Source of the DNA: a virus | Taxonomy: Duplodnaviria; Heunggongvirae; Uroviricota; Caudoviricetes | Direction: 5' to 3' (one strand) | IMG/VR virus record: IMGVR_UViG_2690316161_000023 | Coordinates: 1 to 47,532 of that record | Length of the DNA: 47,532 bases | In this document: in pieces, positions 1 through 47,532 of the stretch | Layout of the letters: every line of letters begins with the position of its first letter | Position numbering within the stretch: the stretch's first letter is position 1 | Notes under the pieces: model-generated | Told to the model about the DNA's origin: nothing | What the model saw: the letters and a program-made list of their open reading frames with translations, nothing else | Databases searched by the model: none | Translations under genes and position numbers: made by a program

Positions 1-276
1 ATGGCGGGTTATTTGTCCTGGTTATTCCCCCGTTGTAAAATCTCTCCTAAACTTAACGGTACGGCACCACACTTCGGGGATGAAATGTTCGCGCTGGTAC
101 TTTTTGTTTGCTACCTGGATGGCGGTTGTGAAGATATTGTTGTGGATGTCTACAACACGGAACAGCAGTGTCTTTATTCTATGAGCGATCAACGGATCCG
201 CCATGGCGGTTGTTTTCCGATTGAGGATTTTATAGATGGTTTCTGGCGACCAGCACAGGAGTATGGTGATTTTTAA
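1..276 (+). CDS. Small host hypothetical protein immediately upstream of pphA (YebW-like position)
   Basis: 91-aa ORF outside the prophage, adjacent to pphA; identity from recalled synteny only. Confidence 0.4.
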   Translation: MAGYLSWLFPRCKISPKLNGTAPHFGDEMFALVLFVCYLDGGCEDIVVDVYNTEQQCLYSMSDQRIRHGGCFPIEDFIDGFWRPAQEYGDF

Positions 277-936
277 TTATTGCAATTGCACAAGAGTCAG
301 TTCGCCCCCAAAGACAGCACCGGTATCAATATAATGCAGGTTGCCAATATCCACGCGATGTCGCAACGGTGTATGACCAAACCAGAAATGATCAGCACCT
401 GTAATTCCCTGCCCTTTTTGGCGTTCACCTAATCGCGAGCGGCTCCACAAGACCTGATGCAAATCAACGTCCTTTTGCCATTCATAAACATCATCTGGAT
501 AATCGGCATGAGCAATAACATGTTTGCCGGTACGACTGTGTACTTCAAGAATAAAGGGCAAATGCTGACATTTTTCCAGCGCCGTTTTCGCTTGTTTCTG
601 TTGATTATCTGCCAGCGCAATAAACCAGTCGCCGCCATTCATCAACCACAAAGACATCTGCTGGGATGCCAGCGCATCCATCGCCATCTGTTCATGATTG
701 CCTCTTACCGCACGAACCCAATGTTGTTCCAGTAACTGCAGGCAACGTAAACTTTGCGGCCCACGATCGATAACGTCTCCCACTGAGATAAGTAAATCTC
801 GCCACGGATCAAAACCACAATGCCATAATTTGCGGCGCAACTGCTCAAGACAACCGTGTATATCGCCAGAAAGCCAGATATGTCGCCATTGATGACCCGC
901 AATTCTCTGATAAACGGGCGCAGGCTGTTTCATCAA
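277..936 (-). CDS. pphA: Serine/threonine protein phosphatase 1 (PP1/PP2A-family metallophosphatase)
   Basis: 219-aa ORF with the diagnostic motifs GDIHG, GDVIDRG and GNHE. Confidence 0.88.
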   Translation of the reverse strand: MMKQPAPVYQRIAGHQWRHIWLSGDIHGCLEQLRRKLWHCGFDPWRDLLISVGDVIDRGPQSLRCLQLLEQHWVRAVRGNHEQMAMDALASQQMSLWLMNGGDWFIALADNQQKQAKTALEKCQHLPFILEVHSRTGKHVIAHADYPDDVYEWQKDVDLHQVLWSRSRLGERQKGQGITGADHFWFGHTPLRHRVDIGNLHYIDTGAVFGGELTLVQLQ

Positions 937-1064
937 TATTTTCCTCCCGCGCTAAAGATCACATAATCTTAACAAGAATGTTAAAAAACGCTGGACTCAG
1001 ACAGTAGAGTGTGTGTTATGGTTGACTATAAAGTCAGCGAAGGAAATGCTTCTGGCTTTTAACA

Positions 1065-1098
1065 GATAAAAAGAGACCGAACACGATTCCTGTTTTCG
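1065..1098. repeat. attR: displaced host sdsR 3'-end remnant (core about 1075-1093)
   Basis: aaaaagagaccgaacacgattcctgttttcg matches 46929-46960 with 2-3 mismatches; ends in the cggtctcttttt form recalled for the host sdsR terminator. Confidence 0.6.
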
Positions 1099-1397
1099 TC
1101 AACAAACGACAAAATCCTTTAGAATTAATGTGTTAAATAAATTTATGCTCATCTTTTAATCCCTAACACATACCATTACATATTAATACATTCAATTAGT
1201 TACCATTTTTTTCGAGTTTTTTAGAGAAATTTTCGGGAATATTTCAGGTCAATCCATGCATACACAAGCAATTCCTGTATTGAATAATTCCGTAGCAATT
1301 ATGTAAAATCACCTTCGGCTGATTTTCATTCAAACTCGCGCTATCGAACGTCCATCAGCCAGCCGTGGCACGTTCTTGCATACGACGTGCTGCGGTT

Positions 1398-1987
1398 TCA
1401 TTTATCTCCGACCGGAAACTTCTTATACAAAGTCGATACGCCAACATCATAGATGATCTCCACATTCTGGCGATGAACTCCTGATGCAATTAGTCGCCCG
1501 GCCTGCGCCCATTGTTCTGATGAAAGTTCGGGACGGCGACCGCCAATTCGTCCCTGTGCGCGAGCAGCTTCCAGTCCAGCTTTTGTTCGTTCAACAATCA
1601 GTTCACGCTCCATTTCAGCCAGGGCACCCATGACATGAAAAAAGAAACGGCCATTGGGGTGCTGGTATCAATACTGTCAGTCAGGCTTCGGAAATTCACG
1701 CCACGCTGACGCAACTCTTCTATCAGCGTAACAAGATGCCGCATACTGCGCCCCAACCTGTCCAGCTTCCAGACAACCAGAGTGTCTCCTGCCGATAGTG
1801 TCCTGAGCAGTTTTTTAAGCCCCGGTCTGTCGGACTTAGTGCCACTGATTTTATCCTCAAAAACCCGCTCACATCCCGCGCAGTTCAGTGCATTACGTTG
1901 CAGATCGGTGTTCTGGTCATTTGTTGATACGCGTACATAGCCAATAAGCATGTTAAATCCCCTTGGTAAAAGCAGGAATGATGCCAT
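1398..1987 (-). pseudogene. pin: Pin/Gin/Hin-family serine DNA invertase, frameshifted
   Basis: Two overlapping ORFs (1598-1987 catalytic part MLIGYVRVSTNDQ...; 1398-1631 C-terminal HTH part MGALAEMERELI...) in different frames; the join reads PMAVSFFMSW where family members have PMGRFFFHVMG, consistent with loss of one G. Confidence 0.8.
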
Positions 1988-2520
1988 TTGCTTGTTATTT
2001 CTGCATTTTCATAAACGTTGGTTTGGGAGAAGGCTCTGCATTACCGGTTGGGGTGCCTGTTCCGTGGCCTTCAGCCACTCCGCCAACAGGCTGGCTGAAA
2101 TGCAACGGTGCCGCTTTTTCTGCTGAAGAATACCCGGAACTGGCAAAGGCTTATCCGGCAAATAAATTGCCTGATTTACGTGGTGAGTTTATTCGTGGCT
2201 GGGATGACGGGCGTGGTATTGATGCTGTACGTGCCTTGCTAAGTCTTCAGAATGGAGGAGTGGAATCACACACCCACCAAGGGCAGCTCTTCAGAGTTAG
2301 TGATTATCGTACAAAAGAAATACCAGCATCAGAAGTTATGGGAAGAGGATATATTGCAAGCCTGACGCCGGGTGCTGATAGCCCACTTGATTTTGATGAT
2401 TATCCTGTATCTTCTAATCCAAATGGATATTTTGTCGGGAATCAGAGAACAACAGCATATGGGATAAATGAAACCCGTCCACGGAATATTGCATTTAACT
2501 ATATCGTGAGGGCTGCATAA
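1963..2520 (+). CDS. Alternate tail-fibre C-terminal segment (Sv'-like), not fused to a fibre N-terminus in this copy
   Basis: Residues from [15 protein letters not shown] onward are identical to the C-terminus of the 285-aa fibre at 7502-8359; the upstream part of the ORF is not fibre sequence. Confidence 0.6.
   Translation: MVKAGMMPFACYFCIFINVGLGEGSALPVGVPVPWPSATPPTGWLKCNGAAFSAEEYPELAKAYPANKLPDLRGEFIRGWDDGRGIDAVRALLSLQNGGVESHTHQGQLFRVSDYRTKEIPASEVMGRGYIASLTPGADSPLDFDDYPVSSNPNGYFVGNQRTTAYGINETRPRNIAFNYIVRAA
2006..2031. other. hix/gix-like 26-bp crossover site (outer site of copy A, invertase side)
   Basis: ttttcataaacg-tt-ggtttgggagaa; the ggtttgggagaa half is shared with the site at 7992-8017. 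Confidence 0.5.
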
Positions 2521-3122
2521 TGGATAACGCTGTATTAAATAGCGAGTTTATTGCTACAAAGGCGGGGAATATTACCGTCTATAACTATGATGGCGAAACA
2601 CGGGAATATATTTCCACATCAACTGAATATCTTGCCGTTGGTATCGGTATCCCTGCATATTCCTGTTTAGATGCCCCTGGCACATACAAAGCTGGTTATG
2701 CAATCTGCCGATCTGTAGATTTTAACTCATGGGAATATGTGCCAGACCATCGCGGTGAAATCGTCTTTAGCACCGAAACAGGAGAATCAAAAGAAATCAC
2801 AGCTCCGGGTGATTACCCTGATAATACAACCACTATCGCCCCGTTAACGCCATACGATAAATGGGATGGTGAGAAATGGGTGACGGATACCGAAGCACAG
2901 CATAGCGCCGCAGTAGATGCAGCAGAAGCACAGCGCCAGTCACTGATTGATACTGCAATGGCTTCAATCAGTCTGATTCAGCTGAAATTGCAGGCCGGAC
3001 GTAAACTGACGCAGGCAGAAACAACCAGCCTTAACACTGTGCTGGATTACATTGACGCGGTGACGGCAACAGATACCAGCACCGCGCCGGATGTCATCTG
3101 GCCTGAACTGCCGGAGGCGTAG
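2520..3122 (+). CDS. Tail fibre assembly protein (cognate to the Sv' segment)
   Basis: 200-aa ORF directly after the fibre C-terminal segment; identical copy at 6900-7502. Confidence 0.7.
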   Translation: MDNAVLNSEFIATKAGNITVYNYDGETREYISTSTEYLAVGIGIPAYSCLDAPGTYKAGYAICRSVDFNSWEYVPDHRGEIVFSTETGESKEITAPGDYPDNTTTIAPLTPYDKWDGEKWVTDTEAQHSAAVDAAEAQRQSLIDTAMASISLIQLKLQAGRKLTQAETTSLNTVLDYIDAVTATDTSTAPDVIWPELPEA

Positions 3123-3534
3123 GCCATTCAATATCTGGCGCACTGGCGGTATCGACCAGCTCCAGTGCGCCCAGATAATCCAGCCACAAATTATATTGTG
3201 CCAGTTCCTCACCTTTCAGACGACCAATAGCTGCTTTACCAGGCCATTGCTTACCGTTCATGTAATCATTGGCTAAATCTATTCTTTTTTGCTTCTCCAC
3301 ATCAGCAGCGACAATTAATTCTTCTCGTGTAAGTGGAGGAATATCACCCCATGCTGGCATGTTATTTAAAGTTATAAGTTGCTTACCTGTAGGGGGAGTG
3401 CCGGAAAACTCATAATAAATGCTGTCACTAACGTTAATGGCATCATGTGGCCAACAATTATTATCAACATAATCAGCCTGCCACTCGATGGCATAAAAAC
3501 GGGACTCAGATGGACTGAACACAAAACGATTCAT
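3094..3534 (-). CDS. Tail fibre assembly protein (cognate to the Sv segment)
   Basis: 146-aa ORF directly after the fibre gene 3536-4201; identical copy at 6488-6928. Confidence 0.7.
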   Translation of the reverse strand: MNRFVFSPSESRFYAIEWQADYVDNNCWPHDAINVSDSIYYEFSGTPPTGKQLITLNNMPAWGDIPPLTREELIVAADVEKQKRIDLANDYMNGKQWPGKAAIGRLKGEELAQYNLWLDYLGALELVDTASAPDIEWPTPPAVQAR

Positions 3535-3535
3535 A

Positions 3536-4201
3536 TTAATATCCTATAGCTAAAAACATAGCGTCTGAGGTGTTTGTATTTACAGCAATATTCATCATGA
3601 CCTGAGCGGTAAATCCTGTATTGCTTACCCACTCGCATGAGTTAGTTATCTGAACCCATGTTAATTTGGTAGAAAAAACGCCCCAGCAATTAACAGGGAA
3701 CGGGACAGGGAAAGTCACTGGCACAGAATTTACTACACCGACAGTAGTCAAATTTGCGAGCGTCCGGCGAAACACCTGAATCTTAAGACCATCAGGACCT
3801 GTAAATAACAAATTATCGGTGTACTGCCCGCTTGCTCTTAAACCAAGGTTTTCGAGAGCCGTTTTCACTGTGCCGTCCGATTTGATATCGCCAAACGGAT
3901 TTTTGCGGCTCAGGTATTCAACAGCAAACCCCGATCCAAGCAATTCAACAAAACCGGGCAGATCACCATTATCAAGCACATCCCGTTGCGTTTTGTCACT
4001 TACAAACTGGGCCAGAGCTGCAGCAATAAAGCTGGCCTGTCGAATGGCTTTGTTCACCTGCGCACTGGATGCTTTCCCTGCTGTAAATCCGGATAAAAGC
4101 GCAGGCAACGCTTCCCATTCCTCCTGCGACATAACATTGGCATTTCGATCCGTTGCAAACGCTTTAAAGTCATTTTTCGCCATCAGAGTAATACTCCCCA
4201 T
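3536..4201 (-). CDS. Tail fibre protein, constant N-terminus fused to the Sv variable C-terminus (copy A)
   Basis: 221 aa; first ~120 aa identical to the 285-aa fibre at 7502-8359 and diverging after ...TALENLGL. Confidence 0.72.
   Translation of the reverse strand: MGSITLMAKNDFKAFATDRNANVMSQEEWEALPALLSGFTAGKASSAQVNKAIRQASFIAAALAQFVSDKTQRDVLDNGDLPGFVELLGSGFAVEYLSRKNPFGDIKSDGTVKTALENLGLRASGQYTDNLLFTGPDGLKIQVFRRTLANLTTVGVVNSVPVTFPVPFPVNCWGVFSTKLTWVQITNSCEWVSNTGFTAQVMMNIAVNTNTSDAMFLAIGY
3833..3858. other. hix/gix-like crossover site inside the tail fibre gene (copy A)
   Basis: tgctcttaaacc-aa-ggttttcgagag resembles the recalled Hin hixL site; lies exactly where constant and variable fibre sequence meet. 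Confidence 0.6.
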
Positions 4202-4863
4202 GCTCCTACATCAAAACCACTGATGAATTCGTTATCCATATCAAAACCAAAAAATTTTGAGCCTTCCGATGGGGTTTCCACCGAAGGTGTTTCAATGCCA
4301 CCCGCCCATACCCCGGCGGCTTTTACTGTGAGATACCCCTGTTTAATTGCCGCAATTAACTCACGCGATACATCTGAAATATCAGTATCAGGAAAGACCC
4401 AGACCGATATCGTCATGTCCTGGTTATCGACTATCTGCATTCGCAGCCCGGATCCTGCTGTTGCAGCGTCAAGAATTGCCGGAAGAGAATCATTCCGTCC
4501 ATCCCAGTTATTAATCGCAATCTTCGCTTTAAGAATGACACGATAAGTTTCATCGCTGAGGTACATGTATCCGGAATCAGGATCGTATGGTCCCTGCCAT
4601 ACCCCCTGATCATATCCAAGCCCGTCGGTATCCCAGCTGAAATAGACACCTGAGATAGGCTGGCTGACAACACGGCTACGTCCGATCCACAATCCCAGAA
4701 TGTCAAGTTGCACACCAACCGCAGAGTCAATATCAAATGCAGTAATCAGCCCTCTGGTGGCAGCCGCAACATCAATAAGCGGCCGGGTCATCAGATCAAC
4801 ATGCGCAAGAAATTTAGGTTTAGTGGCGTGGTAGTTCGTGATTAGTTCGGTGTATTTGCTCAT
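4183..4863 (-). CDS. Baseplate/tail protein (Mu gp48 / P2 gpI-like), copy A
   Basis: 226-aa ORF between the baseplate J-like gene and the tail fibre gene; identical copy at 8341-9021. Confidence 0.55.
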   Translation of the reverse strand: MSKYTELITNYHATKPKFLAHVDLMTRPLIDVAAATRGLITAFDIDSAVGVQLDILGLWIGRSRVVSQPISGVYFSWDTDGLGYDQGVWQGPYDPDSGYMYLSDETYRVILKAKIAINNWDGRNDSLPAILDAATAGSGLRMQIVDNQDMTISVWVFPDTDISDVSRELIAAIKQGYLTVKAAGVWAGGIETPSVETPSEGSKFFGFDMDNEFISGFDVGAWGVLL

Positions 4864-6059
4864 GACTCCACCGTTATAACGATATTTTCCGGGGTACAGG
4901 ACGCAGATTCGTTGTATCTGATATCAATGTTTGATGACGACAAAGCCCCCGGGGATTTCCCAATCGTCAGTTCCTGAATATCGTAATAGCGTGCATCCCC
5001 GCCACTCACCACGCCAAGATTCGCCGGTGAGTAAATGCGACTTAAAAGGACCGAATCACCAATCATCAGACTATTGATATAGTCGGAAATAGCCTGCTGG
5101 ATCTGCTGCCCTATCTGTGAGGTATAACCCGTAAAAACTTTTAATTTAATCCGGGCATAAACAGGCACATCACTGGAACGCGAGAATTTGATTACATGGG
5201 GATTGCCGTATTTATCCGGAACCGTAACGGATGTTGTACCGTGAGTGGCTGTCCCCTGGCCTTTATTCCCTCTGATAGCCTGAGCAATATCCGTCACATC
5301 ACCGCCATCCACAATTACAGCAACAGAGTGTGGCGGTAACCCGTTACCGTCCTCCGAACCAGTATCGTTTTCATAGAGTTTGTGGCGGGTTACACCGGTA
5401 ACATTAGAAACAGCACCATCCAGTGCTTCAAATGGGGTTATTGATGGCAACGCAACACTTTGCGACTGACGGATACGTAACTCCGCGTCAGTTTCTGCCG
5501 GAGTGCCCACAGTAGCCGCAGCAGGATTAGTTACCGAAACCCAGCCACGGGTTGGCGTATTAATTTCAGTGATAGTTCCAGCCAGCGCCGCCACTGCACC
5601 ACTGACGGAACATGTTGCGGTCGCCATCACTGTACCATCCACGCCGACCACTACTGAAGCAGGCAAACGCCATATCACATTATTACTGTCTTTCACGCTG
5701 CCATTAATGATGGTTGTTCCGGCAGTTCCTGCAAGAAGCAAATCAACCGTAGAGTTCGTCGCGCCTTTACGTGAAATACCATTTATTTTCACGTTACTGG
5801 TCAGTGCAGCCCCATAGCCGGTTGCCGGTGAAAAACAGTTGTAGACAGTTATCGCCATATTATTGGCATCATGAATCGCCAGCGCCATCAGAGCCACCAT
5901 CTGGCCGTCTTTGCTGTCCGGTTCGAGGTAGGCATCACTGCCATAAATCTGCTGAAAATAGCTAATCAGGGTGCTGAGTATCGTCTGATAATCAGGCGCA
6001 CTGATCCCCTCCGCGGTTACCTTTGCAGATAAACCGAGAGAATCAAGGTTCAGAGCCAT
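4860..6059 (-). CDS. Baseplate J-like protein, copy A
   Basis: 399-aa ORF in the baseplate wedge position; differs from copy B (9018-10217) by one residue (D here, N there). Confidence 0.65.
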   Translation of the reverse strand: MALNLDSLGLSAKVTAEGISAPDYQTILSTLISYFQQIYGSDAYLEPDSKDGQMVALMALAIHDANNMAITVYNCFSPATGYGAALTSNVKINGISRKGATNSTVDLLLAGTAGTTIINGSVKDSNNVIWRLPASVVVGVDGTVMATATCSVSGAVAALAGTITEINTPTRGWVSVTNPAAATVGTPAETDAELRIRQSQSVALPSITPFEALDGAVSNVTGVTRHKLYENDTGSEDGNGLPPHSVAVIVDGGDVTDIAQAIRGNKGQGTATHGTTSVTVPDKYGNPHVIKFSRSSDVPVYARIKLKVFTGYTSQIGQQIQQAISDYINSLMIGDSVLLSRIYSPANLGVVSGGDARYYDIQELTIGKSPGALSSSNIDIRYNESASCTPENIVITVES

Positions 6060-6174
6060 TACGCCTCCGATGTAACAGTCGTTATTCCATAAAGAGTGTC
6101 GATTTCAGCGGAAAACATGACACGTCGGGTCGTGGTATCCACTGTCGTATTGAAAGAGAGGATTGATTTAACGC
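6060..6174 (-). pseudogene. Duplicated 3'-terminal fragment of the gp46-like baseplate gene
   Basis: ~115 bp matching 10218-10332 (last ~37 codons of the 117-aa gene) with no 5' part. Confidence 0.7.
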
Positions 6175-6189
6175 ATTGGTTTAAGAGCA
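6164..6189. other. Duplication junction formed on a crossover-like site
   Basis: tgatttaacgca-tt-ggtttaagagca: gp46 3' sequence joined to the Sv-side half-site. Confidence 0.5.
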
Positions 6190-6210
6190 AGCGGGCAGTA
6201 CACCGATAAT

Positions 6211-6486
6211 TTGTTATTTACAGGTCCTGATGGTCTTAAGATTCAGGTGTTTCGCCGGACGCTCGCAAATTTGACTACTGTCGGTGTAGTAAATTCTGTG
6301 CCAGTGACTTTCCCTGTCCCGTTCCCTGTTAATTGCTGGGGCGTTTTTTCTACCAAATTAACATGGGTTCAGATAACTAACTCATGCGAGTGGGTAAGCA
6401 ATACAGGATTTACCGCTCAGGTCATGATGAATATTGCTGTAAATACAAACACCTCAGACGCTATGTTTTTAGCTATAGGATATTAA
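6211..6486 (+). CDS. Sv-type tail fibre C-terminal segment, inverted and unfused (copy B)
   Basis: 91 aa identical to the C-terminus of the fibre at 3536-4201 but on the opposite strand; homology begins at the site near 6178. Confidence 0.6.
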   Translation: MLFTGPDGLKIQVFRRTLANLTTVGVVNSVPVTFPVPFPVNCWGVFSTKLTWVQITNSCEWVSNTGFTAQVMMNIAVNTNTSDAMFLAIGY

Positions 6487-6487
6487 T

Positions 6488-6928
6488 ATGAATCGTTTTG
6501 TGTTCAGTCCATCTGAGTCCCGTTTTTATGCCATCGAGTGGCAGGCTGATTATGTTGATAATAATTGTTGGCCACATGATGCCATTAACGTTAGTGACAG
6601 CATTTATTATGAGTTTTCCGGCACTCCCCCTACAGGTAAGCAACTTATAACTTTAAATAACATGCCAGCATGGGGTGATATTCCTCCACTTACACGAGAA
6701 GAATTAATTGTCGCTGCTGATGTGGAGAAGCAAAAAAGAATAGATTTAGCCAATGATTACATGAACGGTAAGCAATGGCCTGGTAAAGCAGCTATTGGTC
6801 GTCTGAAAGGTGAGGAACTGGCACAATATAATTTGTGGCTGGATTATCTGGGCGCACTGGAGCTGGTCGATACCGCCAGTGCGCCAGATATTGAATGGCC
6901 TACGCCTCCGGCAGTTCAGGCCAGATGA
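6488..6928 (+). CDS. Tail fibre assembly protein, inverted copy (copy B)
   Basis: Identical to 3094-3534, opposite strand. Confidence 0.7.
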   Translation: MNRFVFSPSESRFYAIEWQADYVDNNCWPHDAINVSDSIYYEFSGTPPTGKQLITLNNMPAWGDIPPLTREELIVAADVEKQKRIDLANDYMNGKQWPGKAAIGRLKGEELAQYNLWLDYLGALELVDTASAPDIEWPTPPAVQAR

Positions 6929-7502
6929 CATCCGGCGCGGTGCTGGTATCTGTTGCCGTCACCGCGTCAATGTAATCCAGCACAGTGTTAAGGCTGGTTG
7001 TTTCTGCCTGCGTCAGTTTACGTCCGGCCTGCAATTTCAGCTGAATCAGACTGATTGAAGCCATTGCAGTATCAATCAGTGACTGGCGCTGTGCTTCTGC
7101 TGCATCTACTGCGGCGCTATGCTGTGCTTCGGTATCCGTCACCCATTTCTCACCATCCCATTTATCGTATGGCGTTAACGGGGCGATAGTGGTTGTATTA
7201 TCAGGGTAATCACCCGGAGCTGTGATTTCTTTTGATTCTCCTGTTTCGGTGCTAAAGACGATTTCACCGCGATGGTCTGGCACATATTCCCATGAGTTAA
7301 AATCTACAGATCGGCAGATTGCATAACCAGCTTTGTATGTGCCAGGGGCATCTAAACAGGAATATGCAGGGATACCGATACCAACGGCAAGATATTCAGT
7401 TGATGTGGAAATATATTCCCGTGTTTCGCCATCATAGTTATAGACGGTAATATTCCCCGCCTTTGTAGCAATAAACTCGCTATTTAATACAGCGTTATCC
7501 AT
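6900..7502 (-). CDS. Tail fibre assembly protein cognate to Sv' (copy B)
   Basis: Identical to 2520-3122, opposite strand. Confidence 0.7.
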   Translation of the reverse strand: MDNAVLNSEFIATKAGNITVYNYDGETREYISTSTEYLAVGIGIPAYSCLDAPGTYKAGYAICRSVDFNSWEYVPDHRGEIVFSTETGESKEITAPGDYPDNTTTIAPLTPYDKWDGEKWVTDTEAQHSAAVDAAEAQRQSLIDTAMASISLIQLKLQAGRKLTQAETTSLNTVLDYIDAVTATDTSTAPDVIWPELPEA

Positions 7503-8359
7503 TATGCAGCCCTCACGATATAGTTAAATGCAATATTCCGTGGACGGGTTTCATTTATCCCATATGCTGTTGTTCTCTGATTCCCGACAAAATATCCATT
7601 TGGATTAGAAGATACAGGATAATCATCAAAATCAAGTGGGCTATCAGCACCCGGCGTCAGGCTTGCAATATATCCTCTTCCCATAACTTCTGATGCTGGT
7701 ATTTCTTTTGTACGATAATCACTAACTCTGAAGAGCTGCCCTTGGTGGGTGTGTGATTCCACTCCTCCATTCTGAAGACTTAGCAAGGCACGTACAGCAT
7801 CAATACCACGCCCGTCATCCCAGCCACGAATAAACTCACCACGTAAATCAGGCAATTTATTTGCCGGATAAGCCTTTGCCAGTTCCGGGTATTCTTCAGC
7901 AGAAAAAGCGGCACCGTTGCATTTCAGCCAGCCTGTTGGCGGAGTGGCTGAAGGCCACGGAACAGGCACCCCAACCGGTAATGCAGAGCCTTCTCCCAAA
8001 CCAAGGTTTTCGAGAGCCGTTTTCACTGTGCCGTCCGATTTGATATCGCCAAACGGATTTTTGCGGCTCAGGTATTCAACAGCAAACCCCGATCCAAGCA
8101 ATTCAACAAAACCGGGCAGATCACCATTATCAAGCACATCCCGTTGCGTTTTGTCACTTACAAACTGGGCCAGAGCTGCAGCAATAAAGCTGGCCTGTCG
8201 AATGGCTTTGTTCACCTGCGCACTGGATGCTTTCCCTGCTGTAAATCCGGATAAAAGCGCAGGCAACGCTTCCCATTCCTCCTGCGACATAACATTGGCA
8301 TTTCGATCCGTTGCAAACGCTTTAAAGTCATTTTTCGCCATCAGAGTAATACTCCCCAT
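7502..8359 (-). CDS. Tail fibre protein, constant N-terminus fused to the Sv' variable C-terminus (copy B)
   Basis: 285 aa; same N-terminus as 3536-4201; C-terminus identical to the segment at 2020-2520. Confidence 0.72.
7992..8017. other. hix/gix-like crossover site inside the tail fibre gene (copy B)
   Basis: ttctcccaaacc-aa-ggttttcgagag. Confidence 0.6.
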
Positions 8360-9021
8360 GCTCCTACATCAAAACCACTGATGAATTCGTTATCCATATC
8401 AAAACCAAAAAATTTTGAGCCTTCCGATGGGGTTTCCACCGAAGGTGTTTCAATGCCACCCGCCCATACCCCGGCGGCTTTTACTGTGAGATACCCCTGT
8501 TTAATTGCCGCAATTAACTCACGCGATACATCTGAAATATCAGTATCAGGAAAGACCCAGACCGATATCGTCATGTCCTGGTTATCGACTATCTGCATTC
8601 GCAGCCCGGATCCTGCTGTTGCAGCGTCAAGAATTGCCGGAAGAGAATCATTCCGTCCATCCCAGTTATTAATCGCAATCTTCGCTTTAAGAATGACACG
8701 ATAAGTTTCATCGCTGAGGTACATGTATCCGGAATCAGGATCGTATGGTCCCTGCCATACCCCCTGATCATATCCAAGCCCGTCGGTATCCCAGCTGAAA
8801 TAGACACCTGAGATAGGCTGGCTGACAACACGGCTACGTCCGATCCACAATCCCAGAATGTCAAGTTGCACACCAACCGCAGAGTCAATATCAAATGCAG
8901 TAATCAGCCCTCTGGTGGCAGCCGCAACATCAATAAGCGGCCGGGTCATCAGATCAACATGCGCAAGAAATTTAGGTTTAGTGGCGTGGTAGTTCGTGAT
9001 TAGTTCGGTGTATTTGCTCAT
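8341..9021 (-). CDS. Baseplate/tail protein (Mu gp48 / P2 gpI-like), copy B
   Basis: Identical to 4183-4863. Confidence 0.55.
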
Positions 9022-10217
9022 GACTCCACCGTTATAACGATATTTTCCGGGGTACAGGACGCAGATTCGTTGTATCTGATATCAATGTTTGATGACGACA
9101 AAGCCCCCGGGGATTTCCCAATCGTCAGTTCCTGAATATCGTAATAGCGTGCATTCCCGCCACTCACCACGCCAAGATTCGCCGGTGAGTAAATGCGACT
9201 TAAAAGGACCGAATCACCAATCATCAGACTATTGATATAGTCGGAAATAGCCTGCTGGATCTGCTGCCCTATCTGTGAGGTATAACCCGTAAAAACTTTT
9301 AATTTAATCCGGGCATAAACAGGCACATCACTGGAACGCGAGAATTTGATTACATGGGGATTGCCGTATTTATCCGGAACCGTAACGGATGTTGTACCGT
9401 GAGTGGCTGTCCCCTGGCCTTTATTCCCTCTGATAGCCTGAGCAATATCCGTCACATCACCGCCATCCACAATTACAGCAACAGAGTGTGGCGGTAACCC
9501 GTTACCGTCCTCCGAACCAGTATCGTTTTCATAGAGTTTGTGGCGGGTTACACCGGTAACATTAGAAACAGCACCATCCAGTGCTTCAAATGGGGTTATT
9601 GATGGCAACGCAACACTTTGCGACTGACGGATACGTAACTCCGCGTCAGTTTCTGCCGGAGTGCCCACAGTAGCCGCAGCAGGATTAGTTACCGAAACCC
9701 AGCCACGGGTTGGCGTATTAATTTCAGTGATAGTTCCAGCCAGCGCCGCCACTGCACCACTGACGGAACATGTTGCGGTCGCCATCACTGTACCATCCAC
9801 GCCGACCACTACTGAAGCAGGCAAACGCCATATCACATTATTACTGTCTTTCACGCTGCCATTAATGATGGTTGTTCCGGCAGTTCCTGCAAGAAGCAAA
9901 TCAACCGTAGAGTTCGTCGCGCCTTTACGTGAAATACCATTTATTTTCACGTTACTGGTCAGTGCAGCCCCATAGCCGGTTGCCGGTGAAAAACAGTTGT
10001 AGACAGTTATCGCCATATTATTGGCATCATGAATCGCCAGCGCCATCAGAGCCACCATCTGGCCGTCTTTGCTGTCCGGTTCGAGGTAGGCATCACTGCC
10101 ATAAATCTGCTGAAAATAGCTAATCAGGGTGCTGAGTATCGTCTGATAATCAGGCGCACTGATCCCCTCCGCGGTTACCTTTGCAGATAAACCGAGAGAA
10201 TCAAGGTTCAGAGCCAT
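9018..10217 (-). CDS. Baseplate J-like protein, copy B
   Basis: 399 aa; one substitution relative to copy A. Confidence 0.65.
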   Translation of the reverse strand: MALNLDSLGLSAKVTAEGISAPDYQTILSTLISYFQQIYGSDAYLEPDSKDGQMVALMALAIHDANNMAITVYNCFSPATGYGAALTSNVKINGISRKGATNSTVDLLLAGTAGTTIINGSVKDSNNVIWRLPASVVVGVDGTVMATATCSVSGAVAALAGTITEINTPTRGWVSVTNPAAATVGTPAETDAELRIRQSQSVALPSITPFEALDGAVSNVTGVTRHKLYENDTGSEDGNGLPPHSVAVIVDGGDVTDIAQAIRGNKGQGTATHGTTSVTVPDKYGNPHVIKFSRSSDVPVYARIKLKVFTGYTSQIGQQIQQAISDYINSLMIGDSVLLSRIYSPANLGVVSGGNARYYDIQELTIGKSPGALSSSNIDIRYNESASCTPENIVITVES

Positions 10218-10570
10218 TACGCCTCCGATGTAACAGTCGTTATTCCATAAAGAGTGTCGATTTCAGCGGAAAACATGACACGTCGGGTCGTGGTATCCAC
10301 TGTCGTATTGAAAGAGAGGATTGATTTAACGCCCCGCGTTTCGAGGATGCGCTTACGGATCGCCAGGTTGTAGGTTTCCGGCTTCTGCTTTCCGAGCACG
10401 GACTGGATCCACGGAGTCCCTTCGGTGGTGTCGAGAAACCATTGCCCATACCACAATTCGAATCGCGTTTTTACCGCCTGCGCCACGGCCTCCGGTGAGT
10501 TAATCAGCCAGGTGTCATCACCGCTGCCAAAGGTGTAATCGCCATCGGCGTCTTCACGTCTGTATCGCAT
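10217..10570 (-). CDS. Baseplate protein (P2 gpW / Mu gp46-like)
   Basis: 117-aa ORF between the gpV-like and J-like genes. Confidence 0.55.
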   Translation of the reverse strand: MRYRREDADGDYTFGSGDDTWLINSPEAVAQAVKTRFELWYGQWFLDTTEGTPWIQSVLGKQKPETYNLAIRKRILETRGVKSILSFNTTVDTTTRRVMFSAEIDTLYGITTVTSEA

Positions 10571-11322
10571 CAGTTTACCCCATCGGTATTGCTTCCACCG
10601 CGCTGAACACCGCCATGAGTGTGCGTATCATCGATTGACTTGCCGTTAGCCTTAACGCTCCCCAAGAACTCAACAGCACCAGTGATTTTTGAAGCCACAC
10701 CAGAAACAACAGACCCCACCATGCCACCCATCCAGGTTAACAGGCCATGAATGGTTACTTTCTCAGAAAAATCAGCCAGAGGGGCAACCACATCAAGACC
10801 ACCCGGAGCGACAATTTTAATTTTCCTGGTGTCAGGATTAAGCTCAAAATAGGTGCTGCCGTCGTCACTACGCAACTGTGTGGCACTGGTATTAATACCG
10901 CTAATCTTCCTCGCCTGCGACTGGGGACCGACAATACAAAACGCATCCGATAAATCATGCATTCTGTCATCAACAGGCTCCTGTATCCCGCCGTTCTGCC
11001 ACCAGAAATCAATACAACGATCGGCAAAAACGACAAGACACTCATCCCTGGCTTTTACCGGAAAAGTCAACGTACAGCCTCCTCCGCGCGGGAATACCAC
11101 TGGCACATCCACCAGCAATGGGTAATTTTGGGTAATGCGGTTGCCGTCATTATCCTTTTCAACCGAACGTATAGCAGGCTGCACAACTGCCGTAACCGCA
11201 TCAGGATCGAATGACTGAATAATGCCAGGCAAGGCGACACGGATCTGGTTCTTTGTTGTTTCCCGTTCAGATTTGAATGTTTCGGCAAGGTCGCCGCAGC
11301 GGGTCTGGTCAGATACTGCCAT
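10570..11322 (-). CDS. Baseplate assembly/spike protein V-like
   Basis: 250 aa with a C-terminal THTHGGVQRGG motif resembling P2 gpV. Confidence 0.65.
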   Translation of the reverse strand: MAVSDQTRCGDLAETFKSERETTKNQIRVALPGIIQSFDPDAVTAVVQPAIRSVEKDNDGNRITQNYPLLVDVPVVFPRGGGCTLTFPVKARDECLVVFADRCIDFWWQNGGIQEPVDDRMHDLSDAFCIVGPQSQARKISGINTSATQLRSDDGSTYFELNPDTRKIKIVAPGGLDVVAPLADFSEKVTIHGLLTWMGGMVGSVVSGVASKITGAVEFLGSVKANGKSIDDTHTHGGVQRGGSNTDGVN

Positions 11323-11340
11323 TTAGTAGGCTCCAGAAAG

Positions 11341-11371
11341 CAAAAAACCCGCCATCCGGCGGGTTTTATGT
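11341..11371 (-). terminator. Rho-independent terminator after the lipoprotein gene
   Basis: Minus-strand hairpin aaaacccgcc-ggat-ggcgggtttt followed by a T-rich run. Confidence 0.6.
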
Positions 11372-11387
11372 GACTAATTTGATCTTT

Positions 11388-12113
11388 TCAGTTTATAAGC
11401 CCCATCTTACCGGCGCTTCGATAGTTAATTACATCGCCTGAAGAGCCGCAAGGCACAGCTACAGTCGACATTTTGACAAATCCTTTACCGCCCTGCTTTT
11501 GGCATAAAGTGGCATGCATTTTTGCTAAACGCGCAGCATGACCAAAATCAATTTTGGTTCCGTAAGTTGAATCTCGTAGAGCTGCTTTTTTGGCAATTCC
11601 AGTAATATTTTTGTCTTTAATTACAGATGCAAACAAACTCAAATCATTTCCAATTTGATTGAAGCAAGTACGATTAATATCAACATCGGCATACGCTGAA
11701 ATGCGTTTGCAATCTGAGATCTGAGAAAGCACAGATGTGTTAACCAGTTGCAAATTTAATTTGTAGTCACCGACATAGGTATAAACTTTGTTAGGGTCCG
11801 TGGTTCCCGGATAACGAGTTACGAATGGAATGCTGTTGTACGCATCTCGCAAAGATTCTGCACCCTTACTTTTAAGCTCGTTCCCAACACCAGCAACGAT
11901 AACCTCTGGATGTGAAACTTCAAATTGAGACTTTTCTTCGCGCTGTATTTGAAGCCTGCTTTTCTGGCTCTCCTCAACTTGCTTATCGTACGCTTGTTTT
12001 TCTTCATTTTTTTGGGATAGCCATTTTTCCTGCGCTTTAGCACCATTAGGATCCCAACTACATGAAGTTAAAAAAAGAGAAAATACGATTGTGGTTATCG
12101 CAAGCCTGCTCAC
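11388..12113 (-). CDS. Lipoprotein of unknown function (inserted gene within the baseplate operon)
   Basis: 241 aa; N-terminal signal peptide with lipobox LTSC; charged K/E/Q-rich segment; visibly AT-richer than neighbouring tail genes. Confidence 0.6.
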   Translation of the reverse strand: MSRLAITTIVFSLFLTSCSWDPNGAKAQEKWLSQKNEEKQAYDKQVEESQKSRLQIQREEKSQFEVSHPEVIVAGVGNELKSKGAESLRDAYNSIPFVTRYPGTTDPNKVYTYVGDYKLNLQLVNTSVLSQISDCKRISAYADVDINRTCFNQIGNDLSLFASVIKDKNITGIAKKAALRDSTYGTKIDFGHAARLAKMHATLCQKQGGKGFVKMSTVAVPCGSSGDVINYRSAGKMGLIN

Positions 12114-12115
12114 TA

Positions 12116-13180
12116 TTATGCACCTCGATTCATCGCTGACTGGCTAGGAATATCACTAGCACCTCGAGCAAAGCACATCATATCCATGTACCACGCCTGG
12201 CCCCTTGTGTCGCCAGTGTACATAATACCGCGCACAATATAAACGCCATCCGTTGCGATGCTGGCAGGCTGCGATGTGGTGCCGCTTAGCGTGATATTTC
12301 CATCCGTGTTCTGGTCGGTGATCTGACCACCAGCCATCGCAATATCGTTGTTCGACAAGGCGGTACGATACACGGAAGCCTGATCCAGCTGAATGAGTCC
12401 GTTAACCCGGATGTTCGGATTAATAAGCGCGCGGACGTTTACGCCGTTACCGATAGTCTGCTGCGGCATGCCAATAAGCCCGGTAGCGCTGTTGAGCACA
12501 ATCGCTTCATGAACATATTCGTTATTCGCCACCATCTGGCGCTGACCGTCCACGAATTGCCATGTTGCGCCACATTGCCCGGCTACGTTATCCATTAGAT
12601 GCCGCGTCATGCCAAAGAGTACCCGCCCCCGGGGGAATACAGTAGCAGGCATTTCAGGCGTCAGGCCTTCGGTCGCACCTTTGGCTTCGAAGTCTTTCAT
12701 CAGCGCACGGTTTACATCAGCGACCGTGTAACCGGCAGCCAGCGTCTGTGAGGTTATACTGGTGGCAAAAGCCAGATCAGTATCTGCTGCCTGAATCAGG
12801 ACGTAGGAATCAACCGGACTGTCTTTTCCTGTGACCGAGTAGCGAATTTCACCGCTGAAAATCAGTCCGTAGTTGCGGCCATCACTCTGACCCACGTCCG
12901 CCGCGTCAACTTCCCGCACGGTCCCGACGTCGCTTGCCGACACCTCCGGCGCGATACCGTCGTAACCGGCAATCAGACGCACTTTCGAAAACTCCTGCCC
13001 GGTGATTCGGTTCACAGTATCTGCCGAGAGGTTATAAATTTTGATAGTCCCTACCCGGGACGCGCTGCTGATGTTGAACCAGTCGATCGTAAAGGTGACT
13101 TTAAAATCACTTAGCTCAATTCCCTGACCGTTCCCGTCCACAAGCTGCAGCTCGAAATGTCTCATCCAGTTCTGTGACAT
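12116..13180 (-). CDS. Baseplate hub / tail structural protein (Mu gp44 or P2 gpD position)
   Basis: 354-aa ORF between the tape measure region and gpV-like gene; assignment by position. Confidence 0.45.
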   Translation of the reverse strand: MSQNWMRHFELQLVDGNGQGIELSDFKVTFTIDWFNISSASRVGTIKIYNLSADTVNRITGQEFSKVRLIAGYDGIAPEVSASDVGTVREVDAADVGQSDGRNYGLIFSGEIRYSVTGKDSPVDSYVLIQAADTDLAFATSITSQTLAAGYTVADVNRALMKDFEAKGATEGLTPEMPATVFPRGRVLFGMTRHLMDNVAGQCGATWQFVDGQRQMVANNEYVHEAIVLNSATGLIGMPQQTIGNGVNVRALINPNIRVNGLIQLDQASVYRTALSNNDIAMAGGQITDQNTDGNITLSGTTSQPASIATDGVYIVRGIMYTGDTRGQAWYMDMMCFARGASDIPSQSAMNRGA

Positions 13181-13182
13181 GC

Positions 13183-13485
13183 TTACTCCGTTGATACCAG
13201 TAAATGGCTGCGACAGCCCAGGTCAGTTTTTGTGGGGTAATCCTGTGTGTTGTCATCACAGACCACCACCAGCTTAAAACCAAGCCCCATACAGGCGTAC
13301 TGCGCCAGCAGGTCAGCACCAGTGACGAGAGGAATACCGGAGATTACCGGCTCCCCTCTGTCGTTCTGCAGGTCCATAATCCAGTACAGATCGCGCCATA
13401 TGATGCTAATCCGCCAGGTGACACCACCCAGGACGATGCTGAACTGCTGGTTGTCCGCTGTCAGCGGAATTTCCTGAATTGTCAT
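13183..13485 (-). CDS. Hypothetical tail protein
   Basis: 100-aa ORF in the tail operon. Confidence 0.35.
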   Translation of the reverse strand: MTIQEIPLTADNQQFSIVLGGVTWRISIIWRDLYWIMDLQNDRGEPVISGIPLVTGADLLAQYACMGLGFKLVVVCDDNTQDYPTKTDLGCRSHLLVSTE

Positions 13486-14072
13486 TAGCCGCCCCCCAGT
13501 AATGACGCCACGTTACCCGTGATGCTTTTCAGCAGTGAAGTATCTGGAGGTTTTGTGGTTTTGTTGCCGCTGTTCTGTACCGCCGACGTGCTGGCCCCTT
13601 CCTTCATGTTGGTTTTATCCGCGACGGTAATCTGCTGTGTCCGGGAGATAATGACCTCCCTCAGGGTGAGGACGGCGGACAGGACGTTTTCGCTTGTCTT
13701 GTCCGTCGTCACTTCCAGCGCCCGGATCAACATGTTGCTGTACAGCCGTTTACCGGTTACCACATCGAAGGGGATACGGCTTTCCTGCAGATCCAGTAGC
13801 TCCTGATACGTCTGCTGAGGACTCAGGCCGAGCAGGCTGGTAGCCGTCAGGTTACTGGCAAAATCCAGCAATGCGCCGCCACCGGCGAAACCAACCTCCA
13901 TCACCACTTCTGACGGTTTTTTATAGGCATGATCAGCGACAGCGGCCCCGACCTCTACCGGATGCTCGGTTATTTCAAGCATATCTGTATGCTTCTCTGA
14001 AATAACAACACTGGGAACAATCATTCCTATTTTTCTGCTCTGCTGATGAAAAAGTGTAGAGAGAATATCCAC
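13485..14072 (-). CDS. Hypothetical tail protein
   Basis: 195-aa ORF directly after the tape measure gene. Confidence 0.4.
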   Translation of the reverse strand: MDILSTLFHQQSRKIGMIVPSVVISEKHTDMLEITEHPVEVGAAVADHAYKKPSEVVMEVGFAGGGALLDFASNLTATSLLGLSPQQTYQELLDLQESRIPFDVVTGKRLYSNMLIRALEVTTDKTSENVLSAVLTLREVIISRTQQITVADKTNMKEGASTSAVQNSGNKTTKPPDTSLLKSITGNVASLLGGG

Positions 14073-16081
14073 TAACCCACCCTCACCTGATTACTTCGCA
14101 TGACCTGAGCATTTGCAGACTGTTGCCGACGTGCAACCTCATTACCGACAGCGTGCGGATCTCCGCCACCGTAAATGTGGTAGGTATTTTGCTGGTTAAC
14201 CTCTGTCACTTTGCCACTAATTCCCGCCACGGCAGCCTTATTAATCAGCTCCCGAGAATAGATATTTCTTCCATTCTCATGCTGGATAATGCTGCTCATC
14301 AATGCTGACATGGTTTGCGGATCGCTCATATTCAGGGCAGCCCGGGAATCCACTCCCAGTCGTTGCGATACAGCCCTGATATACGCAGTTGTGTTGTTAT
14401 TATCAGACGCAGGAGCCCAGGTAGAGATAATTTTCTCCACACTGTTTATTCCCCGTCCAGCGTACAGCATTAACTGACGAGCAAGAGCCCGTAATCCATC
14501 AAAGGCAGTTTCAAATCTGGCAAATCGCCCGCCCGGGCGTTCAAGAGAAGCCCCTGCCTGACCAGCAAAATTAAGGTTTCCCGGATTGTTATTCCGTTCT
14601 CCTCGTTTCGTAGCCTGTGCATGTTGTTCCGGCTCATCATCACCAAACCAGCCGCGTACCGTCCGGCCCACACTGCGGGGATCGAATCCCCAGTGCTCTT
14701 TAATCCAGTCGGCAGTACTGTTAGCGCTGTCTGTAACCATCGGCATCGCTGACGGATTTTCGCTGCCCTGATTAAGTATCTGTTTGCCGATGCTGACGGC
14801 ATCAGCCCAGCGGCCATCTTTGATAGCGTTGAGCAGGTCAGCGATCATGTTCAGCATTTTGCTGAATTCGCCCATCTGGTCGATGAAGTTGCTGAAATCC
14901 CACTTCAGGGACCATGATTTGGGGTCAATATTGAGCAGTTTCGCCAGCGCTTTCACCAGGTCGTTAACGGTCGTTTTAAGGTCACGAACCATCTTCAGCG
15001 CGGCATCGACCTCCGGTTTCCACTTGCCCCAGTCAATCAGGCTGTCGCCGCCTTCCTTCCAGGTCTGATAGTCCTCCCACAGGAGGGCAATACCCGCCGC
15101 CAGCGCGGTAATGAGGCCAATCGGCGACATCCAGAACGTACTGTTCAGAATGCGCAGCGCAATCGTCAGTGCGCCAAACAGCGAGATCAACTCCCGCGTT
15201 TGCTTATCCAGCGATTGCCACCAGGTGATAAGGCCTGATGTCCCCTCAATCAGTCTGAAGAACAGCCGCCCAATAATATCCCCGAGCGCCAGAATGCCTT
15301 TTATGGCTTTCGTCAGGGTCTGCTCGATACGAGGGAAGTTGTCCAGGATATGGCGGCGCAGGGTGTCCAGCGAACCCGCAAGCCCCCCCGCAAGATTAGA
15401 GCCGATTTTGTCACGGGCCATGCCTGCCATCGCGCCAAACTCACGCAGGGAGGTCATAAATTTGTTGGAGCTTCTGGCCGCCTCGTCAGCATTGAAGCCG
15501 ATAGCTTTCGCCATTGCGCTGTACTGCCCGGAGAAGCCACCCACACCCCGGCGCATCGCCATAAGGGTATTTTCGTCAATGCCCAGCATCTGCGCATACT
15601 GGTTAGCCCGGTAATACGGCATGCTGCTGAGTTTCTGTCCAACGCCCGTAAAAATAGCGGCCATGTCACGCATGTTACCGCTGGCATCACGGGTCTGTAC
15701 GCCCAGGCGATTCAGAAAGCCTTCTGCACCGGGATTGTTACGAATAAACCGGGAGAGGCTTTCCAGAGAAGATCGCGCAGCGTCCACGCTGCCGCCAACC
15801 TGCGAAACCGCATAGCCAATAGACTGAATTCCCTGGACTGTCGCGCCGGTGCGCTGTGACGCCCAGTAAAGATTATCCAGGCCGGAGGCGATCTTAGCCG
15901 TGAAGGCCACCACGGACAGCGCAGCTCCTTCAACAGCCAGCCCCATTTTGATGACATTTGCAGTTGTACCGGCGAGGACAGAACCGAACTTTTTCGCTCC
16001 TGCATCATCCACACTGAAGCCAAGCGAGACGAGGAAATCTTTAATAGTTTCAGCGTTCATTATCCTCTCTCCATTTCTCAA
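14072..16081 (-). CDS. Tail tape measure protein
   Basis: 669-aa ORF after the tube and chaperone genes; ORF call starts on TTG, a downstream ATG (MNAETIKD, about 16060) is the likelier start. Confidence 0.7.
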   Translation of the reverse strand: MRNGERIMNAETIKDFLVSLGFSVDDAGAKKFGSVLAGTTANVIKMGLAVEGAALSVVAFTAKIASGLDNLYWASQRTGATVQGIQSIGYAVSQVGGSVDAARSSLESLSRFIRNNPGAEGFLNRLGVQTRDASGNMRDMAAIFTGVGQKLSSMPYYRANQYAQMLGIDENTLMAMRRGVGGFSGQYSAMAKAIGFNADEAARSSNKFMTSLREFGAMAGMARDKIGSNLAGGLAGSLDTLRRHILDNFPRIEQTLTKAIKGILALGDIIGRLFFRLIEGTSGLITWWQSLDKQTRELISLFGALTIALRILNSTFWMSPIGLITALAAGIALLWEDYQTWKEGGDSLIDWGKWKPEVDAALKMVRDLKTTVNDLVKALAKLLNIDPKSWSLKWDFSNFIDQMGEFSKMLNMIADLLNAIKDGRWADAVSIGKQILNQGSENPSAMPMVTDSANSTADWIKEHWGFDPRSVGRTVRGWFGDDEPEQHAQATKRGERNNNPGNLNFAGQAGASLERPGGRFARFETAFDGLRALARQLMLYAGRGINSVEKIISTWAPASDNNNTTAYIRAVSQRLGVDSRAALNMSDPQTMSALMSSIIQHENGRNIYSRELINKAAVAGISGKVTEVNQQNTYHIYGGGDPHAVGNEVARRQQSANAQVMRSNQVRVG

Positions 16082-16289
16082 TGCGTCGCTGGTTATCCGC
16101 TTTTACCGCCAGATGGTCATTCAAGAGAGCAATGTCATACAAATCGACAGAGCCATCTTTAAGTGCTGTATAAGGAATTAACCCGGCGTCAACCGGATTG
16201 AGAAGGTAGGACAGCCCGTCCGGCAGGCTGTTAAACGTCAGCCCTGTTGCAGGCTCTGCGTCGTGCTGGTAAGGGGTGTAGGCAAAAAA
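16050..16289 (-). other. Predicted -1 frameshift extension of the tail assembly chaperone
   Basis: Slippery heptamer T_TTT_TTG about 16283-16289, nine codons before the chaperone stop; the -1 frame stays open ~79 codons and stops just after the tape measure ATG. Confidence 0.5.
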
Positions 16290-16690
16290 TTTCCCAGCGA
16301 ATCGGCGACCACCCGCGCCACCAGTTGCAGCATGACCAGCAGGTCAATATCATCAAACATCAGTTCACCCTGGGTAAATACCGGCACCCATCCGTCCATA
16401 TGACGCCGCGATACCACCGCAAGACAGGGATGAATAATCGCATCGGTGTCATCTTCGGTCAGGGAAGACAGTTCCTCAGCGATACGCGGGAGCATGGTTT
16501 CAAACACCGGTTTTAACTGTTCGAATTTCACGGTGTCGATTTTGCCGTCAGCAGGCAAACGGGAGCGAATACTCCCGAAATCTGACATCATTCCTGCCAG
16601 CACCGGCAGAAGTTTGCGGGTCACTTTCAGCTGGTCAAAAACGCTGAGTTTTGCCGTGCGATATTTCACGCCTTTAATTTCGAATTCCAT
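16238..16690 (-). CDS. Tail assembly chaperone
   Basis: 150-aa ORF between the tube and tape measure genes. Confidence 0.6.
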   Translation of the reverse strand: MEFEIKGVKYRTAKLSVFDQLKVTRKLLPVLAGMMSDFGSIRSRLPADGKIDTVKFEQLKPVFETMLPRIAEELSSLTEDDTDAIIHPCLAVVSRRHMDGWVPVFTQGELMFDDIDLLVMLQLVARVVADSLGNFLPTPLTSTTQSLQQG

Positions 16691-16693
16691 GTA

Positions 16694-17134
16694 TTAAAAC
16701 TCCCCGAGAACCTGGTCAATCTTGCCGCAGTCAAACACCCACGGCATCGTATTACCGGTTTTAGCGTTGGCGTTATCCGGTTGTTTCTGGAACGCAACAC
16801 TGCGTGCCGTGATGATGTCGCCGCTGACCTTGTTGCGGATCACGATAACGTTATTCCCCCATGTGGCAGAAGACTGGCTCTGTGCGTTATACGCCAGCGA
16901 CAATTTTTTATTTGTCGGTGATGTCTTCAGAAGGTTAACGGTAATCGTCCCGCTTTTATCTGCATGGAGGCTGTGCATCACTTCACCATCAGCACCGATG
17001 GTCATGGTGTTTTTAGGACCACCCATCGCAACCACAATCCCCTCTTCAGAACTTGCCGAACCGTACCCGAGGTCAATCGAACCGGTCGGCCCGGTCAGCG
17101 TCGCAGTGACATCCATAAAAGAATAGGTAGACAT
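16694..17134 (-). CDS. Tail tube protein
   Basis: 146-aa ORF directly after the sheath gene. Confidence 0.55.
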   Translation of the reverse strand: MSTYSFMDVTATLTGPTGSIDLGYGSASSEEGIVVAMGGPKNTMTIGADGEVMHSLHADKSGTITVNLLKTSPTNKKLSLAYNAQSQSSATWGNNVIVIRNKVSGDIITARSVAFQKQPDNANAKTGNTMPWVFDCGKIDQVLGEF

Positions 17135-17144
17135 TCACTTCCCC

Positions 17145-18290
17145 TTAGCGAACAACGTTAATCTGTACGTCAGCGTAATGAACCGCGCCTGCAAGTTTTA
17201 TTGCAGCCTGAATCACCGGAGCCTTACGGGCTTCACGTTCTGATTGTGCCTGTTCATCCAGCGGCTGGGCGTATACGTAATAACCTTTGGGCAGCGTGTC
17301 ACCTGATGACAACTGGCCAAGGTCGCCCCCGTTCCATACGCCCGGAGCAATCAGTCCATTCTGAACGGCCTGATCCAGTGATTTTTCAACATTTGATAAC
17401 AGTCGGGTAATACCGGCTTCAGTCTGGGGAACTTTCGTGGTGCTGGTATAAAGCAGGTTATAGAGGCTGGTCTGCACATAATTCTGTAACCAGTCCAGGC
17501 CGTGGCGTTCATCAAAGAAATCGCCGTTAGCCATCACTCCCTGCTGGAGGATAGCCGTATCATTCTGGTAGTACACGAACACATTGCAGTTTTTTGCATC
17601 AAGTGCCGATGCCTGGCTGACTGTCAGTGTTTCATACCCGACACCCGGCTCCTGCTTAAACTTGAGCGTAATCGCGGTATTACTGCCATTGAAATTAACC
17701 GTGAATGCCCGGCCAAATGCAGATAACGCAGCGTATTTATTACCCGATGAATACTGAATAAAACTGCGTGAATATCCGGCGGTTTTCAGTTTTGATGCCA
17801 AATCATCTCTGGATGCAGTCTGCAGGCATTTCTCATCGCTTGTCGTAATCGCCAGAATACGGCTTACAGAAGAGGATTCGATCGCCGCAGCCACTTGCAG
17901 CCAGTCTGCATCCGGAATATCTGCATCGTCTGCAATCCCCAGCCCATACCATGAAGTATAATCAAGCATGGCATTCACAGCCTGCTCCAGCGTCTCAGGC
18001 GTGGCCTGTTCGCTGTCTCCCTTCGTTTTCACCCAACGACCAACAAAAACCTCCTGAGGTTTCGGTGATTGTGAGAAAAACACCTGCGCAGCCTTATATT
18101 CTGGTGATTCCACGCCAAAATCTTTTCCAATATCTTCCGCGGCAGAATAACGGCGAATGCGCTCACTTACCGGAATGATTGTGGATGGGCCGAGAATGAG
18201 TAATGCACCAAAATTTCGCCCTGATGCTGCACGCGGCGACATGATCACATCAACATTAACAACGTTTGATACAGGCAAGCCCTGTGCCAT
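17145..18290 (-). CDS. Tail sheath protein
   Basis: 381-aa ORF preceding tube, chaperone and tape measure genes. Confidence 0.55.
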
Positions 18291-18293
18291 AGC

Positions 18294-18860
18294 TTAATCT
18301 CCGAAAAAGATGACTGGTGCTTCCACCAGCGATTTAATACCGTACTCGCGCACAACCTTCCGGCGCAGGCGCACCGTCATATCGTAGCGGCGGACCCATT
18401 GCTGATTAATAAGTTCAGGGAAGGGAGTCAAACCTGTGTAATCGCCAAGAGACAGCCCCAGCGCATTCAGTGCTGCATTGTTCTGCGGCACAGATATACC
18501 GTCACGAAACCGGGACGCATACACCATCCCCGCCGGTCCATAAAACGAAGCCATACACTCAATCGTTTCATGCCGCCAGAGCTGAGAGCCATTATCGGTC
18601 TGTCTGGTGAATGCCGGACTGTCATCACCTGACCATCCGATAACCCCAAACGCACACCAGTTCGTTTCAACCGGTAGCAGTGGCGGCTGCTCTTTCTGCC
18701 AGCGCGGGCGAACCATCCCGGCAGACAGGCCGGAAACGTTACGCATCCACTGGCTTAACAGCCTGTCGAGCGCTTCGTCATAATCCGGATCGCCACTGGT
18801 TGGTATTAACCATCCGCGCTCTGTACTGGTGTTATTGCTCAACCGGAGTTCCCCCATCAA
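18294..18860 (-). CDS. Hypothetical head-tail joining / tail completion protein
   Basis: 188-aa ORF between head and sheath genes. Confidence 0.35.
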   Translation of the reverse strand: MMGELRLSNNTSTERGWLIPTSGDPDYDEALDRLLSQWMRNVSGLSAGMVRPRWQKEQPPLLPVETNWCAFGVIGWSGDDSPAFTRQTDNGSQLWRHETIECMASFYGPAGMVYASRFRDGISVPQNNAALNALGLSLGDYTGLTPFPELINQQWVRRYDMTVRLRRKVVREYGIKSLVEAPVIFFGD

Positions 18861-19221
18861 ACGGCATCAACTCACAATGCGCCTGAACGAATCCGGCCCC
18901 ATAAGCTGTATACGGGTCGACGAAGGTCACACGATAATCACGACCCTGATACGTCACGATATCGGCATCACGGCCAGTCTGTCCCTGTGTCAGTCGCTCA
19001 GTCGTCACAATCAGAATTGCACCGCTGATTACCTGCCCTGCCTGCATACGGCGGTTTTCCAGAGAGCGATCAACAGTTACGACTCCGGCAAACTGCTTTT
19101 TAACTTCACTGTCGCTGCCGATCCCGTCCTCATCAACCGTTTGCACTCGGCGTGTTACCCACAAATTGAAGTCGCAAAAATCGGGGTCAAAAAGCACATC
19201 TGTTACATCAAGAGTCGGCAT
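18832..19221 (-). CDS. Hypothetical head-tail joining protein
   Basis: 129-aa ORF in the head-tail connector region. Confidence 0.35.
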   Translation of the reverse strand: MPTLDVTDVLFDPDFCDFNLWVTRRVQTVDEDGIGSDSEVKKQFAGVVTVDRSLENRRMQAGQVISGAILIVTTERLTQGQTGRDADIVTYQGRDYRVTFVDPYTAYGAGFVQAHCELMPFDGGTPVEQ

Positions 19222-19762
19222 CTTTATCCCTCACTACATGGGTAATCGCTCTGCGATATTGCCCGGTGTCAATTAATGGTTTCGCCAGTTCGGTTCCCGG
19301 GGATTCGCCAGCAGCACGCCGGGTAAGTTCCAGTGTTGCCCCCTTGCGCCCCCGACGAGCCCGGGCTTCAACAGTACTGTCAGCAAGCGGCGTAAAGCCG
19401 GTAATGGTCATGTAACGCCTGACGCCATTAGCGGCCAGCGTTCCGGCACGGTTGAGCGCTCTTTCCGCACCCGCCGCATTACCATCAAGCGCAGCCTGCG
19501 CCGCTGCTTTGAGCTGCGGCACTGTCTGTTCTTCTACCGATTTAACGCCGGGGACCAGGTGAGGTCGTGGCGGGATGTTTTGCGCCGGTGAGCCGTATTC
19601 GTTGAGGTAACCGATGCCCGCATTACCAAACGGAACATCATCCCGCTCGCTGTCTTCCGAAGGGATGCCGACCAGCACATCTTTTTTGGTTAACGACCTG
19701 AGCGCATCCAGAATGGCCTGAGCGTTATCCACCCTCGTTGTTACACCGCTTTTGAAACTCAT
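19208..19762 (-). CDS. Hypothetical head-tail joining protein
   Basis: 184-aa ORF in the head-tail connector region. Confidence 0.35.
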
Positions 19763-20166
19763 AGCTGGCGACCGCCTGCACCGAACATCGTGATCAACTG
19801 ATAAAATTCAGCGCCATATCGGGTGTTATTCCAGAAACCTGCATCAGGATTCAGCGTCGCGCTGGTGTCATAACTGACGCTTACCTTATCCACGGACTTT
19901 GAGGACTGAACACCATTGGTTGAACCGCCCGGACCACCAGCCAGCATCGCCCGGCTGTCTGCCGCCCAGAGCGTCATGTAGTGCGCAACGAACAACCCGG
20001 CAAAGTACGGAAACAACTTTTTTCCGGTGACGTTTTCGCTCAGCAGTTCATCGGCCAGATTCAGACGAAACTGGATTTGCGCTTCGGGATATTTGGCAGG
20101 GTCAGCAAACTGCGGGAAGTCGCGGCGAAAATCACTTACCGCTGGCAGACTTTGATTCTTTGGCAT
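19759..20166 (-). CDS. Hypothetical head completion protein
   Basis: 135-aa ORF in the head-tail connector region. Confidence 0.35.
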
Positions 20167-20353
20167 TTTTTACCTCGTTACGCGCGTCTGTGGCTTTGCC
20201 AACGGATACCTCCGCGTGCGCACGAGTGAACCAGTGCGTGGCAACTTCTTCCTCCACAGCATGACGGCCTTTAACAAACTCGCGCCGTGAACCGTCGGGA
20301 AGCGTGAGCACAAACGGGGTATGTACGTGTATTACTGCATTATTTTTTGCCAT
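20132..20353 (-). CDS. Small hypothetical head protein
   Basis: 73-aa ORF directly after the major capsid gene. Confidence 0.3.
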
Positions 20354-20395
20354 CGGGTCATCCTTAATGGCCCCCGCCAGGGGGCCATGTGGCTG

Positions 20396-21337
20396 TTAAA
20401 TGCCATCAACGTACGAAATGGTTTCTTTGTACACTGGCTCAACCGCACCCAGCTTGCCGTAGTAAGTGACGATCTGATACAGACTGCGATACTGCACCGG
20501 CACGCTCTGAAGCGGAACCAGCGGGTAGCGGACGTATTTTTTATCGTTGGTATACGCAACCATGCGATCCTTTTTCCCCACACCACGGCCTTTCAGCCAT
20601 TTAACCGCGCGGATATTCAGCGGAACACCGTTCTGGTGATAGCTGATGGTGTTGGTCTGAAGGTACGTCAACAGGGACTGGTTACCCGCAGATGAAACGA
20701 TGATGCTGGACAACAGAGCAAACTGCTCAGGTGGGATCAGCAAATCACTCGGAACCACAGAGTAACCGGAAGCGGCCCACGCATCAGACAGCACCTGGTT
20801 AATGCTTGCGCGGATTTCGTCCGGTGTTGAGGTTGCCCACGTTTTGGCAGCGTTGTTGACAGGCACGCCGTCCAGGGTAACAAGGCCTTTCAGGTTTAAT
20901 GCTGAATCGCCAACATATACCTGTTCATCGTTATCCATCTGCCATTTCAGTTGCATCCCGTCATACTTCTGCGTATCAATCGGGCGTCCGACCTGCTGAG
21001 CAGCCTGCAATTCTATGACCGTCCAGCCAAGTTCCATCCCCCACAGGTTCAGCGGGTTACCGGATTTGCCGATATCCACGTTCACGCCAGCAATAGCGGT
21101 TGAGTCTTTGCCTACCCAGTTTTTGCCATTCGGATTTGCGCCAGTACCCGCAGCGGCGAAGCTGGTATTCGTCCAGCTGGAAATGTCATCTGCGATGGAG
21201 ACATCTTCACGCAGTTGGATATCGCGGGTCCAGGTGTACCCCACCAGTGGCAGGTTCAGCGTCTGGTCGAGTCGTTCCAGCTCCCCGATGAGAAAGGCAC
21301 CAGAGCTGTCAACGGTTGCCTGATCAAAAGTAATCAT
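20396..21337 (-). CDS. Major capsid protein
   Basis: 313-aa ORF after the protease/scaffold and decoration-like genes. Confidence 0.6.
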   Translation of the reverse strand: MITFDQATVDSSGAFLIGELERLDQTLNLPLVGYTWTRDIQLREDVSIADDISSWTNTSFAAAGTGANPNGKNWVGKDSTAIAGVNVDIGKSGNPLNLWGMELGWTVIELQAAQQVGRPIDTQKYDGMQLKWQMDNDEQVYVGDSALNLKGLVTLDGVPVNNAAKTWATSTPDEIRASINQVLSDAWAASGYSVVPSDLLIPPEQFALLSSIIVSSAGNQSLLTYLQTNTISYHQNGVPLNIRAVKWLKGRGVGKKDRMVAYTNDKKYVRYPLVPLQSVPVQYRSLYQIVTYYGKLGAVEPVYKETISYVDGI

Positions 21338-21348
21338 TCGTCTGTTCC

Positions 21349-21855
21349 TTAAATCTTCCAGGAAATTTCTGCATTGCCGTTAGCATCACCGGCACCTGTG
21401 AATTCAGCGTTGGTCAGCACCACGTTTTTGCCACTGACTGACGTGGCCATGAATCCACCCAGCGGCACTTTGATGGATGCATCAGTGGAGACGACAACGT
21501 ATACCGGGTCGCCTTTTTTGATGGTGCTGGCATCAAAATCAGAACCGAGATTAACGGTCACGTAGCCACGCTTCATGGCGTCGCCCGGGAAGTTCTTGCC
21601 TGTTCCCACCTGGCGAACCATGTCCGGCTGCGACGTGGTCGGATAAGGGCGCACGTAGATCCCCTTCACCTTGTCTGCGGTATCACCATCTGCCAGCGGC
21701 ACGAAAAAACCGTCATCATCGTATTTACCAGCCAGGCCATAGGCAGCGAAGGCGTTATCGGATTTAAGGACCACCGGTTCGACGGTTAAGTCCTGCGGGC
21801 GAGAGACAGCCCCGGCAATGCCAACAGGCATCCGGTACAGAAATACATTATTCAT
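21349..21855 (-). CDS. Putative head decoration or scaffold protein
   Basis: 168-aa ORF between the protease/scaffold and capsid genes. Confidence 0.4.
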   Translation of the reverse strand: MNNVFLYRMPVGIAGAVSRPQDLTVEPVVLKSDNAFAAYGLAGKYDDDGFFVPLADGDTADKVKGIYVRPYPTTSQPDMVRQVGTGKNFPGDAMKRGYVTVNLGSDFDASTIKKGDPVYVVVSTDASIKVPLGGFMATSVSGKNVVLTNAEFTGAGDANGNAEISWKI

Positions 21856-21858
21856 TTT

Positions 21859-23079
21859 TTACCCTTTACGGTTTGCCCAGAATTCAGCGTTTTGTTTGTT
21901 CAGGGAAGCGATACTGGTCATGCCCATGTTTAGGCGCTGTGCATCGCCGGTGGTGGCGCGGGTGTTTCGCCCTTTGGCAATCTCAGACACGGCATTAAAC
22001 GCCATGTCGACCGATTGTTTCGGCAATTTGCGGATATCCGCATCACCGACGATCTGGCGAACCAGCGTTTTATCTGCGGAAGCCAGAACCTCGCGTTTGA
22101 ACTCGGTCGGTTTCATCTTACGGCTCAGATCGATACCCGGAACGATAACTTCGGCACGCCAGGCTGAGTCACCAGTAATCGTGGTTTCCTCTTCATCGTC
22201 CTCGCCGTCACCGGTCGGATTATCGTCAGGCTTATTATCGTTATCGCCCGTGGCATTTCCTTCCAGCTTAGCCAGCAGGGCTTTCAGTAATGTTTTGAGG
22301 TCATCATCACTGTCGCCGGTTGGACCTCCACCCATCTCTGGTGCTTTGTCCGGTAGTGGTTGCTGCGGGGACAGGTTGATGTTGAGATTAACGCCCTGCG
22401 GCAAATCCCCCTCATCTCCTGTAACCGATGCGGGAGCCGACTCCACCAGTTCGTTCATGGTGTCGGCATCTCCTGTCTTGATGGCTGCGCGCATGCGGTT
22501 CCACCAGTTTTTCTTTTGATTTGCCATTGTGTCTCTGTCTCCAATTGCACAACGATTTCCGGCTCTGCCTTTGGGGACAAGAGCCACATGGTTTCCGGTA
22601 ATATCGACCTGCTCGGCTTTACCTGGCTCGGTCTGCTCGTACTCCGCGTCATAGCCGCACGACACTTCACGCAGGCCATCTTCGATAAGCTGAATGGCGT
22701 TTTCGTCTTTGACGATAAGGTCAGCCAGCATCAAATCAGACTGCTCACCCGTCCCGCGCCGGACATTCTGGAGGTGCCCGACAGCAAGCTCTTTCCAGTT
22801 CTCGGGATTTACCAGCCGCACATTCCCGTTTTCATCTTCAGGATGCAGGATCGTGATGCTCATCCCTTCGAATGAGGCAAGCGTGGCCGGATGGAATACC
22901 TGCTCAGGAGAACGTGTGACGACTATTTCACCGAACTTATCGGGTTTCAGTTTTGGCAGGTCATCAGCACCATAGAGCTGCTTACCTGTTCGTCCTATCG
23001 GCACGTCTTTGCACAGCAACGAGCCGTCAGCCAGCTGGTAGCGGGTTTCTCCCAGCCGGGTATTGAAAAAATATTTCAT
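21859..23079 (-). CDS. Putative prohead protease/scaffold protein
   Basis: 406 aa with an acidic, low-complexity central region; sits between the Mu F-like and capsid genes. Confidence 0.45.
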   Translation of the reverse strand: MKYFFNTRLGETRYQLADGSLLCKDVPIGRTGKQLYGADDLPKLKPDKFGEIVVTRSPEQVFHPATLASFEGMSITILHPEDENGNVRLVNPENWKELAVGHLQNVRRGTGEQSDLMLADLIVKDENAIQLIEDGLREVSCGYDAEYEQTEPGKAEQVDITGNHVALVPKGRAGNRCAIGDRDTMANQKKNWWNRMRAAIKTGDADTMNELVESAPASVTGDEGDLPQGVNLNINLSPQQPLPDKAPEMGGGPTGDSDDDLKTLLKALLAKLEGNATGDNDNKPDDNPTGDGEDDEEETTITGDSAWRAEVIVPGIDLSRKMKPTEFKREVLASADKTLVRQIVGDADIRKLPKQSVDMAFNAVSEIAKGRNTRATTGDAQRLNMGMTSIASLNKQNAEFWANRKG

Positions 23080-23093
23080 GGGTTACCTGCGAT

Positions 23094-23867
23094 TCAGGCG
23101 GGATAAGATTGGGAGGTGGGAAAAACGATTTCTTTATAACAGCGACAATTCGGGAGCTCGCCAGCATGACCTGTCATGCCGTCAAGCGTTGGAGGTTTAC
23201 CCCATTCGACAAATTTACCTTCCATTTCCTGATGAGAATGCCTGACGTCACCATCTTCGGCTGTACGCCAGATATAACCATTCGAACCAATTGACAGCGC
23301 ACGCGCCTGATCCAGCGCTCCGGTTGCACGTCCAAGTTCAGTACGGGCAATCAGGTCAGCTCTGGACTTTGCTATATCACCCGATGCGGCTATTTCTTTA
23401 GCAAAATGTTCCGCTCTCCCACCGGTAACAACAGCTTCTATCGCCCGATTCTGGATGTCGTACACCCTGTCAGCCGCCTCGAGGGGTAGCGATTTGATGT
23501 ACTTAACCTGTTCAGCAACGATGGATTTCATCACCTGCCCTGGAGGGGCACTGTTTACCAGATTGCGTAGCTCACGGCTGATGGTTTTGCTGTGTTTACG
23601 CCACTGCTCATCATTCTTGCGCACAATGTCGGCGGTAAAGTTTTCCGCGACCTTTGTCGCCCAGGGGGTGATGATTTCACTGTAGCGTTCCAGCGCCTCA
23701 ATAATTTCCGTGATACTGTCATTTGAACCATCGTAGCGACCATTTACGATGTCCCCGACCGCCCGCGCTATCCTGCGTAGACTGGTTCGATACCGGATTT
23801 CCGCCTGACGGTTCCTGCGGTTCGTCATCAGGTTCGCCGATGCCGGGCGGCGCTTCGTCTTCGGCAT
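23094..23867 (-). CDS. Head morphogenesis protein (Mu F-like)
   Basis: C-terminal NCRC motif typical of the family; follows the portal gene; true start probably internal. Confidence 0.6.
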   Translation of the reverse strand: MPKTKRRPASANLMTNRRNRQAEIRYRTSLRRIARAVGDIVNGRYDGSNDSITEIIEALERYSEIITPWATKVAENFTADIVRKNDEQWRKHSKTISRELRNLVNSAPPGQVMKSIVAEQVKYIKSLPLEAADRVYDIQNRAIEAVVTGGRAEHFAKEIAASGDIAKSRADLIARTELGRATGALDQARALSIGSNGYIWRTAEDGDVRHSHQEMEGKFVEWGKPPTLDGMTGHAGELPNCRCYKEIVFPTSQSYPA

Positions 23868-25185
23868 TCTCTATGTCCTCGTCGGTAATGGATGCCCCGA
23901 TGCCGGTTACGTCAGAATTTTCGCGCAAATCAGTCATAGCGGCTTTCAGTGTCATCAGACCATCACCCAGCGCTGTACTGATTGCGTTGGTGGTATTTAA
24001 CGCCACCGTTGAACGATCGACATCAGACATTTGCCAGAGCGGGTTAAACTCAAACGTGAAATCATCCGGGAGCGGCTTGCCAAGTTCCGAACGATGCATG
24101 ATGTCCAGTATCCGCCGCACCGGAAGACGTAAACGCCTCTCCTGCAACGAGCTTACCCGGTCGTAATAGTTGGCAAGGTCTGCATCGCCGGTAGAAAATC
24201 CCTTCGGTGACTGTCCGAACAACCGCACCAGTGGGATACCAACAGCGCCACTAATCTGTTCTGCAAACTGTGAAAGGATGTCATCCAGACCACTGAAGCT
24301 GTACTGATGGGTTTCAAACTTATCCCGCGAGTCCATGAGAGTCATGCCTTCATTGCTCTGGAACTGTCGAATCAGGTCAATATTCTTCAGCAACGCTTCA
24401 TACGCAGGACCACCAAGTGCGATAAGCTCGCGTAGTTTCTCCACGCTGTAGGTACGCAAATGCGCTTTGTAGACCAGCTGCGCCGCGCCGACAGTAGCGC
24501 TGTCGAACGCGGTAAGACGATCCCAGATACGCTCTACAACCGACATTCCCCATTCGTTCTCGGTCATCTTCTGCTGAAATGGCAGCGTGACGCCATCAAA
24601 GCGAATCAGGCGACTGTGATGAATGCGCCAGGCAGGAATTCCCGTTGCTGTGGTCACCACATCGTAAAACTCAGGTTTACCCAGGTCCGGCCCCATATCT
24701 TTAATGCGGCGGGTCAGTACCGGGTCGATCATCCAGCGGTCAAGCGGGAGAATCCCCTTAAACTTGCCCTTACCGATGGTTTCGGGTCGCAGCGGGGTCA
24801 TTGGTGCCTGCCCCTCAATCATGATGAAACCCACCGCGCCGCCGTAGAGGCGCGACCATTTCAGCACGTCATTCAGCGCATCCCAGATTTGCAACTCATC
24901 CAGTTGTGATTCGAGAATGCCACGATCTTTTGCATCAATTTCCGACGTGATGCGAATGCCTTTGCGGGTCATATCATCCGGGATAGCATCGACCGCTTCG
25001 CCGATGATCCAGGACGAACGATAGGACCATTCCACCAGCATGCGGTTACGACTGGTGAAATTAGCCCGGTAGGTGGATGCTGAGTGCTGGTTAGATGTCT
25101 GCATCCCTACGCGGGCAATAAAATTCTCATAACCATCAGCTGTGGCCTGCGCAGTTCGCCGCAGGGCTTGTTTGTTTCGTGCCAT
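23719..25185 (-). CDS. Portal protein
   Basis: 488-aa ORF directly after the large terminase gene. Confidence 0.6.
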   Translation of the reverse strand: MARNKQALRRTAQATADGYENFIARVGMQTSNQHSASTYRANFTSRNRMLVEWSYRSSWIIGEAVDAIPDDMTRKGIRITSEIDAKDRGILESQLDELQIWDALNDVLKWSRLYGGAVGFIMIEGQAPMTPLRPETIGKGKFKGILPLDRWMIDPVLTRRIKDMGPDLGKPEFYDVVTTATGIPAWRIHHSRLIRFDGVTLPFQQKMTENEWGMSVVERIWDRLTAFDSATVGAAQLVYKAHLRTYSVEKLRELIALGGPAYEALLKNIDLIRQFQSNEGMTLMDSRDKFETHQYSFSGLDDILSQFAEQISGAVGIPLVRLFGQSPKGFSTGDADLANYYDRVSSLQERRLRLPVRRILDIMHRSELGKPLPDDFTFEFNPLWQMSDVDRSTVALNTTNAISTALGDGLMTLKAAMTDLRENSDVTGIGASITDEDIENAEDEAPPGIGEPDDEPQEPSGGNPVSNQSTQDSAGGRGHRKWSLRWFK

Positions 25186-26696
25186 CAGGCCTGTCTCCCC
25201 AGCTGTTCCCAGATATCCAGCGATGTATCAATTGGCGCGAAGGCCATAATGAATGCGTCAGCAACGTTTGGTGACGGTATCTCGCGTTTTGCGAGGTCTT
25301 TTTTACTTTCGACCATCACACGTCCGTTACGGTCAAAATCGCGATGAGGTGTTGTCAGTTCCAGTTTCAGCTTTTCAAGCAACGGACAACGAGAATCTAT
25401 GCTGATCAGCTCATCCACAGGATACTGTTCTCCGTTGTTAATGGCGTTAAACGTATTTCTGAAACGGTCAGCCACCAGCCACCATGCCTGAGCCTTAAGA
25501 TTTGCGAAAAAGTCTTTGTTGGGGATGCCGTTGTATTCGTCATCTGGCTCATGCACACCAGCACTGGCGTTAAACCTCTGGTAATTCACACGTCTCGCGT
25601 ATGCATTCTCGCTCTTCCGGTCAGCGTTAATTTCAGAGAATTTAGCACCGGCAGACGCACCAACACCGATAGAGTCGTAAACAATATCTGCTTCACGCTC
25701 CAGCGCCGCCTGATAAGTACGCTGGCAGCTCTTCAGTAATTCATCTTCTTTGGCCTTCCATTCGTCGGCCCAGAAAACAACGGATCCGTGACGGTAAACG
25801 TTAGCGCACTTATCTGTACCACTGTCAGCCACGTCAAAGCCAATACGCTTTCTTCCACTGGGTTCGAAATTTAACGTTTTGTGCGCATCCACTGCGGCTT
25901 CTATCCAGGACAGTTTGATGATTGCCGCATCATCATCAGACTCCGGAACGCCCTCATACACATGTTTAAAACCATCCGGATCACGGCGTCGCGCCGCGTC
26001 GATAACCTTAAGCATGGTGTCAGACAGAAACGGATTTTCGTCATAGTTAATTTTGCGGATGAGAGTGCCTTCGGGCGGATCAACAACGAAGTTGCGCCAG
26101 ACGAAATCAGTAACAAGTCCGGGGTTGAATATGAACCAGCATTCCGACCCCTCTTTACGGATCGTTGGCTCCAGAATTTTCCACTGGTATTCCGTCAGTG
26201 CGTGGGCTTCTTCCAGCCACAACACATCGATCCCCTCCAGTGACTTAATTTCTTCGATGTTGCGCCATAATCCATAAAAAACAAATTCCGAGCCTGTAAC
26301 CCGGTTAATGATTTTGTTGTTCAGAATACGGAAACGGTGCCGCAGGCCAAACCTGTCTATCTGAATTTTGAGCAGGGTATACACCGACTCTTCGATTTTA
26401 TTCTGGATCTGGCGGGCACAACAAAAACGCAGGGTGTATTTATTCGACAGAAATATGGCAATGCCAGCGGCATCCCATGATTTTGACGATGACCGGCCAC
26501 CATAAAGCACTTTGTTACGTGCCCGCGTAGTCCAGAAACTACGTAAAGCCGGATTAAGCGTCGGTTTGGATGTCAGAGTAGAAGTCATTGAGGTCACGCT
26601 CTCCATTGCCATCATCAATACCTGCATCACGGCGAAGACGATCAGCCTCCAGAGACACCTTATCAGTGGCGGCCTTGCGGTAGGCTGTATCAGCAA
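25185..26696 (-). CDS. Terminase large subunit
   Basis: 503-aa ORF following the small subunit gene; true start probably an internal Met near 26588-26609. Confidence 0.75.
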   Translation of the reverse strand: MLIQPTARPPLIRCLWRLIVFAVMQVLMMAMESVTSMTSTLTSKPTLNPALRSFWTTRARNKVLYGGRSSSKSWDAAGIAIFLSNKYTLRFCCARQIQNKIEESVYTLLKIQIDRFGLRHRFRILNNKIINRVTGSEFVFYGLWRNIEEIKSLEGIDVLWLEEAHALTEYQWKILEPTIRKEGSECWFIFNPGLVTDFVWRNFVVDPPEGTLIRKINYDENPFLSDTMLKVIDAARRRDPDGFKHVYEGVPESDDDAAIIKLSWIEAAVDAHKTLNFEPSGRKRIGFDVADSGTDKCANVYRHGSVVFWADEWKAKEDELLKSCQRTYQAALEREADIVYDSIGVGASAGAKFSEINADRKSENAYARRVNYQRFNASAGVHEPDDEYNGIPNKDFFANLKAQAWWLVADRFRNTFNAINNGEQYPVDELISIDSRCPLLEKLKLELTTPHRDFDRNGRVMVESKKDLAKREIPSPNVADAFIMAFAPIDTSLDIWEQLGRQA

Positions 26697-27303
26697 ATAT
26701 CTTTCCTACCGTCGCAAGCGTGCCAACGATGGACTCAATACGAACTGTATTGCGCATCATTGCTTTCTCGGCGGCGCTGATATTTTCCATCAGCATCTTC
26801 CTTTCCTGGTCCCCACTAGCATCTTCCAGCGACACCAGCCACCGACCAATATTCTCTGCAGCGACAAGGTTGTTAGCACGAAGGCGAAATAATTCGTCCT
26901 CGAGCGTCAACGCTTTAGCGTCCTCTATCACCTCATCTTTGAGCAGAAGGCGACGGGCATAACCACCGTGTTTTAATGCCTGCTGGTTACCGGGTTGGAA
27001 TGGGTTAGTCGGGGGATCGGTACGCATTCCGCGTATCGGTTTCGTATCCAGTGTAGGTTCTGTTTTTAGTTGCGTACCTTTTTGTGTAAGGCCAGTAATG
27101 GCAGGCTTTCTGCTGGTACGCACTTTTCTTTTTTGCGTACCATTTTTGCAAACCTGCGTACCGCCACTGCGTACCCAACCAAGCTTTTTGGCCCTCTTCC
27201 TGATAGCCCCTTCTGTAACGCCGTATTTCTCGCCTATATCACGGAGGCTAAGGACTCCGGCCCGGTATGCCGATTCGATGGCCTCCCAGTCCGGTTTTGC
27301 CAT
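26554..27303 (-). CDS. Terminase small subunit
   Basis: N-terminal HTH-like segment (LSLRDIGEKYGVTEGAIRKRAKKLGW); first gene of the packaging module. Confidence 0.65.
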   Translation of the reverse strand: MAKPDWEAIESAYRAGVLSLRDIGEKYGVTEGAIRKRAKKLGWVRSGGTQVCKNGTQKRKVRTSRKPAITGLTQKGTQLKTEPTLDTKPIRGMRTDPPTNPFQPGNQQALKHGGYARRLLLKDEVIEDAKALTLEDELFRLRANNLVAAENIGRWLVSLEDASGDQERKMLMENISAAEKAMMRNTVRIESIVGTLATVGKIFADTAYRKAATDKVSLEADRLRRDAGIDDGNGERDLNDFYSDIQTDA

Positions 27304-27360
27304 GAATTTTTCCTCTTAGTGACATTATCGAAGCCCCTTATCAAAGGAGCTTCTGTAATG

Positions 27361-27573
27361 TCAGTCCCGAACAAACGTAACCTTCGTGTTTGTCGCTCGC
27401 CTTACAAGGCGCGCCGCTTCGCGTTGCATTTCATCGATAACTTTTTGCGTCATCGGCTGATGCGCATATTTACGTTCAATCTCTGCAAAAATTCCGTTCA
27501 TCGTTTCGCTGTCTGGTGGGATAACTTCAACGTTTAATCGTGCCATTGGTTTGTGCTGCCCTGTTTTTCTCAA
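27361..27573 (-). CDS. Small hypothetical protein
   Basis: 70-aa ORF between the spanin and terminase genes. Confidence 0.3.
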   Translation of the reverse strand: MRKTGQHKPMARLNVEVIPPDSETMNGIFAEIERKYAHQPMTQKVIDEMQREAARLVRRATNTKVTFVRD

Positions 27574-27805
27574 AAGTCCTGATATCGGCCTTATCCCTGT
27601 TGCACTGTGCTAACGCTGACAGCAACGCAACATTCAGGTTAAGGCTGGCTCCCCACGTAAACGGGTCGGGTAAATCTGGCTGGGGTGTTTCATCCGTCAG
27701 ACTGGCTGGTAACGGAACGACCGGCACCGACACGTATACCGTTCGCGTATTCGTGCAACCGCTTAACTGCGCCAGAAGGAACGATACGAACAGCGCAATC
27801 ATCAT
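27527..27805 (-). CDS. o-spanin (Rz1-like outer-membrane lipoprotein)
   Basis: Second-frame ORF overlapping the 3' end of the Rz-like gene; signal peptide with lipobox LSGC; proline-rich. Confidence 0.6.
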   Translation of the reverse strand: MMIALFVSFLLAQLSGCTNTRTVYVSVPVVPLPASLTDETPQPDLPDPFTWGASLNLNVALLSALAQCNRDKADIRTFEKNRAAQTNGTIKR

Positions 27806-28082
27806 CCGCAACAGCCACTTTGATATCTTCCTGGGTTCTCTGTGACTCCAGTGCGATCTGCTGTTTTGCATGCTGGTTAGCCTCTATAACTGTATTGATG
27901 ATTTGCAGTGATTGCAGGACGTTACTGGTAATGGCTGTTGCAGATTCAGCATTTCGTACAGCCTCATCAGCACGCTCCTTTTCGTACTGATATTTGCTGT
28001 AGTAATGCCCGGCATACCAGATAAAAGAACCGATGACGGTAACAAAGAAGGCAACAATAACCAGCTTATATCTCAGCTTCAT
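27690..28082 (-). CDS. i-spanin (Rz-like)
   Basis: 130 aa; N-terminal transmembrane helix then coiled-coil-like segment; directly after the endolysin gene. Confidence 0.65.
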   Translation of the reverse strand: MKLRYKLVIVAFFVTVIGSFIWYAGHYYSKYQYEKERADEAVRNAESATAITSNVLQSLQIINTVIEANQHAKQQIALESQRTQEDIKVAVADDDCAVRIVPSGAVKRLHEYANGIRVGAGRSVTSQSDG

Positions 28083-28542
28083 TTACCACCCCACCAGCTT
28101 CTTTAAATCGGGAAATCAGGTCACCGATTCTATGTTCATACTGACCGTAACCTGCACCAGGTAACGACGCCCAGATATTGCTGCAACGGTCGATTGCCTG
28201 ACGAATATCGCCACGGTCAATCATCGGTAAAGCGCCACGCTCTTTAATCTGCTGCAGCGCTACAGCATCCTGACTTTCTGGGGAATAATCTTTCAGGCCA
28301 AGTTGCTTGCGGTAGGCATCCCACCAGCGAGAAAGAAGCTGGTAACGTCCGGCGGCTGTTGATTTGAGTTTCGGATTTAGCGTGACAAGTTTGCGGGGGT
28401 GATCGGAGTAATCAGTGAACAGTTCGCCACCGACAATAACATCATAACCGTGATTTCTGGTTTTCTGCCGTCCGTTATCTGTTCCTTCTGACCATGCCAC
28501 CATATCAAGGAAAGCTTTACGCTGGGAATTAAGTGTCTGCAT
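28066..28542 (-). CDS. Endolysin (lambda R-like lytic transglycosylase)
   Basis: 158 aa closely matching recalled lambda R (NSQRKAFLDMVAWSEGTDNGRQKTRNHGYDVIVGG...). Confidence 0.85.
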   Translation of the reverse strand: MQTLNSQRKAFLDMVAWSEGTDNGRQKTRNHGYDVIVGGELFTDYSDHPRKLVTLNPKLKSTAAGRYQLLSRWWDAYRKQLGLKDYSPESQDAVALQQIKERGALPMIDRGDIRQAIDRCSNIWASLPGAGYGQYEHRIGDLISRFKEAGGVVNEAEI

Positions 28543-28545
28543 TAA

Positions 28546-28905
28546 TTACTCCTTATGGACACCGAACTTGTTACCGATGACCCTCATTGCCGCACCACGA
28601 ATAGCATCGACACCAATCAGCCCCACCCCACCACCAATGGCAACAGAAAGTGATTTAGGCCATCCGACATACTCAAGCGCGGATGCAAAGGTCAGCGTCA
28701 GGGCACCACAGAGCAAAATCTCAAGCGTTTTTCGTTTCCAGCCCCCACCACCGCCAAAATAGGCGATGCGCAAACCAGCCATAACGATCGACATAATCAC
28801 TGCACCCAGCGGTGTGTCTCCACGCCACCAGCTCTGAAACAACTCCAGCCAGTCCGGCCAGGTATTTGGGTTATGAGGCATTTCATCATCTCTCACCTCG
28901 CACAT
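28546..28905 (-). CDS. Putative holin
   Basis: Small protein with hydrophobic helices immediately upstream of the endolysin; start uncertain. Confidence 0.55.
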   Translation of the reverse strand: MCEVRDDEMPHNPNTWPDWLELFQSWWRGDTPLGAVIMSIVMAGLRIAYFGGGGGWKRKTLEILLCGALTLTFASALEYVGWPKSLSVAIGGGVGLIGVDAIRGAAMRVIGNKFGVHKE

Positions 28906-29260
28906 ATCGCGGGTGCAAATTGAGGGAATAAAAAATCCCCGAATATTCCAGGAGCGGAAACGGGGAAAAGCGTTGCACTAAATGGGCCTGTCTGCGGCCT
29001 TAAATAAAAAAACCCCGGCAAATGCCGAGGTCAGTTAATCGTTGCCGCTGTTAGTGCTGCGGTGCACTATCTCTTTATCAGGCTACTTACGCGTTAAACC
29101 GGGTGCCAACCGTAACTCAGTGATGCTTTACGCTTCCTCTCCCTCACTACGTCGCCATGGGAGCCCGACCAGATTAACGCTGTCGTCACGTTGCCAATAT
29201 ATGGCATCCAATGCATTCTTTTTATTTAGCTATTTCATTTTTCTATCCGTCAGAAACAAC

Positions 29261-29300
29261 AAAACCCGCTCAATGGCGGGTTCTGGTAAAGTTCATGCGC
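29261..29300 (-). terminator. Rho-independent terminator after the ORF6N-domain gene
   Basis: Minus-strand hairpin aacccgc-cattga-gcgggtt followed by ttgttgtttct. Confidence 0.5.
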
Positions 29301-29377
29301 TTGATTCGCCTCGCGATACAGCTTTGCGAAGCGTACCGGAATTGAAGCAGTTTATGTGCAAAAATGCAAGAACTTTT

Positions 29378-29959
29378 TTAAAGCTGCATCAACCTTTCCA
29401 CCAGTTTATCTCTGCGAACAACAAACCAACCATTGGCTCTCGCCAGTTCCAGCCATGACTCAAGGGAAATAACAATATCATCATCCCGCAACTGAATTGT
29501 GGAAACAGTGACACCGCCTCGCTGATAACAGAGAACTCGCGTGTCGTAACTTTTCTGGCATGAAACTGGCGCTGACGGATCCTTTTGTCTGAAATAGCAG
29601 TCTTCCAGCTTTTCGAACACATCCCACGCCTGATCGGTTTCGAGCATTTTGGCATGACGGGCTGCTCCGCGTTCTGTCCAGAGGATGAGGGAGCGGGCTT
29701 TCGGGGAAATTTGTAACCCTCTTAAAGATGGTTGCAAATTTTGTGAGTAGTTTAAAGCTACCCGCAAATTTTTCAGGGCATCACCAGCCACTTTGAAAAA
29801 ATGCTTTCCTTCAATAAAGCGCTCAGCATTTCTGGCGTAGTTATTTTGAATGTTCTTAACTTCAGCACCGTACAACTGCGCCAAAAGTTCGGTGGTAATA
29901 ACAGGAATCTGGTTATGGGTGATCGGGGAGAGAGTTTCAACAGAAATTTGAGTTGTCAT
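29378..29959 (-). CDS. ORF6N/KilA-N-like (antirepressor-type) domain protein
   Basis: 193 aa; N-terminus LAQLYGAEVKNIQNNYARNAERFIEGKHFFKV typical of the domain; lies between the late promoter and the lysis genes. Confidence 0.45.
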   Translation of the reverse strand: MTTQISVETLSPITHNQIPVITTELLAQLYGAEVKNIQNNYARNAERFIEGKHFFKVAGDALKNLRVALNYSQNLQPSLRGLQISPKARSLILWTERGAARHAKMLETDQAWDVFEKLEDCYFRQKDPSAPVSCQKSYDTRVLCYQRGGVTVSTIQLRDDDIVISLESWLELARANGWFVVRRDKLVERLMQL

Positions 29960-30114
29960 AATGACGCCCTCTGGTGGTTTCTAAACCATCACCACCGTCA
30001 GGTTCCTAATCATCGGGTGGTGAGACGTACAGGGTTAGGAACTACCGGGAAACCAACCGGCGAGCTTTTCAGCTCCCCCATACGCCCCACCATAATTCAG
30101 ATGTGCGCGTGCAT

Positions 30115-30232
30115 ACGACAATAAAAAACACGCTCGCGGCGTGTGTCTGTCGCGGTCTCTATCCGGGGTTCCTAATCCCGACGCCAGATTTTGCTGGCGC
30201 GTGAGGAATATAGCCCCGGATAACAGATTGAG
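30115..30232 (-). promoter_or_regulatory. Late promoter (pR'-like) with short leader and tR'-like terminator
   Basis: Minus strand TTGACT-18 nt-TATATT (about 30207-30226) just downstream of the Q-like gene; then hairpin acacgc-cgcgag-gcgtgt plus T-run (about 30121-30145). Confidence 0.55.
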
Positions 30233-30787
30233 TCAACAGACAGTTTTTAAATACCCGGAAGAGAATGCATCACGCATCGGCAGATAGAGCATATATTCAG
30301 CAAGATTTAGCCATACATCTACCCGACTGCAGCACGTCCGAAAACACCACTCAGGGTGTGCATCATTTAGCAATTCAGCCATTTTGCGCTTAGTCATCCC
30401 CCGTCCTTCATACCGTTGCCGGAGGACACTAATCAATCCAGGATGCTCTGCTAGCACCTCACTTATGACTCTATCAATACATAACGCCTCTGCATCAGTA
30501 CAATGCGCCAGCCAGGTCTTTTGCTTGCCATTGATCATCTCTCGCAAAAACGCTTCCAGCTCAGGTTTCTCTATTCCCGCTTTTTTCATCCTGCGCAGGG
30601 CTTCATTGACGGCTGTTTTCGTCAATTTTTTGGATGCCAGCAACTGGTTAAACATATTTCCCGTCTTACCGCCGCCAATATACGACCAGCGCCCCCACAT
30701 GCGCAGTTTTCCCTGAATCCAGACACTTTCCAGCGTGGTGAGACGAAGGTGTTCCCCGCTTTTGCCTGTATTTGTTGGGTAAATCAT
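30233..30787 (-). CDS. Late-gene antitermination protein Q-like
   Basis: Contains LRMWGRW-type segment; positioned directly upstream of the late promoter and lysis genes; start taken at internal Met MIYPTNTGK. Confidence 0.55.
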   Translation of the reverse strand: MIYPTNTGKSGEHLRLTTLESVWIQGKLRMWGRWSYIGGGKTGNMFNQLLASKKLTKTAVNEALRRMKKAGIEKPELEAFLREMINGKQKTWLAHCTDAEALCIDRVISEVLAEHPGLISVLRQRYEGRGMTKRKMAELLNDAHPEWCFRTCCSRVDVWLNLAEYMLYLPMRDAFSSGYLKTVC

Positions 30788-31074
30788 AAATAACCTTCCT
30801 TTCTCCAGATTTCTTGTGTGCGAAAAACACCTTCTGCATGCATCAGGCGTAATTCTTCTTTGGTGTAATCGCTGTTTTTTACCCGCCCGTCGATTAAATC
30901 GTGGCATGAGCTACAGGCAATCGCTGCCTGCATATCGTGTGGTTTTGTCGCTGTTCCGCACGTCCCCGCCAGCCTGTAATGCGCCAGCACAGAAGTTTCG
31001 GGATTGTGATTGCAGTAGCCAGGAATTCTGACGGTGCACATCTGCCCCCGCGCCGCTTTACGTAAATCCACCAT
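30784..31074 (-). CDS. YbcO-like nin-region protein
   Basis: 96 aa with conserved Cys/His residues; resembles recalled DLP12 YbcO. Confidence 0.5.
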   Translation of the reverse strand: MVDLRKAARGQMCTVRIPGYCNHNPETSVLAHYRLAGTCGTATKPHDMQAAIACSSCHDLIDGRVKNSDYTKEELRLMHAEGVFRTQEIWRKEGYL

Positions 31075-31673
31075 TACGCAAACTCCAGTAACTGCGCGGC
31101 CACATTTTCGACTTCCTCCGGAGAGGAAAATTTACGGAACAGGATCCAGTTCCACAGCACATTCAGTACAGATTTATAAACCTGCTGAAACTCGGTTTCG
31201 TCCATGTTCGCAAATGCGATAGATTTTGCCCTGCGCCCACGACTACCATCAGGATAAATATGCTCGGTGTAAAATCCGGCCTGAATGGTTACCCATTCGC
31301 GAAAAGCGTCAAATGACTTGAGTAAGGCCGTATCCCGGGTTCTGCAAGTCGCAACGGTGTTAAGGTATTGCTCTGCGGCATCACTCAGGGCTGGCGTATG
31401 TTCCCGACCTACTGATTCGCACAGGAAATCAACGAAACCGGACACCAGTTCTCGTTCGCGAGGCGTGATCGCCCCACCGTTCGGAGTCCAGTAATCGAAT
31501 CCCAGTTGCAGGAGTTTGAAAAAACGCTTGTGGAACGCGTAGTTACGCACTCGCTTAAAGTCCGCGTGTATCCACTCACCTATTTTGATTTGATGCAAAA
31601 AATCGCAACTCTCCGGCGTCGCCGGGAGAAGTAATCCAGAAGAGGTTTGTTTGACCAGTTGTATATGCGCCAT
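31074..31673 (-). CDS. Hypothetical nin-region protein
   Basis: 199-aa ORF upstream of the YbcO-like gene. Confidence 0.35.
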   Translation of the reverse strand: MAHIQLVKQTSSGLLLPATPESCDFLHQIKIGEWIHADFKRVRNYAFHKRFFKLLQLGFDYWTPNGGAITPRERELVSGFVDFLCESVGREHTPALSDAAEQYLNTVATCRTRDTALLKSFDAFREWVTIQAGFYTEHIYPDGSRGRRAKSIAFANMDETEFQQVYKSVLNVLWNWILFRKFSSPEEVENVAAQLLEFA

Positions 31674-31744
31674 CGTAGTTCTCCGCTGGCGCAGTAGAAT
31701 GGGTGTTCAGCCCGTTATGTAGTATACCAGAATTAATGCCAATA

Positions 31745-31957
31745 CTAACAGGATGCTCTGACTCGCAATTCATCCAGCAGTTTATCATTTCCCATAATGT
31801 CACTTACCCTCATCGGTAAAAAAATTGCCTTTCGACCATTACGATACATCATTGATTTTGGGGTTTCAGGGAAGTAATCCATTTCGACTATAACTGACAG
31901 GTCATCACGACGTATGACTGCGTATTTGCTACTAAATAGTTTCTTTATTTTTTCCAC
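31745..31957 (-). CDS. Small hypothetical protein
   Basis: 70-aa ORF. Confidence 0.3.
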   Translation of the reverse strand: MEKIKKLFSSKYAVIRRDDLSVIVEMDYFPETPKSMMYRNGRKAIFLPMRVSDIMGNDKLLDELRVRASC

Positions 31958-32264
31958 GATGCCTCCAGGTTTATAAGTACAAACGGTTATATCTACATAG
32001 AGACAAAAATATTAATCTGAAAAATATTTATTTCACGCCGTATATTTGATTATTTAATGTGCAGGTGCAATGACTTTTATTTTATGTTGTGTATATAATC
32101 AAATATATGGTTATTTTTCACCCTGCGCATTCAGCGCGCAACAAAAAACCCGCCGAAACGCTGAGGGATCCCCATAAATCAGCGCTGAAGCGGGTTAAGT
32201 GCGGGTGCGTTGAGGATGCCTGACACATCAGAGGTGGCGGGAGATTTCTCCCCCGCCAGGTCTC

Positions 32265-32417
32265 TTACTCCTCAGGTTCGTAAGCTGTGAAGACAGCGAC
32301 CTCCGTCTGGCCGGTTCGGATTCGTACCTCGCAGAGGTCTTTCCTCGTTACCAGTGCCGTCACTATGACGGTTAAACAGATGACGATCAGGGCGACTAAC
32401 ATCGCCTTTTGCTGCTT
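32265..32417 (-). CDS. hokD: Hok-family type I toxin (HokD/RelF-like)
   Basis: 51 aa MKQQKAMLVALIVICLTVIVTALVTRKDLCEVRIRTGQTEVAVFTAYEPEE; the ORF call includes an in-frame upstream extension. Confidence 0.8.
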   Translation of the reverse strand, partial: KQQKAMLVALIVICLTVIVTALVTRKDLCEVRIRTGQTEVAVFTAYEPEE

Positions 32418-32520
32418 CATAGCCTGCTTCTCCTTGACCTTTCGGTCCGTAAGAGGCAATCTATATGTGACGAGCATATAGGGGCCTCACTTCGATTTAT
32501 AGTCGGGTGGGGCTTTTATC
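32418..32520 (-). promoter_or_regulatory. hok 5' regulatory region (expected mok/sok-type control)
   Basis: By analogy with hok/sok loci; no promoter or antisense RNA was mapped here. Confidence 0.3.
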
Positions 32521-32824
32521 TATCTGCCGTTGGTGTTCATGCCCGAGGCAGACAGCCTCAAGCACCCGCAGCTATTCTACTTAACTATCCTTTTCCCGCA
32601 AATCGTTTTATCCTCAACGCAAATTTCACCAATCCTCCTCCAACTCGTGTCCCTTACCCTAAGGCTGTTTCCCTCTTTACACAGAAGATAATTAATGTAT
32701 TATTTTTTACAAACAATCAGTTAAGAGCTATCTGTGGGTGGAGTCGCCTTGCGGTAGCTTTTCCTTTTATGCATTGCACACATACATGCTCTAATATATT
32801 CCTATATGTTCAAAAGGACTTTTC

Positions 32825-33757
32825 ATGCACAGCGTTAACTTCTATTCATTCCGTGTGTTAACCCACAAGGGCAGCCGAACCAGCAAAAGACTAAACAACC
32901 TAGGTTTAAGCGATAAAAAAACAGCATATGAATTATTTGTTGAGTATTTTAATAGCTATAAAAACACACCTATTGAATTTGGTCTCTCGAAAACAAAGGT
33001 TTCTCTTGAACAACACACATCACTCACCTTTGATGCTCAAAACCAAGTAATATATGGATATGTAAAGGTTGGGAAATATGGTGAGAGCAGTGAAATAAAA
33101 GACGATAAACTTACTAAAATACGTTATACAACAACTATCAACGATGTAACTCTCAAACAGCGTTACATTTTAATATTTTTGCCAGACAATTTAGAAGAAG
33201 GGATTATAGCATTTCACGCTAATGACAATATTTCTGCTCGCAGCACACTCTCTGATGCATTACTAGACCACTTGAAAACAAAATATAAACTTGAAGCGAG
33301 AATCAATCCCCTTTGCCACAAAAAAATTCCCCAACACATCCTTGATTCAGAATTAAAACAAATAAAAGCCCAAGGTTACAAAGCACCAAAGGACATCACG
33401 GATTCATTCGGAAATAACAAAACAAACATCAAAACTGATTTGGTAATAAAAGCAAATCAAGGCGTATTTGGTAGTTTTAAAGACTTAAAAGACAAAAAAC
33501 TAGGAAATATAATAGAAATAATTGAAGATAAGTGTGACGCAATAAAAGTTAGTTTACAATTAGGCAATAGAACAGTCATTTTTAATTACGACACCATCTT
33601 AAGAAAAGGAATTTCTGCCGAATTAGATGATAACGACTTAAACATAAACGCATCTACAGGAATCCCCGATCTTAAAGCACTTCATGACACTGTTAAAATC
33701 ATTGCGAATGATATACTAAGTGAGTTACATAGTGGTAATGGGGGAGTAAAAATATGA
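32825..33757 (+). CDS. Unrecognised 310-aa protein, first gene of a low-GC two-gene module
   Basis: AT-rich ORF with RBS aaggac before the ATG; opposite strand to the surrounding early operon; overlaps the next gene by 4 bp. Confidence 0.6.
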   Translation: MHSVNFYSFRVLTHKGSRTSKRLNNLGLSDKKTAYELFVEYFNSYKNTPIEFGLSKTKVSLEQHTSLTFDAQNQVIYGYVKVGKYGESSEIKDDKLTKIRYTTTINDVTLKQRYILIFLPDNLEEGIIAFHANDNISARSTLSDALLDHLKTKYKLEARINPLCHKKIPQHILDSELKQIKAQGYKAPKDITDSFGNNKTNIKTDLVIKANQGVFGSFKDLKDKKLGNIIEIIEDKCDAIKVSLQLGNRTVIFNYDTILRKGISAELDDNDLNINASTGIPDLKALHDTVKIIANDILSELHSGNGGVKI

Positions 33758-34011
33758 ACAAGATTAACGTAATGAGTGTAATAAAAAAACATTACACAAC
33801 AATGTCGGATCAACGCGGAAATATTTTACTCGAAGACATCGCAATACACTTCATCATTCCTCTTACATTATCATTAATCATATGTTTTACCTATGGGATA
33901 ATGAAAACCTCTATCGCATCTGTTTTTGTTAACTTTGGAGCAATTACTACCGCACTATTAATGAGCGCGGTTATTATGATCTACGATCAAAAACAAAAAA
34001 ACTGTATTTAA
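33754..34011 (+). CDS. Small membrane protein (two predicted transmembrane helices), probably the 5' part of a longer frameshifted gene
   Basis: 85 aa with hydrophobic stretches IAIHFIIPLTLSLIICFTYGI and IASVFVNFGAITTALLMSAVIMIY; stop follows an A-run. Confidence 0.55.
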   Translation: MNKINVMSVIKKHYTTMSDQRGNILLEDIAIHFIIPLTLSLIICFTYGIMKTSIASVFVNFGAITTALLMSAVIMIYDQKQKNCI

Positions 34012-34309
34012 AATTTCAGACATTGAGGAAAACAACAAACCACGTTCAAATCTAATAATTTTAAATAATAATAAAACCGTATATGAGCAATTATGTCACA
34101 ATGTTTCTTATGCCATATTAACATCTGTAGCGTTAGTTATTTTTTCGGTTGCAATATATTTTCTCCCAGAACCCCCAAGTGAATTAAAAAAATGGTATTT
34201 CGCAACCCCTGCTTACATAATCAGTTATTTAGCATACTCATCCTTCTTTTTTACCGTAGTAACATTCTTGATGGTTATAAAAAGATTTAGCACAATATTA
34301 GATAGTTAA
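34001..34309 (+). other. Open +1-frame continuation encoding two more transmembrane helices, no start codon
   Basis: About 102 stop-free codons in AT-rich DNA (...YAILTSVALVIFSVAIYFL...YIISYLAYSSFFFTVVTFLMVI...); removing one A from the run at about 33995-34001 would fuse it to the 85-aa ORF. Confidence 0.5.
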
Positions 34310-34318
34310 ACAATGGAA

Positions 34319-34342
34319 CCGCCGCCCTTTCGGGCGGCTTCC
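34319..34342. repeat. GC-rich hairpin, copy 1
   Basis: gccgccc-tttc-gggcggc; near-identical hairpin at about 35384-35406. Confidence 0.5.
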
Positions 34343-34370
34343 TGATGTTCTAAGGGTGCAGAAATCCCTC

Positions 34371-34430
34371 CGGTTAAGGATTAAATTTTTAACAGAGCTA
34401 AATTTAATTATTCAGTTCTGGATTTTGTCG
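34371..34430. repeat. ~60-bp leader/promoter-like repeat, copy 1
   Basis: ccggttaaggattaaattttt...ttaattattcagttctggatt, about 80 percent identical to 35635-35700. Confidence 0.5.
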
Positions 34431-34821
34431 CCCTGCGTATCCGCGCTTTCGCGTTACGCTCAATCTGAATTAGCTTTTCTATATTTTTTCGCCTTTCCCG
34501 CTCCTCCTGACGCAAGAGCCTTACATCATCTGCCAGTCTGGTTTCTCTTTTCGCCACAGAGAGCATCCAGTCAAATGGTTCCACAACTGCACCGCAGATT
34601 TTACAGCGGACCTGACGCTCTTTTTCGTCAACCCGGACAGAGGCGTGATGACAATATGGTCTTTCCGATGGCTCATAAAGAAAATTAACCTGATTACGAG
34701 GGTCATCCTCTTTTACCGGAAATAAAACGATATTGCTTAACTCATCCTCTGGTTTTATTTCCATGCTCCTCTCCTTTGATGCGAATGCCAGCGGTAATTG
34801 AAGCCTGATAGCTAATTTCAC
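34408..34821 (-). CDS. Hypothetical protein with a putative zinc-ribbon
   Basis: 137-aa ORF with YCHH and CKIC motifs; likely true start at internal Met (MEIKPEDE) with RBS ggagaggag. Confidence 0.35.
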   Translation of the reverse strand: MKLAIRLQLPLAFASKERSMEIKPEDELSNIVLFPVKEDDPRNQVNFLYEPSERPYCHHASVRVDEKERQVRCKICGAVVEPFDWMLSVAKRETRLADDVRLLRQEERERRKNIEKLIQIERNAKARIRRATKSRTE

Positions 34822-34895
34822 TCACAGTACCGCCTCCTGAAAATTTAATGAACAATTCAATACGTTCTTTGGTAATAGTGGTCATGTGTTACTCC

Positions 34896-35159
34896 TTAAC
34901 CCGCAGTGCTTTCAACTGATGAGGGGAACAAAATCTTTTCATCAAACCCTGCATTCATATCATGAACAGCAACACACCAATCCATCGACGAACGATTATC
35001 AAGAGCCTCCATGATTTCATCCATGCGGCGTAGGTCATACAGGTAAATGCTTTTATCGCCAATGGTGTAAAAGCCAATTTTTTTCGGTGATGGACAGCGA
35101 TCAAGAACTTCCTGTAATTCGTTCAACCATGCCCGTTCTTTTTTTGTCAAAGTTGCCAT
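34896..35159 (-). CDS. Small hypothetical protein
   Basis: Start taken at internal Met MATLTKKERAW of the 117-aa ORF, which otherwise overlaps the preceding gene. Confidence 0.3.
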   Translation of the reverse strand: MATLTKKERAWLNELQEVLDRCPSPKKIGFYTIGDKSIYLYDLRRMDEIMEALDNRSSMDWCVAVHDMNAGFDEKILFPSSVESTAG

Positions 35160-35160
35160 A

Positions 35161-35379
35161 TCAGTTTTCCTTATACGGATTAATTTTATTGTGCAGTGTG
35201 TTGAATGACGCCCATACCACGTCGTTATACAATTCAGTAACTGGCTCAATTATTTTCCCGATTGCCCAGACAAAAATTAGAGGGGATATCGGTATCATCA
35301 ATACGATAAACAGAATGAGAAACAAAAATTCTGTCGCCCTACTTTTTTGCGGATATTCTTTTCTGAATAATGTAGTCAT
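35161..35379 (-). CDS. Small membrane protein
   Basis: 72 aa with hydrophobic stretch FLFLILFIVLMIPISPLIFVWAIG; begins just after the GC-rich hairpin. Confidence 0.35.
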   Translation of the reverse strand: MTTLFRKEYPQKSRATEFLFLILFIVLMIPISPLIFVWAIGKIIEPVTELYNDVVWASFNTLHNKINPYKEN

Positions 35380-35383
35380 TTCT

Positions 35384-35406
35384 TACCGCCCTTTCGGGCG
35401 GCCTCC
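35384..35406. repeat. GC-rich hairpin, copy 2
   Basis: ccgccc-tttc-gggcgg. Confidence 0.5.
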
Positions 35407-35411
35407 CGACA

Positions 35412-35624
35412 TTAATCGTTGTGGTAACTCATGGCTTCATTTGCAGCATCAACCGGATCAACCTCCCACCAGCAATAATTTGGTGCGTTTCCTTCAGGTG
35501 TCCACGGTTCCAATTCATTTTTTGCCACATTCTCGTCGCCAGTAATTTTAAAAATCTGCTCAGAGAATTTTTTCACCCACTCGTTATATTTTTCAGTGTT
35601 AATAATTTTCTGTGTATTTGACAT
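35412..35624 (-). CDS. Small hypothetical protein (cassette gene)
   Basis: 70-aa ORF with RBS ggaggt; flanked by repeat copy 2 upstream and hairpin copy 2 downstream. Confidence 0.4.
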   Translation of the reverse strand: MSNTQKIINTEKYNEWVKKFSEQIFKITGDENVAKNELEPWTPEGNAPNYCWWEVDPVDAANEAMSYHND

Positions 35625-35634
35625 AGATATACCT

Positions 35635-35700
35635 CCAGTTAAGGATTAAATTTTATTTACAGTGCTGAACTTAATTATTCAGATTTGGATTATGCTTTCT
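35635..35700. repeat. ~60-bp leader/promoter-like repeat, copy 2
   Basis: Matches 34371-34430. Confidence 0.5.
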
Positions 35701-35729
35701 CTTCACGAAGTTCCGATTGTTAATTTGGC

Positions 35730-36167
35730 TCACAACAGCACCTTCTGAAAATTACCCTGATAGAAAGCCAGTACACGCTGCATAGCTTCGCTCTTCCGGC
35801 ACTCGCTACAGATTATGTTTTGACGCCTGTCGTAGCGGCGTATTTCTCCGTCTGGTAATGGCCAGATAAGGTCAGGATCAACCACAGATGGTTTCTTCAG
35901 ATTTGCCCTTGAGAGTTTTTTGCGGGCGTTTTGCCAGTCCTTACGCGCCTGTTCAGACGGGAATAACCCGTAACCAGAGTTGTATACATCGCCACTGGCA
36001 ACCAGCTCTCTGGCAAGAGCACTCATCAGATATCTTGTCGCACCTGTCTTGGCTTCCAGTTGCCGTAACGTCTCGCGTCCGCTCTGGCGCACGAGTTCAA
36101 CAACCTGCCCCTTAATTTTTTCCCGCTCTTCTTGTGTAAATACTTTTGCCATAAGCGCCTCCGACAA
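35730..36167 (-). CDS. Hypothetical early-region protein
   Basis: 145-aa ORF. Confidence 0.3.
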   Translation of the reverse strand: MSEALMAKVFTQEEREKIKGQVVELVRQSGRETLRQLEAKTGATRYLMSALARELVASGDVYNSGYGLFPSEQARKDWQNARKKLSRANLKKPSVVDPDLIWPLPDGEIRRYDRRQNIICSECRKSEAMQRVLAFYQGNFQKVLL

Positions 36168-36980
36168 TCACTTTTCCGACACAATACGACCGGATGAATC
36201 GACAATCTGTCGGACAATATCCCGGTGTTTGTTCAGCTCCCGCAGCGCGGCGCAGACACGCTCCCACTTCTGGACATGATTTTTCGCCCGACGCAGTTCG
36301 CGATTTGCCATATGCAGCGATGGTAAAAACAGATTATCCGCTTGCGTTTCAGTGAACGATGGCAACGACTTCACAATGTCCGCTACAGTTTCTGTTTTAA
36401 TATCTTCCTGTGTAGCAGCTTCCTGTACTGGTAACGCAACACCTGCTGGCTGAGGAAGGGGTTTACCATCAGTTTCCGCTACCGATGCTGCTTTCGGCTC
36501 TGCTGGTAAATTATCGCCCGGTATGCAGTAACGAAATTTACCGCCCTGATTTACGCGAATCAGACGACCTTTGCTGATTGCCATTGCCAGCGTTGAAGCC
36601 ACTTGGCGTGATGTGGTACCAAACAATGTAGCCAGCTCATCAGCCGTTTGTGGTCCGCGTTGTTCAATCGTTGCGGTTAAATCGCACTCTGAGATTTTCG
36701 CTACTGTTGCTGTGGTGGTTTCTTCCGGCAGTTCTGCCTGCGCTGGCTGTTCCTGCTGAACGTTGTTATCAGCCACACGCCAGGTGTACGCGCTTTTATC
36801 AACAAAACCAGCCTTTTTCAGTTCCCATAGTTCGTTCAGCACTTCTTCACGACTGATATCAAGTCGCGCAGCAAGTTCTATGGATGTGGCTTTTCCCATT
36901 GCTTTCAGTGCGTCAAAAACAGTCTCCATTAAAACTTCCTCCCGGTAAAAATTACTTCTCAATTCCTGGCTGACCAACAT
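36168..36980 (-). CDS. Hypothetical protein with two winged-helix-like segments
   Basis: 270-aa ORF downstream of the replication genes. Confidence 0.35.
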
Positions 36981-37698
36981 TCGGACGCCAGCTCTCCCAG
37001 TTAAAATTCACCCATCGCCCTCCGTTCATGGTCATGCGATCCATAATCCGCTCGCCGAGCAATGTTTTCATGGCCTCATAGTTCAGGTTTGTCAGCATCC
37101 CCACGCTGCGCATCGACGCTGTCCGGCGATCAACAATCTGGTGCAGCACCACCTGCTCGTTTTTCGTCTCGCGCTGAATGCCAATTTCATCAAGAACCAG
37201 CAGATCCACTTCGCACAGCTCCCGCAAAAATTTTTCGCCTGACTGCCCGTCGTCATAGCTGGCGTGCAGGGCGCTCATAACATCAGCCACGGTAACCACA
37301 ATCACTGTCTGACCGTCTTTCAGCAGGCGATTCCCTATAGCTGCCGCTAAGTGATTCTTCCCGGTACCAGGTTTTCCGCTGAACGCAAAATTTGTACACC
37401 CGGTCATCAGTTCATCGGCGATGGATTTCGCCTGGCTTAACGCGTATCGCTGGCCGTCGTTCAGCACCTGGTAATTCGCAAACGAGCATTTACGGTGCAA
37501 CGGCTGGATGCCAGAGCGATTCAGAATTTTTTCCACCCGCAACTGACGATTCAGGCGGTTGATCTCCTCGCAACGTTTCTGGCCTTCAGCAAGTTGCCAC
37601 TCACGCCACTCCGCAACCGTTCTGAATGGGGCGGTTACATGTGGTGGGGTCAGTCTGCGGATACGCTCCAGAACGCCTCCTGTCGCAATATTTTTCAT
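36952..37698 (-). CDS. DnaC-like helicase loader (AAA+ ATPase)
   Basis: Walker [16 protein letters not shown] and Walker B LLVLDEIG. Confidence 0.8.
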
Positions 37699-37704
37699 GG
37701 TCTG

Positions 37705-38493
37705 TTACCCCCTGAAGCCTGGCGGGATCGCACTGTCCGGCAACGAGACGGTGTTAACCTGTCGGAGCAACGTCTCAGGCCGAACACCTTTCGGCGCGAA
37801 CAGGCCCTGGTATTCATTGGCGATGCTGTGTCGAATCACCTGCTCAGGTGTAAAACCCTGCTGACGGAATTTTTCCAGTTCCCGTATCGCCCCGTTAGCG
37901 CCCTGCTCCGTTCGAATCGGTTTTCGCAATGCCTGTCTGAACCGGACCCACTCATGCCAGAGTGTTTCCGGCAACCAATCGGGCAGCTCAATAGCCTCCG
38001 GCTCGAATTTTTTAGACGCTCGTTTTTGGCGAGGGGGATTTAGGGGGAGATCAGTATTTAGATCTTCCTCTTCCTCTTCCTCTGGTAACGCTTTTTGATC
38101 CGTTTGTGTAACGCTGGCAGCGTTACCTTTTCGTTTCAGTTCGCGTATTTTTGTAACTCGCTCGTTTGTAACCGCCCGTTTTTTTGAGCTTTTTCCGTTA
38201 TGACGTTCAAAGTTAGGTAGAGAAAGCCCAACGTCATTTTCGACCAGCCATCCAACCTGAATTAACGCATCAGCAAAACCAGCCATAAAAGTGATGCGAT
38301 CTATTGCACTTTTTGTAACGCCGCGAGCGTTACAATCTGCATTACCGTCTATCATTTGTTGATCCGCCCATGCCCAGAAGCGAATAACCTTCCCTAATGC
38401 GGCATCTGGATCAATATTCAGAATCTCAGCAAGCCTGAATATTTCCGGCTTATCCGGCGTAATAACCTCGAGCTTTATCCAGTTTGAAGCCAT
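37705..38493 (-). CDS. Replication initiation / replisome organiser protein
   Basis: 262-aa ORF immediately upstream of the DnaC-like gene; acidic linker. Confidence 0.5.
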   Translation of the reverse strand: MASNWIKLEVITPDKPEIFRLAEILNIDPDAALGKVIRFWAWADQQMIDGNADCNARGVTKSAIDRITFMAGFADALIQVGWLVENDVGLSLPNFERHNGKSSKKRAVTNERVTKIRELKRKGNAASVTQTDQKALPEEEEEEDLNTDLPLNPPRQKRASKKFEPEAIELPDWLPETLWHEWVRFRQALRKPIRTEQGANGAIRELEKFRQQGFTPEQVIRHSIANEYQGLFAPKGVRPETLLRQVNTVSLPDSAIPPGFRG

Positions 38494-38570
38494 TTGTTTT
38501 CACCTTGTAACGCTCGCGTCGTTACATTTAACTGATACCGAACAAAACAATCCGGCACGATTAATTTCAA

Positions 38571-38996
38571 TCAATGCACTACGACAGAATCGCCGGGCGA
38601 CCCACCACCGCTGAAATGTGCTTTCCGGTAAACGGCCTGGACTGCATCATCATGCGCATCAATTGCCGTACTCAACGCTTCCTGCGCCGCCAGTAATGCA
38701 CGGCGTTCCAGGGTATCGAAGATGCAGAGTCGGTGACGCAGCTCGCGCGGAAGAATTGCCAGAACCGCAGGGATCAGTTTCTGAATTTTTTCCCTTTGCG
38801 CTTTCGTTTCACCTTTCAACCAACGGTGATAGATATTCTGCTGATTGTTCCAGTCCTTGCCTGGTACAAGGGGCAATTCGCCGCCCCCCCCCTGGCGCAG
38901 ATATTCTTCAGTAATTGCGTTAGCGACCCACGCCTGCCCTTTTTCGGCTGCCAGGGCTAACAACACTGATTCGATGTGCTTATGCCTGATTTTCAT
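38571..38996 (-). CDS. YdaT-like protein (CII-position; reported toxin in Rac)
   Basis: 141-aa ORF following the Cro-like gene; resembles recalled Rac YdaT. Confidence 0.5.
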   Translation of the reverse strand: MKIRHKHIESVLLALAAEKGQAWVANAITEEYLRQGGGGELPLVPGKDWNNQQNIYHRWLKGETKAQREKIQKLIPAVLAILPRELRHRLCIFDTLERRALLAAQEALSTAIDAHDDAVQAVYRKAHFSGGGSPGDSVVVH

Positions 38997-39235
38997 GAAT
39001 CAACCGCTCCTATGCTGTTTTCGCTATGCTTACCGTCTGGGGGGAATACATCGTCAAGTCCACAATGAGCGCCAAGCCGATTAAGGGTAGAAACAATTTT
39101 TCTGCACTCCTCTAGTCCAGGGGTACGAAAATTTGCTTCGTAATTTGCCAGTCGGCTTTGTATCCACCCTAACTGAACAGCAAGTTGTCTTTGAGACAGC
39201 CCAAGCTGTTTTCGATATGTTGAAATTTTGTTCAT
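38993..39235 (-). CDS. Cro-like HTH regulator (YdaS-like)
   Basis: 80 aa with HTH (LGLSQRQLAVQLGWIQSRLANYE); divergent from the repressor gene. Confidence 0.6.
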   Translation of the reverse strand: MNKISTYRKQLGLSQRQLAVQLGWIQSRLANYEANFRTPGLEECRKIVSTLNRLGAHCGLDDVFPPDGKHSENSIGAVDS

Positions 39236-39331
39236 TGAAAACCTCCGATGACAATTTTAAACACACCTTGTGTTATATGGTCAAGCTATTTTGTGTTTTA
39301 TGTAAATCACGATTCGTGATACAAGGATGCA
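39236..39331. promoter_or_regulatory. Immunity-region divergent promoter/operator region
   Basis: Between divergent repressor and Cro-like genes; palindromes aacacaccttgtgtt (about 39250-39264) and atcacgattcgtgat (about 39296-39310). Confidence 0.45.
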
Positions 39332-39751
39332 ATGGAAAAAGAAAACGAAAAAATTGCCGCTAGTAGGCTCAATGACAAAATTGCAATGCGTCTTAAAGAG
39401 CGCAGGCAGAAGCTTGGTTTATCTCAAGGAAAACTTGCTGAAATCTGCGGATGGACGCAATCGCGTATAGGTAACTATGAGGCGGGCAGCAGAAATGTTG
39501 GAGTGCATGACGCTGTCATATTGGGAAAGGCACTTGGCATATCTCCTCCTGAGCTCCTCTTTGGAGAACAGGAATCTTCTGAATTGTGGTTAAATGAATC
39601 CCAACGAAAACTTCTTGAGTTGTTTAACCAGCTACCGGGCTCAGAACAACAACGAATGATTGAGCTATTTGAAGTCCGGCTAAAAGAAATCGATGAGTAT
39701 GTAGAAAAATATTTGAGAGGCAGGCTTAAAGATAATCCCCCACCGGAGTAA
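39332..39751 (+). CDS. Prophage repressor (XRE-family HTH, RacR-like)
   Basis: 139 aa with HTH (LGLSQGKLAEICGWTQSRIGNYE); divergent from the Cro-like gene. Confidence 0.65.
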   Translation: MEKENEKIAASRLNDKIAMRLKERRQKLGLSQGKLAEICGWTQSRIGNYEAGSRNVGVHDAVILGKALGISPPELLFGEQESSELWLNESQRKLLELFNQLPGSEQQRMIELFEVRLKEIDEYVEKYLRGRLKDNPPPE

Positions 39752-39781
39752 TGATCTTGCTATCACAGTAATATGCCAATC

Positions 39782-39806
39782 AGCCCGCTATCAGCGGGCT
39801 TTTTTG
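39782..39806 (+). terminator. Rho-independent terminator after the repressor gene
   Basis: agcccgc-tatca-gcgggct followed by tttttgt. Confidence 0.6.
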
Positions 39807-40056
39807 TACCATCATCATATGACACCCACCACAAAACACATTCCGTGTTGACACAAGAAAACGTATTGTGTTTAATAAGCATATCCAAACAACGCCCCAC
39901 CAGAGAACGGCAGGACAATACCTCGAGTTATCCAGCCACTGAACAGGGCTAAGTAGCCAGCCTGAGGCATACGAACATGACGGCAGTTGTTGATTGATAC
40001 AAAGCGCAGTAGATAAAACGTTCCGCCACCCGGCGTTAAGGGGAAATGAGGTCAAC

Positions 40057-40209
40057 ATGGATACTATCGATCTTGGCAACAACGAATCTCTGGTATGTGG
40101 CGTGTTTCCCAATCAGGACGGCACATTCACCGCCATGACGTATACCAAAAGCAAAACGTTTAAAACCGAAGCTGGCGCACGTCGCTGGCTTGCCAGAAAT
40201 ACTTGCTAA
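40057..40209 (+). CDS. Small early protein (YdaF-like)
   Basis: 50 aa from internal ATG with RBS gagg; MDTIDLGNNESLV... Confidence 0.4.
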   Translation: MDTIDLGNNESLVCGVFPNQDGTFTAMTYTKSKTFKTEAGARRWLARNTC

Positions 40210-40617
40210 TCCATTATTTGGATTAATTCAATATTCTCGCTGTAGGGGTATAGCAGAAACCACCAAAGCCCGGAGGTGGTGAAATAAAACCGGGCACAAC
40301 ACGAAGGCGCATTTCCGATATCCATAAAGAGTCGGTCTTGTCTGTTAAATTTAAATGGTGGGAGTGCGCCTCCGGTTGTAAATAACGACATTGCTATGTG
40401 TAGTCTTTGGCGGCATCAGTTCTACTCCGTGGCTGCCCTGCCGCCCCTTTTTAAAGTGAATTTTGTGATGCGGTGAATGCGGCTAAGCGCACGCGGCACA
40501 GTTAAAAGCATCAGTGTTATGGGTGGATTATCCGGCGTTAATTGTTAACTGGTTAACGTCACCTGGAGGCACCAGGCACCGCATCGACAAAATTCATTTG
40601 TAAAAATGGAGATAATT

Positions 40618-40839
40618 ATGATTGCTCATCACTTCGGAACTGATGAAATACCACGTCAGTGTGTGACCCCTGGCGATTATGTTCTTCATGAAGGTCGGAC
40701 ATATATCGCCTCGGCAAACAATATTAAAAAGCGAAAACTTTATATTCGTAGCCTGACTACAAAAACATGCATTTCTGACTGCATGATTAAAGTCTTCCTC
40801 GGTCGTGATGGTTTACCTGTAAAGGCGGAGTCATGGTAA
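40618..40839 (+). CDS. kilR: KilR-like killing protein (cell-division inhibitor)
   Basis: 73 aa [29 protein letters not shown]... matching recalled Rac KilR; start at internal ATG with RBS ggag. Confidence 0.65.
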
Positions 40840-41009
40840 TGACTAAGAAAATAAAATGTGCTTATCACCTTTGCAATAAAGAAATTGAAGAAAGCAAAAT
40901 CATTACAAGACCACTTCATTTCATGCGTGGAGTTATACCAACGACGGAAATGAAAAAATATTGTAGTGAAATCTGTGCCGAAAAAGACCAGATGGCACAC
41001 GAACTTTAA
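40839..41009 (+). CDS. Small Cys-rich protein (YdaE-like)
   Basis: 56-aa ORF below the ORF-track size cut-off, found by eye; start overlaps the kilR stop. Confidence 0.4.
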   Translation: MTKKIKCAYHLCNKEIEESKIITRPLHFMRGVIPTTEMKKYCSEICAEKDQMAHEL

Positions 41010-41083
41010 TTAACTGACTATCCGAAACTGAATTTATGCCAGCAATGGCAGGGATTCGCTCAACCTTAATTAAGGAGAAAAAC

Positions 41084-41359
41084 ATGATTACCAGTTATGA
41101 AGCCACTGTTGTTACTACTGATGACATTGTTCACGAAGTTACCCTGGAAGGAAAGCGTATTGGCTACGTGATTAAGACAGAAAATAAAGAAACCCCATTC
41201 ACTGTGGTTGATATCGACGGTCCATCAGGCAACGTTAAAACACTTAACGATGGTGTTAAAAAAATGTGTCTGGTGCACATAGGAAAGAATCTGCCCGCAG
41301 AAAAAAAAGCCGAATTTCTGGCAACTCTGATTGCAATGAAATTAAAAGGTGAAATCTGA
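41084..41359 (+). CDS. RacC-like small protein
   Basis: 91 aa from internal ATG with RBS aaggag; directly upstream of recE. Confidence 0.45.
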   Translation: MITSYEATVVTTDDIVHEVTLEGKRIGYVIKTENKETPFTVVDIDGPSGNVKTLNDGVKKMCLVHIGKNLPAEKKAEFLATLIAMKLKGEI

Positions 41360-41458
41360 AAAAAAGAAAGCCTGCACACTGTGCAGGCCTGAGTGAAGAA
41401 CCTGGGACATTTATTCATCACTCGCATTAATTTTAATCTGAGTTGAGGTTAAAAAGCA

Positions 41459-44134
41459 ATGAGCACCGATAAACAAGTTTACCCACTGTATTACGAAGCA
41501 AAAAATGACAAAGTAAGAAAACGTCTCGGTATTAAAGGCGGTTTCTACTGGGCTGAAGCGAAAAAATTATCCATTGCCATCTCCCGTGGTGCTGTTGCGA
41601 TTGACGATGCTGGCTACGATGAAGATGACTTTAAAAAACCTGTTCGCGTCAATTTGCCCGTTGTTGATGACCTTCCACCAGAAGGCGTATTTGATACGGA
41701 ATTCTGCAACCGTTACGAAAAAGGCGGGGAAGATGGCATCACAATGGTATTTATCGCGCCCTCATCCTCTGCGCAGGACAAGCCAGCCAGCACTGACAAT
41801 ACCAATGTTAATGGCGAAGACATGACGGAGATTGAGGAGAATATGCTACTCCCGATTTCCGGTCAGGAGCTGCCCATTCGCTGGCTTGCTCAACACGGCA
41901 GCGAAAAACCGGTAACGCACGTTTCACGCAACGAACTACAGGCATTACACATTGCACGAGCTGAAGAACTACCAGCTGTTACTGCCCTGGCTGTTTCCCA
42001 CAAAACCAGCCTGCTCGACCCGCTGGAAATTCGCGATCTCCACAAACTGGTGCGTGATACTGACAGAGTTTTCCCTAATCCAGGCAATTCAAGCCTGGGG
42101 CTGATGACTGCTTTTTTCGAAGCATACCTGGACGCAGACTACACCGATCGCGGTCTGCTGACAAAAGAGTGGATGAAAGGAAACCGTGTTTCACGCATCA
42201 CGCGCACGGCTTCCGGCGCTAATGCTGGCGGCGGGAACCTCACCGATCGCGGCGAAGGTTTCATTCACGATCTGACGTCACTGGCGCGCGACGTAGCCAC
42301 TGGCGTACTGGCTCGTTCAATGGACGTGGACATTTATAACCTTCATCCGGCACACGCTAAACGTGTCGAGGAAATTATCGCTGAAAATAAACCGCCCTTT
42401 TCTGTTTTCCGCGACAAATTCATCACCATGCCTGGCGGGCTGGATTATTCCCGCGCCATCGTGGTTGCGTCCGTAAAAGAAGCACCAATTGGGATCGAGG
42501 TTATCCCCGCACACGTCACTGAATATCTTAACAAAGTACTGACTGAAACTGATCATGCCAACCCTGATCCAGAAATCGTGGATATTGCCTGCGGTCGTTC
42601 CTCTGCCCCGATGCCGCAGCGTGTAACAGAAGAAGAAAAACAGGATGATGAAGAAAAACTGCAACCATCTTGCGCAATGGCAGATGAACAGGCAACGGCT
42701 GAAACAGTGGAACCGGATGCAACTGAACATCATCAGGACACGCAGCCGCTGGATGCTCAGTCACAGGTAAATTCTGTTGATGCGAAATATCAGAAACTGC
42801 GGGCAGAACTCTATGAAGCCCGGAAAAACATTCCGCCCAAAAATCCTGTCGATGCAGACAAATTACTGGCTGCCTCTCGCGGAGAATTTGTTGAAGGGAT
42901 TAGCGACCCGAATGATCCGAAATGGGTTAAGGGAATTGAAACCCGAGATTCTGTGAACCAGAACCAGCCCAAATCGGAACAAAACAACCAGAAAGCGGAA
43001 CAAAACAGCCAAAATGCACAGAAAAATGAGCCAGAAACGAAACAATCTGAACCAGTAGCGCAACAGGAACCGGAAAAAGTCTGTGCCGCCCGCGGTCAGA
43101 GCGGTGGCGGCAACTGCCCTGATTGTGGCGCGGTGATGGGCGACACCACATATCAGGAAACCTTTAATGAAGAAAATCTGGATGAATCTCAGGAAAAAGA
43201 TCCGGAGGAAATGGAAGGCCCTGAACATCCGCACAATGAGAATGCTGGCAGCGATCCGCATCGCGATTGCAGTGATGAAACTGGCGAAGTCGCAGATCCC
43301 GTAATCGCAGGAGACATAGAGCCTGGTATTTATTACGGAATTTCGAATGAGAATTACCACGCGGGTCCCGGTGTCAGTAAGTCTCAGCTCGACGACATTG
43401 CTGATACTCCGGCTCTGTATTTGTGGCGTAAAAATGCCCCAGCGGACACCACAAAGACAAAAACGCTCGATTTAGGAACCGCTTTCCACTGCCGTGTACT
43501 TGAACCGGAAGAATTCAGTAACCGCTTTATCGTGGCACCTGAATTTAACCGCCGTACAACCGCCGGAAAAGAAGAGGAGAAAGCGTTTCTGATGGAATGC
43601 GCAAGCACAGGAAAAACGGTTATCACTGCCGAAGAAGGCCGGAAAATTGAACTCATGTATCAGAGCGTTATGGCTTTGCCGCTGGGTCAATGGCTTGTTG
43701 AAAGCGCCGGACACGCTGAATCATCAATTTACTGGGAAGATCCTGAAACAGGAATTTTGTGTCGGTGCCGTCCGGACAAAATTATCCCTGAATTTCACTG
43801 GATCATGGACGTGAAAACCACAGCGGATATTCAACGATTCAAAACGGCTTATTACGACTACCGCTATCACGTTCAGGATGCATTCTACAGTGACGGTTAT
43901 GAAGCACAGTTTGGTGTGCTGCCAACTTTCGTTTTTCTGGTTGCCAGCACAACTGTTGAATGCGGACGTTACCCGGTTGAGATTTTCATGATGGGCGAAG
44001 AAGCAAAACTGGCAGGCCAGCAGGAATATCACCGCAATCTGAGGACCCTGGCTGACTGCCTGAATACCGATGAATGGCCAGCTATTAAAACGTTATCACT
44101 GCCCCGCTGGGCTAAGGAGTATGCAAATGACTAA
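41459..44134 (+). CDS. recE: Exodeoxyribonuclease VIII (RecE)
   Basis: 891 aa; C-terminal nuclease domain; overlaps and precedes recT. Confidence 0.8.
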
Positions 44135-44936
44135 GCAACCACCTATCGCAAAAGCCGATCTGCAAAAAACCCAGGGAAACCGTGCACCAGCAGCAGTAAA
44201 AAATAACGACGTGATCAGCTTTATTAATCAGCCATCAATGAAAGAGCAACTGGCAGCAGCTCTCCCACGCCATATGACGGCTGAACGAATGATACGTATC
44301 GCCACCACAGAAATTCGTAAGGTTCCGGCGCTAGGAAACTGTGACACCATGAGTTTTGTCAGTGCGATCGTTCAGTGTTCACAGCTCGGCCTTGAGCCAG
44401 GTAGCGCCCTCGGCCACGCATATTTACTGCCTTTTGGTAATAAAAACGAAAAGAGCGGTAAAAAGAACGTTCAGCTAATCATTGGTTATCGCGGCATGAT
44501 TGATCTGGCTCGCCGTTCTGGTCAAATCGCCAGCCTGTCAGCCCGTGTTGTCCGTGAAGGTGACGAGTTTAGTTTTGAATTTGGCCTTGATGAAAAGTTA
44601 ATACACCGCCCGGGAGAAAACGAAGATGCACCAGTGACCCACGTCTATGCTGTCGCAAGACTGAAAGACGGAGGGACTCAGTTTGAAGTTATGACGCGCA
44701 AACAGATTGAACTGGTGCGCAGCCAGAGTAAGGCTGGTAATAACGGGCCATGGGTAACTCACTGGGAAGAAATGGCAAAAAAAACGGCTATTCGTCGCCT
44801 GTTTAAATACCTGCCTGTCTCAATTGAAATCCAGCGTGCAGTATCAATGGATGAAAAGGAACCACTGACAATCGATCCGGCAGACTCCTCTGTATTAACC
44901 GGGGAATACAGTGTAATCGATAATTCAGAAGAATAA
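44127..44936 (+). CDS. recT: RecT single-strand annealing protein
   Basis: 269 aa from internal ATG ([17 protein letters not shown]...). Confidence 0.85.
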
Positions 44937-44980
44937 TTCAGCCTGGCGGTGTAATGCACCGCCAACGTGAGACAGTTTTT

Positions 44981-45187
44981 ATGACAAAAATTATGAGATA
45001 TGACGATGTTAAACCATGTCCGTTTTGTGGTTGTCCATCTGTTACGGTGAAAGCAATTTCAGGATATTACCGGGCAAAATGCAACGGATGCGAATCCCGA
45101 ACTGGCTATGGTGGAAGTGAAAAAGAAGCACTCGAAAGATGGAATAAACGAACTACTGGAAATAATAATGGAGGTGTTCATGTATAA
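44981..45187 (+). CDS. ralR: Restriction alleviation protein (Lar/RalR-like)
   Basis: CPFCGC...CNGC zinc-ribbon-like motifs; start taken at MTKIMRY. Confidence 0.55.
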   Translation: MTKIMRYDDVKPCPFCGCPSVTVKAISGYYRAKCNGCESRTGYGGSEKEALERWNKRTTGNNNGGVHV

Positions 45188-45368
45188 AATTACTGCCACT
45201 ATTGAAAAGGAAGGTGGCACTCCTACTAACTGGACAAGATATTCAAAATCTAAATTAACGAAATCAGAATGCGAAAAAATGCTCTCAGGGAAAAAAGAAG
45301 CAGGCGTTTCCAGAGAGCAGAAAGTAAAGCTGATAAATTTTAATTGCGAGAAACTTCTGTCCTCGTGA
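45180..45368 (+). CDS. Small protein (YdaC/RcbA-like)
   Basis: 62 aa from ATG preceded by RBS ggaggtg. Confidence 0.4.
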   Translation: MYKITATIEKEGGTPTNWTRYSKSKLTKSECEKMLSGKKEAGVSREQKVKLINFNCEKLLSS

Positions 45369-45468
45369 GTTGCATTATATACAAATTAGAACTTCATAGC
45401 TGATTATTAAAAATCAACCACATCCGCCAGTATTCTGTATATTTACTGGCGGTCATATCGTAAGAGGT

Positions 45469-45756
45469 ATGGCAATGAATCTTGTGACACTCAAAACGTG
45501 GGGAAAACTCAGATATCCGGATAACCCACCATCAATATCAACGCTGAGACGATGGGCAAGGAATGGAAACATTTATCCTGCACCTGAACTACACGGGAGG
45601 AGTTACAGGGTGGTTCCGGAGGCTTTCTATATCAACCCAAATAAGGTTGATACCGATATAACACACCATCAGCCTAATGGGCGACAAGGGAGAGACAGTC
45701 CGTTACTGGAGAAGTTAAAACATGCAGCGGAAAAAATACGATCCCAATTTGCCTAA
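45469..45756 (+). CDS. Excisionase-like protein
   Basis: Small basic protein immediately upstream of and overlapping the integrase gene. Confidence 0.55.
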   Translation: MAMNLVTLKTWGKLRYPDNPPSISTLRRWARNGNIYPAPELHGRSYRVVPEAFYINPNKVDTDITHHQPNGRQGRDSPLLEKLKHAAEKIRSQFA

Positions 45757-46798
45757 AAACTTAACATATCGAAGGAGGGACAAAGCATATTACTGGCGCA
45801 ACCCTCTGACGAAAGAAGAATTTACACTAGGTAAAATTTCAAGAAGAGATGCAGTAGCGCAGGCAATTGAAGCAAATCATTATATATACAAAAACTACTC
45901 TCCTGCTGCCTTAATTGAAAAGCTTAAAGGGTTCGACTCATTTACTATGGCAGACTGGATTGAACGTTACAAAACGATTCTTATAAGGAGAAAAGTGTCC
46001 AGAAATACTTATAAAATTCGGGTAAATCAACTGGAGACAATAAAAGAAAAATTGGGGGAAATTTTACTGACAGAAATAACCACTCGCCATATTGCCGAGT
46101 TTCTTGATTTGTGGATTGAAGGAGGGAAAAACACAATGGCAGGATCAATGCGTTCTGTGTTGTCTGATATGTTTCGTGAGGCCATTGTTGATGGACGTAT
46201 ATCTCAAAATCCAGTAACGCCAACAAGAGCACCGAAAATAGTAGTTACAAGAGAACGACTGAAACTAAAGACATACAACTGCATCAGGGAGGCAGCAGAT
46301 CAACTTCCGGCATGGTTCCCATTAGCTATGGATTTAGCCCTTGTAACAGGACAACGTCGCGAAGACATAACGAATATGCGCTTTAGTGATATTTATGATG
46401 ATCGTCTCCACATCAGGCAAATTAAGACAGGAATGATGATTGCTATCCCCCTGTCACTCAGCCTTCCTGTCGCTGGTCTACGGCTTGGTACAGTAGTTGA
46501 ACAGTGCCGCCTGGTAAGCCGGGGAGATTATCTAATCAGTGCCGGGATTAGAAAAAACAGCCCTGACGGCAGCATTCACCCGGATGGCCTGACAAAAAAA
46601 TTTGTCGCAGCCAGAAAATTAACAGGTATCCAGTTCAGTGAAAACCCACCAACTTTTCACGAGATCAGAAGTCTGGCTGGACGATTGTACAAAGAAACAT
46701 GTGGAGAAGAATTTGCTCAGCGTCTACTTGGCCACACATCGGAGAAGACAACAAAAATGTATCTTGATGAGAGAGAAAAAACGTACTTACTACTCTGA
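45722..46798 (+). CDS. Tyrosine integrase (lambda Int family)
   Basis: 358 aa; lambda-Int-like N-terminus ([25 protein letters not shown]) and C-terminal catalytic region (...[15 protein letters not shown]); adjacent to the att repeat. Confidence 0.85.
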
Positions 46799-46928
46799 TT
46801 TTAACGTAAATGGATTGTTAAATGTATTTTGGTTGTGATATAACCAAAAAAGACCGGAATACAGAAATTCGAGTAAATTTCGGGGAATTTCGGGAAGACG
46901 TTTGCAACTAATTGATTTTAAATACAAT

Positions 46929-46960
46929 TAAAAAAAGACCGAATACGATTCCTGTATTCG
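46929..46960. repeat. attL: core inside the sdsR terminator stem (core about 46937-46955)
   Basis: aaaaaaagaccgaatacgattcctgtattcgg, imperfect match to 1065-1098. Confidence 0.6.
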
Positions 46961-47032
46961 GTCCAGGGAAATGGCTCTTGGGAGAGAGCCGTGCGCTAAA
47001 AGTTGGCATTAATGCAGGCTTAGTTGCCTTGC
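46930..47032 (-). ncRNA. sdsR: sRNA SdsR (RyeB)
   Basis: Minus strand reads GCAAGGCAACTAAGCCTGCATTAATGCC...terminator hairpin and T-run, matching the recalled SdsR sequence. Confidence 0.65.
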
Positions 47033-47121
47033 CCTTTAAGAATAGATGACGACGCCAGGTTTTCCAGTTTGCGTGCAAAATGGTCAATAAAAAGCGTGGT
47101 GGTCATCAGCTGAAATGTTAA

Positions 47122-47160
47122 AAACCGCCCGTTCTGGTGAAAGAACTGAGGCGGTTTTTT
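47122..47160 (-). terminator. Hairpin terminator downstream of yebY
   Basis: Imperfect GC-rich hairpin flanked by A- and T-runs. Confidence 0.4.
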
Positions 47161-47190
47161 TATTGGAAATCAAAAGGCTATTTTAGGTAA

Positions 47191-47532
47191 TTAACAGAGT
47201 TTTTCAGCTCGTTCTATAAACGGTGCCAGACTCATTTTTTCGCCGGGATTGTTAGGATCATCAATCTGAATCACCGAAATGGGTTGGGCTTTAGTCTTCC
47301 CACTGGCAACTTCCTTTTGTGCGATATCGTTTAAAGGATACTGCACGAGGGTACTTGGGTTGATGACATACAAAGCATTACCCGGTCGGCAAGTCAGCAT
47401 CACCTCTTCGCGATTAAACGCCCATTTGTCTTTACCCACTTCAAAACGGCTGACGGTAATCACCTGCGGTGCAGCCAGCGCCGCTGCAGAACTGGTGAGT
47501 AACAGAAACGCCAGAATACTTTTTTTCATCAT
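47191..47532 (-). CDS. yebY: Conserved host protein YebY with N-terminal signal peptide
   Basis: 113 aa; signal peptide [20 protein letters not shown]; located next to sdsR. Confidence 0.65.

Follow-up and report, generated by a model that had tools for sequence, protein, structure and literature searches.

Introduction

Rac, a cryptic prophage carried by Escherichia coli K-12 (NC_000913, 1411899-1434958), sits in ttcA with an integrase and excisionase of the IntR/XisR family and with RacR/YdaS immunity, and it carries sieB, trkG and a deleted late remnant ordered lom-stf-tfa, an arrangement which we take to be lambda-like. Full-size Rac-like prophages in ttcA have previously been described (PMC5917428), among them Rac-SA53, an LT-IIa-encoding element (KU052037) that combines IntR with DicA/DicC-type immunity and toxin cargo. 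A different organization is found in the Salmonella phage SEN34 (Brunovirus, NC_028699), which joins a lambdoid regulatory layout to a contractile tail seen by EM, is mitomycin-C inducible and forms plaques (PMC5261728). The last 23 bp of ryeB (sdsR) are a documented phage attachment site (PMC7380047; PMC3333887), used by PhiW104 and other Salmonella phages, as Balbontin et al. 2008 are cited in PMC7380047. In E. coli, prophages at the sdsR site are known from, for example, strains PEC209, P4 and the Z1323CEC series, with related records vB_EcoM-611R5, 606R2 and 683R1; plaques are also made by an E. coli myovirus obtained by induction, for which vB_EcoM-683R1 is the best match (PMC12945033).

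Here we analyzed a stretch of 47,532 nucleotides of viral DNA (IMGVR_UViG_2690316161_000023; hereafter, the window), in which the original prediction had recognized an apparently complete relative of Rac. Very probably, we are dealing with an E. coli prophage of about 41.7 kb, a temperate phage of mosaic lambdoid make-up that is structurally intact, with a contractile tail, a lambda-type Int/Xis pair at sdsR and one module shared with Rac.

Results

The uninterrupted K-12 region yebW-pphA-sdsR/ryeA-yebY matches window positions 1-1098 at 99.2% and 46929-47532 at 98.5%, placing the prophage at the 3' end of sdsR with pphA on one side and yebY on the other. On the empty K-12 site the two flank matches overlap by 32 bp, and this stretch occurs twice in the window: as the attL core (1067-1098), a duplicate of the sdsR 3' end that is identical to attR at 29 of 32 positions, and as the attR core (46929-46960), the 3' end of the intact sdsR. 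Rfam places SdsR at 46930-47029 (minus strand) and RyeA at 46926-47070 (plus strand). The core, AGACCGAA(C/T)ACGATTCCTGT(A/T)TTCG, overlaps the SdsR 3' end and falls within the last ~23 bp of ryeB. Because the flank matches overlap in this duplicate, the limits predicted earlier (1075-46955) are correct to within about 10 bp; the predicted locus, sdsR rather than the ttcA locus of Rac, was likewise right. PhiW104, compared by site alone, shares attachment at the sdsR 3' end, internal to ryeA, but has a Salmonella host. Among 5426 complete E. coli genomes, the ralR-rcbA-xis-int-attR-sdsR join turned up in 228. The same mosaic occupies sdsR in numerous publicly available genomes of E. coli, so that the element belongs to a known kind.

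Next to attR lie int (45722-46798, plus strand; Pfam Arm-DNA-bind_1 and Phage_integrase) and xis (45475-45756, plus strand; PF07825, Exc), both of the lambda type. Int has no homology with IntR by BLASTP (E=1.4), and tblastn found no xisR match in the window. The immunity switch (38996-39751) consists of a Cro-like HTH gene (38996-39235, minus strand) divergent from a gene for a 139-aa HTH_3 repressor (39332-39751, plus strand). This repressor is not homologous to RacR (BLASTP, E=2.4) and resembles the short HTH repressor of SEN34 (36% identical), while BLASTP gave no alignment of the Cro-like protein with YdaS. A domain search detected no S24 autocleavage domain in the repressor, and a search of the sequence found no LexA box above chance expectation.

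The nucleotide match with K-12 Rac is confined to 36480-38066, 38573-39002 and 39893-45418, amounting to ~7.2 kb or 15-16% of the element, mostly at 88-94% identity (76-84% across ydaG/ydaF). It comprises two gene groups, with 73-99% amino acid identity overall. The early-left operon (40057-45368, plus strand) follows the Rac order rcbA, ralR (44993-45187) with its RalA antisense RNA (45186-45364), recT (44127-44936), recE (41459-44134), racC (41084-41359), ydaE, kilR (40618-40839), the DicF/KilS sRNA (40395-40446) and ydaF, the rcbA-to-kilR genes being colinear with those of Rac at 88-93% nucleotide identity and both RNAs being present as well. The right-operon genes (36171-38996, minus strand) keep the order ydaT (38574-38996, minus strand; 94% amino acid identity), ydaU-like initiator, ydaV (DnaC-like; 96%) and ydaW (DUF1627; 98%), with the replication genes at 36955-38493 (minus strand). 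YdaU aligns to its K-12 counterpart only across the C-terminal 119 aa (85%), and the N-terminal half differs. All of the early genes that had been named, from int to the replication genes, are thus found in the predicted order. The resemblance to Rac, however, extends to the early-left operon, ydaT and the replication genes and not, as had been proposed, to int, xis, the repressor and the Cro-like gene.

The claim of full lysis, packaging, head and contractile-tail modules was borne out. All of these genes lie on the minus strand, and virion functions were confirmed gene by gene with Pfam and PHROG. The Q-like antiterminator (DUF1133), DUF1364 (YbcO) and DUF1367 genes (30236-31673) are followed by a lysis cassette (27527-28881) of lambda-family holin, GH24 endolysin and overlapping Rz/Rz1 (LysC) spanins, and by the terminase (25185-27303), with a large subunit of the Terminase_3/PBSX type and a phrog_370 small subunit. 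The neck and head genes (18294-25185) encode terminator, adaptor, DUF4054, major capsid (PF09950), cement, DUF2213, Mu-F-like morphogenesis and portal (Phage_portal_3) proteins. Tail genes (14072-18290) encode tape measure/lytic transglycosylase, DUF6889, chaperone, tube (DUF3277/KPP10_Orf10) and sheath (DUF3383), and baseplate genes (8341-14072) encode wedge, baseplate J, gp25-like sheath initiator, spike, hub, plug and Dit-like proteins, with a 241-aa moron (11388-12113) among them. The expressed copy of the tail fibre and Tfa chaperone genes (6900-8341) gives a fibre of 279 aa from the annotated start, with a Collar domain, and a Tfa of 200 aa. Lysis, TerS/TerL, portal, capsid, sheath, tube, tape measure and baseplate genes are all single-frame and full length relative to annotated relatives.

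The fibre genes are part of a candidate switch. Within the invertible segment (6176-8016) lie two tfa genes and alternative C-terminal exons for the fibre, and its end is formed by a 26-bp pix-type crossover site (7991-8016); the pin-proximal site lies at 2006-2031 in the assembled layout. The crossover sites at 2006, 3833 and 7991 match the consensus at 18-19 of 20 positions, the two fibre products have 121 N-terminal residues in common, and the segment occurs in either orientation across two near-identical prophages (L014 and L017). These 26-bp inverted sites flanking fibre exons and tfa genes are as in Din-family (Gin/Cin/Pin) switches, but here the adjacent gene for a serine invertase of this family, pin (1398-1951, minus strand), is a pseudogene: loss of 1 bp (GGG to GG near 1640) puts the resolvase and HTH_7 domains in separate ORFs, of 117/129 aa and 77 aa. 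Logan ERR137798 has this frameshift too, as does DNA from other assemblies. Between pin and the segment, the assembly holds an extra copy (2013-6175) of the flipped segment, wedge gene, J gene and part of the gp25-like gene from its 3' end.

Other accessory loci are isrK/C4-type antisense RNA elements followed by an ORF6N (antirepressor-like) gene (29381-30213, minus strand), a hokD/sok type I toxin-antitoxin locus (32283-32567, minus strand) and a low-GC two-gene cargo with no assigned function (32825-34308, plus strand), encoding a 310-aa protein and a membrane protein of 184 aa, which an A6 to A7 frameshift shortens to 85 aa. The frameshifts in pin and in the cargo membrane-protein gene are genuine, and decay has therefore set in to some extent.

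Comparison with known phages and prophages

The whole-prophage alignment that had been proposed as a check gave products of identity and coverage of 0.80 for the same-site prophage of PEC209, 0.44 for vB_EcoM-611R5, 0.32 for SEN34, 0.15 for Rac and 0.12 for Rac-SA53. PEC209 shares the attachment site, int/xis, Rac-type early genes, repressor, Cro-like gene and virion module but differs in its terminase, which is of the SEN34 type there and of the Terminase_3/PBSX type in both the window and strain P4. vB_EcoM-611R5 has the virion module at 97.7% nucleotide identity and an unrelated early region. These E. coli relatives (PEC209, P4 and the 611R5 group) carry other morons in the nin-region cargo and in the baseplate hotspot at 11.3-12.1 kb. 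In comparison with near-identical independent assemblies, which left out window 18342-23753 and 44012-47532, positions 23754-44011 were 100% identical to GCA_001265995.1.

The portal-to-wedge virion module is colinear with that of SEN34 at about 80% nucleotide identity, with portal-to-baseplate proteins 65-96% identical to those of SEN34 and 96-100% to those of vB_EcoM-611R5, save for the tape measure of the latter (75%). The lambdoid regulatory layout is also shared, together with a contractile tail, which in the window is predicted from the genes. SEN34 differs in its terminase (TerL matches at just 37% over part of its length), has its own exonuclease/recombinase set, O/P-type replication, integrase and host, and is without an invertible fibre segment. 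The window thus has the Brunovirus virion set (Phage_portal_3, PF09950 capsid, DUF3383 sheath, DUF3277 tube and baseplate J). By the ICTV criterion, phages of one genus share some 70% or more of their nucleotides along the entire genome, and the value of 0.32 to SEN34 lies below this level. The gene order is lambda-like throughout (int-xis-recombination-kil-repressor, then cro-cII position-replication-nin region-Q-lysis-terminase-head-tail).

With Rac-SA53, the window shares kilR, ydaE, racC, ralR and ydaT (93-97% amino acid identity), recE (59%), DUF1367/YbcO/Q-like genes and hok, but Rac-SA53 differs in site, integrase, immunity and cargo, as well as in its unrelated virion module, of which only baseplate J matches (27%). 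When Rac-like prophages are defined as in PMC4632033 and PMC5917428, the window has the left-arm operon and the YdaT-YdaW block and is without ttcA/IntR/XisR, RacR/YdaS and the ynaA-lomR-stfR-tfaR late region, and 12 of the 28 Rac CDS have orthologues in it. When the Rac late genes are set against the SEN34-type virion module, ynaA and lomR are without a match and stfR and tfaR align just locally, at 33-47%, in the fibre tips.

Discussion

Homology and gene order suggest how the phage may work. The lambda-type Int/Xis pair very probably integrated it within the terminal ~25-32 bp of sdsR (ryeB), an sRNA gene that stays whole because the prophage brings its own copy of the core. The 139-aa HTH repressor would keep the divergent promoter region closed. 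Upon derepression, the rightward operon would supply the Cro-like protein, YdaT (in the CII position), the YdaU-like initiator and the YdaV DnaC-like loader, and the leftward operon the KilS/DicF RNA, KilR, RecE/RecT, RalR/RalA and RcbA, then Xis and Int. The Q-like antiterminator would permit a single long late transcript through the isrK/C4-ORF6N unit, holin, endolysin, spanins, Terminase_3-type TerS/TerL and the SEN34-type head, sheath, tube and baseplate genes. A Pin-type invertible segment would switch the tail-fibre tip and, as pin is frameshifted, inversion would have to be catalysed in trans.

When considering the identity of the element, it should be asked whether it is the intact counterpart of Rac, showing at another locus the state of the K-12 remnant before decay. 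The colinearity from rcbA to ydaW at the identities given above, together with the RalA and DicF/KilS RNAs, fits such an origin, yet we give it hardly any credence: no more than the ~7.2 kb aligns, there is no counterpart of intR, xisR, racR, ydaS, sieB, ynaA, ynaK, ydaY or trkG, the lom-stf-tfa order of the Rac late genes is at odds with a SEN34-type baseplate tail, and the full-size ttcA prophage Rac-SA53 bears a different virion module. As so little aligns and Int/Xis, immunity and late genes are unrelated, the favored reading is a mosaic that shares one module with Rac by lambdoid mosaicism and has its integrase, immunity switch and entire virion from other phage families; from the original prediction, the early-left/replication module and structural completeness stand, while kinship with Rac as a whole does not. 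Completeness itself may be deceptive, should the element be a cryptic, non-inducible prophage inherited vertically for its hok/sok, RalR/RalA, KilR and RecET cargo. The genuine frameshifts, the search that recognized no SOS-responsive element and the near-identical copies in several assemblies, possibly clonal, would agree with this. We nonetheless consider it unlikely, though it deserves some weight, as about 60 genes are full length relative to relatives, including all virion, lysis, packaging, replication and integration genes, as both frameshifts hit dispensable genes, as int, xis and the att cores are intact, and as plaque-formers with the same virion module have been recovered (PMC5261728; PMC12945033). 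Indeed, every gene annotated in P4 and PEC209 with a counterpart here is single-frame and full length, pin excepted. The mosaic phage is thus apparently structurally intact, as judged by ORF integrity, a measure blind to inactivating point mutations in essential proteins, and we infer that the prophage is inducible.

The extra 4.16-kb copy is, on comparison of assemblies, best regarded as a scaffolding artefact of a documented type (PMC4134206), which inflates an estimated true size of about 41.7 kb to the assembled 45.9 kb. In the sole public contig with this layout (GCA_001285845.1), the junction base, at position 6175, forms a 1-N scaffold gap; the junction was not found in the 5426 complete E. 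coli genomes, IMG/VR or JGI metagenomes; and no further contig on record has the J allele that the extra copy carries. Since the 99.99% identical prophages in two 5-Mb contigs have one copy each, the smaller size follows. A genuine tandem duplication, made by the invertase acting on the pin-proximal site and a quasi-site in the gp25-like gene, appears very unlikely in view of these data, and equally so the further proposal that the quasi-site belonged to a sister genome and that the product holds the invertible segment both ways round. It should be considered, however, that breakpoint 10332 is in exact register with a sequence matching 12 of 20 crossover consensus positions, a score reached by only 0.097% of window positions (though this match was spotted post hoc), that Cin is known to use quasi-sites (Iida and Hiestand-Nauer 1987, as cited in PMC4134206), and that no minus-strand terminator was found between the two units. 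If the duplication were real, with pin frameshifted, both tail-fibre alleles would be made constitutively, and a fixed dual host range would replace phase variation.

Relation to Rac

Judged from its sequence, the element between pphA and yebY appears to be a mosaic lambdoid prophage of a known kind, and not an intact form of Rac, the cryptic prophage found at ttcA in E. coli K-12. The original prediction, of an apparently complete relative of Rac, was borne out in regard to completeness and supported only in part in regard to Rac. The whole-prophage alignment that it had called for was run as a blastn comparison of the window with the K-12 Rac region. Five stretches align and no more, namely 36480-38066 (3' part of ydaU, ydaV and ydaW, 93.8% identity), 38573-39002 (ydaT, 92.6%), 39893-40188 (ydaG/ydaF region, 76-84%), 40235-41466 (kilS, kilR, ydaE and racC, 88%) and 41797-45418 (recE, recT, ralR and rcbA, 92.6%). 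Aligned stretches at 76-93.8% thus total ~7.2 kb, or 15-16% of the element.

At the protein level, 12 of the 28 Rac CDS compared have orthologues in the element (73-99% identity). No orthologue was found among these for intR, xisR, sieB, racR, ydaS, trkG, ynaK, ydaY or ynaA, and stfR, tfaR and pinR gave local matches only (33-47%). Direct BLASTP showed no significant similarity between the integrase and IntR (E=1.4) or between the repressor and RacR (E=2.4), and no alignment between the Cro-like protein and YdaS. The element's integrase carries a lambda Arm-DNA-binding domain, and its excisionase belongs to PF07825. The limited alignment, together with the unrelated integrase, repressor and Cro-like protein, argues that the Rac likeness is real but restricted to two parts, the early-left operon and the block of replication genes, where the predicted resemblance held. 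Integration, immunity and all late functions are of other origin.

Attachment site and boundaries

Positions 1-1098 and 46929-47532 are 99.2% and 98.5% identical, respectively, to the uninterrupted K-12 yebW-pphA-ryeA/sdsR-yebY region. The two flank matches share 32 bp, a stretch that is doubled in the window (1067-1098 and 46929-46960, 29 of 32 bases identical), so the limits originally proposed, 1075-46955, were right to ~10 bp. The proposed sdsR locus was likewise correct, as the duplicates overlap the 3' end of SdsR (Rfam, 46930-47029, minus strand) and the flanks match the uninterrupted region. The attachment site is an already known one, at which phages insert within the final 23 bp of ryeB/sdsR (Balbontin et al. 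2008, cited in PMC7380047; PMC3333887). The sdsR copy adjoining yebY is whole, and a tRNA scan found no tRNA genes.

Since the annotated start of ryeA in K-12 lies 37 nt left of the att core, the ryeA promoter and first bases are expected to stay at attL in the lysogen, ~46 kb from the remainder of the gene. Integration splits the K-12-annotated ryeA/sraC start (1030-1098, attL) from the rest (46929-47163, attR), and the attR part now lies 3' of int on the same strand. Salmonella lysogens with a phage at the sdsR site have less RyeA and more RyeB (PMC7380047).

Gene content, control and known relatives

The early genes listed in the original prediction are all present in the order stated, and the full lysis, packaging, head and tail modules are each backed by domain or family evidence. 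Lysis is represented by a lambda-family holin, a GH24 endolysin and Rz/Rz1 spanins, and packaging by TerS (phrog_370) and TerL (Terminase_3). The head genes encode a portal (Phage_portal_3), a Mu-F-like protein, a DUF2213 protein and the major capsid protein (PF09950), and the tail genes a sheath (DUF3383), a tube (DUF3277/KPP10_Orf10), a tape measure, a spike and baseplate J. When PGAP-annotated CDS of the E. coli strains P4 and PEC209, which carry closely related prophages, were translated and compared with the window, those with a counterpart there proved to be uninterrupted over their full length in one reading frame, with pin the only exception. Between the baseplate hub and the spike lies a variable position that is filled here by a 241-aa ORF (11388-12113, minus strand) and in relatives by other genes. 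This version is common to 12 complete E. coli genomes, and no family was found for it in Pfam, PADLOC or PHROG. A 70-bp direct repeat (34360-34427 and 35625-35694, 83% identical) flanks a block of small nin-region genes and, because the enclosed block differs from that of relatives, may mark a module-exchange boundary.

The lysogeny switch would consist of a 139-aa HTH_3 repressor, 36% identical to that of the Salmonella phage SEN34 (genus Brunovirus), and a divergent Cro-like gene. An S24 domain is absent from the repressor. LexA-dependent SOS control was rejected, as CTGT-N8-ACAG has no exact match and one-mismatch matches are at chance level and off promoters. The stretch that separates the Q-like gene from the holin (29381-30213, minus strand) holds isrK, a C4 antisense RNA and c4-a1b1 target elements (Rfam) directly upstream of an ORF6N gene, in a layout like that of the P1 c4-ant and Gifsy-1 isrK-anrP units. 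This antirepressor-like gene is a candidate modulator. The late operon is preceded by the gene for a Q-like antiterminator (phrog_753).

Across the virion genes, from the portal to the baseplate wedge, each protein shares 65-96% identity with its counterpart in SEN34. This plaque-forming phage was induced with mitomycin C, its tail was seen by EM to be contractile, and it was described as combining myovirus morphology with a lambdoid genome (PMC5261728). Identity to the proteins in the vB_EcoM-611R5 record is 96-100%, except for the tape measure (75%). A literature search found no source paper for the vB_EcoM-6xxRx records; a plaque-forming, spontaneously released E. coli myovirus has vB_EcoM-683R1 as its best database match (PMC12945033). 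The PEC209 prophage shares the site, int/xis, repressor, Cro-like gene, Rac-type genes and virion module of the element (identity x coverage 0.80). The ralR-rcbA-xis-int-attR-sdsR join occurs in 228 of 5426 E. coli genomes, and coverage of the window reaches 80% or more in 37 complete E. coli genomes for its left half and in 15 for its right half.

An apparent 4.16-kb duplication

Self-comparison of the window revealed that 3840-6174 is a direct repeat of 7998-10332 (99.96%) and that 2013-3846 is an inverted repeat of 6176-8009. The apparent layout is of two tandem 4.16-kb units, each with an invertible fibre segment bounded by 26-bp Pin/Gin-type crossover sites, the wedge, baseplate J and a 3' piece of a gp25-like gene, the segment being in opposite orientations in the two units. 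Related prophages are 41-43 kb long.

If this were real DNA, Pin could have produced the duplication at a quasi-site inside the gp25-like gene (10322-10347), which agrees with the Pin crossover site at 12 of 20 consensus positions, scores among the best 0.1% of positions in the window and lies in register with, and exactly at, the end of the extra copy. We judged this match to be a post hoc coincidence. No instance of the duplication junction was found in 5426 complete E. coli genomes, IMG/VR or JGI metagenomes, and a look-up of the exact fibre proteins showed that a single public contig, CYBY01000012.1 of GCA_001285845.1, has the duplicated layout. The raw reads of this assembly are probably those of ERR137798, the Logan contigs of which are 100% identical to the window. 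CYBY01000012.1 equals window 1-18341 except at 6175, where it has an N; the novel junction is thus a 1-N scaffold gap, and the window is evidently the same contig with the N written as A. Two 5-Mb contigs (GCA_040813095.1 and GCA_040813075.1) carry the tail region and left flank (1-18341) at 99.99% identity in single copy, with one segment orientation each. The sole base difference between the wedge/J copies, C at 4997 and T at 9155, gives Asp and Asn, respectively, in baseplate J, and the C allele, found in no other contig on record, is for that reason probably an error of the artefactual copy. Given the N at the junction, the single-copy near-identical prophages and the unmatched allele, a real duplication was rejected as highly improbable, and we concluded that the extra unit (2013-6175) is a scaffolding or gap-filling artefact and that the true prophage size is ~41.7 kb, not 45.9 kb. 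According to the EC958 genome paper, alternative contigs arise where an invertible tail-fibre segment is present in mixed orientations, and the authors warn that artefactual duplications in phage regions result when these are merged (PMC4134206).

Frameshifts, inversion and a cargo cassette

In the pin invertase gene (1398-1951, minus strand), loss of 1 bp (GGG to GG) parts the catalytic domain from the HTH_7 domain. A second frameshift lies in a two-gene cargo cassette of low GC content (32825-34308, plus strand, 33% GC, genes overlapping by 4 nt) that encodes a 310-aa soluble protein (phrog_15676) and a 178-184-aa membrane protein; in the window, an extra A (A6 to A7) shortens the 184-aa membrane protein to 85 aa. 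The pin frameshift is also present in a Logan contig of ERR137798 and several other assemblies, and the cargo frameshift in ERR137798 and in GCA_001265995.1, a contig of which is 100% identical to window 23754-44011. As both recur in independent assemblies and the Logan contig, homopolymer sequencing error was rejected; the frameshifts are genuine, and the genes struck are dispensable.

The fibre segment evidently still inverts: a single read set yielded assembled fibre-to-wedge junctions of both types, and two near-identical prophages (L014 and L017) carry the segment in different orientations. As the element's own pin is broken while both orientations occur, inversion presumably relies on an invertase supplied in trans, for which EC958 Phi4 is a precedent (PMC4134206).

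The cargo cassette also occurs at three other loci (L009 2818-4301, L021 2434-3902 and L024 6001-7484), and the gene pair is kept on lambdoid prophages, on a plasmid-like ParA/ParG/ArdC contig (Yersinia) and beside a P4-like element (Pantoea). The 310-aa protein has no Pfam or PADLOC family, its PHROG family is annotated as 'unknown', and its AF2 model (pLDDT 75) has no PDB fold match with E<0.001. The cassette is a candidate exclusion or defence module, and GPT24-02 is among the sources of an intact version (310 aa and 184 aa). Its recurrence on such varied elements, and inversion despite a broken invertase gene, are minor points of possible bench interest.

Implications

In practical terms, mining of tail-fibre diversity in draft assemblies should take into account that an invertible segment can yield a false size, here 45.9 kb, and doubled baseplate and fibre genes. 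"Rac" is the wrong annotation for this element. Its biological novelty is small, as the same mosaic is found in many public E. coli genomes, and lambdoid mosaicism, Rac-type recET modules on other backbones, SEN34-type myovirus virions with lambdoid control and sdsR integration were all known before. What is left of the late region in K-12 Rac is a lom-stf-tfa remnant, which has the lambda arrangement and is unlike the SEN34-type module of the element; the virion module of Rac-SA53, a full-size Rac-like prophage at ttcA, differs again. Because these late modules differ, Rac-type early genes are seen to travel on several virion backbones, an ordinary case of lambdoid mosaicism.

Follow-up and report, generated by a model that had tools for sequence, protein, structure and literature searches.

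A frameshifted Pin-type invertase gene in an Escherichia coli prophage, and a tail-fibre segment that still changes orientation

Background

Does the loss of its own DNA invertase lock the tail-fibre switch of a prophage? The question is raised by the stretch of viral DNA that we analysed (IMG/VR record IMGVR_UViG_2690316161_000023, 47,532 nucleotides, referred to throughout as the window), in which the gene for a Pin-like invertase is broken beside an invertible tail-fibre segment. Our reading, to which we give a probability of about 0.85, is that this gene is an inherited and decaying pseudogene of the Gin/Pin family, and that the segment beside it is still being inverted, most likely in trans.

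The window starts in the E. coli genes yebW and pphA (1–936), beyond which it passes into the prophage, and this extends to a tyrosine integrase gene at 45722–46798. It is a temperate prophage of ~42 kb, integrated beside E. coli pphA, and its gene content includes RecE/RecT-like genes, a terminase, a portal protein, a tape-measure-like protein and a contractile-tail baseplate module. An 891-aa Exonuclease VIII (RecE)-like gene and a RecT gene occupy 41459–44936, in the early region that adjoins the integrase gene. Scans of the window for promoters and terminators gave nothing exceeding background, and no tRNA genes were found in it. The invertase gene is the first gene of the prophage and lies on the minus strand; no second serine recombinase was found in the 47.5-kb window, the tyrosine integrase being the sole other recombinase detected there.

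The invertase gene and its lesion

The gene occupies 1398–1951 of the minus strand, a length of 554 nt, against 555 nt in its intact relatives. Read from the ATG at 1951, the minus strand encodes MLIGYVRVST...DSIDTSTPM, also given as MLIGYVRVSTNDQ...DSIDTSTPM, after which the frame is lost. This upstream frame (1598–1951, minus strand) contains invertase residues 1–100, with the Ser9 nucleophile and the catalytic core, followed by 17 out-of-frame residues, AVSFFMSWVPWLKWSVN, and a stop codon at 1598–1600. The rest of the gene is found in a downstream frame (1398–1652, minus strand) that is −1 relative to the upstream one. Read from 1652, it encodes GRFFFHVMGALAEMEREL...STLYKKFPVGDK, ending in YKKFPVGDK with a stop codon at 1398–1400, and it contains helix E and the HTH_7 DNA-binding domain, with the changes K142E and P160H at positions that are otherwise invariant. 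Alignment with five intact 555-nt alleles from complete E. coli genomes produced exactly one gap, at 1651–1652, where ATGGGCCGT has become ATGGCCGT. Here ATG-GGC-CGT (M100-G101) now reads ATG-GCC-GT, one G being gone from the GGG at codon 101, which on the plus strand appears as CCC reduced to CC.

When the G is restored, the product is a protein of 184 aa whose residues 1–181 align with Mu Gin (3uj3) with an E value of 1.5e-91. The upstream piece matches the Pfam Resolvase domain (PF00239) over model positions 2–112 (E 3.5e-37), and the downstream piece matches the end of the same model (positions 117–144) as well as HTH_7 (E 1.4e-10). The hallmark of the serine invertases, a Resolvase catalytic domain with the nucleophile in a GYVRVS-T motif, is present, and Ser9 is aligned with that of Gin. 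An uninterrupted reading frame of about 184–193 codons, on the other hand, is absent, the deletion at codon 101 being followed by a stop 17 codons on, and HTH_7 is not on the same polypeptide as the catalytic domain, since it is encoded only in the −1 frame after residue 100. These observations confirm that the gene is a Gin/Pin-family serine invertase split by the loss of one G.

The preliminary description of this locus had proposed such a split, through the loss of one G from a G-run, and the single gap against the intact alleles bears this out, as does the comparison with orthologues, in which the repaired product runs end to end with Gin and the 555-nt E. coli alleles are intact. It had also placed the catalytic and DNA-binding halves in different frames. 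The frames do differ, but the break is not between the two domains, whose boundary is near residue 137; it falls within the catalytic Resolvase domain, at residue 101, where helix E starts (between Pfam positions 112 and 117 of 145). An extra G does restore the full frame, as anticipated, although the resulting invertase has 184 rather than ~190 residues. The start of the gene, which had been set at 1987, is the ATG at 1951, which matches Gin residue 1 and has AGGGGA just upstream.

With one G lost from the GGG at codon 101, translation from the normal start would yield a truncated product consisting only of the catalytic core (residues 1–100) and 17 wrong residues. Missing from such a product would be the DNA-binding helix-turn-helix and also helix E, on which the formation of dimers and tetramers depends.

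Occurrence of the frameshifted allele

The identical 554-nt allele is found, base for base, in nine further assemblies (L012, L013 and L015–L021). Of 5,426 complete E. coli genomes, 16 have the exact 79-nt context of the lesion, among them those of ETEC H10407 and O103:H2 12009, while the same 79 nt with one added base, that is the intact version, occurs in about 706 records. All six of the records inspected (COL60J, 2011C-4251, H10407, FDAARGOS_1059, CS6L and 12009) bear the RefSeq label 'recombinase family protein, frameshifted'; the pseudogene is an ordinary one and already known, in that the NCBI annotation pipeline flags the same gene in related genomes. The frameshifted allele lies at two chromosomal sites, one on the pphA side and one on the yfhH side. 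The window allele is at least 99.3% identical to 15 of the 16 frameshifted alleles in complete genomes, and the divergent one, that of CS6L (94.4%), is a mosaic whose differences are confined to the first ~200 nt, where it matches other intact alleles. These comparisons show a single deletion event, followed by spread with the prophage module to at least two integration sites and by recombination that gave rise to mosaic alleles.

Two of the related loci have peculiarities of their own. In COL60J the frameshifted allele (9099–9652 of the locus) is also without a start codon, the ATG having become ATA, and an IS3-family element (11916–13144) lies between the fibre gene and the wedge gene. The allele of assembly L014 (GCA_900449185.1, at about 9768) is 555 nt long and was considered as a repaired gene; it was rejected as such, the added base being a T in the T5 run at nt 89 and not the missing G. 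The baseplate-J gene of this assembly is split and other genes are broken, and the extra T and the split gene are probably long-read indel errors.

Sequencing error, recoding or decay

Beyond the break, the frameshifted alleles have diverged from the intact ones at the protein level. P145S, K163N and A165E are common to all frameshifted alleles, at positions that are invariant in the five intact alleles; P160H has been added in the sub-lineage of the window and K142E in the window's own allele, and at both positions 142 and 160 the residue in Gin is the same as that in the intact alleles. Since 15 of the 16 frameshifted alleles are so nearly identical to that of the window, a dN/dS estimate among them has low power, and it was replaced by a count of lineage-private changes relative to the nearest intact alleles. 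Past the break, the private changes number 5 non-synonymous and 0 synonymous, compared with 7 and 20 among the intact alleles (Fisher p = 0.004), although these counts are small and the three changes common to all frameshifted alleles could be older than the deletion, should they exist in an intact allele outside the sample. A protein search with the C-terminal 84 aa returned short or partial proteins only, including an exact 77-aa ORF (P0005).

It might be supposed that the true gene is intact and that the frameshift is a homopolymer sequencing or assembly error, a possibility that the preliminary description had allowed for. The change is indeed a 1-bp loss in a short G run, and its source is a draft scaffold. 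However, the run is only 3 nt long, the same allele recurs in nine further assemblies and 16 complete genomes from unrelated strains and at two chromosomal sites, and private non-synonymous changes have built up downstream of the break. An error is thus extremely improbable, and we regard the frameshift as real, the base call in the window resting on its identity with the other assemblies. A slightly better case, though still a very poor one, can be made for recoding, whereby a programmed −1 ribosomal frameshift, or transcriptional slippage on the T run, would produce the whole invertase, with G-R-F replaced by A101-V102-S103, and a low, tunable level of inversion. In its favour, a shift of −1 separates the downstream frame from the upstream one, inversion is ongoing in carriers of the allele (see below), and a slippery heptamer, T_TTT_TTC, is present in the zero frame at about 1636–1642 on the minus strand, 2 codons past the deletion. 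Recoding was therefore tested, as a −1 shift would restore the frame and the heptamer comes right after the lesion. The T run proved to be ancestral coding sequence for RFFFH, which every intact allele has, and no stimulatory RNA structure was detected in the 88 nt downstream, which fold no better than shuffled sequences (MFE −20.9 versus a shuffle mean of −20.2, z = −0.23). Neither conservation of the frameshift nor purifying selection on the downstream frame was seen, with 16 frameshifted records against about 706 intact ones and with private changes that are all non-synonymous and have removed the conserved K142 and P160. Moreover, the start codon is gone in COL60J, and the inversion can be explained by invertases acting in trans. 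Some low-level read-through could still occur, because the heptamer lies exactly where a −1 shift restores the frame, but all of the indications, on small counts, agree in pointing to a plain, inherited and decaying pseudogene.

The invertible segment and its continued inversion

Inverted 26-bp sites with central AA/TT are present at 2006–2031 and 3833–3858. The pin-side crossover site (2006–2031) reads TTTTCATAAACG TT GGTTTGGGAGAA and contains the published e14 repeat TTGGTTTGGGAGAAGG (PMC12529663), and the crossover site at the constant part of the fibre gene (3833–3858) reads TGCTCTTAAACC AA GGTTTTCGAGAG. The invertible tail-fibre segment (copy 1, 2019–3845) contains two fibre C-termini and two tail-fibre assembly genes arranged as convergent pairs, with Collar, Gp53-like_C and Caudo_TAP domains. 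An apparent second copy of the segment, discussed below, has a crossover site at 7991–8016 that reads TTCTCCCAAACC AA GGTTTTCGAGAG, as in all relatives. Of the 11 relatives scanned, 9 have the same crossover sites and 2 have the pin-side site alone. A variant inner half-site, GGTTTAAGAGCA, is seen at 3833–3846 and again at 6176–6189; as it is found at one segment end only, the ends of the segment are asymmetric, while the relatives examined have GGTTTGGGAGAA at both ends.

If the resident invertase is dead, the orientation of this segment could be expected to be frozen, as the preliminary description had proposed. This is contradicted by the genomes that carry the broken gene. The strains 2011C-4251 and O103:H2 12009 have an identical frameshifted allele at the same chromosomal site, and their segments are identical at 1,863 of 1,863 nt but lie on opposite strands. 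Likewise, both arrangements occur among the assemblies with the window allele, one in L012 and L014 and the other in L013 and L017, with a single copy of the segment in each. Since an identical broken allele accompanies the segment in opposite orientations, inversion goes on: the tail-fibre segment and its 26-bp sites are intact and are still changing orientation in lineages with the broken gene.

Opposite orientations among carriers of a dead allele would call for cross-acting invertases that work in trans. There is precedent for inversion by an invertase encoded elsewhere: the e14 segment is inverted by each of PinQ, PinR and PinE, the Hin segment is a substrate of Fin, and Mu G is one of PinE (PMC12529663). 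In every frameshift-bearing genome there are 2–7 places per chromosome that are homologous to pin. From these, together with the documented cross-action, we infer that Pin-family invertases of other prophages in the same cell most likely carry out the inversion in trans. The invertase genes gin, hin and cin are known to contain a Fis-dependent recombinational enhancer inside their 5' part. Because the DNA of the pseudogene has been retained, such an enhancer would persist in cis in this prophage.

Relationship to known inversion systems

The locus is similar to PinE and the P segment of e14. The invertase gene belongs to the same family, its homologues being named pinE in RefSeq, and the layout is shared, with the invertase and a crossover site followed by convergent tail-fibre C-termini with tail-fibre assembly genes. 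The 16-nt repeats of e14, TTGGTTTGGGAGAAGG and CCTTCTCCCAAACCAA (PMC12529663), are found verbatim at 2017–2032 and 7989–8004. Unlike in e14, the invertase gene here is frameshifted and one segment end has the variant inner half-site GGTTTAAGAGCA; in addition, the host element is a full-length prophage, whereas e14 is a 15-kb remnant, a cryptic prophage of E. coli K-12. The likeness to Mu Gin (PDB 3uj3, 4m6f) includes the Ser9 motif, the helix E sequence GRFFFHVMGALAE and, in the repaired product, the C-terminal HTH. In contrast to gin, the gene here does not form one open reading frame, and it has E and H in place of K142 and P160, which are conserved with Gin.

Frameshifts are common among the invertase genes of prophages, and this one matters little alone. 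What it teaches is that a tail-fibre switch is not necessarily locked when the resident invertase is dead, since several cross-acting Pin-family enzymes are usually encoded in an E. coli genome.

The apparent duplication and the joint at 6175

The window appears to contain the segment twice, in a region that covers 2013–10333. There is a perfect 1,834-nt inverted repeat between 2013–3846 and 6176–8009, copy 2 of the segment (6176–8009) being the perfect reverse complement of 2013–3846, and a block comprising the fibre N-terminus, the wedge gene and the baseplate-J gene is directly repeated with a spacing of 4,158 nt. The sole difference between the two copies of the baseplate block is at 4997 versus 9155: copy 1 has a C at 4997 (Asp355 of baseplate J), a private SNP, and copy 2 and 13 related loci have a T (Asn). 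The first 11,631 nt of the window are those of the public scaffold CYBY01000012.1 except at position 6175, which is the one place where the apparent 4,158-bp duplication creates a new joint and where the scaffold has an N (GATTTAACGC-N-TTGGTTTAAGAGC) and the window an A. This joint occurs in 0 of the 5,426 complete E. coli genomes, in which matches end at 6174 and resume at 6176, and none of the same genomes covers the duplication. A single-N join is also found at position 4068 of CYCB01000038.1, from the sister assembly L018, where host sequence beyond yebW is connected to the middle of the segment (window 7710); this join cannot be contiguous and looks like a scaffolding artefact at the same locus. 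Given the N at the joint, the N join in the sister assembly and a joint that is found in no complete genome, the duplication is unsupported as sequence, and it is probably the product of scaffolding or gap filling on DNA that held more than one arrangement. In draft assemblies, invertible segments give rise to artefacts of scaffolding, for instance arms that are duplicated on either side of a single N, and these may be mistaken for biology once the N has been replaced by a base.

The preliminary description had taken the duplication at face value, as keeping both fibre variants expressed without inversion. In that case the invertase would be dead, the orientation frozen, and a real 4.16-kb tandem duplication would have fixed both variants for expression. 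Both arrangements are indeed in the scaffold, each with a complete fibre ORF and an assembly gene (3536–4201 with 3094–3534, and 7502–8359 with 6900–7502), one SNP, that at 4997, separates the two copies, and the break is in register with a pix-like sequence. We nevertheless find this unlikely, since the joint is an N in the public record, a sister assembly of the same accession series has a single-N join that clearly comes from scaffolding, neither joint nor duplication is present in the 5,426 complete genomes, and relatives with the identical pin allele have a single copy in either orientation. The opposite orientation of the two copies would itself have required inversion, and to that extent the orientation would not be frozen. 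A somewhat better candidate, though a tentative one, is that the joint at 6175 is a real crossover made by a Pin-type invertase encoded elsewhere, between a pix site and a secondary site at 10322–10347. This sequence, TGATTTAACGCC CC GCGTTTCGAGGA, lies inside a 117-aa sheath-initiator gene and scores 15/24 against the four half-sites, a value as high being found at only 0.13% of positions in what was a post hoc test. Its likeness to pix and its exact register with the joint in the scaffold make it a possible site of secondary recombination. The outcome of such a crossover, which is just as tentative, could be a 4.16-kb tandem duplication encoding both fibre variants together, or else an inversion of the 2.3-kb fibre-N/wedge/baseplate-J region in part of the culture. 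A real joint would be the product of an active invertase, which contradicts a frozen orientation. If this crossover did take place, then the prophage, whose own invertase gene is dead, would be subject to a Pin-type invertase encoded at another place in the genome.

Follow-up and report, generated by a model that had tools for sequence, protein, structure and literature searches.

Probable tandem duplication of an invertible tail-fibre module in an E. coli SEN34-like prophage, with a joint placed at a candidate quasi-site for a Pin-family invertase

The window analysed here is a whole stretch of 47,532 nucleotides that derives from E. coli draft contig CYBY01000012.1 (assembly GCA_001285845.1, a 2015 draft) and holds a prophage of about 45.9 kb, integrated at the ryeA/sdsR locus. 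The carrier phage is a SEN34-like temperate myovirus with a lambdoid early region; a literature search on the accessions under which the window and two sister genomes were assembled found no publications. Pfam places the genes of the block considered below in Baseplate_J, DUF2612/Phage_Wedge1 and Sheath_initiator, and the names J, gp48 and gp46 are Mu-style labels. The genes and segments, with coordinates and strand, are:

277..936, minus: pphA, host serine/threonine phosphatase, left host flank (Metallophos domain; pphA annotation in relatives)
1398..1951, minus: gene for a pin-type serine invertase, interrupted at ~1652/1653 by a 1-bp deletion that leaves ORFs 1598-1987 and 1398-1631 (Resolvase and HTH_7 in two frames)
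2018..3846, no strand: segment G, copy 1, orientation (+)
2028-3122, plus: in G copy 1, Collar-type fibre C-terminus and Tfa200, silent as oriented
3094-3534, minus: in G copy 1, Tfa146, accompanied by the gp53-like fibre C-terminus, on the expressed strand
3536..4201, minus: first tail fibre variant, 221 aa, with the Gp53-like_C end after the 121 constant residues
3847..6174, minus: block A, copy 1 (fibre N-terminus, DUF2612/Wedge1 gene, Baseplate_J gene, sheath-initiator 3' remnant)
4183-4863, minus: DUF2612/Wedge1 gene of block A copy 1
4860-6059, minus: Baseplate_J gene of block A copy 1, D allele at 4997
6060-6174, minus: 3' remnant of the sheath-initiator gene, 115 bp, containing the J Shine-Dalgarno GGAGG
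6176..8004, no strand: segment G, copy 2, orientation (-)
6900-7502, minus: in G copy 2, Tfa200, accompanied by the Collar-type fibre end, on the late strand
7502..8359, minus: second tail fibre variant, 285 aa, with the Collar domain end after the 121 constant residues
8005..10332, minus: second copy of block A, with the N allele at 9155; runs uninterrupted into the remainder of the late operon
10217..10570, minus: gp46-like gene, intact, Sheath_initiator, 117 aa

The tandem unit is 4,158 bp long, is present twice, and consists of the invertible segment G and block A. The direct repeat (3840-6174 = 7998-10332; offset 4158) covers 2,335 nt and differs at one base only (C at 4997, T at 9155), which is far past chance expectation for a 2.3-kb repeat; its first 7 nt (AAACCAA) are letters of a crossover site, leaving 3847-6174 and 8005-10332 as block A proper. 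The inverted repeat matches 2018-3846 to the reverse complement of 6176-8004 over 1,829 nt without mismatch, and can be followed as far as 2013/8009 if one mismatch, at 2017/8005, is allowed. Base 6175 (A) lies outside both repeats and differs from either parental sequence; no further long repeats were found within the window. The anatomy given in a preliminary description of this DNA is confirmed by these alignments: near-identical direct repeats of block A at the same coordinates, a segment of ~1.83 kb in opposite orientations, about 115 bp from the end of the gp46-like gene carried within the repeat, and a D versus N difference in the J-like protein. The D allele of copy 1 occurs in no sequence other than this contig, and because the copies differ by this base, two distinct block A sequences were present in the sample.

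The first 121 residues are common to both fibre ORFs, and each ORF has a Caudo_TAP assembly gene of its own downstream, in agreement with the earlier statement that the 221-aa and 285-aa fibres are both sense-oriented with their own assembly genes. The Gp53-like_C end is paired with the chaperone Tfa146 and the Collar end with Tfa200; the 285-aa fibre protein is also present in the single-copy sister genome L015. The late operon as assembled runs in the order sheath-initiator, J, wedge, fibre-285, Tfa200, J', wedge', fibre-221, Tfa146. The J gene of copy 1 retains its own Shine-Dalgarno, and a search of the late strand between the two copies found no terminator-like site. Judged from the sequence, both fibre types could be made by one lysogen; copy 1 would probably be co-transcribed, and both fibres would probably be assembled into particles.

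Segment G belongs to the Pin/Cin/Gin type of invertible fibre segments and lies between 26-bp crossover sites, each composed of two 12-bp half-sites and a 2-bp core. Its cassettes are arranged head-to-head, and each supplies a fibre C-terminus, to be joined to the constant N-terminus, along with the cognate assembly chaperone. The sites of the block, the one new joint (j) and the parental sequence from which its left half comes (Q) are:

2006..2031, plus: crossover site s1, TTTTCATAAACG TT GGTTTGGGAGAA, core 2018-2019, among the top three scores with both position weight matrices (PWMs)
3833..3858, plus: crossover site s2, TGCTCTTAAACC AA GGTTTTCGAGAG, core 3845-3846, within the fibre gene
6164..6189, plus: joint j, TGATTTAACGCA TT GGTTTAAGAGCA, made up of the left half of Q (with C->A at 6175), a TT core and the inner half-site of G
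7991..8016, plus: crossover site s4, TTCTCCCAAACC AA GGTTTTCGAGAG, core 8003-8004, a recombinant of s1 and s2
10322..10347, plus: parental quasi-site Q, TGATTTAACGCC CC GCGTTTCGAGGA, in the sheath-initiator gene at the right end of the duplicated unit

Sites s1 (TT) and s2 (AA) stand in inverted orientation at the ends of G and are best-scoring with the two PWMs; G copy 1 retains these two natural sites. The block as assembled contains four sites (s1, s2, j and s4) with alternating TT and AA cores, from which eight isomers are reachable in simulation. None of the isomers of the duplicated block has been observed; the kinds of cassette are only two, and one site half is poor.

The Resolvase and HTH_7 domains of the split pin gene are 90-92% identical to PinE, the deletion being seen against the intact pinE of FDAARGOS_1059, and the frameshifted allele is common to all three genomes of the lineage (the window and the sisters L007 and L015). 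A strict search for the Fis motif of a recombinational enhancer in the pin 5' region (1700-2010) returned no match; this motif is degenerate, and the negative is uninformative. The sisters are 99.98-100% identical to the window, with identical stretches of 15-20 kb, and both are single-copy, L007 carrying G(+) and L015 carrying G(-) with the predicted s1' and s4 junctions. Since the sisters are found in both orientations, an s1' substrate and an active invertase exist in the lineage, and inversion still occurs there despite the frameshifted pin. The comparison with relatives proposed in the preliminary description reveals both G orientations but no duplication. The suggestion made there that two host-range variants were fixed at once is plausible but overstated, as G copy 1 has both of its natural sites, inversion continues in the lineage and only two of the eight simulated isomers carry both fibre types on the late strand. 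In another draft, contig L009 fuses a G segment to a different prophage, an indication that drafts thread such repeats arbitrarily.

Joint j is the sole new junction of the duplicated block and connects a position within the gp46-like gene to a crossover site at its central TT. It goes from block A at 6174 directly to the G core without invertase-side sequence, and identity with G begins at TT 6176-6177, the core of s1'/s2. The register in which Q is read is dictated by this core. In this register Q ranks 156th of 47,507 window positions with a PWM built from half-sites of this crossover-site family, and 20th of 43,324 with an independent PWM built from the published EC958 sites, where three of the higher ranks are true sites. 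It matches the consensus at 12 of 20 positions, a level that 0.1% of positions attain, and by the three scorings lies in the top 0.05-0.3% of the window; neighbouring registers score far below. Q also has TTTCGAG in common with the outer half of s2/s4, and the offset is identical. Q is a weak site only, and a better look-alike, unused, lies at 19039.

The preliminary description also raised the possibility of an assembly artefact from a population mixed for segment orientation. In that form the explanation fails: such a population gives only s1, s1', s2 and s4, and graph reasoning, checked against the L007 and L015 junctions, indicates that mixed orientation alone cannot create the 6164-6189 junction. 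A second related prophage as the source of the extra copy was likewise rejected, five junctions explaining all G/A boundaries with no foreign flank. A broader version of the artefact, in which the genome is single-copy, an alternative-orientation contig or path was threaded in, and 6175 is a contig-end or gap-fill base, is unlikely, although several observations point its way: spurious contigs of the alternative allele are documented at invertible fibre segments, where their integration leads to artefactual duplications (Forde et al., 2014; PMC4134206), both single-copy states occur in the lineage, a lone orphan base falls precisely on the joint, no assembly other than a single draft of 2015 carries that joint, and the L009 contig offers a precedent for misjoining. 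Against it, j lacks the invertase-side sequence that an alternative-allele contig would bring, mixed orientation yields no read or read pair linking 10332 to the end of G, the joint offers no shared k-mer except AACG, and the copies differ by one base. The breakpoint, moreover, is site-like at p ~0.0005-0.003 in a fixed register, which under an artefact would be a chance hit only; an assembler would have had no reason to choose a position that falls on a site look-alike in exact register.

The preferred explanation is a genuine tandem duplication of the 4,158-bp unit that arose through off-target action of a Pin/Cin/Gin-family serine invertase, with an estimated probability of about 0.6. G in the (-) state would offer the invertase-proximal site s1' on one chromosome copy, and s1' would pair with the weak quasi-site Q on the other copy, which would be a sister chromatid or the partner in a dimer; exchange at the 2-bp core would then yield the hybrid joint j and, by unequal crossover, the duplication. 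This origin is favoured because j has an exact TT core on one side and a site look-alike in the same register on the other. The joint was probably made by an invertase, and the exchange probably took place between sister copies. Several points count against this reading. Wild-type invertases have a strong preference for intramolecular inversion, the resident pin is frameshifted, a SNP between the copies is unexpected in a young, unstable duplication, and the occurrence of the joint in a single 2015 draft assembly speaks against a genuine duplication. The weakness of Q, the better look-alike left unused and the absence of both reciprocal products from complete E. coli genomes count on the same side.

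The joint itself keeps the 12+2+12 register, yet 6175 is A where parental Q has C, and this argues against conservative exchange, which in its strict form predicts C; in addition, the cores do not match (CC in Q versus TT in s1'), and mismatched cores normally block serine-recombinase exchange. The orphan base and the unmatched cores would better suit imprecise repair, that is, a real tandem duplication produced by illegitimate recombination, either through template switching that does not need RecA or through end-joining once the invertase had made an abortive double-strand cut at the crossover site, the latter of which would explain an end exactly at the core. This origin is nonetheless improbable: there is no usable microhomology, AACG being displaced by 2 nt, and random end-joining predicts neither the kept 26-bp register nor a partner that is site-like at p <= 0.003. 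Microhomology-mediated duplication as the main cause was rejected on the same ground, AACG being all that is shared.

Joint j is known from one assembly only. Searches with a 24-mer or with 401 bp across it gave no hit among 5,426 complete E. coli genomes, nor in the phages of INPHARED, in IMG/VR, in GTDB representative genomes or in JGI metagenomes, and the 43-aa ORF that spans it is not on record in a gene-position index that includes Logan assemblies. A synthetic query for the reciprocal deletion joint (s1-outer plus Q-right) was spanned by no complete E. coli genome, and the reciprocal inversion joint j' (CTCTCGAAAACC nn GCGTTTCGAGGA; s2-outer plus Q-right) was found neither in the window nor in complete E. 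coli genomes. As neither reciprocal joint occurs in those genomes, there is no sign of recurrent use of Q. The duplication is best regarded as a one-off structural variant. The reverse complement of j is the exact inversion product of s2 and Q, so that the joint could be real and yet stem from an intramolecular s2 x Q inversion of block A in part of the culture, which the assembler made into a tandem repeat, or from another isomer with the same five junctions. Inversion is the reaction favoured by invertases, and with short reads the same junction set fits three paths, and s1 x s4 inversion turns the assembled path into another of these, as reasoning together with simulation indicates. This origin is nevertheless a long shot, less probable still than illegitimate recombination, because a quasi-site event that was not clonal would occur too seldom in a culture derived from a colony to show at assembly-level frequency, and if clonal, intact Q, s2 and s4 should be missing; the contig holds all three, and j' is absent as described above.

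The off-target duplication favoured here can be set beside known inversion systems. Like Mu G/Gin, P1 C/Cin and e14 P/Pin, it has an adjacent Resolvase plus HTH_7 invertase, 26-bp inverted sites, one of them inside the fibre gene, and two head-to-head cassettes of fibre C-terminus and chaperone, seen in both orientations. It differs from these systems in that the segment and 2.3 kb of baseplate genes are present twice, which raises the number of sites from two to four, a non-site half makes one of these sites a hybrid, the invertase gene has a frameshift, and the carrier is a SEN34-like myovirus. The Min system of plasmid p15B comprises six sites with a variety of C-terminal cassettes, and shufflons use a tyrosine recombinase; a possible resemblance of the present block to both lies in a fibre region with over two crossover sites, which would allow several isomers (eight here), whereas, in contrast to p15B Min, only two cassettes are present here, each duplicated together with whole baseplate genes.

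Iida and Hiestand-Nauer (work dated 1986 and 1987) reportedly found that Cin pairs a poorly matching sequence with a true site and exchanges at the central dinucleotide, with local change when the dinucleotides differ; these are said to have been laboratory-selected events, mostly plasmid inversions, deletions or fusions. The joint described here similarly carries the true-site core (TT) and not the CC of Q, but what results is a tandem duplication in a natural chromosome, and the changed base lies one position beyond the core. Quasi-site use by Cin is established (Forde et al., 2014; PMC4134206, with its refs 50 and 51), as is the action of invertases in trans on other prophages (PMC12529663; PMC4134206). 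In the E. coli EC958 prophages Phi1, Phi2 and Phi4 of that study, 2-3 kb fibre segments are invertible, and inversion in a prophage with a truncated invertase of its own was ascribed to trans action (PMC4134206). Their 26-bp sites are very similar to those found here, but the segments are single-copy and their duplicates were spurious contigs; here the duplication lies within one contig with a recombinant joint. Action of PinQ on the e14 P segment shows that a Pin-family invertase of one prophage can rearrange the fibre segment of another, in that case by a plain inversion to which a phage-defence phenotype is tied (Kirigo et al., 2025; PMC12529663). That example supports trans action in a lineage with a frameshifted pin, but involves no duplication.

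Invertible fibre segments are two-state host-range switches, and their growth into multi-site systems, or into phages with two fibre sets, has been learned chiefly from quasi-site work in the laboratory and from comparative inference. The anatomy of a joint (whether it lies at the core, and whether its partner is site-like in register) helps to tell a real rearrangement from an artefact even without reads. There is about an even chance that the duplication is real and that a Pin-family invertase used a secondary site in a baseplate gene, giving a natural four-site, eight-isomer switch. The extra 4.2 kb, ~10% of the genome, may exceed capsid tolerance and would then make the duplication unstable on induction. 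If the reading is correct, this locus would be a wild-caught case of an invertase that works as a 'variation generator', turning a two-state switch into a four-site, eight-isomer system that lets a single prophage encode both fibre types on the late strand; it would represent a plausible intermediate toward multi-site inversion systems and phages with two receptor-binding fibres, and a concrete natural one, testable with the single-copy sister strains in both orientations as controls.

In the assembled sequence, the module at the left end of the late operon occurs twice in tandem, and its repeat structure is as the preliminary description gave it: positions 3840-6174 recur at 7998-10332, at an offset of 4,158 bp and with a single mismatch (4997 C versus 9155 T), and 6176-8004 is the perfect reverse complement of 2018-3846. 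No further long repeats are present in the 47.5-kb window.

Order of the duplicated module from left to right, L-G(+)-A-G(-)-A-B
L, left part: host pphA and the invertase gene pin (1398-1951, - strand)
2018-3846: G, invertible fibre segment, (+) orientation
3847-6174, - strand: A, copy 1 (fibre N-terminus, DUF2612/Phage_Wedge1 gene, Baseplate_J gene)
6176-8004: G, (-) orientation
8005-10332, - strand: A, copy 2 (same genes)
B, right of the second A: remaining late operon

The two fibre ORFs, of 221 aa (Gp53-like_C end) and 285 aa (Collar domain), have their first 121 residues in common, and each does have its own assembly genes, with a Caudo_TAP chaperone after each ORF. Copy 1 of A ends with a 115-bp 3' remnant of the gene upstream of it, a Sheath_initiator family member previously labelled gp46-like. 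The C at 4997 specifies D in the J-like protein, a variant unmatched elsewhere among ~15 billion proteins. The Collar-type fibre end and Tfa200 cassette (within 2018-3846) are 89-94% identical to cassettes of P2-like phages and HK97 stf/tfa, and the P2-like phage pro483 has a matching cassette and an invertase of its own; these cassettes are thus passed around between unrelated prophages of a single host, so that invertases meet many heterologous targets.

CYBY01000012.1, a 122-kb NCBI contig from the 2015 E. coli draft assembly GCA_001285845.1, contains the window. The prophage (~45.9 kb; 41.7 kb without the extra unit) is inserted at the ryeA/sdsR locus, with pphA on one side and yebY on the other, and its genes include an integrase, RecE/RecT, a cI-like repressor, and a Q-like antiterminator. 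The structural half shares 97% identity with the induced E. coli myophages vB_EcoM-689R2 and -606R2 and 82% with Salmonella phage SEN34. A related prophage lies beside pphA in ~25 complete E. coli genomes, single-copy in all, with the gene order pphA, pinE, two head-to-head fibre-end/chaperone cassettes, wedge, J, sheath initiator, spike. The two ryeA/sdsR (SraC/SdsR) sRNAs are complete at the prophage's right-hand end (46926-47070), and an 11-mer, ACGATTCCTGT, near both ends (1083 and 46945) is a candidate att core. Regulatory RNAs encoded by the prophage (30013-30213, 32418-32567, 40395-40446, and 45186-45364) reach the Rfam gathering score: C4 antisense RNA with a1/b1 targets, isrK, sok (hok/sok-type), DicF, and RalA (the RalR antitoxin).

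G is a classical Pin/Cin/Gin-type segment, the ends of which are 26-bp crossover sites of 12+2+12 design.

Crossover sites and joints
s1: TTTTCATAAACG TT GGTTTGGGAGAA
s2: TGCTCTTAAACC AA GGTTTTCGAGAG
s4, second copy: TTCTCCCAAACC AA GGTTTTCGAGAG, the expected s1/s2 recombinant
s1', left site when G is (-): CATAAACGTTGGTTTAAGAGC
j, new joint, 6164-6189: TGATTTAACGCA TT GGTTTAAGAGCA
Q, parental quasi-site, 10322-10347, in the sheath-initiator gene: TGATTTAACGCC CC GCGTTTCGAGGA
Predicted s1' x Q recombinant, with base 6175 as C or A: TGATTTAACGC[C/A]TTGGTTTAAGAGCA
j', predicted reciprocal inversion joint: CTCTCGAAAACCnnGCGTTTCGAGGA

Sites s1, s2, and s4 are the highest-scoring 26-mers in the window with both position weight matrices used, one built from the half-sites of G's own site family and the other, independent, from published EC958 prophage sites (list from PMC4134206). 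Fourth with both matrices, behind the three true sites, is 19039-19064 (TGCCTGCATACG GC GGTTTTCCAGAG), the best unused look-alike, which sits inside a tail-module gene and is kept in relatives; it outscores Q as a quasi-site, yet the joint derives from Q.

The joint j is the sole junction unobtainable from a single-copy genome. From its TT core onward it matches, base for base, the inner half-site of G found in s1' of the single-copy sister genome L015 (GCA_040813095.1), and its left part is sheath-initiator sequence as far as the position equivalent to 10332. Because the TT core sets the register, that of Q was not a matter of choice; scored there, Q comes 156th among 47,507 positions with the own-family matrix and 20th among 43,324 unique positions with the EC958 matrix, and scores drop sharply in adjacent registers. 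Against two copies of TTCTCNNAAACC, Q agrees at 12 of 20 bases, a level attained by 0.1% of positions, and its TTTCGAG recurs, equally far from the core, in the outer half of s2/s4. Since Q is site-like in the register fixed by the core, j is built like the product of a site-specific exchange in which a true site was paired with a weak secondary one. A real tandem duplication made by an invertase is the best explanation, with a probability of roughly 60%; imprecise non-enzymatic repair, or repair of an abortive cut, is an improbable source of such a joint. Cin is known to use quasi sites, with the central dinucleotide reportedly affecting their selection (Iida and Hiestand-Nauer 1986, 1987).

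None of 5,426 complete E. coli genomes spans j, the reciprocal deletion and inversion joints are also absent from them, and j has no matches in INPHARED, IMG/VR, GTDB representatives, or JGI metagenomes. That j is known from one 2015 draft assembly alone among the sequences searched leaves room for an assembly artefact, and alternative-allele contigs of invertible fibre segments can yield artefactual duplications (Forde et al., PMC4134206). The artefact is nevertheless unlikely: an alternative-allele contig would carry invertase-side sequence, and there is none at j; no k-mer is common to both sides of j that might mislead an assembler; and nothing would lead an assembler to cut into the sheath-initiator gene, in the exact register, at a position among the ~20-150 most site-like in 43 kb. 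The preliminary description weighed two fixed host-range variants against misassembly of an orientation-mixed population; the choice is partly upheld, but the mixture alone fails as a source of j, as such a culture gives only the junctions s1, s1', s2, and s4. Retention of the 4997/9155 difference, which graph assemblers normally collapse, indicates that two A sequences were present in the sample, odd as a lone difference between copies is for a young, unstable duplication.

An invertase-made duplication is best fitted by unequal exchange between two chromosome copies (sister duplexes or a dimer), which would link the left half of Q from one copy with the right half of s1' from its partner, giving L-G-A-j-G-A-B in a single step; the opposite orientations of G would go back to partners that were not oriented alike, or to an ordinary inversion of one copy afterwards. 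Wild-type invertases strongly prefer intramolecular inversion, as in the invertasome model (PMC3798978), and the cores differ (CC in Q, TT in s1'), so such an exchange should be very rare, which is consistent with the uniqueness of j. The A at 6175, where Q has C and s1' has G, is not predicted by a strictly conservative exchange; it could be an error in the consensus or a mutation, the latter either tied to the core mismatch or acquired afterwards.

In two sister genomes, L007 (GCA_040813075.1) and L015, both of them 2024 assemblies with multi-megabase contigs, the same prophage occupies this locus in single-copy form. L007 is G(+) and matches window positions 1-6174 save 4997 and 7998-20217 save 17415 (G in the window, A in L007), the only other difference over ~20 kb; the strains are thus extremely close, and the private SNP at 4997 in the duplicated copy stands out. 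L015 is G(-), is 100% identical to 6176-15341 and 1-2024, and has the predicted left junction, TTTTCATAAACG TT GGTTTAAGAGC. The adjoining pin gene (~91% identity to PinE) is divided into two frames by a 1-bp deletion at ~1652/1653; the identical allele in both sister genomes indicates that the frameshift is real and inherited. Inversion has occurred within the lineage despite it, which implies an invertase working in trans, as documented for PinQ on e14 (PMC12529663) and inferred for EC958 Phi4, the own invertase of which is truncated (PMC4134206). More speculatively, a -1 slip at a T_TTT_TTC heptamer, which lies 10 nt past the deletion and is correctly framed, would restore a 184-aa Pin (GRF to AVS). 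In the related draft genome L009 (GCA_001265995.1, JHSN01000032.1, ~12200-17400), a canonical crossover site (TTCCCCCAAACC AA GGTATGCGAGAA, ~14098) connects the far side of the segment to a P2-like H fibre gene, beyond which come P2 I, J, W, and V; either an invertase inverted DNA between two prophages, or repeats produced a chimeric contig.

If the assembly used short reads, the same five junctions serve three paths, so the exact isomer is less certain than the existence of j:

Assembled form
L-G+-A(inverted)-G+-A-B
L-G+-A(inverted)-G(-)-A-B

A mis-threaded subpopulation carrying an inversion is conceivable but very unlikely, more so than either artefact or faulty repair. The three paths are also biological isomers, and the third, for example, arises from the assembled form by inversion at the natural sites s1 and s4.

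The cores of the four sites alternate TT, AA, TT, AA, and simulated inversions between oppositely oriented sites yield eight isomers: two have both fibre types, once each, on the late strand, two have the same fibre twice, and in the other four copy 1 of A faces away from the late operon. Judged from its sites, the first G copy, which keeps two natural ones, should still switch, and the second, with the poor hybrid j at one end, probably flips slowly. As assembled, copy 1 of J retains its Shine-Dalgarno within the 115-bp remnant, and no terminator-like sites occur on the late strand between the copies; with the Q-type antiterminator, these features make co-expression of both fibres plausible. 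Homologous recombination of one A copy with the other, or deletion between s2 and s4, could return the duplication to the L007 form, and deletion between s1 and j to the L015 form; a genome longer by 10% may be too large to package. Seen once, in one draft assembly, the probable duplication of the invertible module is a variant of a well-known type of system.

Follow-up and report, generated by a model that had tools for sequence, protein, structure and literature searches.

Why a block of baseplate genes in a tailed phage should include a gene whose product is apparently directed to the bacterial envelope is the question raised by the locus described here. The gene was analyzed within the window, a term that denotes the whole 47,532-nucleotide stretch of viral DNA under study (IMG/VR record IMGVR_UViG_2690316161_000023), and was compared with the corresponding loci of related phages and prophages. 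The coordinates of the features are listed in Table 1.

Table 1. Features of the hub-spike region and of the lysis genes in the window (position 1 is the first nucleotide of the window)
Feature	Position	Strand	Basis or remark
C-type prolipoprotein gene, 241 aa	11388..12113	-	Open reading frame list and sequence; stop codon 11388..11390
Shine-Dalgarno sequence GAGGTG	12121..12126	-	Within the last hub codons, 7 nt ahead of GTG
Signal peptide, residues 1-18	12060..12113	-	Lipobox L-T-S-C at 12071..12060; Cys18 is the predicted acylated N-terminus
Long K/E/Q-rich alpha-helix, residues 22-67	11913..12050	-	AlphaFold2; ~69 A if extended
Alpha/beta globular domain, residues 68-241	11391..11912	-	AlphaFold2 model and alignment
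Baseplate hub gene, 354 aa	12116..13180	-	phrog_196, E 7e-88; weak PF22759 (E217_GP41); directly upstream
Central spike gene, 250 aa	10570..11322	-	PF18352, E 7e-43 (Gp138-type N-domain), and PF18946 (GpV Apex motif); directly downstream
Backbone terminator-like hairpin	11338..11367	-	AAAACCCGCC-GGAU-GGCGGGUUUU and a U tract; bounds the slot, 22 nt ahead of the spike start codon
Candidate internal promoter in the hub gene	12215..12243	-	TTTATA (12243..12238), 17-nt spacer, TACACT (12220..12215)
Variable cassette	11368..12110		Delimited by blastn comparison with the E. coli prophages L002-L005, which are 97-99% identical outside it
Holin gene	28546..28905		Lysis cassette
Rz-like gene	27690..28082		Lysis cassette
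Rz1/LysC-like gene	within 27527..27871		Lysis cassette

The original prediction had described a 241-residue reading frame with the lipobox LTSC, a GTG start two bases after the upstream stop, and the Shine-Dalgarno sequence gaggtg, and all of these were confirmed on the minus strand. The GTG codon (12113..12111) follows the TAA stop codon of the hub gene (12118..12116), and the junction reads ...CGA GGT GCA TAA TA GTG AGC AGG.... The encoded protein begins with MSRLAITTIVFSLFLTSC, followed by SWD, and its lipobox consists of L15-T16-S17-C18, with Ser directly after the Cys. The lipobox pattern used was [LVI][ASTVI][GAS]C within approximately the first 15-35 residues, and the N-terminus (M-S-R-LAITTIVFSLF-LTSC) exhibits the positively charged N-region, hydrophobic core, and lipobox of a bacterial lipoprotein, a textbook signal for signal peptidase II. 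Cys18 was invariant in 14 aligned homologues, and a lipobox was present in all 18 further sampled relatives with a recovered N-terminus, none of which had Asp at +2. According to the +2 rule of the E. coli Lol system, the residue after the lipid-bearing Cys governs membrane sorting; the Ser at this position predicts Lol-dependent sorting of the lipoprotein to the outer membrane.

The neighbors had been recognized as hub-like and gpV-like baseplate genes, and the profile matches in Table 1 bear this out. Both belong to a gene block in the order tape measure, Dit-like, Pam3-type plug, hub, lipoprotein, spike, sheath initiator, Baseplate_J, wedge, and fibre. The hub protein matched those of Salmonella phage SEN34 (genus Brunovirus; 82%) and of four E. 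coli phages (97%), and further matches were obtained in Klebsiella, Hafnia, Citrobacter, and Yersinia phages. One E. coli chromosome carries, at its lambda attachment site, a prophage that is nearly identical to the window over positions 10000-13500 (98.8%). That prophage combines lambdoid early genes with a contractile tail and has only the head and tail modules in common with the window, which encodes its own integrase, RecE-like gene, and lysis cassette. An outer-membrane spanin of the Rz1 type was rejected as an identity for the lipoprotein, which has 241 residues and is encoded in the tail operon, the holin, Rz-like, and Rz1-like genes being located separately at 27527-28905.

The lipoprotein gene is AT-richer than the flanking tail genes, as had been stated: its GC content is 0.409, compared with 0.537 for the hub and 0.502 for the spike gene, and the corresponding GC3 values are 0.343, 0.594, and 0.486. 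The view of the gene as a compositionally foreign insert among the baseplate genes is supported by its GC3 relative to that of the hub gene and by ten relatives in which nothing lies between hub and spike. The picture of a single insertion event, by contrast, did not hold when the loci were compared.

The 3.5-kb region around the gene matched 369 complete E. coli genomes, and the match spanned the lipoprotein gene in only 12 of them. In the other E. coli genomes examined, the hub and spike genes were 97-99% identical, whereas the intervening DNA was different. When the window was aligned by blastn with four such prophages (L002-L005), homology stopped at 11364-11367 and resumed at 12110-12173; these breaks delimit a cassette of about 11368-12110 and leave the hairpin ahead of the spike gene in the shared flank. 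The same spot is occupied by two to three small genes in SEN34, vB_EcoM-689R2, Klebsiella phage Mulock, and Hafnia phage yong1.

We then took a census of 78 loci. Besides the window, these were four E. coli prophages, four phages, and two metagenomic loci, together with 67 loci sampled at one genome per species. In 10 of the 78 modules, the slot between hub and spike was empty, with a gap of 37-69 nt; these modules are among the most distant, their hubs being 43-51% identical. Because such modules exist, nothing encoded in the slot is needed to build the baseplate. Of the 68 filled loci, 66 had as the first gene after the hub a same-strand gene encoding an exported protein, as judged by its signal, and the start of this gene usually lay within a few nucleotides of the hub stop codon.

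A census of the occupants with HMMs identified three types, of which no locus carried more than one and which were always found at position 1. The A-type was found in 56 of the 78 loci, a count that includes A fused behind a common lipoprotein N-domain, the B-type in 4, and the C-type, to which the lipoprotein of the window belongs, in 6. The A-type protein (~113 aa) has a signal-peptidase-I signal, is beta-rich, contains two Cys, and corresponds to phrog_3443, a group of unknown function; the B-type protein (~153 aa) is likewise secreted. Each of the three is also found as the C-terminal part of longer lipoproteins that have one N-domain in common (N+A in L036 and L057, N+B in L031, and N+C in L039). 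The homology of B and C extends over residues 84-202 of the window protein (hhalign probability 97.8%, E 1.3e-12), and the two share a helical core. The occupants comprise two unrelated mature domains, A and a B/C superfamily, which are free, lipid-anchored, or fused to the N-domain. The truly variable cargo is found at positions 2 and beyond, and it includes a recurrent pair of genes for ~250 and ~130 aa with a weak HEPN match and a 184-aa membrane protein with a weak PycTM match.

The relative frequencies were also determined in 5,426 complete E. coli genomes. A-like DNA was present in 287, and B-like DNA in 12, of which 3 were full length; the C gene was full length in 12, and 2 more genomes had short, weak matches only. 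In E. coli NCTC9022 (LR134237.1), the gene is 99.2% identical to that of the window. On the evidence of these comparisons, the lipoprotein was shown to be the rare C allele of a dedicated slot after the hub in SEN34-like (Brunovirus-like) contractile-tail modules of enterobacterial prophages, and what had been described as a one-off insertion is one allele of a standing slot. The original prediction had also pointed to conservation in the virions of related phages as evidence against it. With C in 6 of the 78 loci, the unrelated A in 56, and the slot empty in 10, the comparisons showed the lipoprotein to be an accessory protein that is dispensable for the baseplate rather than a conserved virion component. 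A moron-like envelope protein in a tail operon is of an already known kind. What appears to be new here is that one position after the hub serves as a standing slot, in which the first gene always encodes an exported protein drawn from a small set of swappable domains, and which is bordered by a backbone terminator and a possibly constrained internal promoter.

The same comparisons divided the claim that the gene has its own terminator. A hairpin resembling an intrinsic terminator does follow the gene: the segment 11367..11344 forms a 10-bp stem with a GGAU loop, followed by U6, with a dG of -18.6 kcal/mol. Nearly all relatives have the same hairpin at a distance of 16-25 nt from the spike start codon, on its upstream side, and its stem varies with compensatory changes, including CCCGC/GCGGG (the common form), CCTGC/GCAGG, GCCGC/GCGGC, CCCAC/GTGGG, GGTCGC/GCGGCC, CCCAGC/GCTGGG, and CCCGTC/GACGGG. 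The cargo is always upstream of the hairpin. However, the hairpin lies in the flank common to all cassettes and is also present in five loci with an empty slot (L070, L071, L075, L078, and L084), and it is therefore not the lipoprotein gene's own.

A consensus scan of the minus strand from 10400 to 13400 found no sigma-70 promoter. Below the threshold of that scan, a candidate promoter, TTTATA-17-TACACT, was identified in the hub gene 102-130 nt upstream of the GTG, with a PWM score of 9.5 of a maximum of 16.5. All hub genes are homologous, and the recurrence of this element among relatives is hence not proof of function; the same homology confounds the enrichment of promoter-like scores seen upstream of the slot. 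Synonymous sites were therefore tested in 27-28 non-redundant loci that carry cargo and terminator and have a pairwise hub identity of <90%, over 135 conserved degenerate codons. Thr322, whose ACT codon provides with its third base the final T of the -10-like hexamer, was ACT in 96% of the tested loci and was the second most synonymously constrained of the 135 codons. Tyr314 was TAT in 93% and shared the third rank with one other codon, although TAC would be the better match to the -35 consensus. The element was absent in the empty loci and in an A-bearing, terminator-less subclade. Its presence with all cassette types indicates that it belongs to the slot and not to the lipoprotein gene. The synonymous constraint possibly reflects a function at the nucleotide level, whether as a slot promoter or as something else, and together with the promoter-like element it makes an independent transcription of the slot possible. 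The translational coupling of the lipoprotein start to the hub argues for at least late lytic expression.

In the Juhala/Hendrix definition, a moron is extra DNA of different GC content with its own terminator and its own promoter, from which it is expressed in the repressed prophage (PMC3594210). The hub-spike gap of 794 nt in the window represents such extra DNA, and the GC and GC3 values of the gene differ from those of the hub gene as described. As regards a promoter, the consensus scan yielded no site, and the weak element in the hub gene is constrained at the last T of its -10 hexamer; the terminator belongs to the shared flank.

The C family is small, with 15 clusters at 90% identity among 5.8 billion proteins and 36 clusters at 50% identity among 1.84 billion proteins. 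It includes short lipoproteins of 200-246 aa and N-fused forms of 330-378 aa. Every C homologue with genomic context, including those at 28 of 28 IMG/VR loci, occupies the hub-spike position. C-type loci were found in a metagenomic relative (L011-L013), Limnobaculum (L014), and Citrobacter (L093-L095), and in L096; those of the census also include Serratia, Rouxiella, and Shimwellia. A comparison with the Citrobacter allele yielded a dN/dS of 0.16 for the lipoprotein gene, with a dN six times that of the hub. This ratio and the unvarying position in the 28 loci indicate that the reading frame is a real gene and not a chance one, and the gene is evidently under purifying selection, yet evolves fast.

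The divergence of C roughly parallels that of the hub: the identities to the window were 44% for the lipoprotein and 56% for the hub in L011, and 40% and 50%, respectively, in L014. The inheritance is not strictly vertical, though. L108 has a hub that is 92% identical and a lipoprotein that is only 48% identical, whereas L100 has a lipoprotein that is 99% identical and a spike that is only 69% identical; in E. coli prophages, A, B, or C is found between flanks that are 97-99% identical. Such fast evolution and shuffling is as expected for a gene in conflict. Among the loci compared, no covariation of the slot type was seen with either the spike or the tape-measure C-terminal domain, the C-type occurring both with this tape-measure domain (the window, L011, and L014) and without it (L039 and L041). 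The data hence do not point to a specific cognate target in the tail.

The AlphaFold2 model of the lipoprotein, built on the alignment of 14 sequences (mean pLDDT 85.6), comprises a disordered signal peptide, one long helix, and an alpha/beta globule. On this model, the helix may serve as a stalk or tether that links the globular domain to the lipid anchor. In the alignment of homologues, the globular domain has four conserved Cys (135, 150, 204, and 222) and the invariant motifs SHPEV, FVTR, C-x-R-x-SAY, and IDFGHAARLAKMH. The helix segment is swapped for a Pro/Ala-rich linker in some C homologues, and the soluble B-type has no tether. Because the helix is replaceable and the B-type is untethered, the conserved requirement appears to be presence in the periplasm rather than attachment to the outer membrane.

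The homology and structure searches that had been suggested thus recovered the C family and its slot but no match to a known exclusion family. Searched directly for the lipoprotein at the DNA and protein levels, the INPHARED phage collection yielded no match, nor did Pfam, NCBIfam, or PADLOC; the match in PHROGs was marginal and covered only the signal peptide and helix, and a PDB profile search returned spurious matches only. A Foldseek search against BFVD returned a single unnamed match, H9C1A6 (E 2.8e-3, TM 0.44), and the model of the A-type (pLDDT 60) was too poor to provide a fold-based lead. Neither in sequence nor in fold was the lipoprotein found to resemble Cor, Llp, Ltp, Bor, Lom, SieA, or Sp/Imm, and no similarity to any known exclusion protein or defense family was found. 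In the literature on SEN34, Brunovirus, the S. Typhi locus tags, and exclusion lipoproteins or morons, nothing on the hub-spike slot was found. None of the A, B, and C families is annotated, nor is the common N-domain. The name of the lipoprotein gene in RefSeq, "HMG-box domain-containing protein," is wrong.

The occupants of the slot are all exported to the envelope, which argues that they are not a part of the virus particle and most plausibly serve as a block on incoming phages. We infer the localization, expression timing, and exclusion function of the lipoprotein from its sequence and that of its relatives. Our tentative reading, which we consider plausible although somewhat short of probable, is that the slot lipoprotein mediates superinfection exclusion in the periplasm of the lysogen or infected cell, at the penetration or DNA-entry step. 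After cleavage and acylation at Cys18, the protein would be transferred to the outer membrane and anchored in its inner leaflet, where a helical stalk of ~46 residues would hold a globular domain of ~175 residues, probably disulfide-bonded, in the periplasm. It would be co-translated with the late tail genes, and additional transcription may start from the weak promoter within the hub gene, with these transcripts ending at the hairpin before the spike gene. After penetration of the outer membrane, the globular domain would meet the incoming tail tip (the spike or the tape-measure complex) and block passage through the cell wall or inner membrane, or the entry of DNA, the surface receptor not being hidden; T4 Spackle, Ltp of TP-J34, and gp15 of HK97 are models for such a mode of action.

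Several lines of evidence are consistent with this exclusion reading: the invariant export signal, the dispensability and interchangeability of the occupants, and the modularity of their domains; the strict linkage to one tail type, the fast evolution and shuffling, and the foreign GC3; and the weak defense-like HEPN and PycTM matches at position 2 or beyond, together with the promoter-like element and the terminator. A precedent is provided by gp15 of HK97, a moron inside the tail operon that blocks DNA entry, leaving the surface receptor untouched, with a specificity set by the incoming tail (Cumby et al. 2012, as summarized in PMC3594210). In both cases, an extra gene of different GC content in the tail operon of a lambdoid prophage has an envelope-directed product. 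However, gp15 is small, belongs to the YebO family, and resides in the inner membrane, and its gene lies between those of the chaperone and the tape measure and is expressed from the prophage, whereas the protein of the window is a predicted outer-membrane lipoprotein of 241 residues from an unrelated, uncharacterized family.

For the soluble A and B occupants, the closest analogy is T4 Spackle (Sp), a small exported periplasmic protein that inhibits the tail-spike lysozyme at the tip of a contractile tail. The slot resembles the accessory or defense hotspots of temperate phages, for example those of P2/P4, and classical morons in its fixed site between conserved genes, its alternative low-GC cargo in prophages that are otherwise almost identical, and the terminator that follows. 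It differs from them in that its position 1 always holds one exported protein from a small interchangeable set. In type VI secretion systems (T6SS), the immunity genes linked to vgrG encode exported proteins or lipoproteins beside the spike gene, and they are highly variable and swapped as cassettes. By this analogy, the slot could be the phage counterpart of T6SS-spike-linked immunity genes, providing a periplasmic "tail-tip immunity" to contractile tails of the same family. Each occupant would neutralize the penetrating tip once the outer membrane has been punctured, and the slot, with its own weak promoter and the backbone terminator, would be switched on in lysogens, a more specific proposal that we regard as unlikely. 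Unlike the T6SS case, no effector partner was seen, no sequence or significant fold similarity was found, and no toxin is known to be carried by the phage spike.

Against exclusion stands, among other explanations, a role in the lytic cycle, in which the protein would be made late with the tail proteins and act in the envelope of the producing cell by tuning lysis or release, or by sparing particles from loss on infected cells and debris, as Llp of T5 is thought to do. The start codon 2 nt past the hub stop, with the Shine-Dalgarno sequence inside the hub gene, and the tight coupling in most relatives would suit such a helper, as would the failure of the consensus scan to find a strong independent promoter and the strict tie of the slot to one tail type. 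Ten relatives, however, manage without any slot gene, the window has a complete separate lysis cassette (27527-28905), and a periplasmic protein alone cannot prevent adsorption to the outer face of debris; moreover, the slot lies between a promoter-like element under constraint and a conserved terminator and may thus be a unit of its own. We consider the helper role rather doubtful.

Receptor masking, which the original prediction had offered beside exclusion, would have the lipoprotein bind the periplasmic face of an outer-membrane receptor and inactivate adsorption. Cor (phi80/N15/HK022) and Llp (T5), both small, are the models for this explanation and target FhuA. The predicted outer-membrane lipoprotein is of the same kind as these two (for Cor, PMC3594210), and Ltp of TP-J34 is a further lipoprotein, thought to target the tape measure (PMC3952083). 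All three resemble the window protein in being phage-encoded lipoproteins, and they act from the envelope against an incoming phage. Ltp, though, comes from a phage of a Gram-positive host, and none of the three occupies a hub-spike slot or alternates with soluble alleles. In approximately 80% of the relatives, the slot holds a soluble secreted A or B without a lipid anchor; the anchor is accordingly optional for the role of the slot, which makes the masking of a receptor less likely, and we rate it as quite improbable.

A moron that serves host fitness or virulence, in the manner of lambda Bor or Lom, would confer serum resistance, adhesion, or stress tolerance on the lysogen. Such factors are often encoded by morons (PMC3594210), and the foreign GC content, the predicted envelope location, and the occurrence of the gene in clinical and animal E. 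coli isolates agree with this possibility. Nevertheless, all homologues were found in one place and in one type of tail module, with none elsewhere in chromosomes or in other phage types, and this exclusive linkage fits a generic host factor poorly. In addition, the lipoprotein matched neither Bor nor any other Pfam or NCBIfam family, and the gene is rare in E. coli (12 of the 5,426 genomes). There is, in our estimate, little chance that this explanation is correct. A structural or assembly component of the baseplate, which the position in the baseplate block and the translational coupling to the hub might suggest, is very improbable for a protein of foreign composition that carries a cleavable export signal with a lipobox, while tails assemble in the cytoplasm, and that is absent from ten relatives and replaced in most others by unrelated proteins between near-identical hub and spike genes.

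Mechanisms that stop a phage genome from entering at the level of the envelope are scarce and little understood, and inhibition of DNA ejection has been called essentially undescribed for bacterial systems (2026 paper, PMC13128918). The slot provides a compact and testable set of candidates, since natural, near-isogenic prophages differ in the cassette only. If tail-tip immunity were true, the A, B, and C alleles would define exclusion groups among near-identical prophages, and about 5% of complete E. coli genomes would carry an uncharacterized injection-stage defense. If the slot proteins did not exclude phages, a first gene after the hub that always encodes an exported protein would still want an explanation. 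Slot proteins also occur in many other Enterobacterales, and if they do exclude phages, they would explain a part of the prophage-mediated resistance in clinical E. coli, Klebsiella, and Salmonella, which would matter for phage therapy.

The lipoprotein that lies first after the hub gene in the window has longer counterparts. At four related tail-module loci (L036, L057, L031 and L039), the gene directly after the hub encodes a lipoprotein of 288-379 aa, in which an A, B or C domain, one of the alternative exported types found at this position, is fused behind a common unannotated N-terminal domain. The shared domain carries the motif KKRPGW..DDCQT, and no family was matched to it.

At slot positions 2-3, a two-gene cargo encoding proteins of ~250 aa and ~130 aa (phrog_17809 and phrog_5176) recurs. 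The ~130-aa protein yielded weak HEPN matches (Pfam E 0.002; PADLOC HEPN_IX E 0.003), and the pair is a candidate toxin-antitoxin or abortive-infection system. Another locus carries a membrane cargo protein with a weak PycTM match.

Two RefSeq names in this tail module look spurious. The NCBI pipeline labels the lipoprotein homologue of L001 (NZ_CM136170.1) an "HMG-box domain-containing protein", probably on account of its K/E/Q-rich helix, and the sheath-initiator homologue of the same record a "thioredoxin domain-containing protein". In RefSeq, the tape-measure homologue is labeled a lytic transglycosylase, contrary to which Pfam found no such domain in the tape measure. The last ~190 residues of this protein (motif NNPGN) are also mosaic. 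Some relatives have this segment at full length, others show a truncated version with similarity over 40-60 residues, and many lack it; its state does not depend on hub identity or slot type.

A rearrangement was observed at the tail-fibre end of the module (2013-10332), and this layout was found as one block in none of 5,426 complete E. coli genomes at a coverage of at least 80%. In a metagenomic relative (L011/L012), a resolvase/invertase gene adjoins the fibre genes. The repeats may represent an invertible fibre segment of which both orientations were assembled, or else a genuine duplication.

The early region contains an island of very low GC (0.32-0.35), and the ORF inside it, for which no Pfam match was obtained, is probably a further acquired accessory gene.

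Coordinates of features in the window and, where a locus is named, in related loci
Feature	Position	Strand	Remark
Perfect inverted repeat, 1,834 nt	2013-3846 with 6176-8009		covers fibre and chaperone genes
Direct repeat	starts 3830 and 7988		yields extra copy of wedge and Baseplate_J genes
Wedge gene, second copy	4183..4863
Baseplate_J gene, second copy	4860..6059
Hairpin and U tract, terminator-like	11338-11367		equivalent position in ~60 related loci
TTTATA-17-TACACT, promoter-like	12215-12243		inside hub gene
Tape measure	14072-16081
ORF6N-domain gene	29378..29959		near low-GC island
Low-GC island	32500-34500
ORF, 310 aa	32825..33757	+	inside low-GC island
YdaT-toxin-like gene	38571..38996		near low-GC island
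RecE-like gene, 891 aa	41459..44134		near low-GC island
Two-gene cargo	L002 2389-3541		also L016, L017, L021, L041, L044, L057, L091, L096
Membrane cargo protein, 184 aa	L004 2560-3114
Sheath-initiator homologue	L001 3218-3571
Lipoprotein homologue	L001 4389-5114

When the hub codons were ranked by synonymous constraint across loci with both cargo and terminator, Thr322 (ACT) and Tyr314 (TAT) were both among the top three of 135 conserved codons. The promoter-like element in the hub gene is absent from the empty loci, in which no gene separates hub and spike.

The terminator-like hairpin is retained throughout this family of tails, even at loci with an empty hub-spike gap, and its stem shows many compensatory base changes. 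The spike start codon lies 16-25 nt beyond the hairpin and U tract in the window and the ~60 related loci. An intrinsic terminator midway through a baseplate operon implies either that transcription is antiterminated or that the operon is deliberately split into two units.

Follow-up and report, generated by a model that had tools for sequence, protein, structure and literature searches.

Long-tailed phages make two forms of their tail assembly chaperone by a −1 frameshift, and the ratio between the two forms controls tail assembly. In the class to which lambda G/GT and P2 belong, both forms share a common N-terminus and are made at a fixed ratio, and both are needed for tails while neither is present in the virion. 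For lambda, PMC5009743 (Levin et al. 1993; Xu et al. 2004, 2013, 2014) describes a short and a long chaperone with a common N-terminus, the long one arising from a −1 shift that takes place at low level close to the end of the upstream ORF. In lambda, which has a non-contractile tail, the gene is flanked by the major tail gene and the tape measure gene, as it is here. The E/E+E′ pair of P2, an E. coli phage with a contractile tail, has TTTTTTG near the end of its short ORF as at the present locus (Christie et al. 2002, cited in PMC3091744). PMC3091744 reports that P2 shifts at TTTTTTG without a downstream hairpin, with tail genes on one side of the −1 extension and the tape measure gene on the other. 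The P2 proteins measure 91 and 142 aa, against 150 and 213 aa here, and the P2 frameshift is experimentally proven whereas the present one is proposed from sequence comparison.

A recent comparative argument of the same kind concerns the TAC-N/TAC-NC locus of Pakpunavirus (phage Adele) and Andersonviridae (PMC12846349), where a downstream “hypothetical gene” was put forward as the C-terminal part of the chaperone, read in the −1 frame, and a GTTTTT motif is invariant. That set is made up of lytic Pseudomonas and other phages, and we liken it to our locus for its argument, chaperone homology aside. Two homologues of the chaperone itself already carry a frameshift annotation, Klebsiella phage Mulock (CPT_Mulock_014/015, MN098327) and Burkholderia phage Magia (CPT_Magia_015/016, MT701587), with tblastn identities to the long form of 59% and 36%, respectively, over the matched part. 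In both, at the same gene position, curators entered a two-piece joined CDS as “tape measure chaperone” and “frameshift product”; this annotation was made by curators and not from experiments, and the frameshift goes unmentioned in the Mulock genome paper. The closest relatives, vB_EcoM-606R2, YP3 and SEN34, and the RefSeq E. coli genomes have no frameshift annotated. Our literature search returned no paper mentioning DUF6889, the domain encoded by the −1 frame, and no Brunovirus or SEN34 paper treating the chaperone.

The locus lies in a window (the whole stretch of DNA that was analysed) of 47,532 nucleotides from a prophage whose host is E. coli. Its features, all on the minus strand, are as follows.

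16694..17134 (−), tail tube gene, directly upstream of the chaperone gene (Pfam PF11681, KPP10_Orf10 = Phage_Tube_PhiTE, E=9e-61)
16238..16690 (−), CDS of the short-form tail assembly chaperone, 150 aa, zero frame, counterpart of lambda gpG and P2 E (ORF list and translation)
16283..16295 (−), slippery run G_GGA_AAT_TTT_TTG, three overlapping in-phase heptamers (phase check)
16289..16283 (−), T_TTT_TTG heptamer (zero-frame codons AAT TTT TTG, X_XXY_YYZ phase)
16238..16282 (−), two-frame overlap of the short-form zero-frame tail (14 codons and stop) with the start of the −1 extension
16050..16289 (−), −1 frame extension, 79 codons and TGA (translation)
16059..16175 (−), DUF6889 domain, long-form residues 173-211 (Pfam PF21829)
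16060..16058 (−), ATG of the tape measure gene, with GGAGAGAGGA before it
16052..16050 (−), TGA ending the −1 frame
14072..16060 (−), tape measure protein gene (weak Pfam PhageMin_Tail match)

The gene order on the minus strand is tail tube, chaperone and tape measure, the position that chaperone genes of this class occupy. The Pfam family that the tube protein matches takes its name from the phage KPP10 tube protein. The −1 ORF and the tape measure gene overlap by 11 nt, and the PGAP annotation of NZ_CP122448 places the tape measure ATG at the identical codon. The initial annotation of this DNA had proposed a T_TTT_TTG slippery heptamer in a tail assembly chaperone, followed by a −1 frame open for about 79 codons and ending at a TGA just past the tape measure ATG. 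All of this agrees with the coordinates above, the 79 codons being counted from the first TTT. It had put the heptamer nine codons before the chaperone stop, which is wrong, as 14 sense codons (PTPLTSTTQSLQQG) separate TTG and the stop.

The identity of the chaperone was likewise upheld. The 150-aa protein matches Pfam Phage_TAC_15 (PF21822) over residues 6-136 with 108.6 bits (E=4e-31; gathering threshold 22 bits) and PHROG 1688, “tail assembly chaperone”. A search of solved structures (PDB) and NCBIfam returned no relatives. Joining residues 1-134 to the −1 extension gives by translation a long form of 213 aa, the size that had been anticipated for the fused product. The −1 part of this fusion matches Pfam DUF6889 (PF21829) over residues 173-211 with 70.6 bits (E=9e-20; gathering threshold 23.9 bits) and PHROG 4364 (E=1e-22), and it has no start codon of its own. 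The parallel with P2 E/E+E′ drawn in the initial annotation is a fitting one. In Pfam, searched at E<=0.01, the sole families hit are Phage_TAC_15 and DUF6889, with no match to lambda-type G or T families and no sequence relationship detected to P2 E. What the locus has in common with lambda gpG/gpT and P2 E is its arrangement and mechanism, and not a protein family. AlphaFold2 run on the long form with a 30-sequence alignment gave a pLDDT of 41.3 and a pTM of 0.23, too poor for a fold search. Because this prediction is unusable, the tube-binding role suggested for DUF6889 is drawn from analogy.

A slippery heptamer by itself says little. The window holds 70 in-phase X_XXY_YYZ heptamers across 62 long ORFs, so the presence of this one is not beyond chance. 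A heptamer with a long −1 frame (>=79 codons) running beyond the zero-frame stop occurs at only three places in the window; of the other two, one continues into an overlapping gene that follows it and one is a broken invertase gene. What decides in favour of the proposed frameshift site is its conservation in relatives, and the survival of the −1 frame in related phages was also the test that the initial annotation had set for itself. The locus passes this test. The comparison set was made up of 60 distinct relatives (49-88% identity), and every one of them has the T run in phase and a −1 frame that stays open over 77-84 codons and varies with a coding periodicity. Entropies at the three codon positions are 0.73/0.55/1.39 in the −1 frame vs 0.81/0.53/1.42 in the chaperone body across the 60 relatives, and the excess at the third position equals that of the chaperone body. 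In the two-frame overlap the values are 0.85/0.76/1.31 and the variation tracks the −1 frame, with the zero-frame tail of the short form poorly conserved. The −1 frame is thus under coding constraint.

These data bear directly on the possibility of mere chance, in which an in-phase heptamer without biological role happens to adjoin an intergenic spacer whose −1 frame is open. The abundance of in-phase heptamers noted above would allow such a coincidence, as would the failure to find a stimulatory structure (see below). It is contradicted by the conservation of the site and of the −1 ORF, with its coding periodicity, across Enterobacterales, by the match of the −1 frame to a Pfam domain, and by 40 phage records, recovered by tblastn, in which each half recurs in its own frame, among them phages of Burkholderia, Acinetobacter, Bordetella and Ralstonia. 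We rejected this explanation and give it practically no weight. Among complete E. coli genomes, 350 of the 5426 searched have the locus, which many other Enterobacterales contain as well.

The −1 ORF could also be a separate small gene, translated from its own start with no change of frame. RefSeq lists it in this way, as a CTG-initiated gene for a 54-aa “DUF6889 family protein”; in older records it goes under the name “NTP pyrophosphohydrolase”, and the closest phage records have no annotation there. In favour of this interpretation, a CDS of this kind is annotated by PGAP in E. coli genomes, and PHROG 4364 exists alongside many database entries with lengths of 43-78 aa. The start codons speak against it. 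CTG stands at the column of the PGAP start in 13 of the 60 relatives and Glu in 43, and database entries of near-identical sequences begin at no fewer than six different N-termini (at least six). ATG, GTG and TTG are absent from the first 16 −1 codons after the slip site in 60/60 relatives. Conserved residues begin right at the slip site (R138 in 59/60, P140 in 60/60), so that conservation and codon periodicity start upstream of every annotated start and 25 codons upstream of the PGAP CTG. Moreover, in distant lineages DUF6889 is fused in frame to the chaperone domain: seven distant proteins have both halves in one ORF, with both Pfam domains detected in six of them. As no conserved start codon was found, the stand-alone gene was rejected and we regard it as very improbable.

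The favoured reading, a shift of frame within the chaperone gene, is supported by the slippery run itself. The heptamers G_GGA_AAT, A_AAT_TTT and T_TTT_TTG overlap in phase at 16295..16283; the first two had escaped the initial annotation. G_GGA_AAT resembles the slippery heptamer of lambda, G_GGA_AAG, and the locus differs from lambda in having a triple heptamer that ends in six T's. The six T's are invariant and in phase in all 60 distinct relatives, and the full 13-mer is retained in 48; Mulock has the identical 13-mer (GGGAAATTTTTTG). Among the IMG/VR relatives 79 were scored as having six T's, and the remaining one (L139) shows six in its printed sequence too. Synonymous codon choice at the run is frozen: the ratio of TTT to TTC is 60:0 at the Phe of the run vs 26:34 and 27:33 at invariant Phe columns elsewhere, and the other codons are TTG for Leu in 56/56, GGA for Gly in 54/60 and AAT for Asn in 54/54. 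This pattern demonstrates selection on the nucleotides of the run.

Alternatively, RNA polymerase, rather than the ribosome, might change the frame by inserting an extra U at the six T's, so that a minority of mRNAs encode the same 213-aa protein. One extra T in the DNA does yield the exact fusion, the T run is the most conserved element, and runs of U7 and A7 have been noted as slippage-prone (PMC4066793). A Logan contig (L005) in which seven T's replace the six encodes exactly the 213-aa fusion in a single frame; it is used here as an illustration only, since the seventh T may be a homopolymer sequencing error. Against this reading, six T's are shorter than the runs known for appreciable slippage in E. 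coli. Distant homologues also argue against polymerase slippage. At the same NLGxF motif, relatives of about 30-39% identity have other canonical heptamers, namely C_CCT_TTT, G_GGT_TTT_TTC, T_TTT_TTT or G_GGA_AAT alone. In Magia, unlike the present locus, and in BgManors32 the in-phase heptamer at the same codon is C_CCT_TTT, with only four T's, and in Bordetella phage IFTN9 it is G_GGA_AAT, without a T run. Such sites fit re-pairing of tRNAs and not slippage of the polymerase. The synonymous positions of the upstream G_GGA_AAT are frozen as well. We consider transcriptional slippage improbable.

As for where the frame changes, three lineages have a −1 frame stop (TAG, TAA or TGA) directly 5′ of the T run, so the slip is confined to the T run there. 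A canonical two-tRNA slip on T_TTT_TTG predicts the junction ...GNFL-AYTPY... and the other registers predict ...GNFF-AYTPY...; either A_AAU_UUU or U_UUU_UUG could be the shift site. E. coli reporter tests found U_UUG to be a weak A-site tetramer and U_UUU_UUG to fall outside the efficient heptamers (PMC4066793), and the overlapping A_AAT_TTT may be the more efficient register in this host (PMC4066793). Given these reporter results, either efficiency at U_UUU_UUG is probably low or A_AAU_UUU does much of the work.

No stimulatory RNA element was recognised. The downstream structure search recommended in the initial annotation gave no conserved structure: the consensus fold of 30 relatives reached −0.26 kcal/mol with 2 pairs, and fold z-scores of the 60 individual relatives had a median of −0.18, both for pseudoknot-free folding. 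Single-sequence folds of the window itself scored z −0.76 and −1.17. No SD-like element is seen 6-17 nt upstream of the run. The locus thus differs from stimulated signals of the dnaX or IS3 type, in which the heptamer is followed at 5-9 nt by a hairpin or pseudoknot or preceded by an SD-like element, as far as pseudoknot-free folding can reveal.

Taken together, our results make it highly probable that a −1 frameshift produces a short and a long chaperone at this locus. Most ribosomes would stay in the zero frame, which yields the 150-aa short chaperone. Some, a minority, would slip back by one base on G_GGA_AAU_UUU_UUG and read about 78 further codons in the −1 frame. The resulting 213-aa long form would carry DUF6889 in its C-terminal part, and its reading frame would stop shortly after the start of the tape measure gene. 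From the precedents of lambda G/GT and P2 E/E+E′ we infer that the change of frame is ribosomal and its efficiency low, a few percent. The same parallels suggest that the N-terminal part common to both forms covers the tape measure protein and that the tail tube protein is brought in by the C-terminal domain, which would make DUF6889 the “T-like” C-terminal domain of the long form. More tentatively, we speculate that the 13-nt triple-heptamer run is a multi-register slip site setting the short:long ratio without RNA structure, and that DUF6889 serves as the “T domain” that recruits the tube protein in a large group of temperate phages of Proteobacteria with contractile tails. If true, the multi-register site would be a refinement of a known mechanism and not a new one.

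The frameshift arrangement is already known in kind, and the only new point is that databases label its second half as a separate gene of unknown function. As judged from sequence, Pfam DUF6889 and PHROG 4364 (“unknown function”) both represent the C-terminal portion that Phage_TAC_15 chaperones gain from the −1 frame. The value of this result lies in the correction of annotation: joining both parts would fix the existing entries and give DUF6889 a testable role.

The genes of the tail region of the window all run in the minus-strand direction and are arranged as follows.

18290..17145, minus, tail sheath gene (DUF3383 / E217_gp31)
17134..16694, minus, tail tube gene (PF11681, E=9e-61)
16690..16238, minus, chaperone ORF of 150 aa (Pfam Phage_TAC_15, E=4e-31; PHROG 1688 "tail assembly chaperone")
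Between the chaperone ORF and the tape measure gene, minus, 177-nt stretch without a called gene
ATG at 16060, minus, tape measure gene, with GGAGAGAGGA ahead of the ATG
After the tape measure gene in gene order, minus, Dit-like, plug and hub genes

The initial annotation had proposed a canonical -1 frameshift site in the chaperone gene, and T_TTT_TTG is indeed found at 16289..16283 in X_XXY_YYZ phase (zero-frame codons CTG GGA AAT TTT TTG). Two further in-phase heptamers, G_GGA_AAT and A_AAT_TTT, precede and overlap it, the three together spanning 16295..16283. From T_TTT_TTG onwards the -1 frame has 79 open codons, as had been described, up to a TGA (16052..16050) that falls 11 nt past the A of the tape measure ATG, giving a fusion of 213 aa. 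The chaperone stop, placed there nine codons downstream, actually follows 14 sense codons after TTG. The location of the Phage_TAC_15 ORF between the tube and tape measure genes, together with a DUF6889 domain in the -1 frame, supports the interpretation as a tail chaperone frameshift.

The heptamer by itself is not beyond chance, so the case leans on the content and conservation of the -1 frame. The 62 long ORFs of the whole window hold 70 in-phase heptamers, and at only three places does the -1 frame at a heptamer run for at least 79 codons and beyond the zero-frame stop: the chaperone locus, 13485, where the frame merely continues into the next overlapping gene, and 1598-1987 in a broken invertase gene. 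A 193-aa ORF (29378-29959, minus) contains three in-phase heptamers (AAATTTG, TTTAAAC, AAATTTG) after which the -1 frame is open for 86-96 codons wholly within the gene; chance or a wrongly chosen frame may explain this.

A frame change splits the serine invertase/resolvase gene (1400-1987, minus; Pfam Resolvase N-domain, E=5e-37): its 129-aa ORF ends early while the -1 frame runs on for 81 codons, and the gene happens to hold an in-phase T_TTT_TTC. The break lies near 1632-1655, close to CCAATGGCCGTTTCTTTTTTCATG, and, judging from Hin/Gin-family sequences, resembles a 1-nt deletion in a G run; the gene is either a pseudogene or affected by a sequencing error. Adjoining it, the cassette for the tail-fibre C-terminus and fibre assembly is found in both orientations. 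A perfect 1834-nt inverted repeat (2013-3846 / 6176-8009) and a direct repeat of ~2.35 kb with close to 100% identity (about 3830-6190 / 7988-10350) give the window two copies each of the baseplate J, DUF2612 and tail-fibre N-terminal genes. The repeats stem either from a genuine duplication or from an invertible tail-fibre segment of which the assembly holds both orientations.

The fused translation matched DUF6889 in Pfam (residues 173-211; 70.6 bits, E=9e-20) as well as PHROG 4364. We compared 60 distinct homologous loci with 49-88% identity to the long form of the window: its own locus, those of three phages, and 56 from genomes of different species. Six T's in the same phase were found in all 60 (TTTTTTG 56, TTTTTTT 3, TTTTTTC 1), and in all of them the -1 frame is open for 77-84 codons, which bears out its expected conservation. 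Past the zero-frame stop its nucleotide variability by codon position is 0.73/0.55/1.39 bits, the same signature as in the zero-frame chaperone body (0.81/0.53/1.42 bits), and inside the 14-codon overlap it is 0.85/0.76/1.31 bits. Amino-acid conservation begins at the slip site (F135, F136 and P140 in 60/60, R138 in 59/60). Taken together these patterns indicate that the -1 frame is coding.

In E. coli genomes RefSeq/PGAP lists this part as a gene of its own, a "DUF6889 family protein" of 54 aa; the locus was found in 350 of 5426 complete E. coli genomes searched. In NZ_CP122448.1 (1487-1651, corresponding to window 16214-16050 minus) the -1 ORF is annotated as a stand-alone CDS starting with CTG. 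Yet the column of the RefSeq CTG start holds CTG in only 13 of 60 relatives and Glu in 43, and in none of the 60 do the first 16 codons after the slip site include ATG, GTG or TTG. Near-identical database sequences moreover have at least six start points (MAYTPY, MTLNSLPDG, MLNSLPDG, MPDGLSY, MSYLLNP, MDPVDAG), a scatter that looks like gene callers imposing a start on an ORF without one. We therefore rejected the separate gene. Some entries for DUF6889 fragments carry the name "NTP pyrophosphohydrolase".

Codon usage shows that the slippery run is selected at the nucleotide level. Both Phe codons of the slip site are TTT in 60:0, whereas two other invariant Phe columns have TTT:TTC ratios of 26:34 and 27:33. 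The zero-frame Leu is TTG in 56/56 where CTG dominates conserved Leu columns elsewhere, Asn134 is AAT in 54/54 against mixed usage elsewhere, and Gly133 is GGA in 54/60 against 7-20 of 60 in other invariant Gly columns. The six-T run is the universal element across the Enterobacterales set, and A_AAT_TTT is present in 53/60 relatives. The T run of three lineages directly follows a stop in the -1 frame (TAG, TAA or TGA), so that a shift is possible there only on the run.

Slippage of the polymerase, adding one extra U, would yield the same protein. A Logan contig with seven T's (L005) does encode the 213-aa fusion in a single frame, although a homopolymer error is possible; six T's were counted in 79 of 80 IMG/VR relatives, and the 80th (L139) also has six in its printed sequence. 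A 159-aa protein of NCBI source (P0066; homologue of 16238-16690) reads GNFCPNSLPARRR past the slip site, much like a +1 frame reading of the locus, as with a T run one base shorter. P0066 and L005 suggest occasional variation in T-run length or sequencing error. Both halves in two frames were found by tblastn in 40 phage records with identity down to ~30%. At the same NLGxF motif these distant relatives mostly keep an in-phase heptamer at the same codon though the base run is not kept, as predicted by tRNA re-pairing and not by polymerase slippage. The Burkholderia phages Magia and BgManors32 have C_CCT_TTT with only four T's, Bordetella phage IFTN9 has G_GGA_AAT alone, a Ralstonia phage G_GGT_TTT_TTC, a Providencia phage T_TTT_TTT and Acinetobacter phage AbTJ A_AAT_TTT. 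In Edwardsiella ZHS and Burkholderia E192a the last 50 codons lack a canonical heptamer and have only a U_UUU tetramer at the same codon. As this evidence is indirect, transcriptional slippage keeps a small share of probability. Ribosomal -1 frameshifting very probably makes the long form, and some frame change at the slippery run almost certainly does.

With the single-frame fusion of L005 as query, an exhaustive HMMER search gave 1358 cluster representatives. Among the 150 matches listed most are 130-160 aa, with matches ending at query residues 136-142, the slip site. At least seven representatives (191-210 aa, 29-33% identical) cover the two halves in a single ORF and have their junction at this same position, and Pfam found both domains in six of seven; the fused architecture thus exists without recoding in other lineages. 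In a distant lineage (Logan contig SRR24974064, 2501-3133) Phage_TAC_15 and DUF6889 share one 210-aa ORF without a frameshift, after a 674-aa ORF and before genes on the opposite strand, an order unlike that of the window.

The search for downstream structure gave no conserved stimulator. In the window the region downstream of the slip site did not fold better than shuffled sequences (z -0.76 and -1.17), the consensus of 30 relatives had 2 pairs at -0.26 kcal/mol, and the z-scores of 60 sequences had a median of -0.18. No SD-like sequence was seen 6-17 nt upstream of the window's heptamer. For phage P2 E/E+E' a shift at the same TTTTTTG and no hairpin are reported (PMC3091744), matching the situation here. 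In E. coli reporter work H_HH.U_UU.Y heptamers, including A_AAU_UUU, are among the efficient ones and U_UUG is a weak A-site tetramer (PMC4066793), so A_AAU_UUU, where present, may carry much of the shifting. The two registers predict unlike junction residues, Phe-Phe or Phe-Leu. Lambda has a G:GT ratio of ~30:1, which is critical (PMC5009743), and by analogy a low shift efficiency would suit the function.

If the system works as in lambda, the short chaperone and the N-part of its long counterpart would coat the tape measure protein, and the rare long form would recruit the tube protein through its C-terminal DUF6889. Tube and then sheath would polymerise around the tape measure, and neither chaperone form would remain in the virion. 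An AlphaFold2 model of the long form was unusable (pLDDT 41) and no relatives were found among solved structures. By Pfam scan lambda G/T and P2 E have no sequence relationship to this chaperone, whereas Klebsiella phage Mulock (identical 13-mer, 59% identity) and Burkholderia phage Magia have true homologues. In GenBank the joins of Mulock and Magia are curated as "tape measure chaperone frameshift product". For Pakpunavirus, with a GTTTTT motif, a 2025 paper argued along the same lines (PMC12846349). Since homologues carry curated joins and the arrangement is the classic one described by Xu, Hendrix and Duda (2004; cited in PMC5009743 and PMC3091744), the finding is real but ordinary, already known in kind and in family. 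The 177-nt stretch is empty in the records of the nearest relatives (vB_EcoM-606R2, YP3, SEN34) and mislabelled in RefSeq. Our contribution is therefore a correction of annotation and a likely role for DUF6889.

Follow-up and report, generated by a model that had tools for sequence, protein, structure and literature searches.

A candidate RexAB-type abortive-infection module with a frameshifted effector gene in a Rac-like lambdoid prophage of Escherichia coli

By analogy with known phage-exclusion pairs, two overlapping genes in the window, which is the whole stretch of 47,532 nucleotides analysed (IMG/VR record IMGVR_UViG_2690316161_000023), probably constitute a moron of a Rac-like lambdoid prophage that encodes a two-gene RexAB-type abortive-infection (phage-exclusion) system. 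A candidate role in abortive infection or defence had been proposed for these genes in an earlier note made from the sequence, and it is well founded given that protein B, the partner of protein A, is confidently a four-transmembrane (TM) protein and that the pair travels together on many mobile elements. The copy in the window is itself probably inactive because the effector gene, gene B, is frameshifted, unless the single extra A responsible is a homopolymer sequencing error.

Judged by its sequence, the host element of the window is a Rac-like lambdoid E. coli prophage; recE, recT, ralR, kil, ydaT and ydaV are found in matching order in its close E. coli relatives. With the Rac-like prophage of E. 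coli P4, which lacks the module, homology stops at 32589 and restarts at 34322, and hence the module is a discrete cassette of 1.73 kb (32590-34321, assigned to neither strand) that comprises a promoter region, gene A and gene B. Low GC content also marks the cassette, at 33.5% compared to 48.2% for the window, and in windows of 300 nt the values range from 0.30 to 0.36 over 32750-34400, with approximately 0.5 to either side; the genes had indeed been described as AT-richer than their neighbours. Both genes were correctly placed opposite to the early genes, as they are encoded on the plus strand and every flanking gene on the minus strand. The slot had also been described as a variable accessory one, and this was confirmed with the P4 prophage, which holds other genes between the two positions (L008:9109-10983), viz. 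a dATP/dGTP pyrophosphohydrolase gene and several small unknown genes. On these sequence comparisons, the stretch bounded by hokD and the DUF977/DUF1627 genes is a hotspot for cargo.

The hokD gene (32265-32477, minus strand; Pfam HOK_GEF match, E 1.7e-23) does adjoin the module, as the earlier note had pointed out, but it is separate from it. Together with its upstream region (to 32589), hokD is conserved in prophages without the module, which is a separate insert; a contribution of hok to the module is consequently ruled out by the cassette boundaries, and hokD is recognized as part of the conserved prophage backbone. The module is positioned in the nin-like region adjoining hok, a long way from the immunity region, and it runs against the early operon. 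A sigma-70-like promoter (TTTACA-16-TATTAT, 10/12; 32676-32703, plus strand) was identified by consensus scan inside the cassette, approximately 120 nt upstream of the start of gene A; it is a candidate only, as the regional count of such sites is no higher than in shuffled sequences. Directly 3' of gene B, a GC-rich hairpin (34315-34342, assigned to neither strand; RNA fold of -19 to -21 kcal/mol, z = -2.0) may serve as a terminator between the convergent genes. It was not flagged by a consensus terminator scan, and most of it (from 34322) is not cargo but prophage backbone, the stretch from 34322 onward being conserved in many lambdoid phages. Further along, a direct repeat of approximately 68 bp (81-90% identical; 34360-34427 and 35625-35694) flanks a segment of 1.27 kb with three small minus-strand open reading frames, 34408-34821 (weak zinc-ribbon match), 34896-35249 and 35412-35624. 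The EC11 prophage is without this segment, and one copy of the repeat runs directly into the DUF977 gene; the segment looks like a second cargo cassette that is swapped via its boundary repeats.

Gene A (32825-33757, plus strand), taken from the list of open reading frames, encodes the soluble protein of 310 amino acids with a predicted RexA-like fold that is proposed to function as a DNA-binding sensor. A Shine-Dalgarno-like AAGGA (32814-32818, plus strand) can be read 6 nt ahead of its ATG. The stop codon of gene A (TGA, 33755-33757) and the ATG of gene B share the 4-nt overlap ATGA (33754-33757), through which the two genes are translationally coupled. The module probably also has a promoter of its own and, with this and the coupling, it would be expressible from a repressed prophage. 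Gene B (33754-34309, plus strand), the gene for the proposed four-TM effector, was delineated by three-frame translation: its frame 0 (33754-34011) provides the N-terminal 85 amino acids, and the remainder lies in the +1 frame, which is open up to the stop codon at 34307-34309. Alignment of the DNA with that of E. coli EC11 and JNU, in which gene B is intact, together with a listing of indels, traced the frameshift to a poly-A run (33995-34001, plus strand) that is A7 in the window and A6 in both of these strains, the extra A cutting gene B after the second TM helix. The intact gene B of EC11 and JNU encodes 184 amino acids. The intact module of EC11 corresponds to WP_025492045 and WP_025492044, and the window gene B departs from that of EC11 by 4 nucleotides besides the extra A. 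This A generates a canonical -1 slippery heptamer, A_AAA_AAC (33993-33999, gene B frame 0). Ribosomal slippage by -1 on the heptamer was considered as a means to rescue gene B and rejected, because it would enter the wrong frame (giving a tail like that of cluster P0066) and the functional C-terminus requires +1.

At least 80% of the module is carried by 36 of 5,426 complete E. coli genomes, in two allele groups of approximately 98-99% and 76% nucleotide identity. Comparison of these two groups and Citrobacter gave dN/dS values of 0.04-0.06 for gene A and gene B alike, with synonymous sites saturated, and strong purifying selection acts on the two genes. Independent frameshifts recur in near-identical copies of the module. 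A near-identical allele (cluster P0066) has a -1 change in the A-run of gene B, E. coli 64EVA (L018:1355-1783) has an additional C (+1) in the third TM helix of gene B that leads to a product of 142 amino acids, and the 16 sequences of cluster P0027 have an additional A (+1) in the A7 run of gene A (33320-33326). These could reflect a costly effector that is lost repeatedly, a switch between on and off states, or errors of homopolymer sequencing or of assembly; the recurring lesions in gene B fit a costly effector. Mutants of rexBpp, the effector gene of the RexABpp system, come up as suppressors in Pseudomonas putida (PMC12894663).

The AlphaFold model of protein A (pLDDT 72, pTM 0.71) consists of a confident N-terminal beta-rich globular domain (residues 1-165), an insert of four strands and short helices with pLDDT below 50 (residues 174-254), and a long C-terminal helix (residues 283-301). 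In lambda RexA, the globular domain is split in two (1-139 and 248-279) by a dimerisation domain (143-234). The predicted fold of protein A likewise presents a split globular domain around a dimerisation domain, with an RdgC/IML3-like topology. Protein A, modelled to be RexA-like in fold, is probably a homologue of RexA, albeit a very distant one. Its similarity to the fold of RdgC (PDB 2OWL) is much weaker than that to RexA; RdgC is a recombination-associated DNA-binding protein with a chromosomal housekeeping role and no membrane partner. The earlier note had likened the gene pair to RexA/RexB in arrangement alone. The gene layout does correspond, a RexA-fold gene being followed by a co-inherited four-TM gene as is typical of RexAB, but the likeness is not limited to layout in view of the predicted RexA-like fold of protein A.

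The absence of a recognisable motif in the 310-amino-acid product, also pointed out earlier, applies only at the level of sequence. Neither protein A nor protein B matched any family of Pfam or NCBIfam, with none for Pfam RexA and RexB at E <= 1, and protein A as read from its sequence falls outside the Pfam RexA family (PF15969). In PHROGs, the two proteins belong only to families of unknown function, phrog_15676 and phrog_15250. Profile-HMM and structure searches had been suggested in the earlier note and, when conducted with the frame-corrected protein B included, they returned no named family and a RexA-like fold for protein A. A PADLOC-type scan, suggested along with them, did not lead to any defence family for either protein: PADLOC-DB v2.0.0, which includes Kiwa KwaA/KwaB, the PD-T4/PD-Lambda series and the PDC candidates, gave no family at E <= 10 with protein A, intact protein B, or the 76%-identity variants of both as queries. 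The claim that the proteins do not resemble Rex proteins in sequence was upheld as well, the only match being one to RexA of 11% probability with a deep profile. An hhalign comparison of shallow protein A profiles with a 23-sequence RexA alignment gave probabilities below 1%, and a profile of 164 sequences aligned residues 91-231 of protein A to residues 70-210 of RexA (E 0.0028). This match is colinear over 130 columns, and it pairs INPLCH of protein A with the IEPLMRG hinge of RexA, and VIK with VIKPK. HMM-to-sequence comparison of protein A with RexA produced approximately 5 bits, which is noise, and a search of PDB sequences with the protein A profile produced noise only (a dockerin-like stretch at E 0.5). 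Foldseek searches of BFVD with protein A recovered uncharacterised phage proteins of 277-322 amino acids (best E 4e-12); lambda RexA, or any entry named RexA, was absent from the best 50 matches.

That the second gene encodes a membrane protein had been recognized earlier, and the intact product of 184 amino acids is predicted to have four TM helices. In its AF2 model (pLDDT 88, pTM 0.82), four long helices follow a short one at the N-terminus, and hydropathy analysis placed the TM segments at residues 29-47, 58-76, 119-137 and 155-173. The basic N-terminus, the loop at residues 77-118 and the C-terminus are predicted to be located on one and the same side of the membrane. Two motifs are invariant, VNFGAITTALLM in the second TM helix and TF.M..KRF at the C-terminus, and both are still recognisable in the protein B partners of Pseudomonas and Acinetobacter. 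With RexB (PF15968), protein B gave a BLASTP E of 1.6, an hhalign probability of 0.2% and no Pfam match, while Foldseek searches of BFVD found nothing at E <= 0.001 and no RexB name among the best 50 rows. The only trait common to protein B and RexB is their four-TM architecture, and four-TM proteins are common.

At each of 15 independent loci (15/15) from two phyla, a homologous gene B comes directly after gene A. These loci include prophages of E. coli, Citrobacter and Serratia (the pair being co-directional with the early operon in the last of these), genomes of Brenneria and Modicisalibacter, a small-plasmid-like contig of Yersinia with ParA/ParG and ArdC, a conjugative element of Proteus with TraG/TraH, and plasmids of Acinetobacter and Clostridium. 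The mobilisable ColE-type plasmid EBP3064_p2 of Serratia (L010; 5746 bp) devotes approximately one quarter of its length to the pair and also carries RelE/ParE. Plasmids of approximately 5.4 kb that resemble EBP3064_p2 were observed in Klebsiella and Kluyvera. In the Pseudomonas filamentous phage PfAC16 (L013:412-1883), a pair with 24% (A) and 35% (B) identity is convergent with, and adjoins, the repressor gene, an arrangement that recalls the position of rexAB next to cI in lambda. Across loci, the identities of proteins A and B drop in step from 78/74% to approximately 24/25%, as would be expected of an obligate pair. Moreover, the best BFVD matches of protein A and of protein B come from one and the same uncultured siphovirus.

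A word-indexed search yielded 37 clusters of protein A and 44 of protein B, all of them enterobacterial, and a search of species-representative genomes with the protein B alignment found four genomes. By exhaustive profile search, the superfamily of protein A was extended to 591 clusters at 50% identity, nearly all of 300-315 amino acids, and none of 10 members sampled had a significant Pfam match. The named members are from Enterobacteriaceae (at least three lineages), Aeromonas, Acinetobacter, Halomonas and its relatives, Glaesserella, and Vibrio cholerae, and they are annotated as 'hypothetical' throughout. The largest clusters, P0003 (361 sequences) and P0042 (398 sequences), are in Salmonella. 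Enterobacteriaceae, E. coli and Salmonella among them, have at least two more lineages of the superfamily that are only approximately 22% identical to the window protein A, namely the P0097 type (308 amino acids, 82 sequences) and the P0118 type (302 amino acids, 298 sequences).

Among the systems known, lambda RexA/RexB (PF15969/PF15968; RexA PDB 8TWQ) shows no match at the level of Pfam, and protein A has 310 amino acids compared to 279 for RexA. RexB has 144 amino acids, in contrast to the 184 of protein B with its N-terminal amphipathic helix and a TM2-TM3 loop of 40 residues. The rexAB genes of lambda are next to cI, whereas the window module is beside hok and not next to cI. Like lambda RexAB, the Rex-like pairs of actinobacteriophages, Sbash gp30/gp31 and CarolAnn gp44/gp43, comprise a soluble and a membrane protein encoded by a prophage; they abort infection by unrelated phages, and the RexA-like proteins of these pairs bind DNA non-specifically. 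Their soluble proteins are larger (337-372 amino acids) and their hosts are Gram-positive, the likeness to the window pair being one of description.

A closer counterpart by description is Sucellos (SclA/SclB), which was found as cassette 68 of the chromosomal integron of V. cholerae N16961; it is RexAB-like by structure and missed by Pfam domains (bioRxiv 10.1101/2024.07.02.601686). Sucellos requires both of its genes, has its own promoter and kills infected cells, SclB is a predicted pore-forming membrane protein, and homologues are reported to occur often in Salmonella prophages (bioRxiv 10.1101/2024.07.02.601686). The window module resembles this description in being a RexAB-like pair of two genes without Pfam match, and the largest clusters of its family are in Salmonella. 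Given these clusters, the window family may be the same as Sucellos, as compared by description, although it could also be a sister lineage or an unrelated one, and it is quite likely, on that same comparison, that the module is at least a member of the Sucellos family in the broad sense; the N16961 protein was not among the 30 superfamily clusters that were looked up.

The second counterpart, RexABpp, is encoded by PP_5643/PP_5644 of prophage P1 in P. putida; RexBpp is a four-TM protein of approximately 187 amino acids, and overexpression of its partner triggers membrane damage by RexBpp (PMC12894663). The HHpred link between PP_5643 and RexA, at a probability of 98% (PMC12894663), is far stronger than any obtained for protein A. 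As derived from primers, the N-terminus of RexBpp (MLIGQLANP) is unlike the conserved start of protein B (MNKIN), while that of PP_5643 (MHRTATFV), for which this end only is available, fits the pattern of the protein A superfamily. Scans for exact matches to primer-derived PP_5643 sequence, as a 25-mer in viral contigs and a 21-mer in genome and metagenome contigs, located no copy. By description, Sucellos, RexABpp and the window family are comparable in both protein sizes and layout. The label 'undescribed' applied to the module in the earlier note is therefore doubtful, since phage defence has been demonstrated by experiment for both of these RexAB-like systems that Pfam misses (bioRxiv 10.1101/2024.07.02.601686; PMC12894663). 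The module is best assigned to the RexAB-type class, as a member that is new, or newly recognised, and it is not something categorically new.

As a RexAB-type system, the module may be envisaged to function as follows. Protein A would form a dimer with a split fold like that of RexA and RdgC and, by analogy, bind DNA non-specifically. Upon infection by another phage, it would sense either an intermediate of replication or recombination, or a phage protein, and in turn activate protein B, the four-helix protein in the inner membrane. Protein B might then oligomerise into a pore, or otherwise breach the membrane barrier, and the collapse of membrane potential would lead to growth arrest and an aborted infection. 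Experimental demonstrations of such non-specific DNA binding, of activation of B by A with damage to the membrane, and of phage protection come from the relatives RexABpp and Sucellos.

Three other explanations were ranked as less likely than RexAB-type defence. The pair could be an addiction or stabilisation module in which protein A restrains a membrane toxin, protein B, and the mobile element is retained by killing those cells that lose it. Such a function would suit plasmids of 5.4-5.7 kb of the ColE type, on which the pair makes up a quarter of the sequence, as well as its location adjoining partition genes on plasmids, the hok toxin gene as its neighbour in the window, and the repeated frameshifts in gene B that suggest a costly or toxic product. 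Protein A, however, is far above the typical size of an antitoxin and has a DNA-clamp-like RexA fold, and the Serratia plasmid is already equipped with a RelE/ParE system. Moreover, in the two relatives that have been tested, A activates B and does not neutralise it, with phage defence as the phenotype. Addiction as the function of the pair is thus unlikely, although many defence systems also stabilise their carriers and the two roles are compatible.

Of still lower probability is that protein B alone functions in superinfection exclusion or envelope modification, for example by blocking the entry of DNA; the likeness of protein A to RexA would then reflect convergence or reuse of an alpha/beta fold, with no mechanism in common. 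It is also possible to imagine that protein A mainly serves the life cycle of its own prophage, with protein B as an accessory and exclusion absent or secondary. Lambda RexA does bias the CI/Cro bistable switch toward lytic growth independently of RexB (PMC11077077), and the PfAC16 pair directly adjoins a repressor gene. The same pair, though, also occurs where there is no lysis-lysogeny switch, namely on small plasmids and conjugative elements, A and B invariably come as a pair whose members diverge together, and the window module is distant from the immunity region; we regard this life-cycle role as very improbable. RexAB-type defence remains the preferred explanation. A more far-reaching proposal, which we advance only tentatively as it is rather doubtful, is that A and B form a large superfamily of at least 591 clusters in which a RexA-fold sensor is combined with an effector unrelated to RexB. 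This superfamily would stand apart from lambda RexAB and possibly, as compared by description, from Sucellos and RexABpp, and spread on prophages, ColE plasmids, conjugative elements, filamentous phages and plasmids of Firmicutes, with the effector repeatedly turned off by frameshift, either as a costly component or as a reversible switch.

The mechanism of RexAB has been an open question for approximately 70 years, and the family of lambda itself is a narrow one. A much broader set of pairs, each with a RexA fold and a four-TM protein, would provide comparative leverage on this mechanism, the sensor fold being retained while the membrane effector differs. In protein A, the conserved positions worth mutating are those of the NPL hinge motif and of the IK(P)K strand; in protein B, they are those of the invariant VNFGAITTALLM helix and of the KRF tail. 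Being invisible to Pfam, NCBIfam and PADLOC v2, the family goes unrecognised in genomes of E. coli, Salmonella, Klebsiella, Enterobacter and Acinetobacter, and this bears on the prediction of phage susceptibility and on phage therapy.

Follow-up and report, generated by a model that had tools for sequence, protein, structure and literature searches.

Interruption of a prophage membrane protein gene at an adenine run

The stretch of viral DNA analysed here (the window, 47,532 nucleotides, IMG/VR record IMGVR_UViG_2690316161_000023) very probably, at roughly 0.82, carries a loss-of-function allele of a conserved gene for a four-helix membrane protein of 184 aa, in which a run of six adenines (A6) has become a run of seven (A7). 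The frameshift is routine gene decay in prophage cargo and of consequence chiefly for annotation. The 85-aa ORF that is left and the seemingly empty ~300 bases behind it should be merged there into a single pseudogene instead of standing as a small protein followed by an intergenic region.

The affected gene is preceded on the + strand by an intact gene (32825..33757) for a 310-aa soluble protein with a RexA/RdgC-type fold, a putative sensor or activator. The TGA of this upstream gene is overlapped by the ATG of the membrane gene (ATGA, 33754-33757), with a GGAG located ~9 nt upstream. The truncated ORF (33754..34011, +) consists of 82 authentic codons, covering helices 1 and 2, followed by three out-of-frame codons and a stop (...IYDQKQK-NCI-TAA in translation). 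Read directly on the + strand, the site comprises C33988, five adenines at 33989-33993, C33994, the A7 run at 33995-34001 and C34002. The initial annotation had placed the end of the 85-aa ORF right after this run, and the order CAAAAAC-A7-C, then TAA, agrees with it. The run, where the one-base insertion lies, is A6 throughout the intact orthologues of both E. coli allele classes.

Beyond the run, the +1 frame remains open for 102 codons, from ACT at 34001 to TAA at 34307-34309. This stranded segment (34001..34309, +) holds codons 83-184 and the stop, and thereby the last part of helix 2, all of helices 3 and 4 and, at the C terminus, the invariant TFLMxxKRFS motif. As had been described, it has no start near its beginning: the only ATG, GTG or TTG codons in the frame are TTG at 34268 and ATG at 34271, 12-13 codons from the stop, so that the segment cannot be translated by itself and helices 3 and 4 and the C-terminal motif are lost to translation. 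The open stretch amounts to 110 codons (109 sense codons and a stop) and offers no start before codon 97, on which ground a split gene with an independently initiated C-terminal half was rejected.

The openness of this frame was said to be improbable by chance, and the calculation bears this out. The GC content of the region is 32.5% (48% for the whole window), which gives a stop probability of 0.076 per codon, or an expected stop about every 13 codons. For the 109 sense codons open in the +1 frame from 33980, the probability by composition is 1.8e-4, and of 20,000 mononucleotide shuffles made from the 102 codons, 9 remained open, placing the chance of such a frame at ~2-5e-4. The other two + frames contain 14 and 9 stops over the same stretch.

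Deletion of one A restores a 184-aa protein, the length of the A6 orthologues and, within a residue, that of the ~185-aa four-helix protein originally proposed. Hydropathy places helices at ~29-49 and ~56-76 before the run and at ~117-139 and ~155-176 after it, the latter being the two further hydrophobic helices that had been noticed in the +1 frame. In the AF2 model of the intact protein (pLDDT 88, pTM 0.82), the helices are predicted at 26-47, 52-92, 97-135 and 147-183; the break at codon 83 lies within the second and removes the third and fourth. Replication slippage would have stretched the A6 run, which belongs to the codons for Gln-Lys-Gln-Lys-Thr, to A7, upon which translation stops three codons further on and leaves the 85-aa two-helix fragment.

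Six nucleotides past the full-length stop, between convergent genes, lies a GC-rich hairpin (34315..34342, no strand assigned; core GCCGCCC-TTTC-GGGCGGC at 34321-34338) that resembles a terminator at the end of the operon. Its predicted RNA fold has an energy of -20.6 kcal/mol (z = -3.7), and none of 200 shuffles was equally stable. A simple terminator scan missed the hairpin owing to the lack of a T run.

The gene is intact and conserved in related elements

Among 5,426 complete E. coli genomes, 37 carry the two-gene region, 36 of them at a coverage of at least 80%, and all 36 have two genes annotated under the match. The matches form two classes, with ~99% and ~75% identity to the window; close matches span one base less than the window region does. 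The second gene of EC11, from the 99% class, and that of E24377A, from the 75% class, each measure 555 nt and are annotated with a 184-aa product; both carry A6 against the A7 of the window, the sole frame-changing difference in the alignment. A6 was read directly in 14 loci from complete and draft genomes, SRA re-assemblies, IMG/VR contigs and metagenomes, while among the loci read A7 occurs only in L004/L007, L005 and L017. Residues 1-82 of the 85-aa product are identical to those of a 184-aa protein (P0001). With one A removed, the window gene shows no nucleotide difference from the intact gene of a metagenome scaffold (L011), so the frameshift is a single recent step with no later decay.

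The family, conserved across Enterobacterales, extends over 44 related protein clusters found by search, from Escherichia, Salmonella, Klebsiella, Cronobacter, Pantoea, Enterobacter, Providencia and Proteus, with identity down to 39%. Full-length members measure 175-195 aa, and the shorter ones are fragments or truncated forms. The alignment of orthologues, which had been proposed as a check on the frameshift, thus finds them intact, and there is no group that consistently ends at the 85-aa stop. An alignment of 18 of the 44 clusters contains 41 invariant columns; among the 17 past the break are Y110, L113, C114 and N116, along with the C-terminal T..TF.M..KRF block. When the two E. coli allele classes are compared, pN/pS amounts to 0.16 over codons 1-82, to 0.22 over codons 83-184 and to 0.17 in the neighbouring gene. 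Judged by these sequence comparisons, the C-terminal half of the membrane gene is under purifying selection.

Origin of the A7 allele

The A7 run is most likely no one-off sequencing error but a real inactivating mutation, recent and clonal. Six contigs of differing lengths and one IMG/VR contig encode precisely this 85-aa product (P0002). The sources comprise the NCBI assembly GCA_001265995.1, whose contig matches the window at 100% identity across 12,258 nt, the accessions CTV33930.1, CTV37061.1 and CTV76325.1, and Logan contigs from ERR137798 and other samples. The allele is thus found in at least four assemblies or sources, which may be one clone or re-assemblies of shared reads. In ~37 kb aligned between the window and the prophages of strains P4 and PEC209 and scaffold L011, no other isolated one-base indel falls within conserved coding sequence; the remaining indels are intergenic or paired inside divergent stretches. 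An assembly-wide homopolymer problem was accordingly rejected, the other isolated one-base indels being intergenic or in divergent stretches. The recurrence of A7 in at least four assemblies, together with the absence of any other homopolymer indel in coding sequence, favours a real clonal mutation; the identity of the rest of the gene to the intact allele marks it as recent, and the presence of the same allele in several assemblies as probably heritable.

Other members of the family carry breaks of their own. Within the 90% identity cluster, the same run is A5 in one Logan contig (P0058), whose tail LYLKFQTLRK... is exactly that of the -1 frame, a second run has changed from A7 to A6 in P0005, and C4 has become C3 in P0011. 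The E24377A-type class contains at least two further broken alleles. In the complete genome of strain 64EVA (L002 3955-4383), an extra C after a T6 run results in a 142-aa product, with IS421 nearby; this frameshift is either a real mutation or a long-read homopolymer error. The 310-aa gene also occurs in N-terminally truncated 131-aa forms that begin at residue 180 (P0019 and P0021, on 21 and 10 contigs), so the sensor gene is disrupted too in some lineages. The several broken alleles make the run a mutational hot spot and the module one that decays repeatedly. Since the breaks are few among ~1000 contigs, scattered over the gene, and the tract is short, this pattern most likely reflects ordinary decay rather than a contingency switch.

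The initial annotation had left three explanations side by side, namely inactivating mutation, homopolymer sequencing error and programmed slippage. Mutation is the one that gains support, from the several assemblies, the single step that separates the gene from an intact allele and the otherwise clean window. A sequencing or assembly error, in which the strain truly carries A6 and an intact 184-aa gene, is unlikely. One base in a seven-base homopolymer is a classic error site, the NCBI and IMG/VR contigs with 100% identity to the window possibly stem from one assembly, and the different single-base frameshift of 64EVA may itself be an error. However, the same product stands under the three further NCBI accessions and in the Logan samples on contigs of varied length, the ~37 kb aligned to relatives holds no second isolated homopolymer indel that breaks coding sequence, and A6 was called without trouble on ~1000 other contigs. 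Programmed recoding, by which +1 ribosomal frameshifting or transcriptional slippage at the run would normally yield the full-length protein and the 85-aa form would be a second, regulated product, has a negligible probability and is refuted by the in-frame orthologues and the run length. Adenine runs are known slippage sites (PMC1088944), and A7 places an in-frame A_AAA_AAC heptamer at 33996-34002. Yet the out-of-frame arrangement is not shared by the orthologues, which are all in frame: the E. coli alleles have A6, Serratia lacks the run (CAG AAA TCA AAG) and the Yersinia sequence differs at the site. A -1 shift at the heptamer reads LYLKFQTLRKTTNHVQI*, leading away from the conserved frame into the same tail as the A5 allele P0058; -1 ribosomal frameshifting was rejected, since the -1 frame runs into a stop after 17 codons and the shift required is +1. 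Slippage of E. coli RNA polymerase is reported to need at least seven T and more in the case of A (PMC6260861), a requirement that seven adenines do not reach, and genome-wide selection against such runs is evident from ~9 nt (PMC1088944). Pseudo-pseudogenes such as Citrobacter rodentium tssM and Shigella mxiE are likewise interrupted at an A or T run with a conserved continuation in another frame, but their runs measure ~9 or more and the interruption is conserved or the product demonstrated (PMC1088944, PMC4256274), unlike the seven adenines and in-frame orthologues here. With a programmed mechanism rejected, trace rescue of the full-length protein may still occur.

Two further readings attribute a role to the altered run or to its product. 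The A run, with the other short runs of the gene, might act as a low-frequency reversible switch (A5/A6/A7) for the costly abortive-infection effector of an unrecognised RexAB-like family widespread among the prophages and plasmids of Enterobacterales, A7 being an 'off' state that is possibly leaky through polymerase slippage; this is decidedly improbable. Three run lengths are indeed public (A6 in the majority, A7 in the window, A5 in one Logan contig), A6 is retained in the 75%-identical E24377A allele, and other runs in the gene are struck as well (P0005, P0011). Six to seven bases are nevertheless short for a contingency tract, and the conserved QKQK residues, encoded in an AT-rich gene, account for the run; Serratia lacks it and Yersinia has a different sequence there, and the few broken alleles among ~1000 contigs are spread over several sites as in ordinary decay. 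The prospect that the 85-aa fragment is functional, as a dominant-negative or stand-alone small membrane protein, which would make the allele adaptive rather than null, is slimmer again. The family's most conserved block, VNFGAITTALLMSAV, is still present in the fragment, as is the translational coupling to the upstream gene, but 17 of the 41 invariant positions are gone, together with half of the helix bundle. The architecture of the fragment is found in no orthologue among the 44 related clusters, and the gene has not changed since the frameshift, with no sign of a new selection regime.

A two-gene module of RexAB-like architecture

Neither protein of the pair has an above-threshold match in PADLOC, Pfam, NCBIfam or PDB sequences, and the membrane protein gives only sub-threshold matches to DUF6419 and ABC2_membrane. 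The two genes correspond to PHROGs families 15676 and 15250, whose function is unannotated, and a literature search found the protein accessions and PHROG numbers mentioned in no paper of the library searched. A profile of 25 homologues of the 310-aa protein retrieves 598 clusters (50% identity) at E ≤1e-3 from 1.84 billion representative proteins by HMM search; these are mostly 300-320 aa in length and lack any Pfam match.

The genes also occur together at 37-41% identity in a Serratia prophage (309 and 179 aa, in the same lambdoid slot) and on a plasmid-like contig of Yersinia (311 and 178 aa), and the 4-nt ATGA overlap is common to the window, Serratia and Yersinia pairs. The Yersinia enterocolitica pair (L022 2434-3902, 37% identity) is accompanied by ParA/ParG, ArdC and a PLD-family nuclease, and its plasmid-like setting indicates that the module moves between mobile element types. 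Both structural models match proteins of a single uncultured phage, Siphoviridae sp. ctylc9 (BFVD A0A8S5S8L2 and A0A8S5S8H0): the 310-aa model matches a 314-aa protein at E 4.9e-8, and the membrane model a 172-aa protein with a probability of 1.00 and a TM of 0.52. These model-based matches hint that the pairing is conserved far beyond Enterobacterales.

The pair is somewhat better explained than not as a divergent RexAB-type abortive-infection module carried as cargo by lambdoid prophages and plasmids. Similarity of the modelled folds is the entire basis of this Rex assignment. The 310-aa partner displays the split two-domain fold of RexA, and the adjacent, ATGA-overlapping gene encodes a small membrane partner with four transmembrane helices by hydropathy and AF2. 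The closest known system is lambda RexA/RexB (RexA, PDB 8TWQ), to which the window pair is at most marginally similar in sequence. Neither Pfam RexA (PF15969) nor RexB is matched at E up to 1, and no signal (probabilities <1%) came from hhalign comparisons with the RexA and RexB of lambda or with a 21-sequence profile of the RexA family. A broadened 54-sequence profile aligned with the RexA family over 73 columns (P = 0.001, 21% probability), pairing ...NPL... with the invariant RexA EPLM, a match that is suggestive but no proof. A Foldseek search of BFVD with the membrane model returned nothing at E <0.09 and did not retrieve RexB, so that the likeness to RexB is one of architecture. The module lies several kb from the HTH repressor pair, not beside the prophage repressor. 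As both the family sequence signatures and the place beside cI are missing, the pair counts as RexAB-like by architecture and fold but stays outside the RexA and RexB families.

The module differs from lambda Rex in several further respects. Its membrane protein, with a long cytoplasmic helical hairpin, is larger (184 aa, against 144 aa in lambda), and the gene is broken in the window, unlike its lambda counterpart. The two genes overlap (ATGA), diverge from hokD and have the replication region on one side and the nin/Q region on the other, rather than cI next to them as in lambda. For RexABpp of Pseudomonas putida prophage P1 (PP_5643/PP_5644), anti-phage defence and RexB-dependent membrane damage were shown experimentally (PMC12894663). 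RexApp was found by HHpred with 98% probability and its locus lies near the repressor gene (PMC12894663), whereas the window module has neither an HHpred-type detection nor a known phenotype. RdgC (PDB 2OWL), a recombination-associated DNA-binding ring protein, scores below RexA; in contrast to the window protein, it is a stand-alone chromosomal or phage protein that has no membrane partner.

By analogy, the soluble RexA-fold protein would sense infection, perhaps through DNA or replication intermediates, and the activated four-helix membrane protein would damage or depolarise the inner membrane, aborting infection. With the sensor kept and the effector lost, exclusion should be abolished in the A7 prophage, and the allele would leave an orphan sensor that does no harm. 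With its nucleotide-identical A6 counterpart, the natural A7 allele forms an isogenic pair for testing both defence and the effector role. The analysis brings to light an unannotated module, probably of Rex type, for which Pfam, NCBIfam and PADLOC hold no model.

Prophage setting

The window contains a complete prophage inserted between yebW/pphA and yebY/copD, with Rac-like early genes and contractile-tail late genes. Comparison with annotated relatives assigns positions 1-2200 to yebV/yebW/pphA and 46800-47532 to yebY/copD; the host genes at both ends indicate that the window spans the whole integrated prophage with both junctions. The module constitutes an AT-rich two-gene operon between the DUF1367/YbcO/Q side and the DUF977/DUF1627/ydaV replication side.

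On its left, an ORF on the - strand (32265-32477) encodes a Hok/Gef-family toxin of 70 aa from the first ATG, annotated in relatives as hokD with 51 aa. A hokD-type gene, divergent from the module, is the left neighbour in all E. coli loci examined. In strain P4, the slot matching window positions ~32480-34400 (L013 11000-12900) is occupied by unrelated genes with dATP/dGTP pyrophosphohydrolase domains. The setting suggests that the slot between hokD and the DUF977 gene is an accessory-gene hot spot in this prophage type.

Elsewhere in the prophage, tail-fibre segments of a relative (L014) match the window in both orientations, at 2466-3360 and 6662-7556 as inverted copies and also at 3828-6174. 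A pinE-type recombinase adjoins these segments in L014, and the sequence arrangement is consistent with an invertible tail-fibre region that would affect host range.
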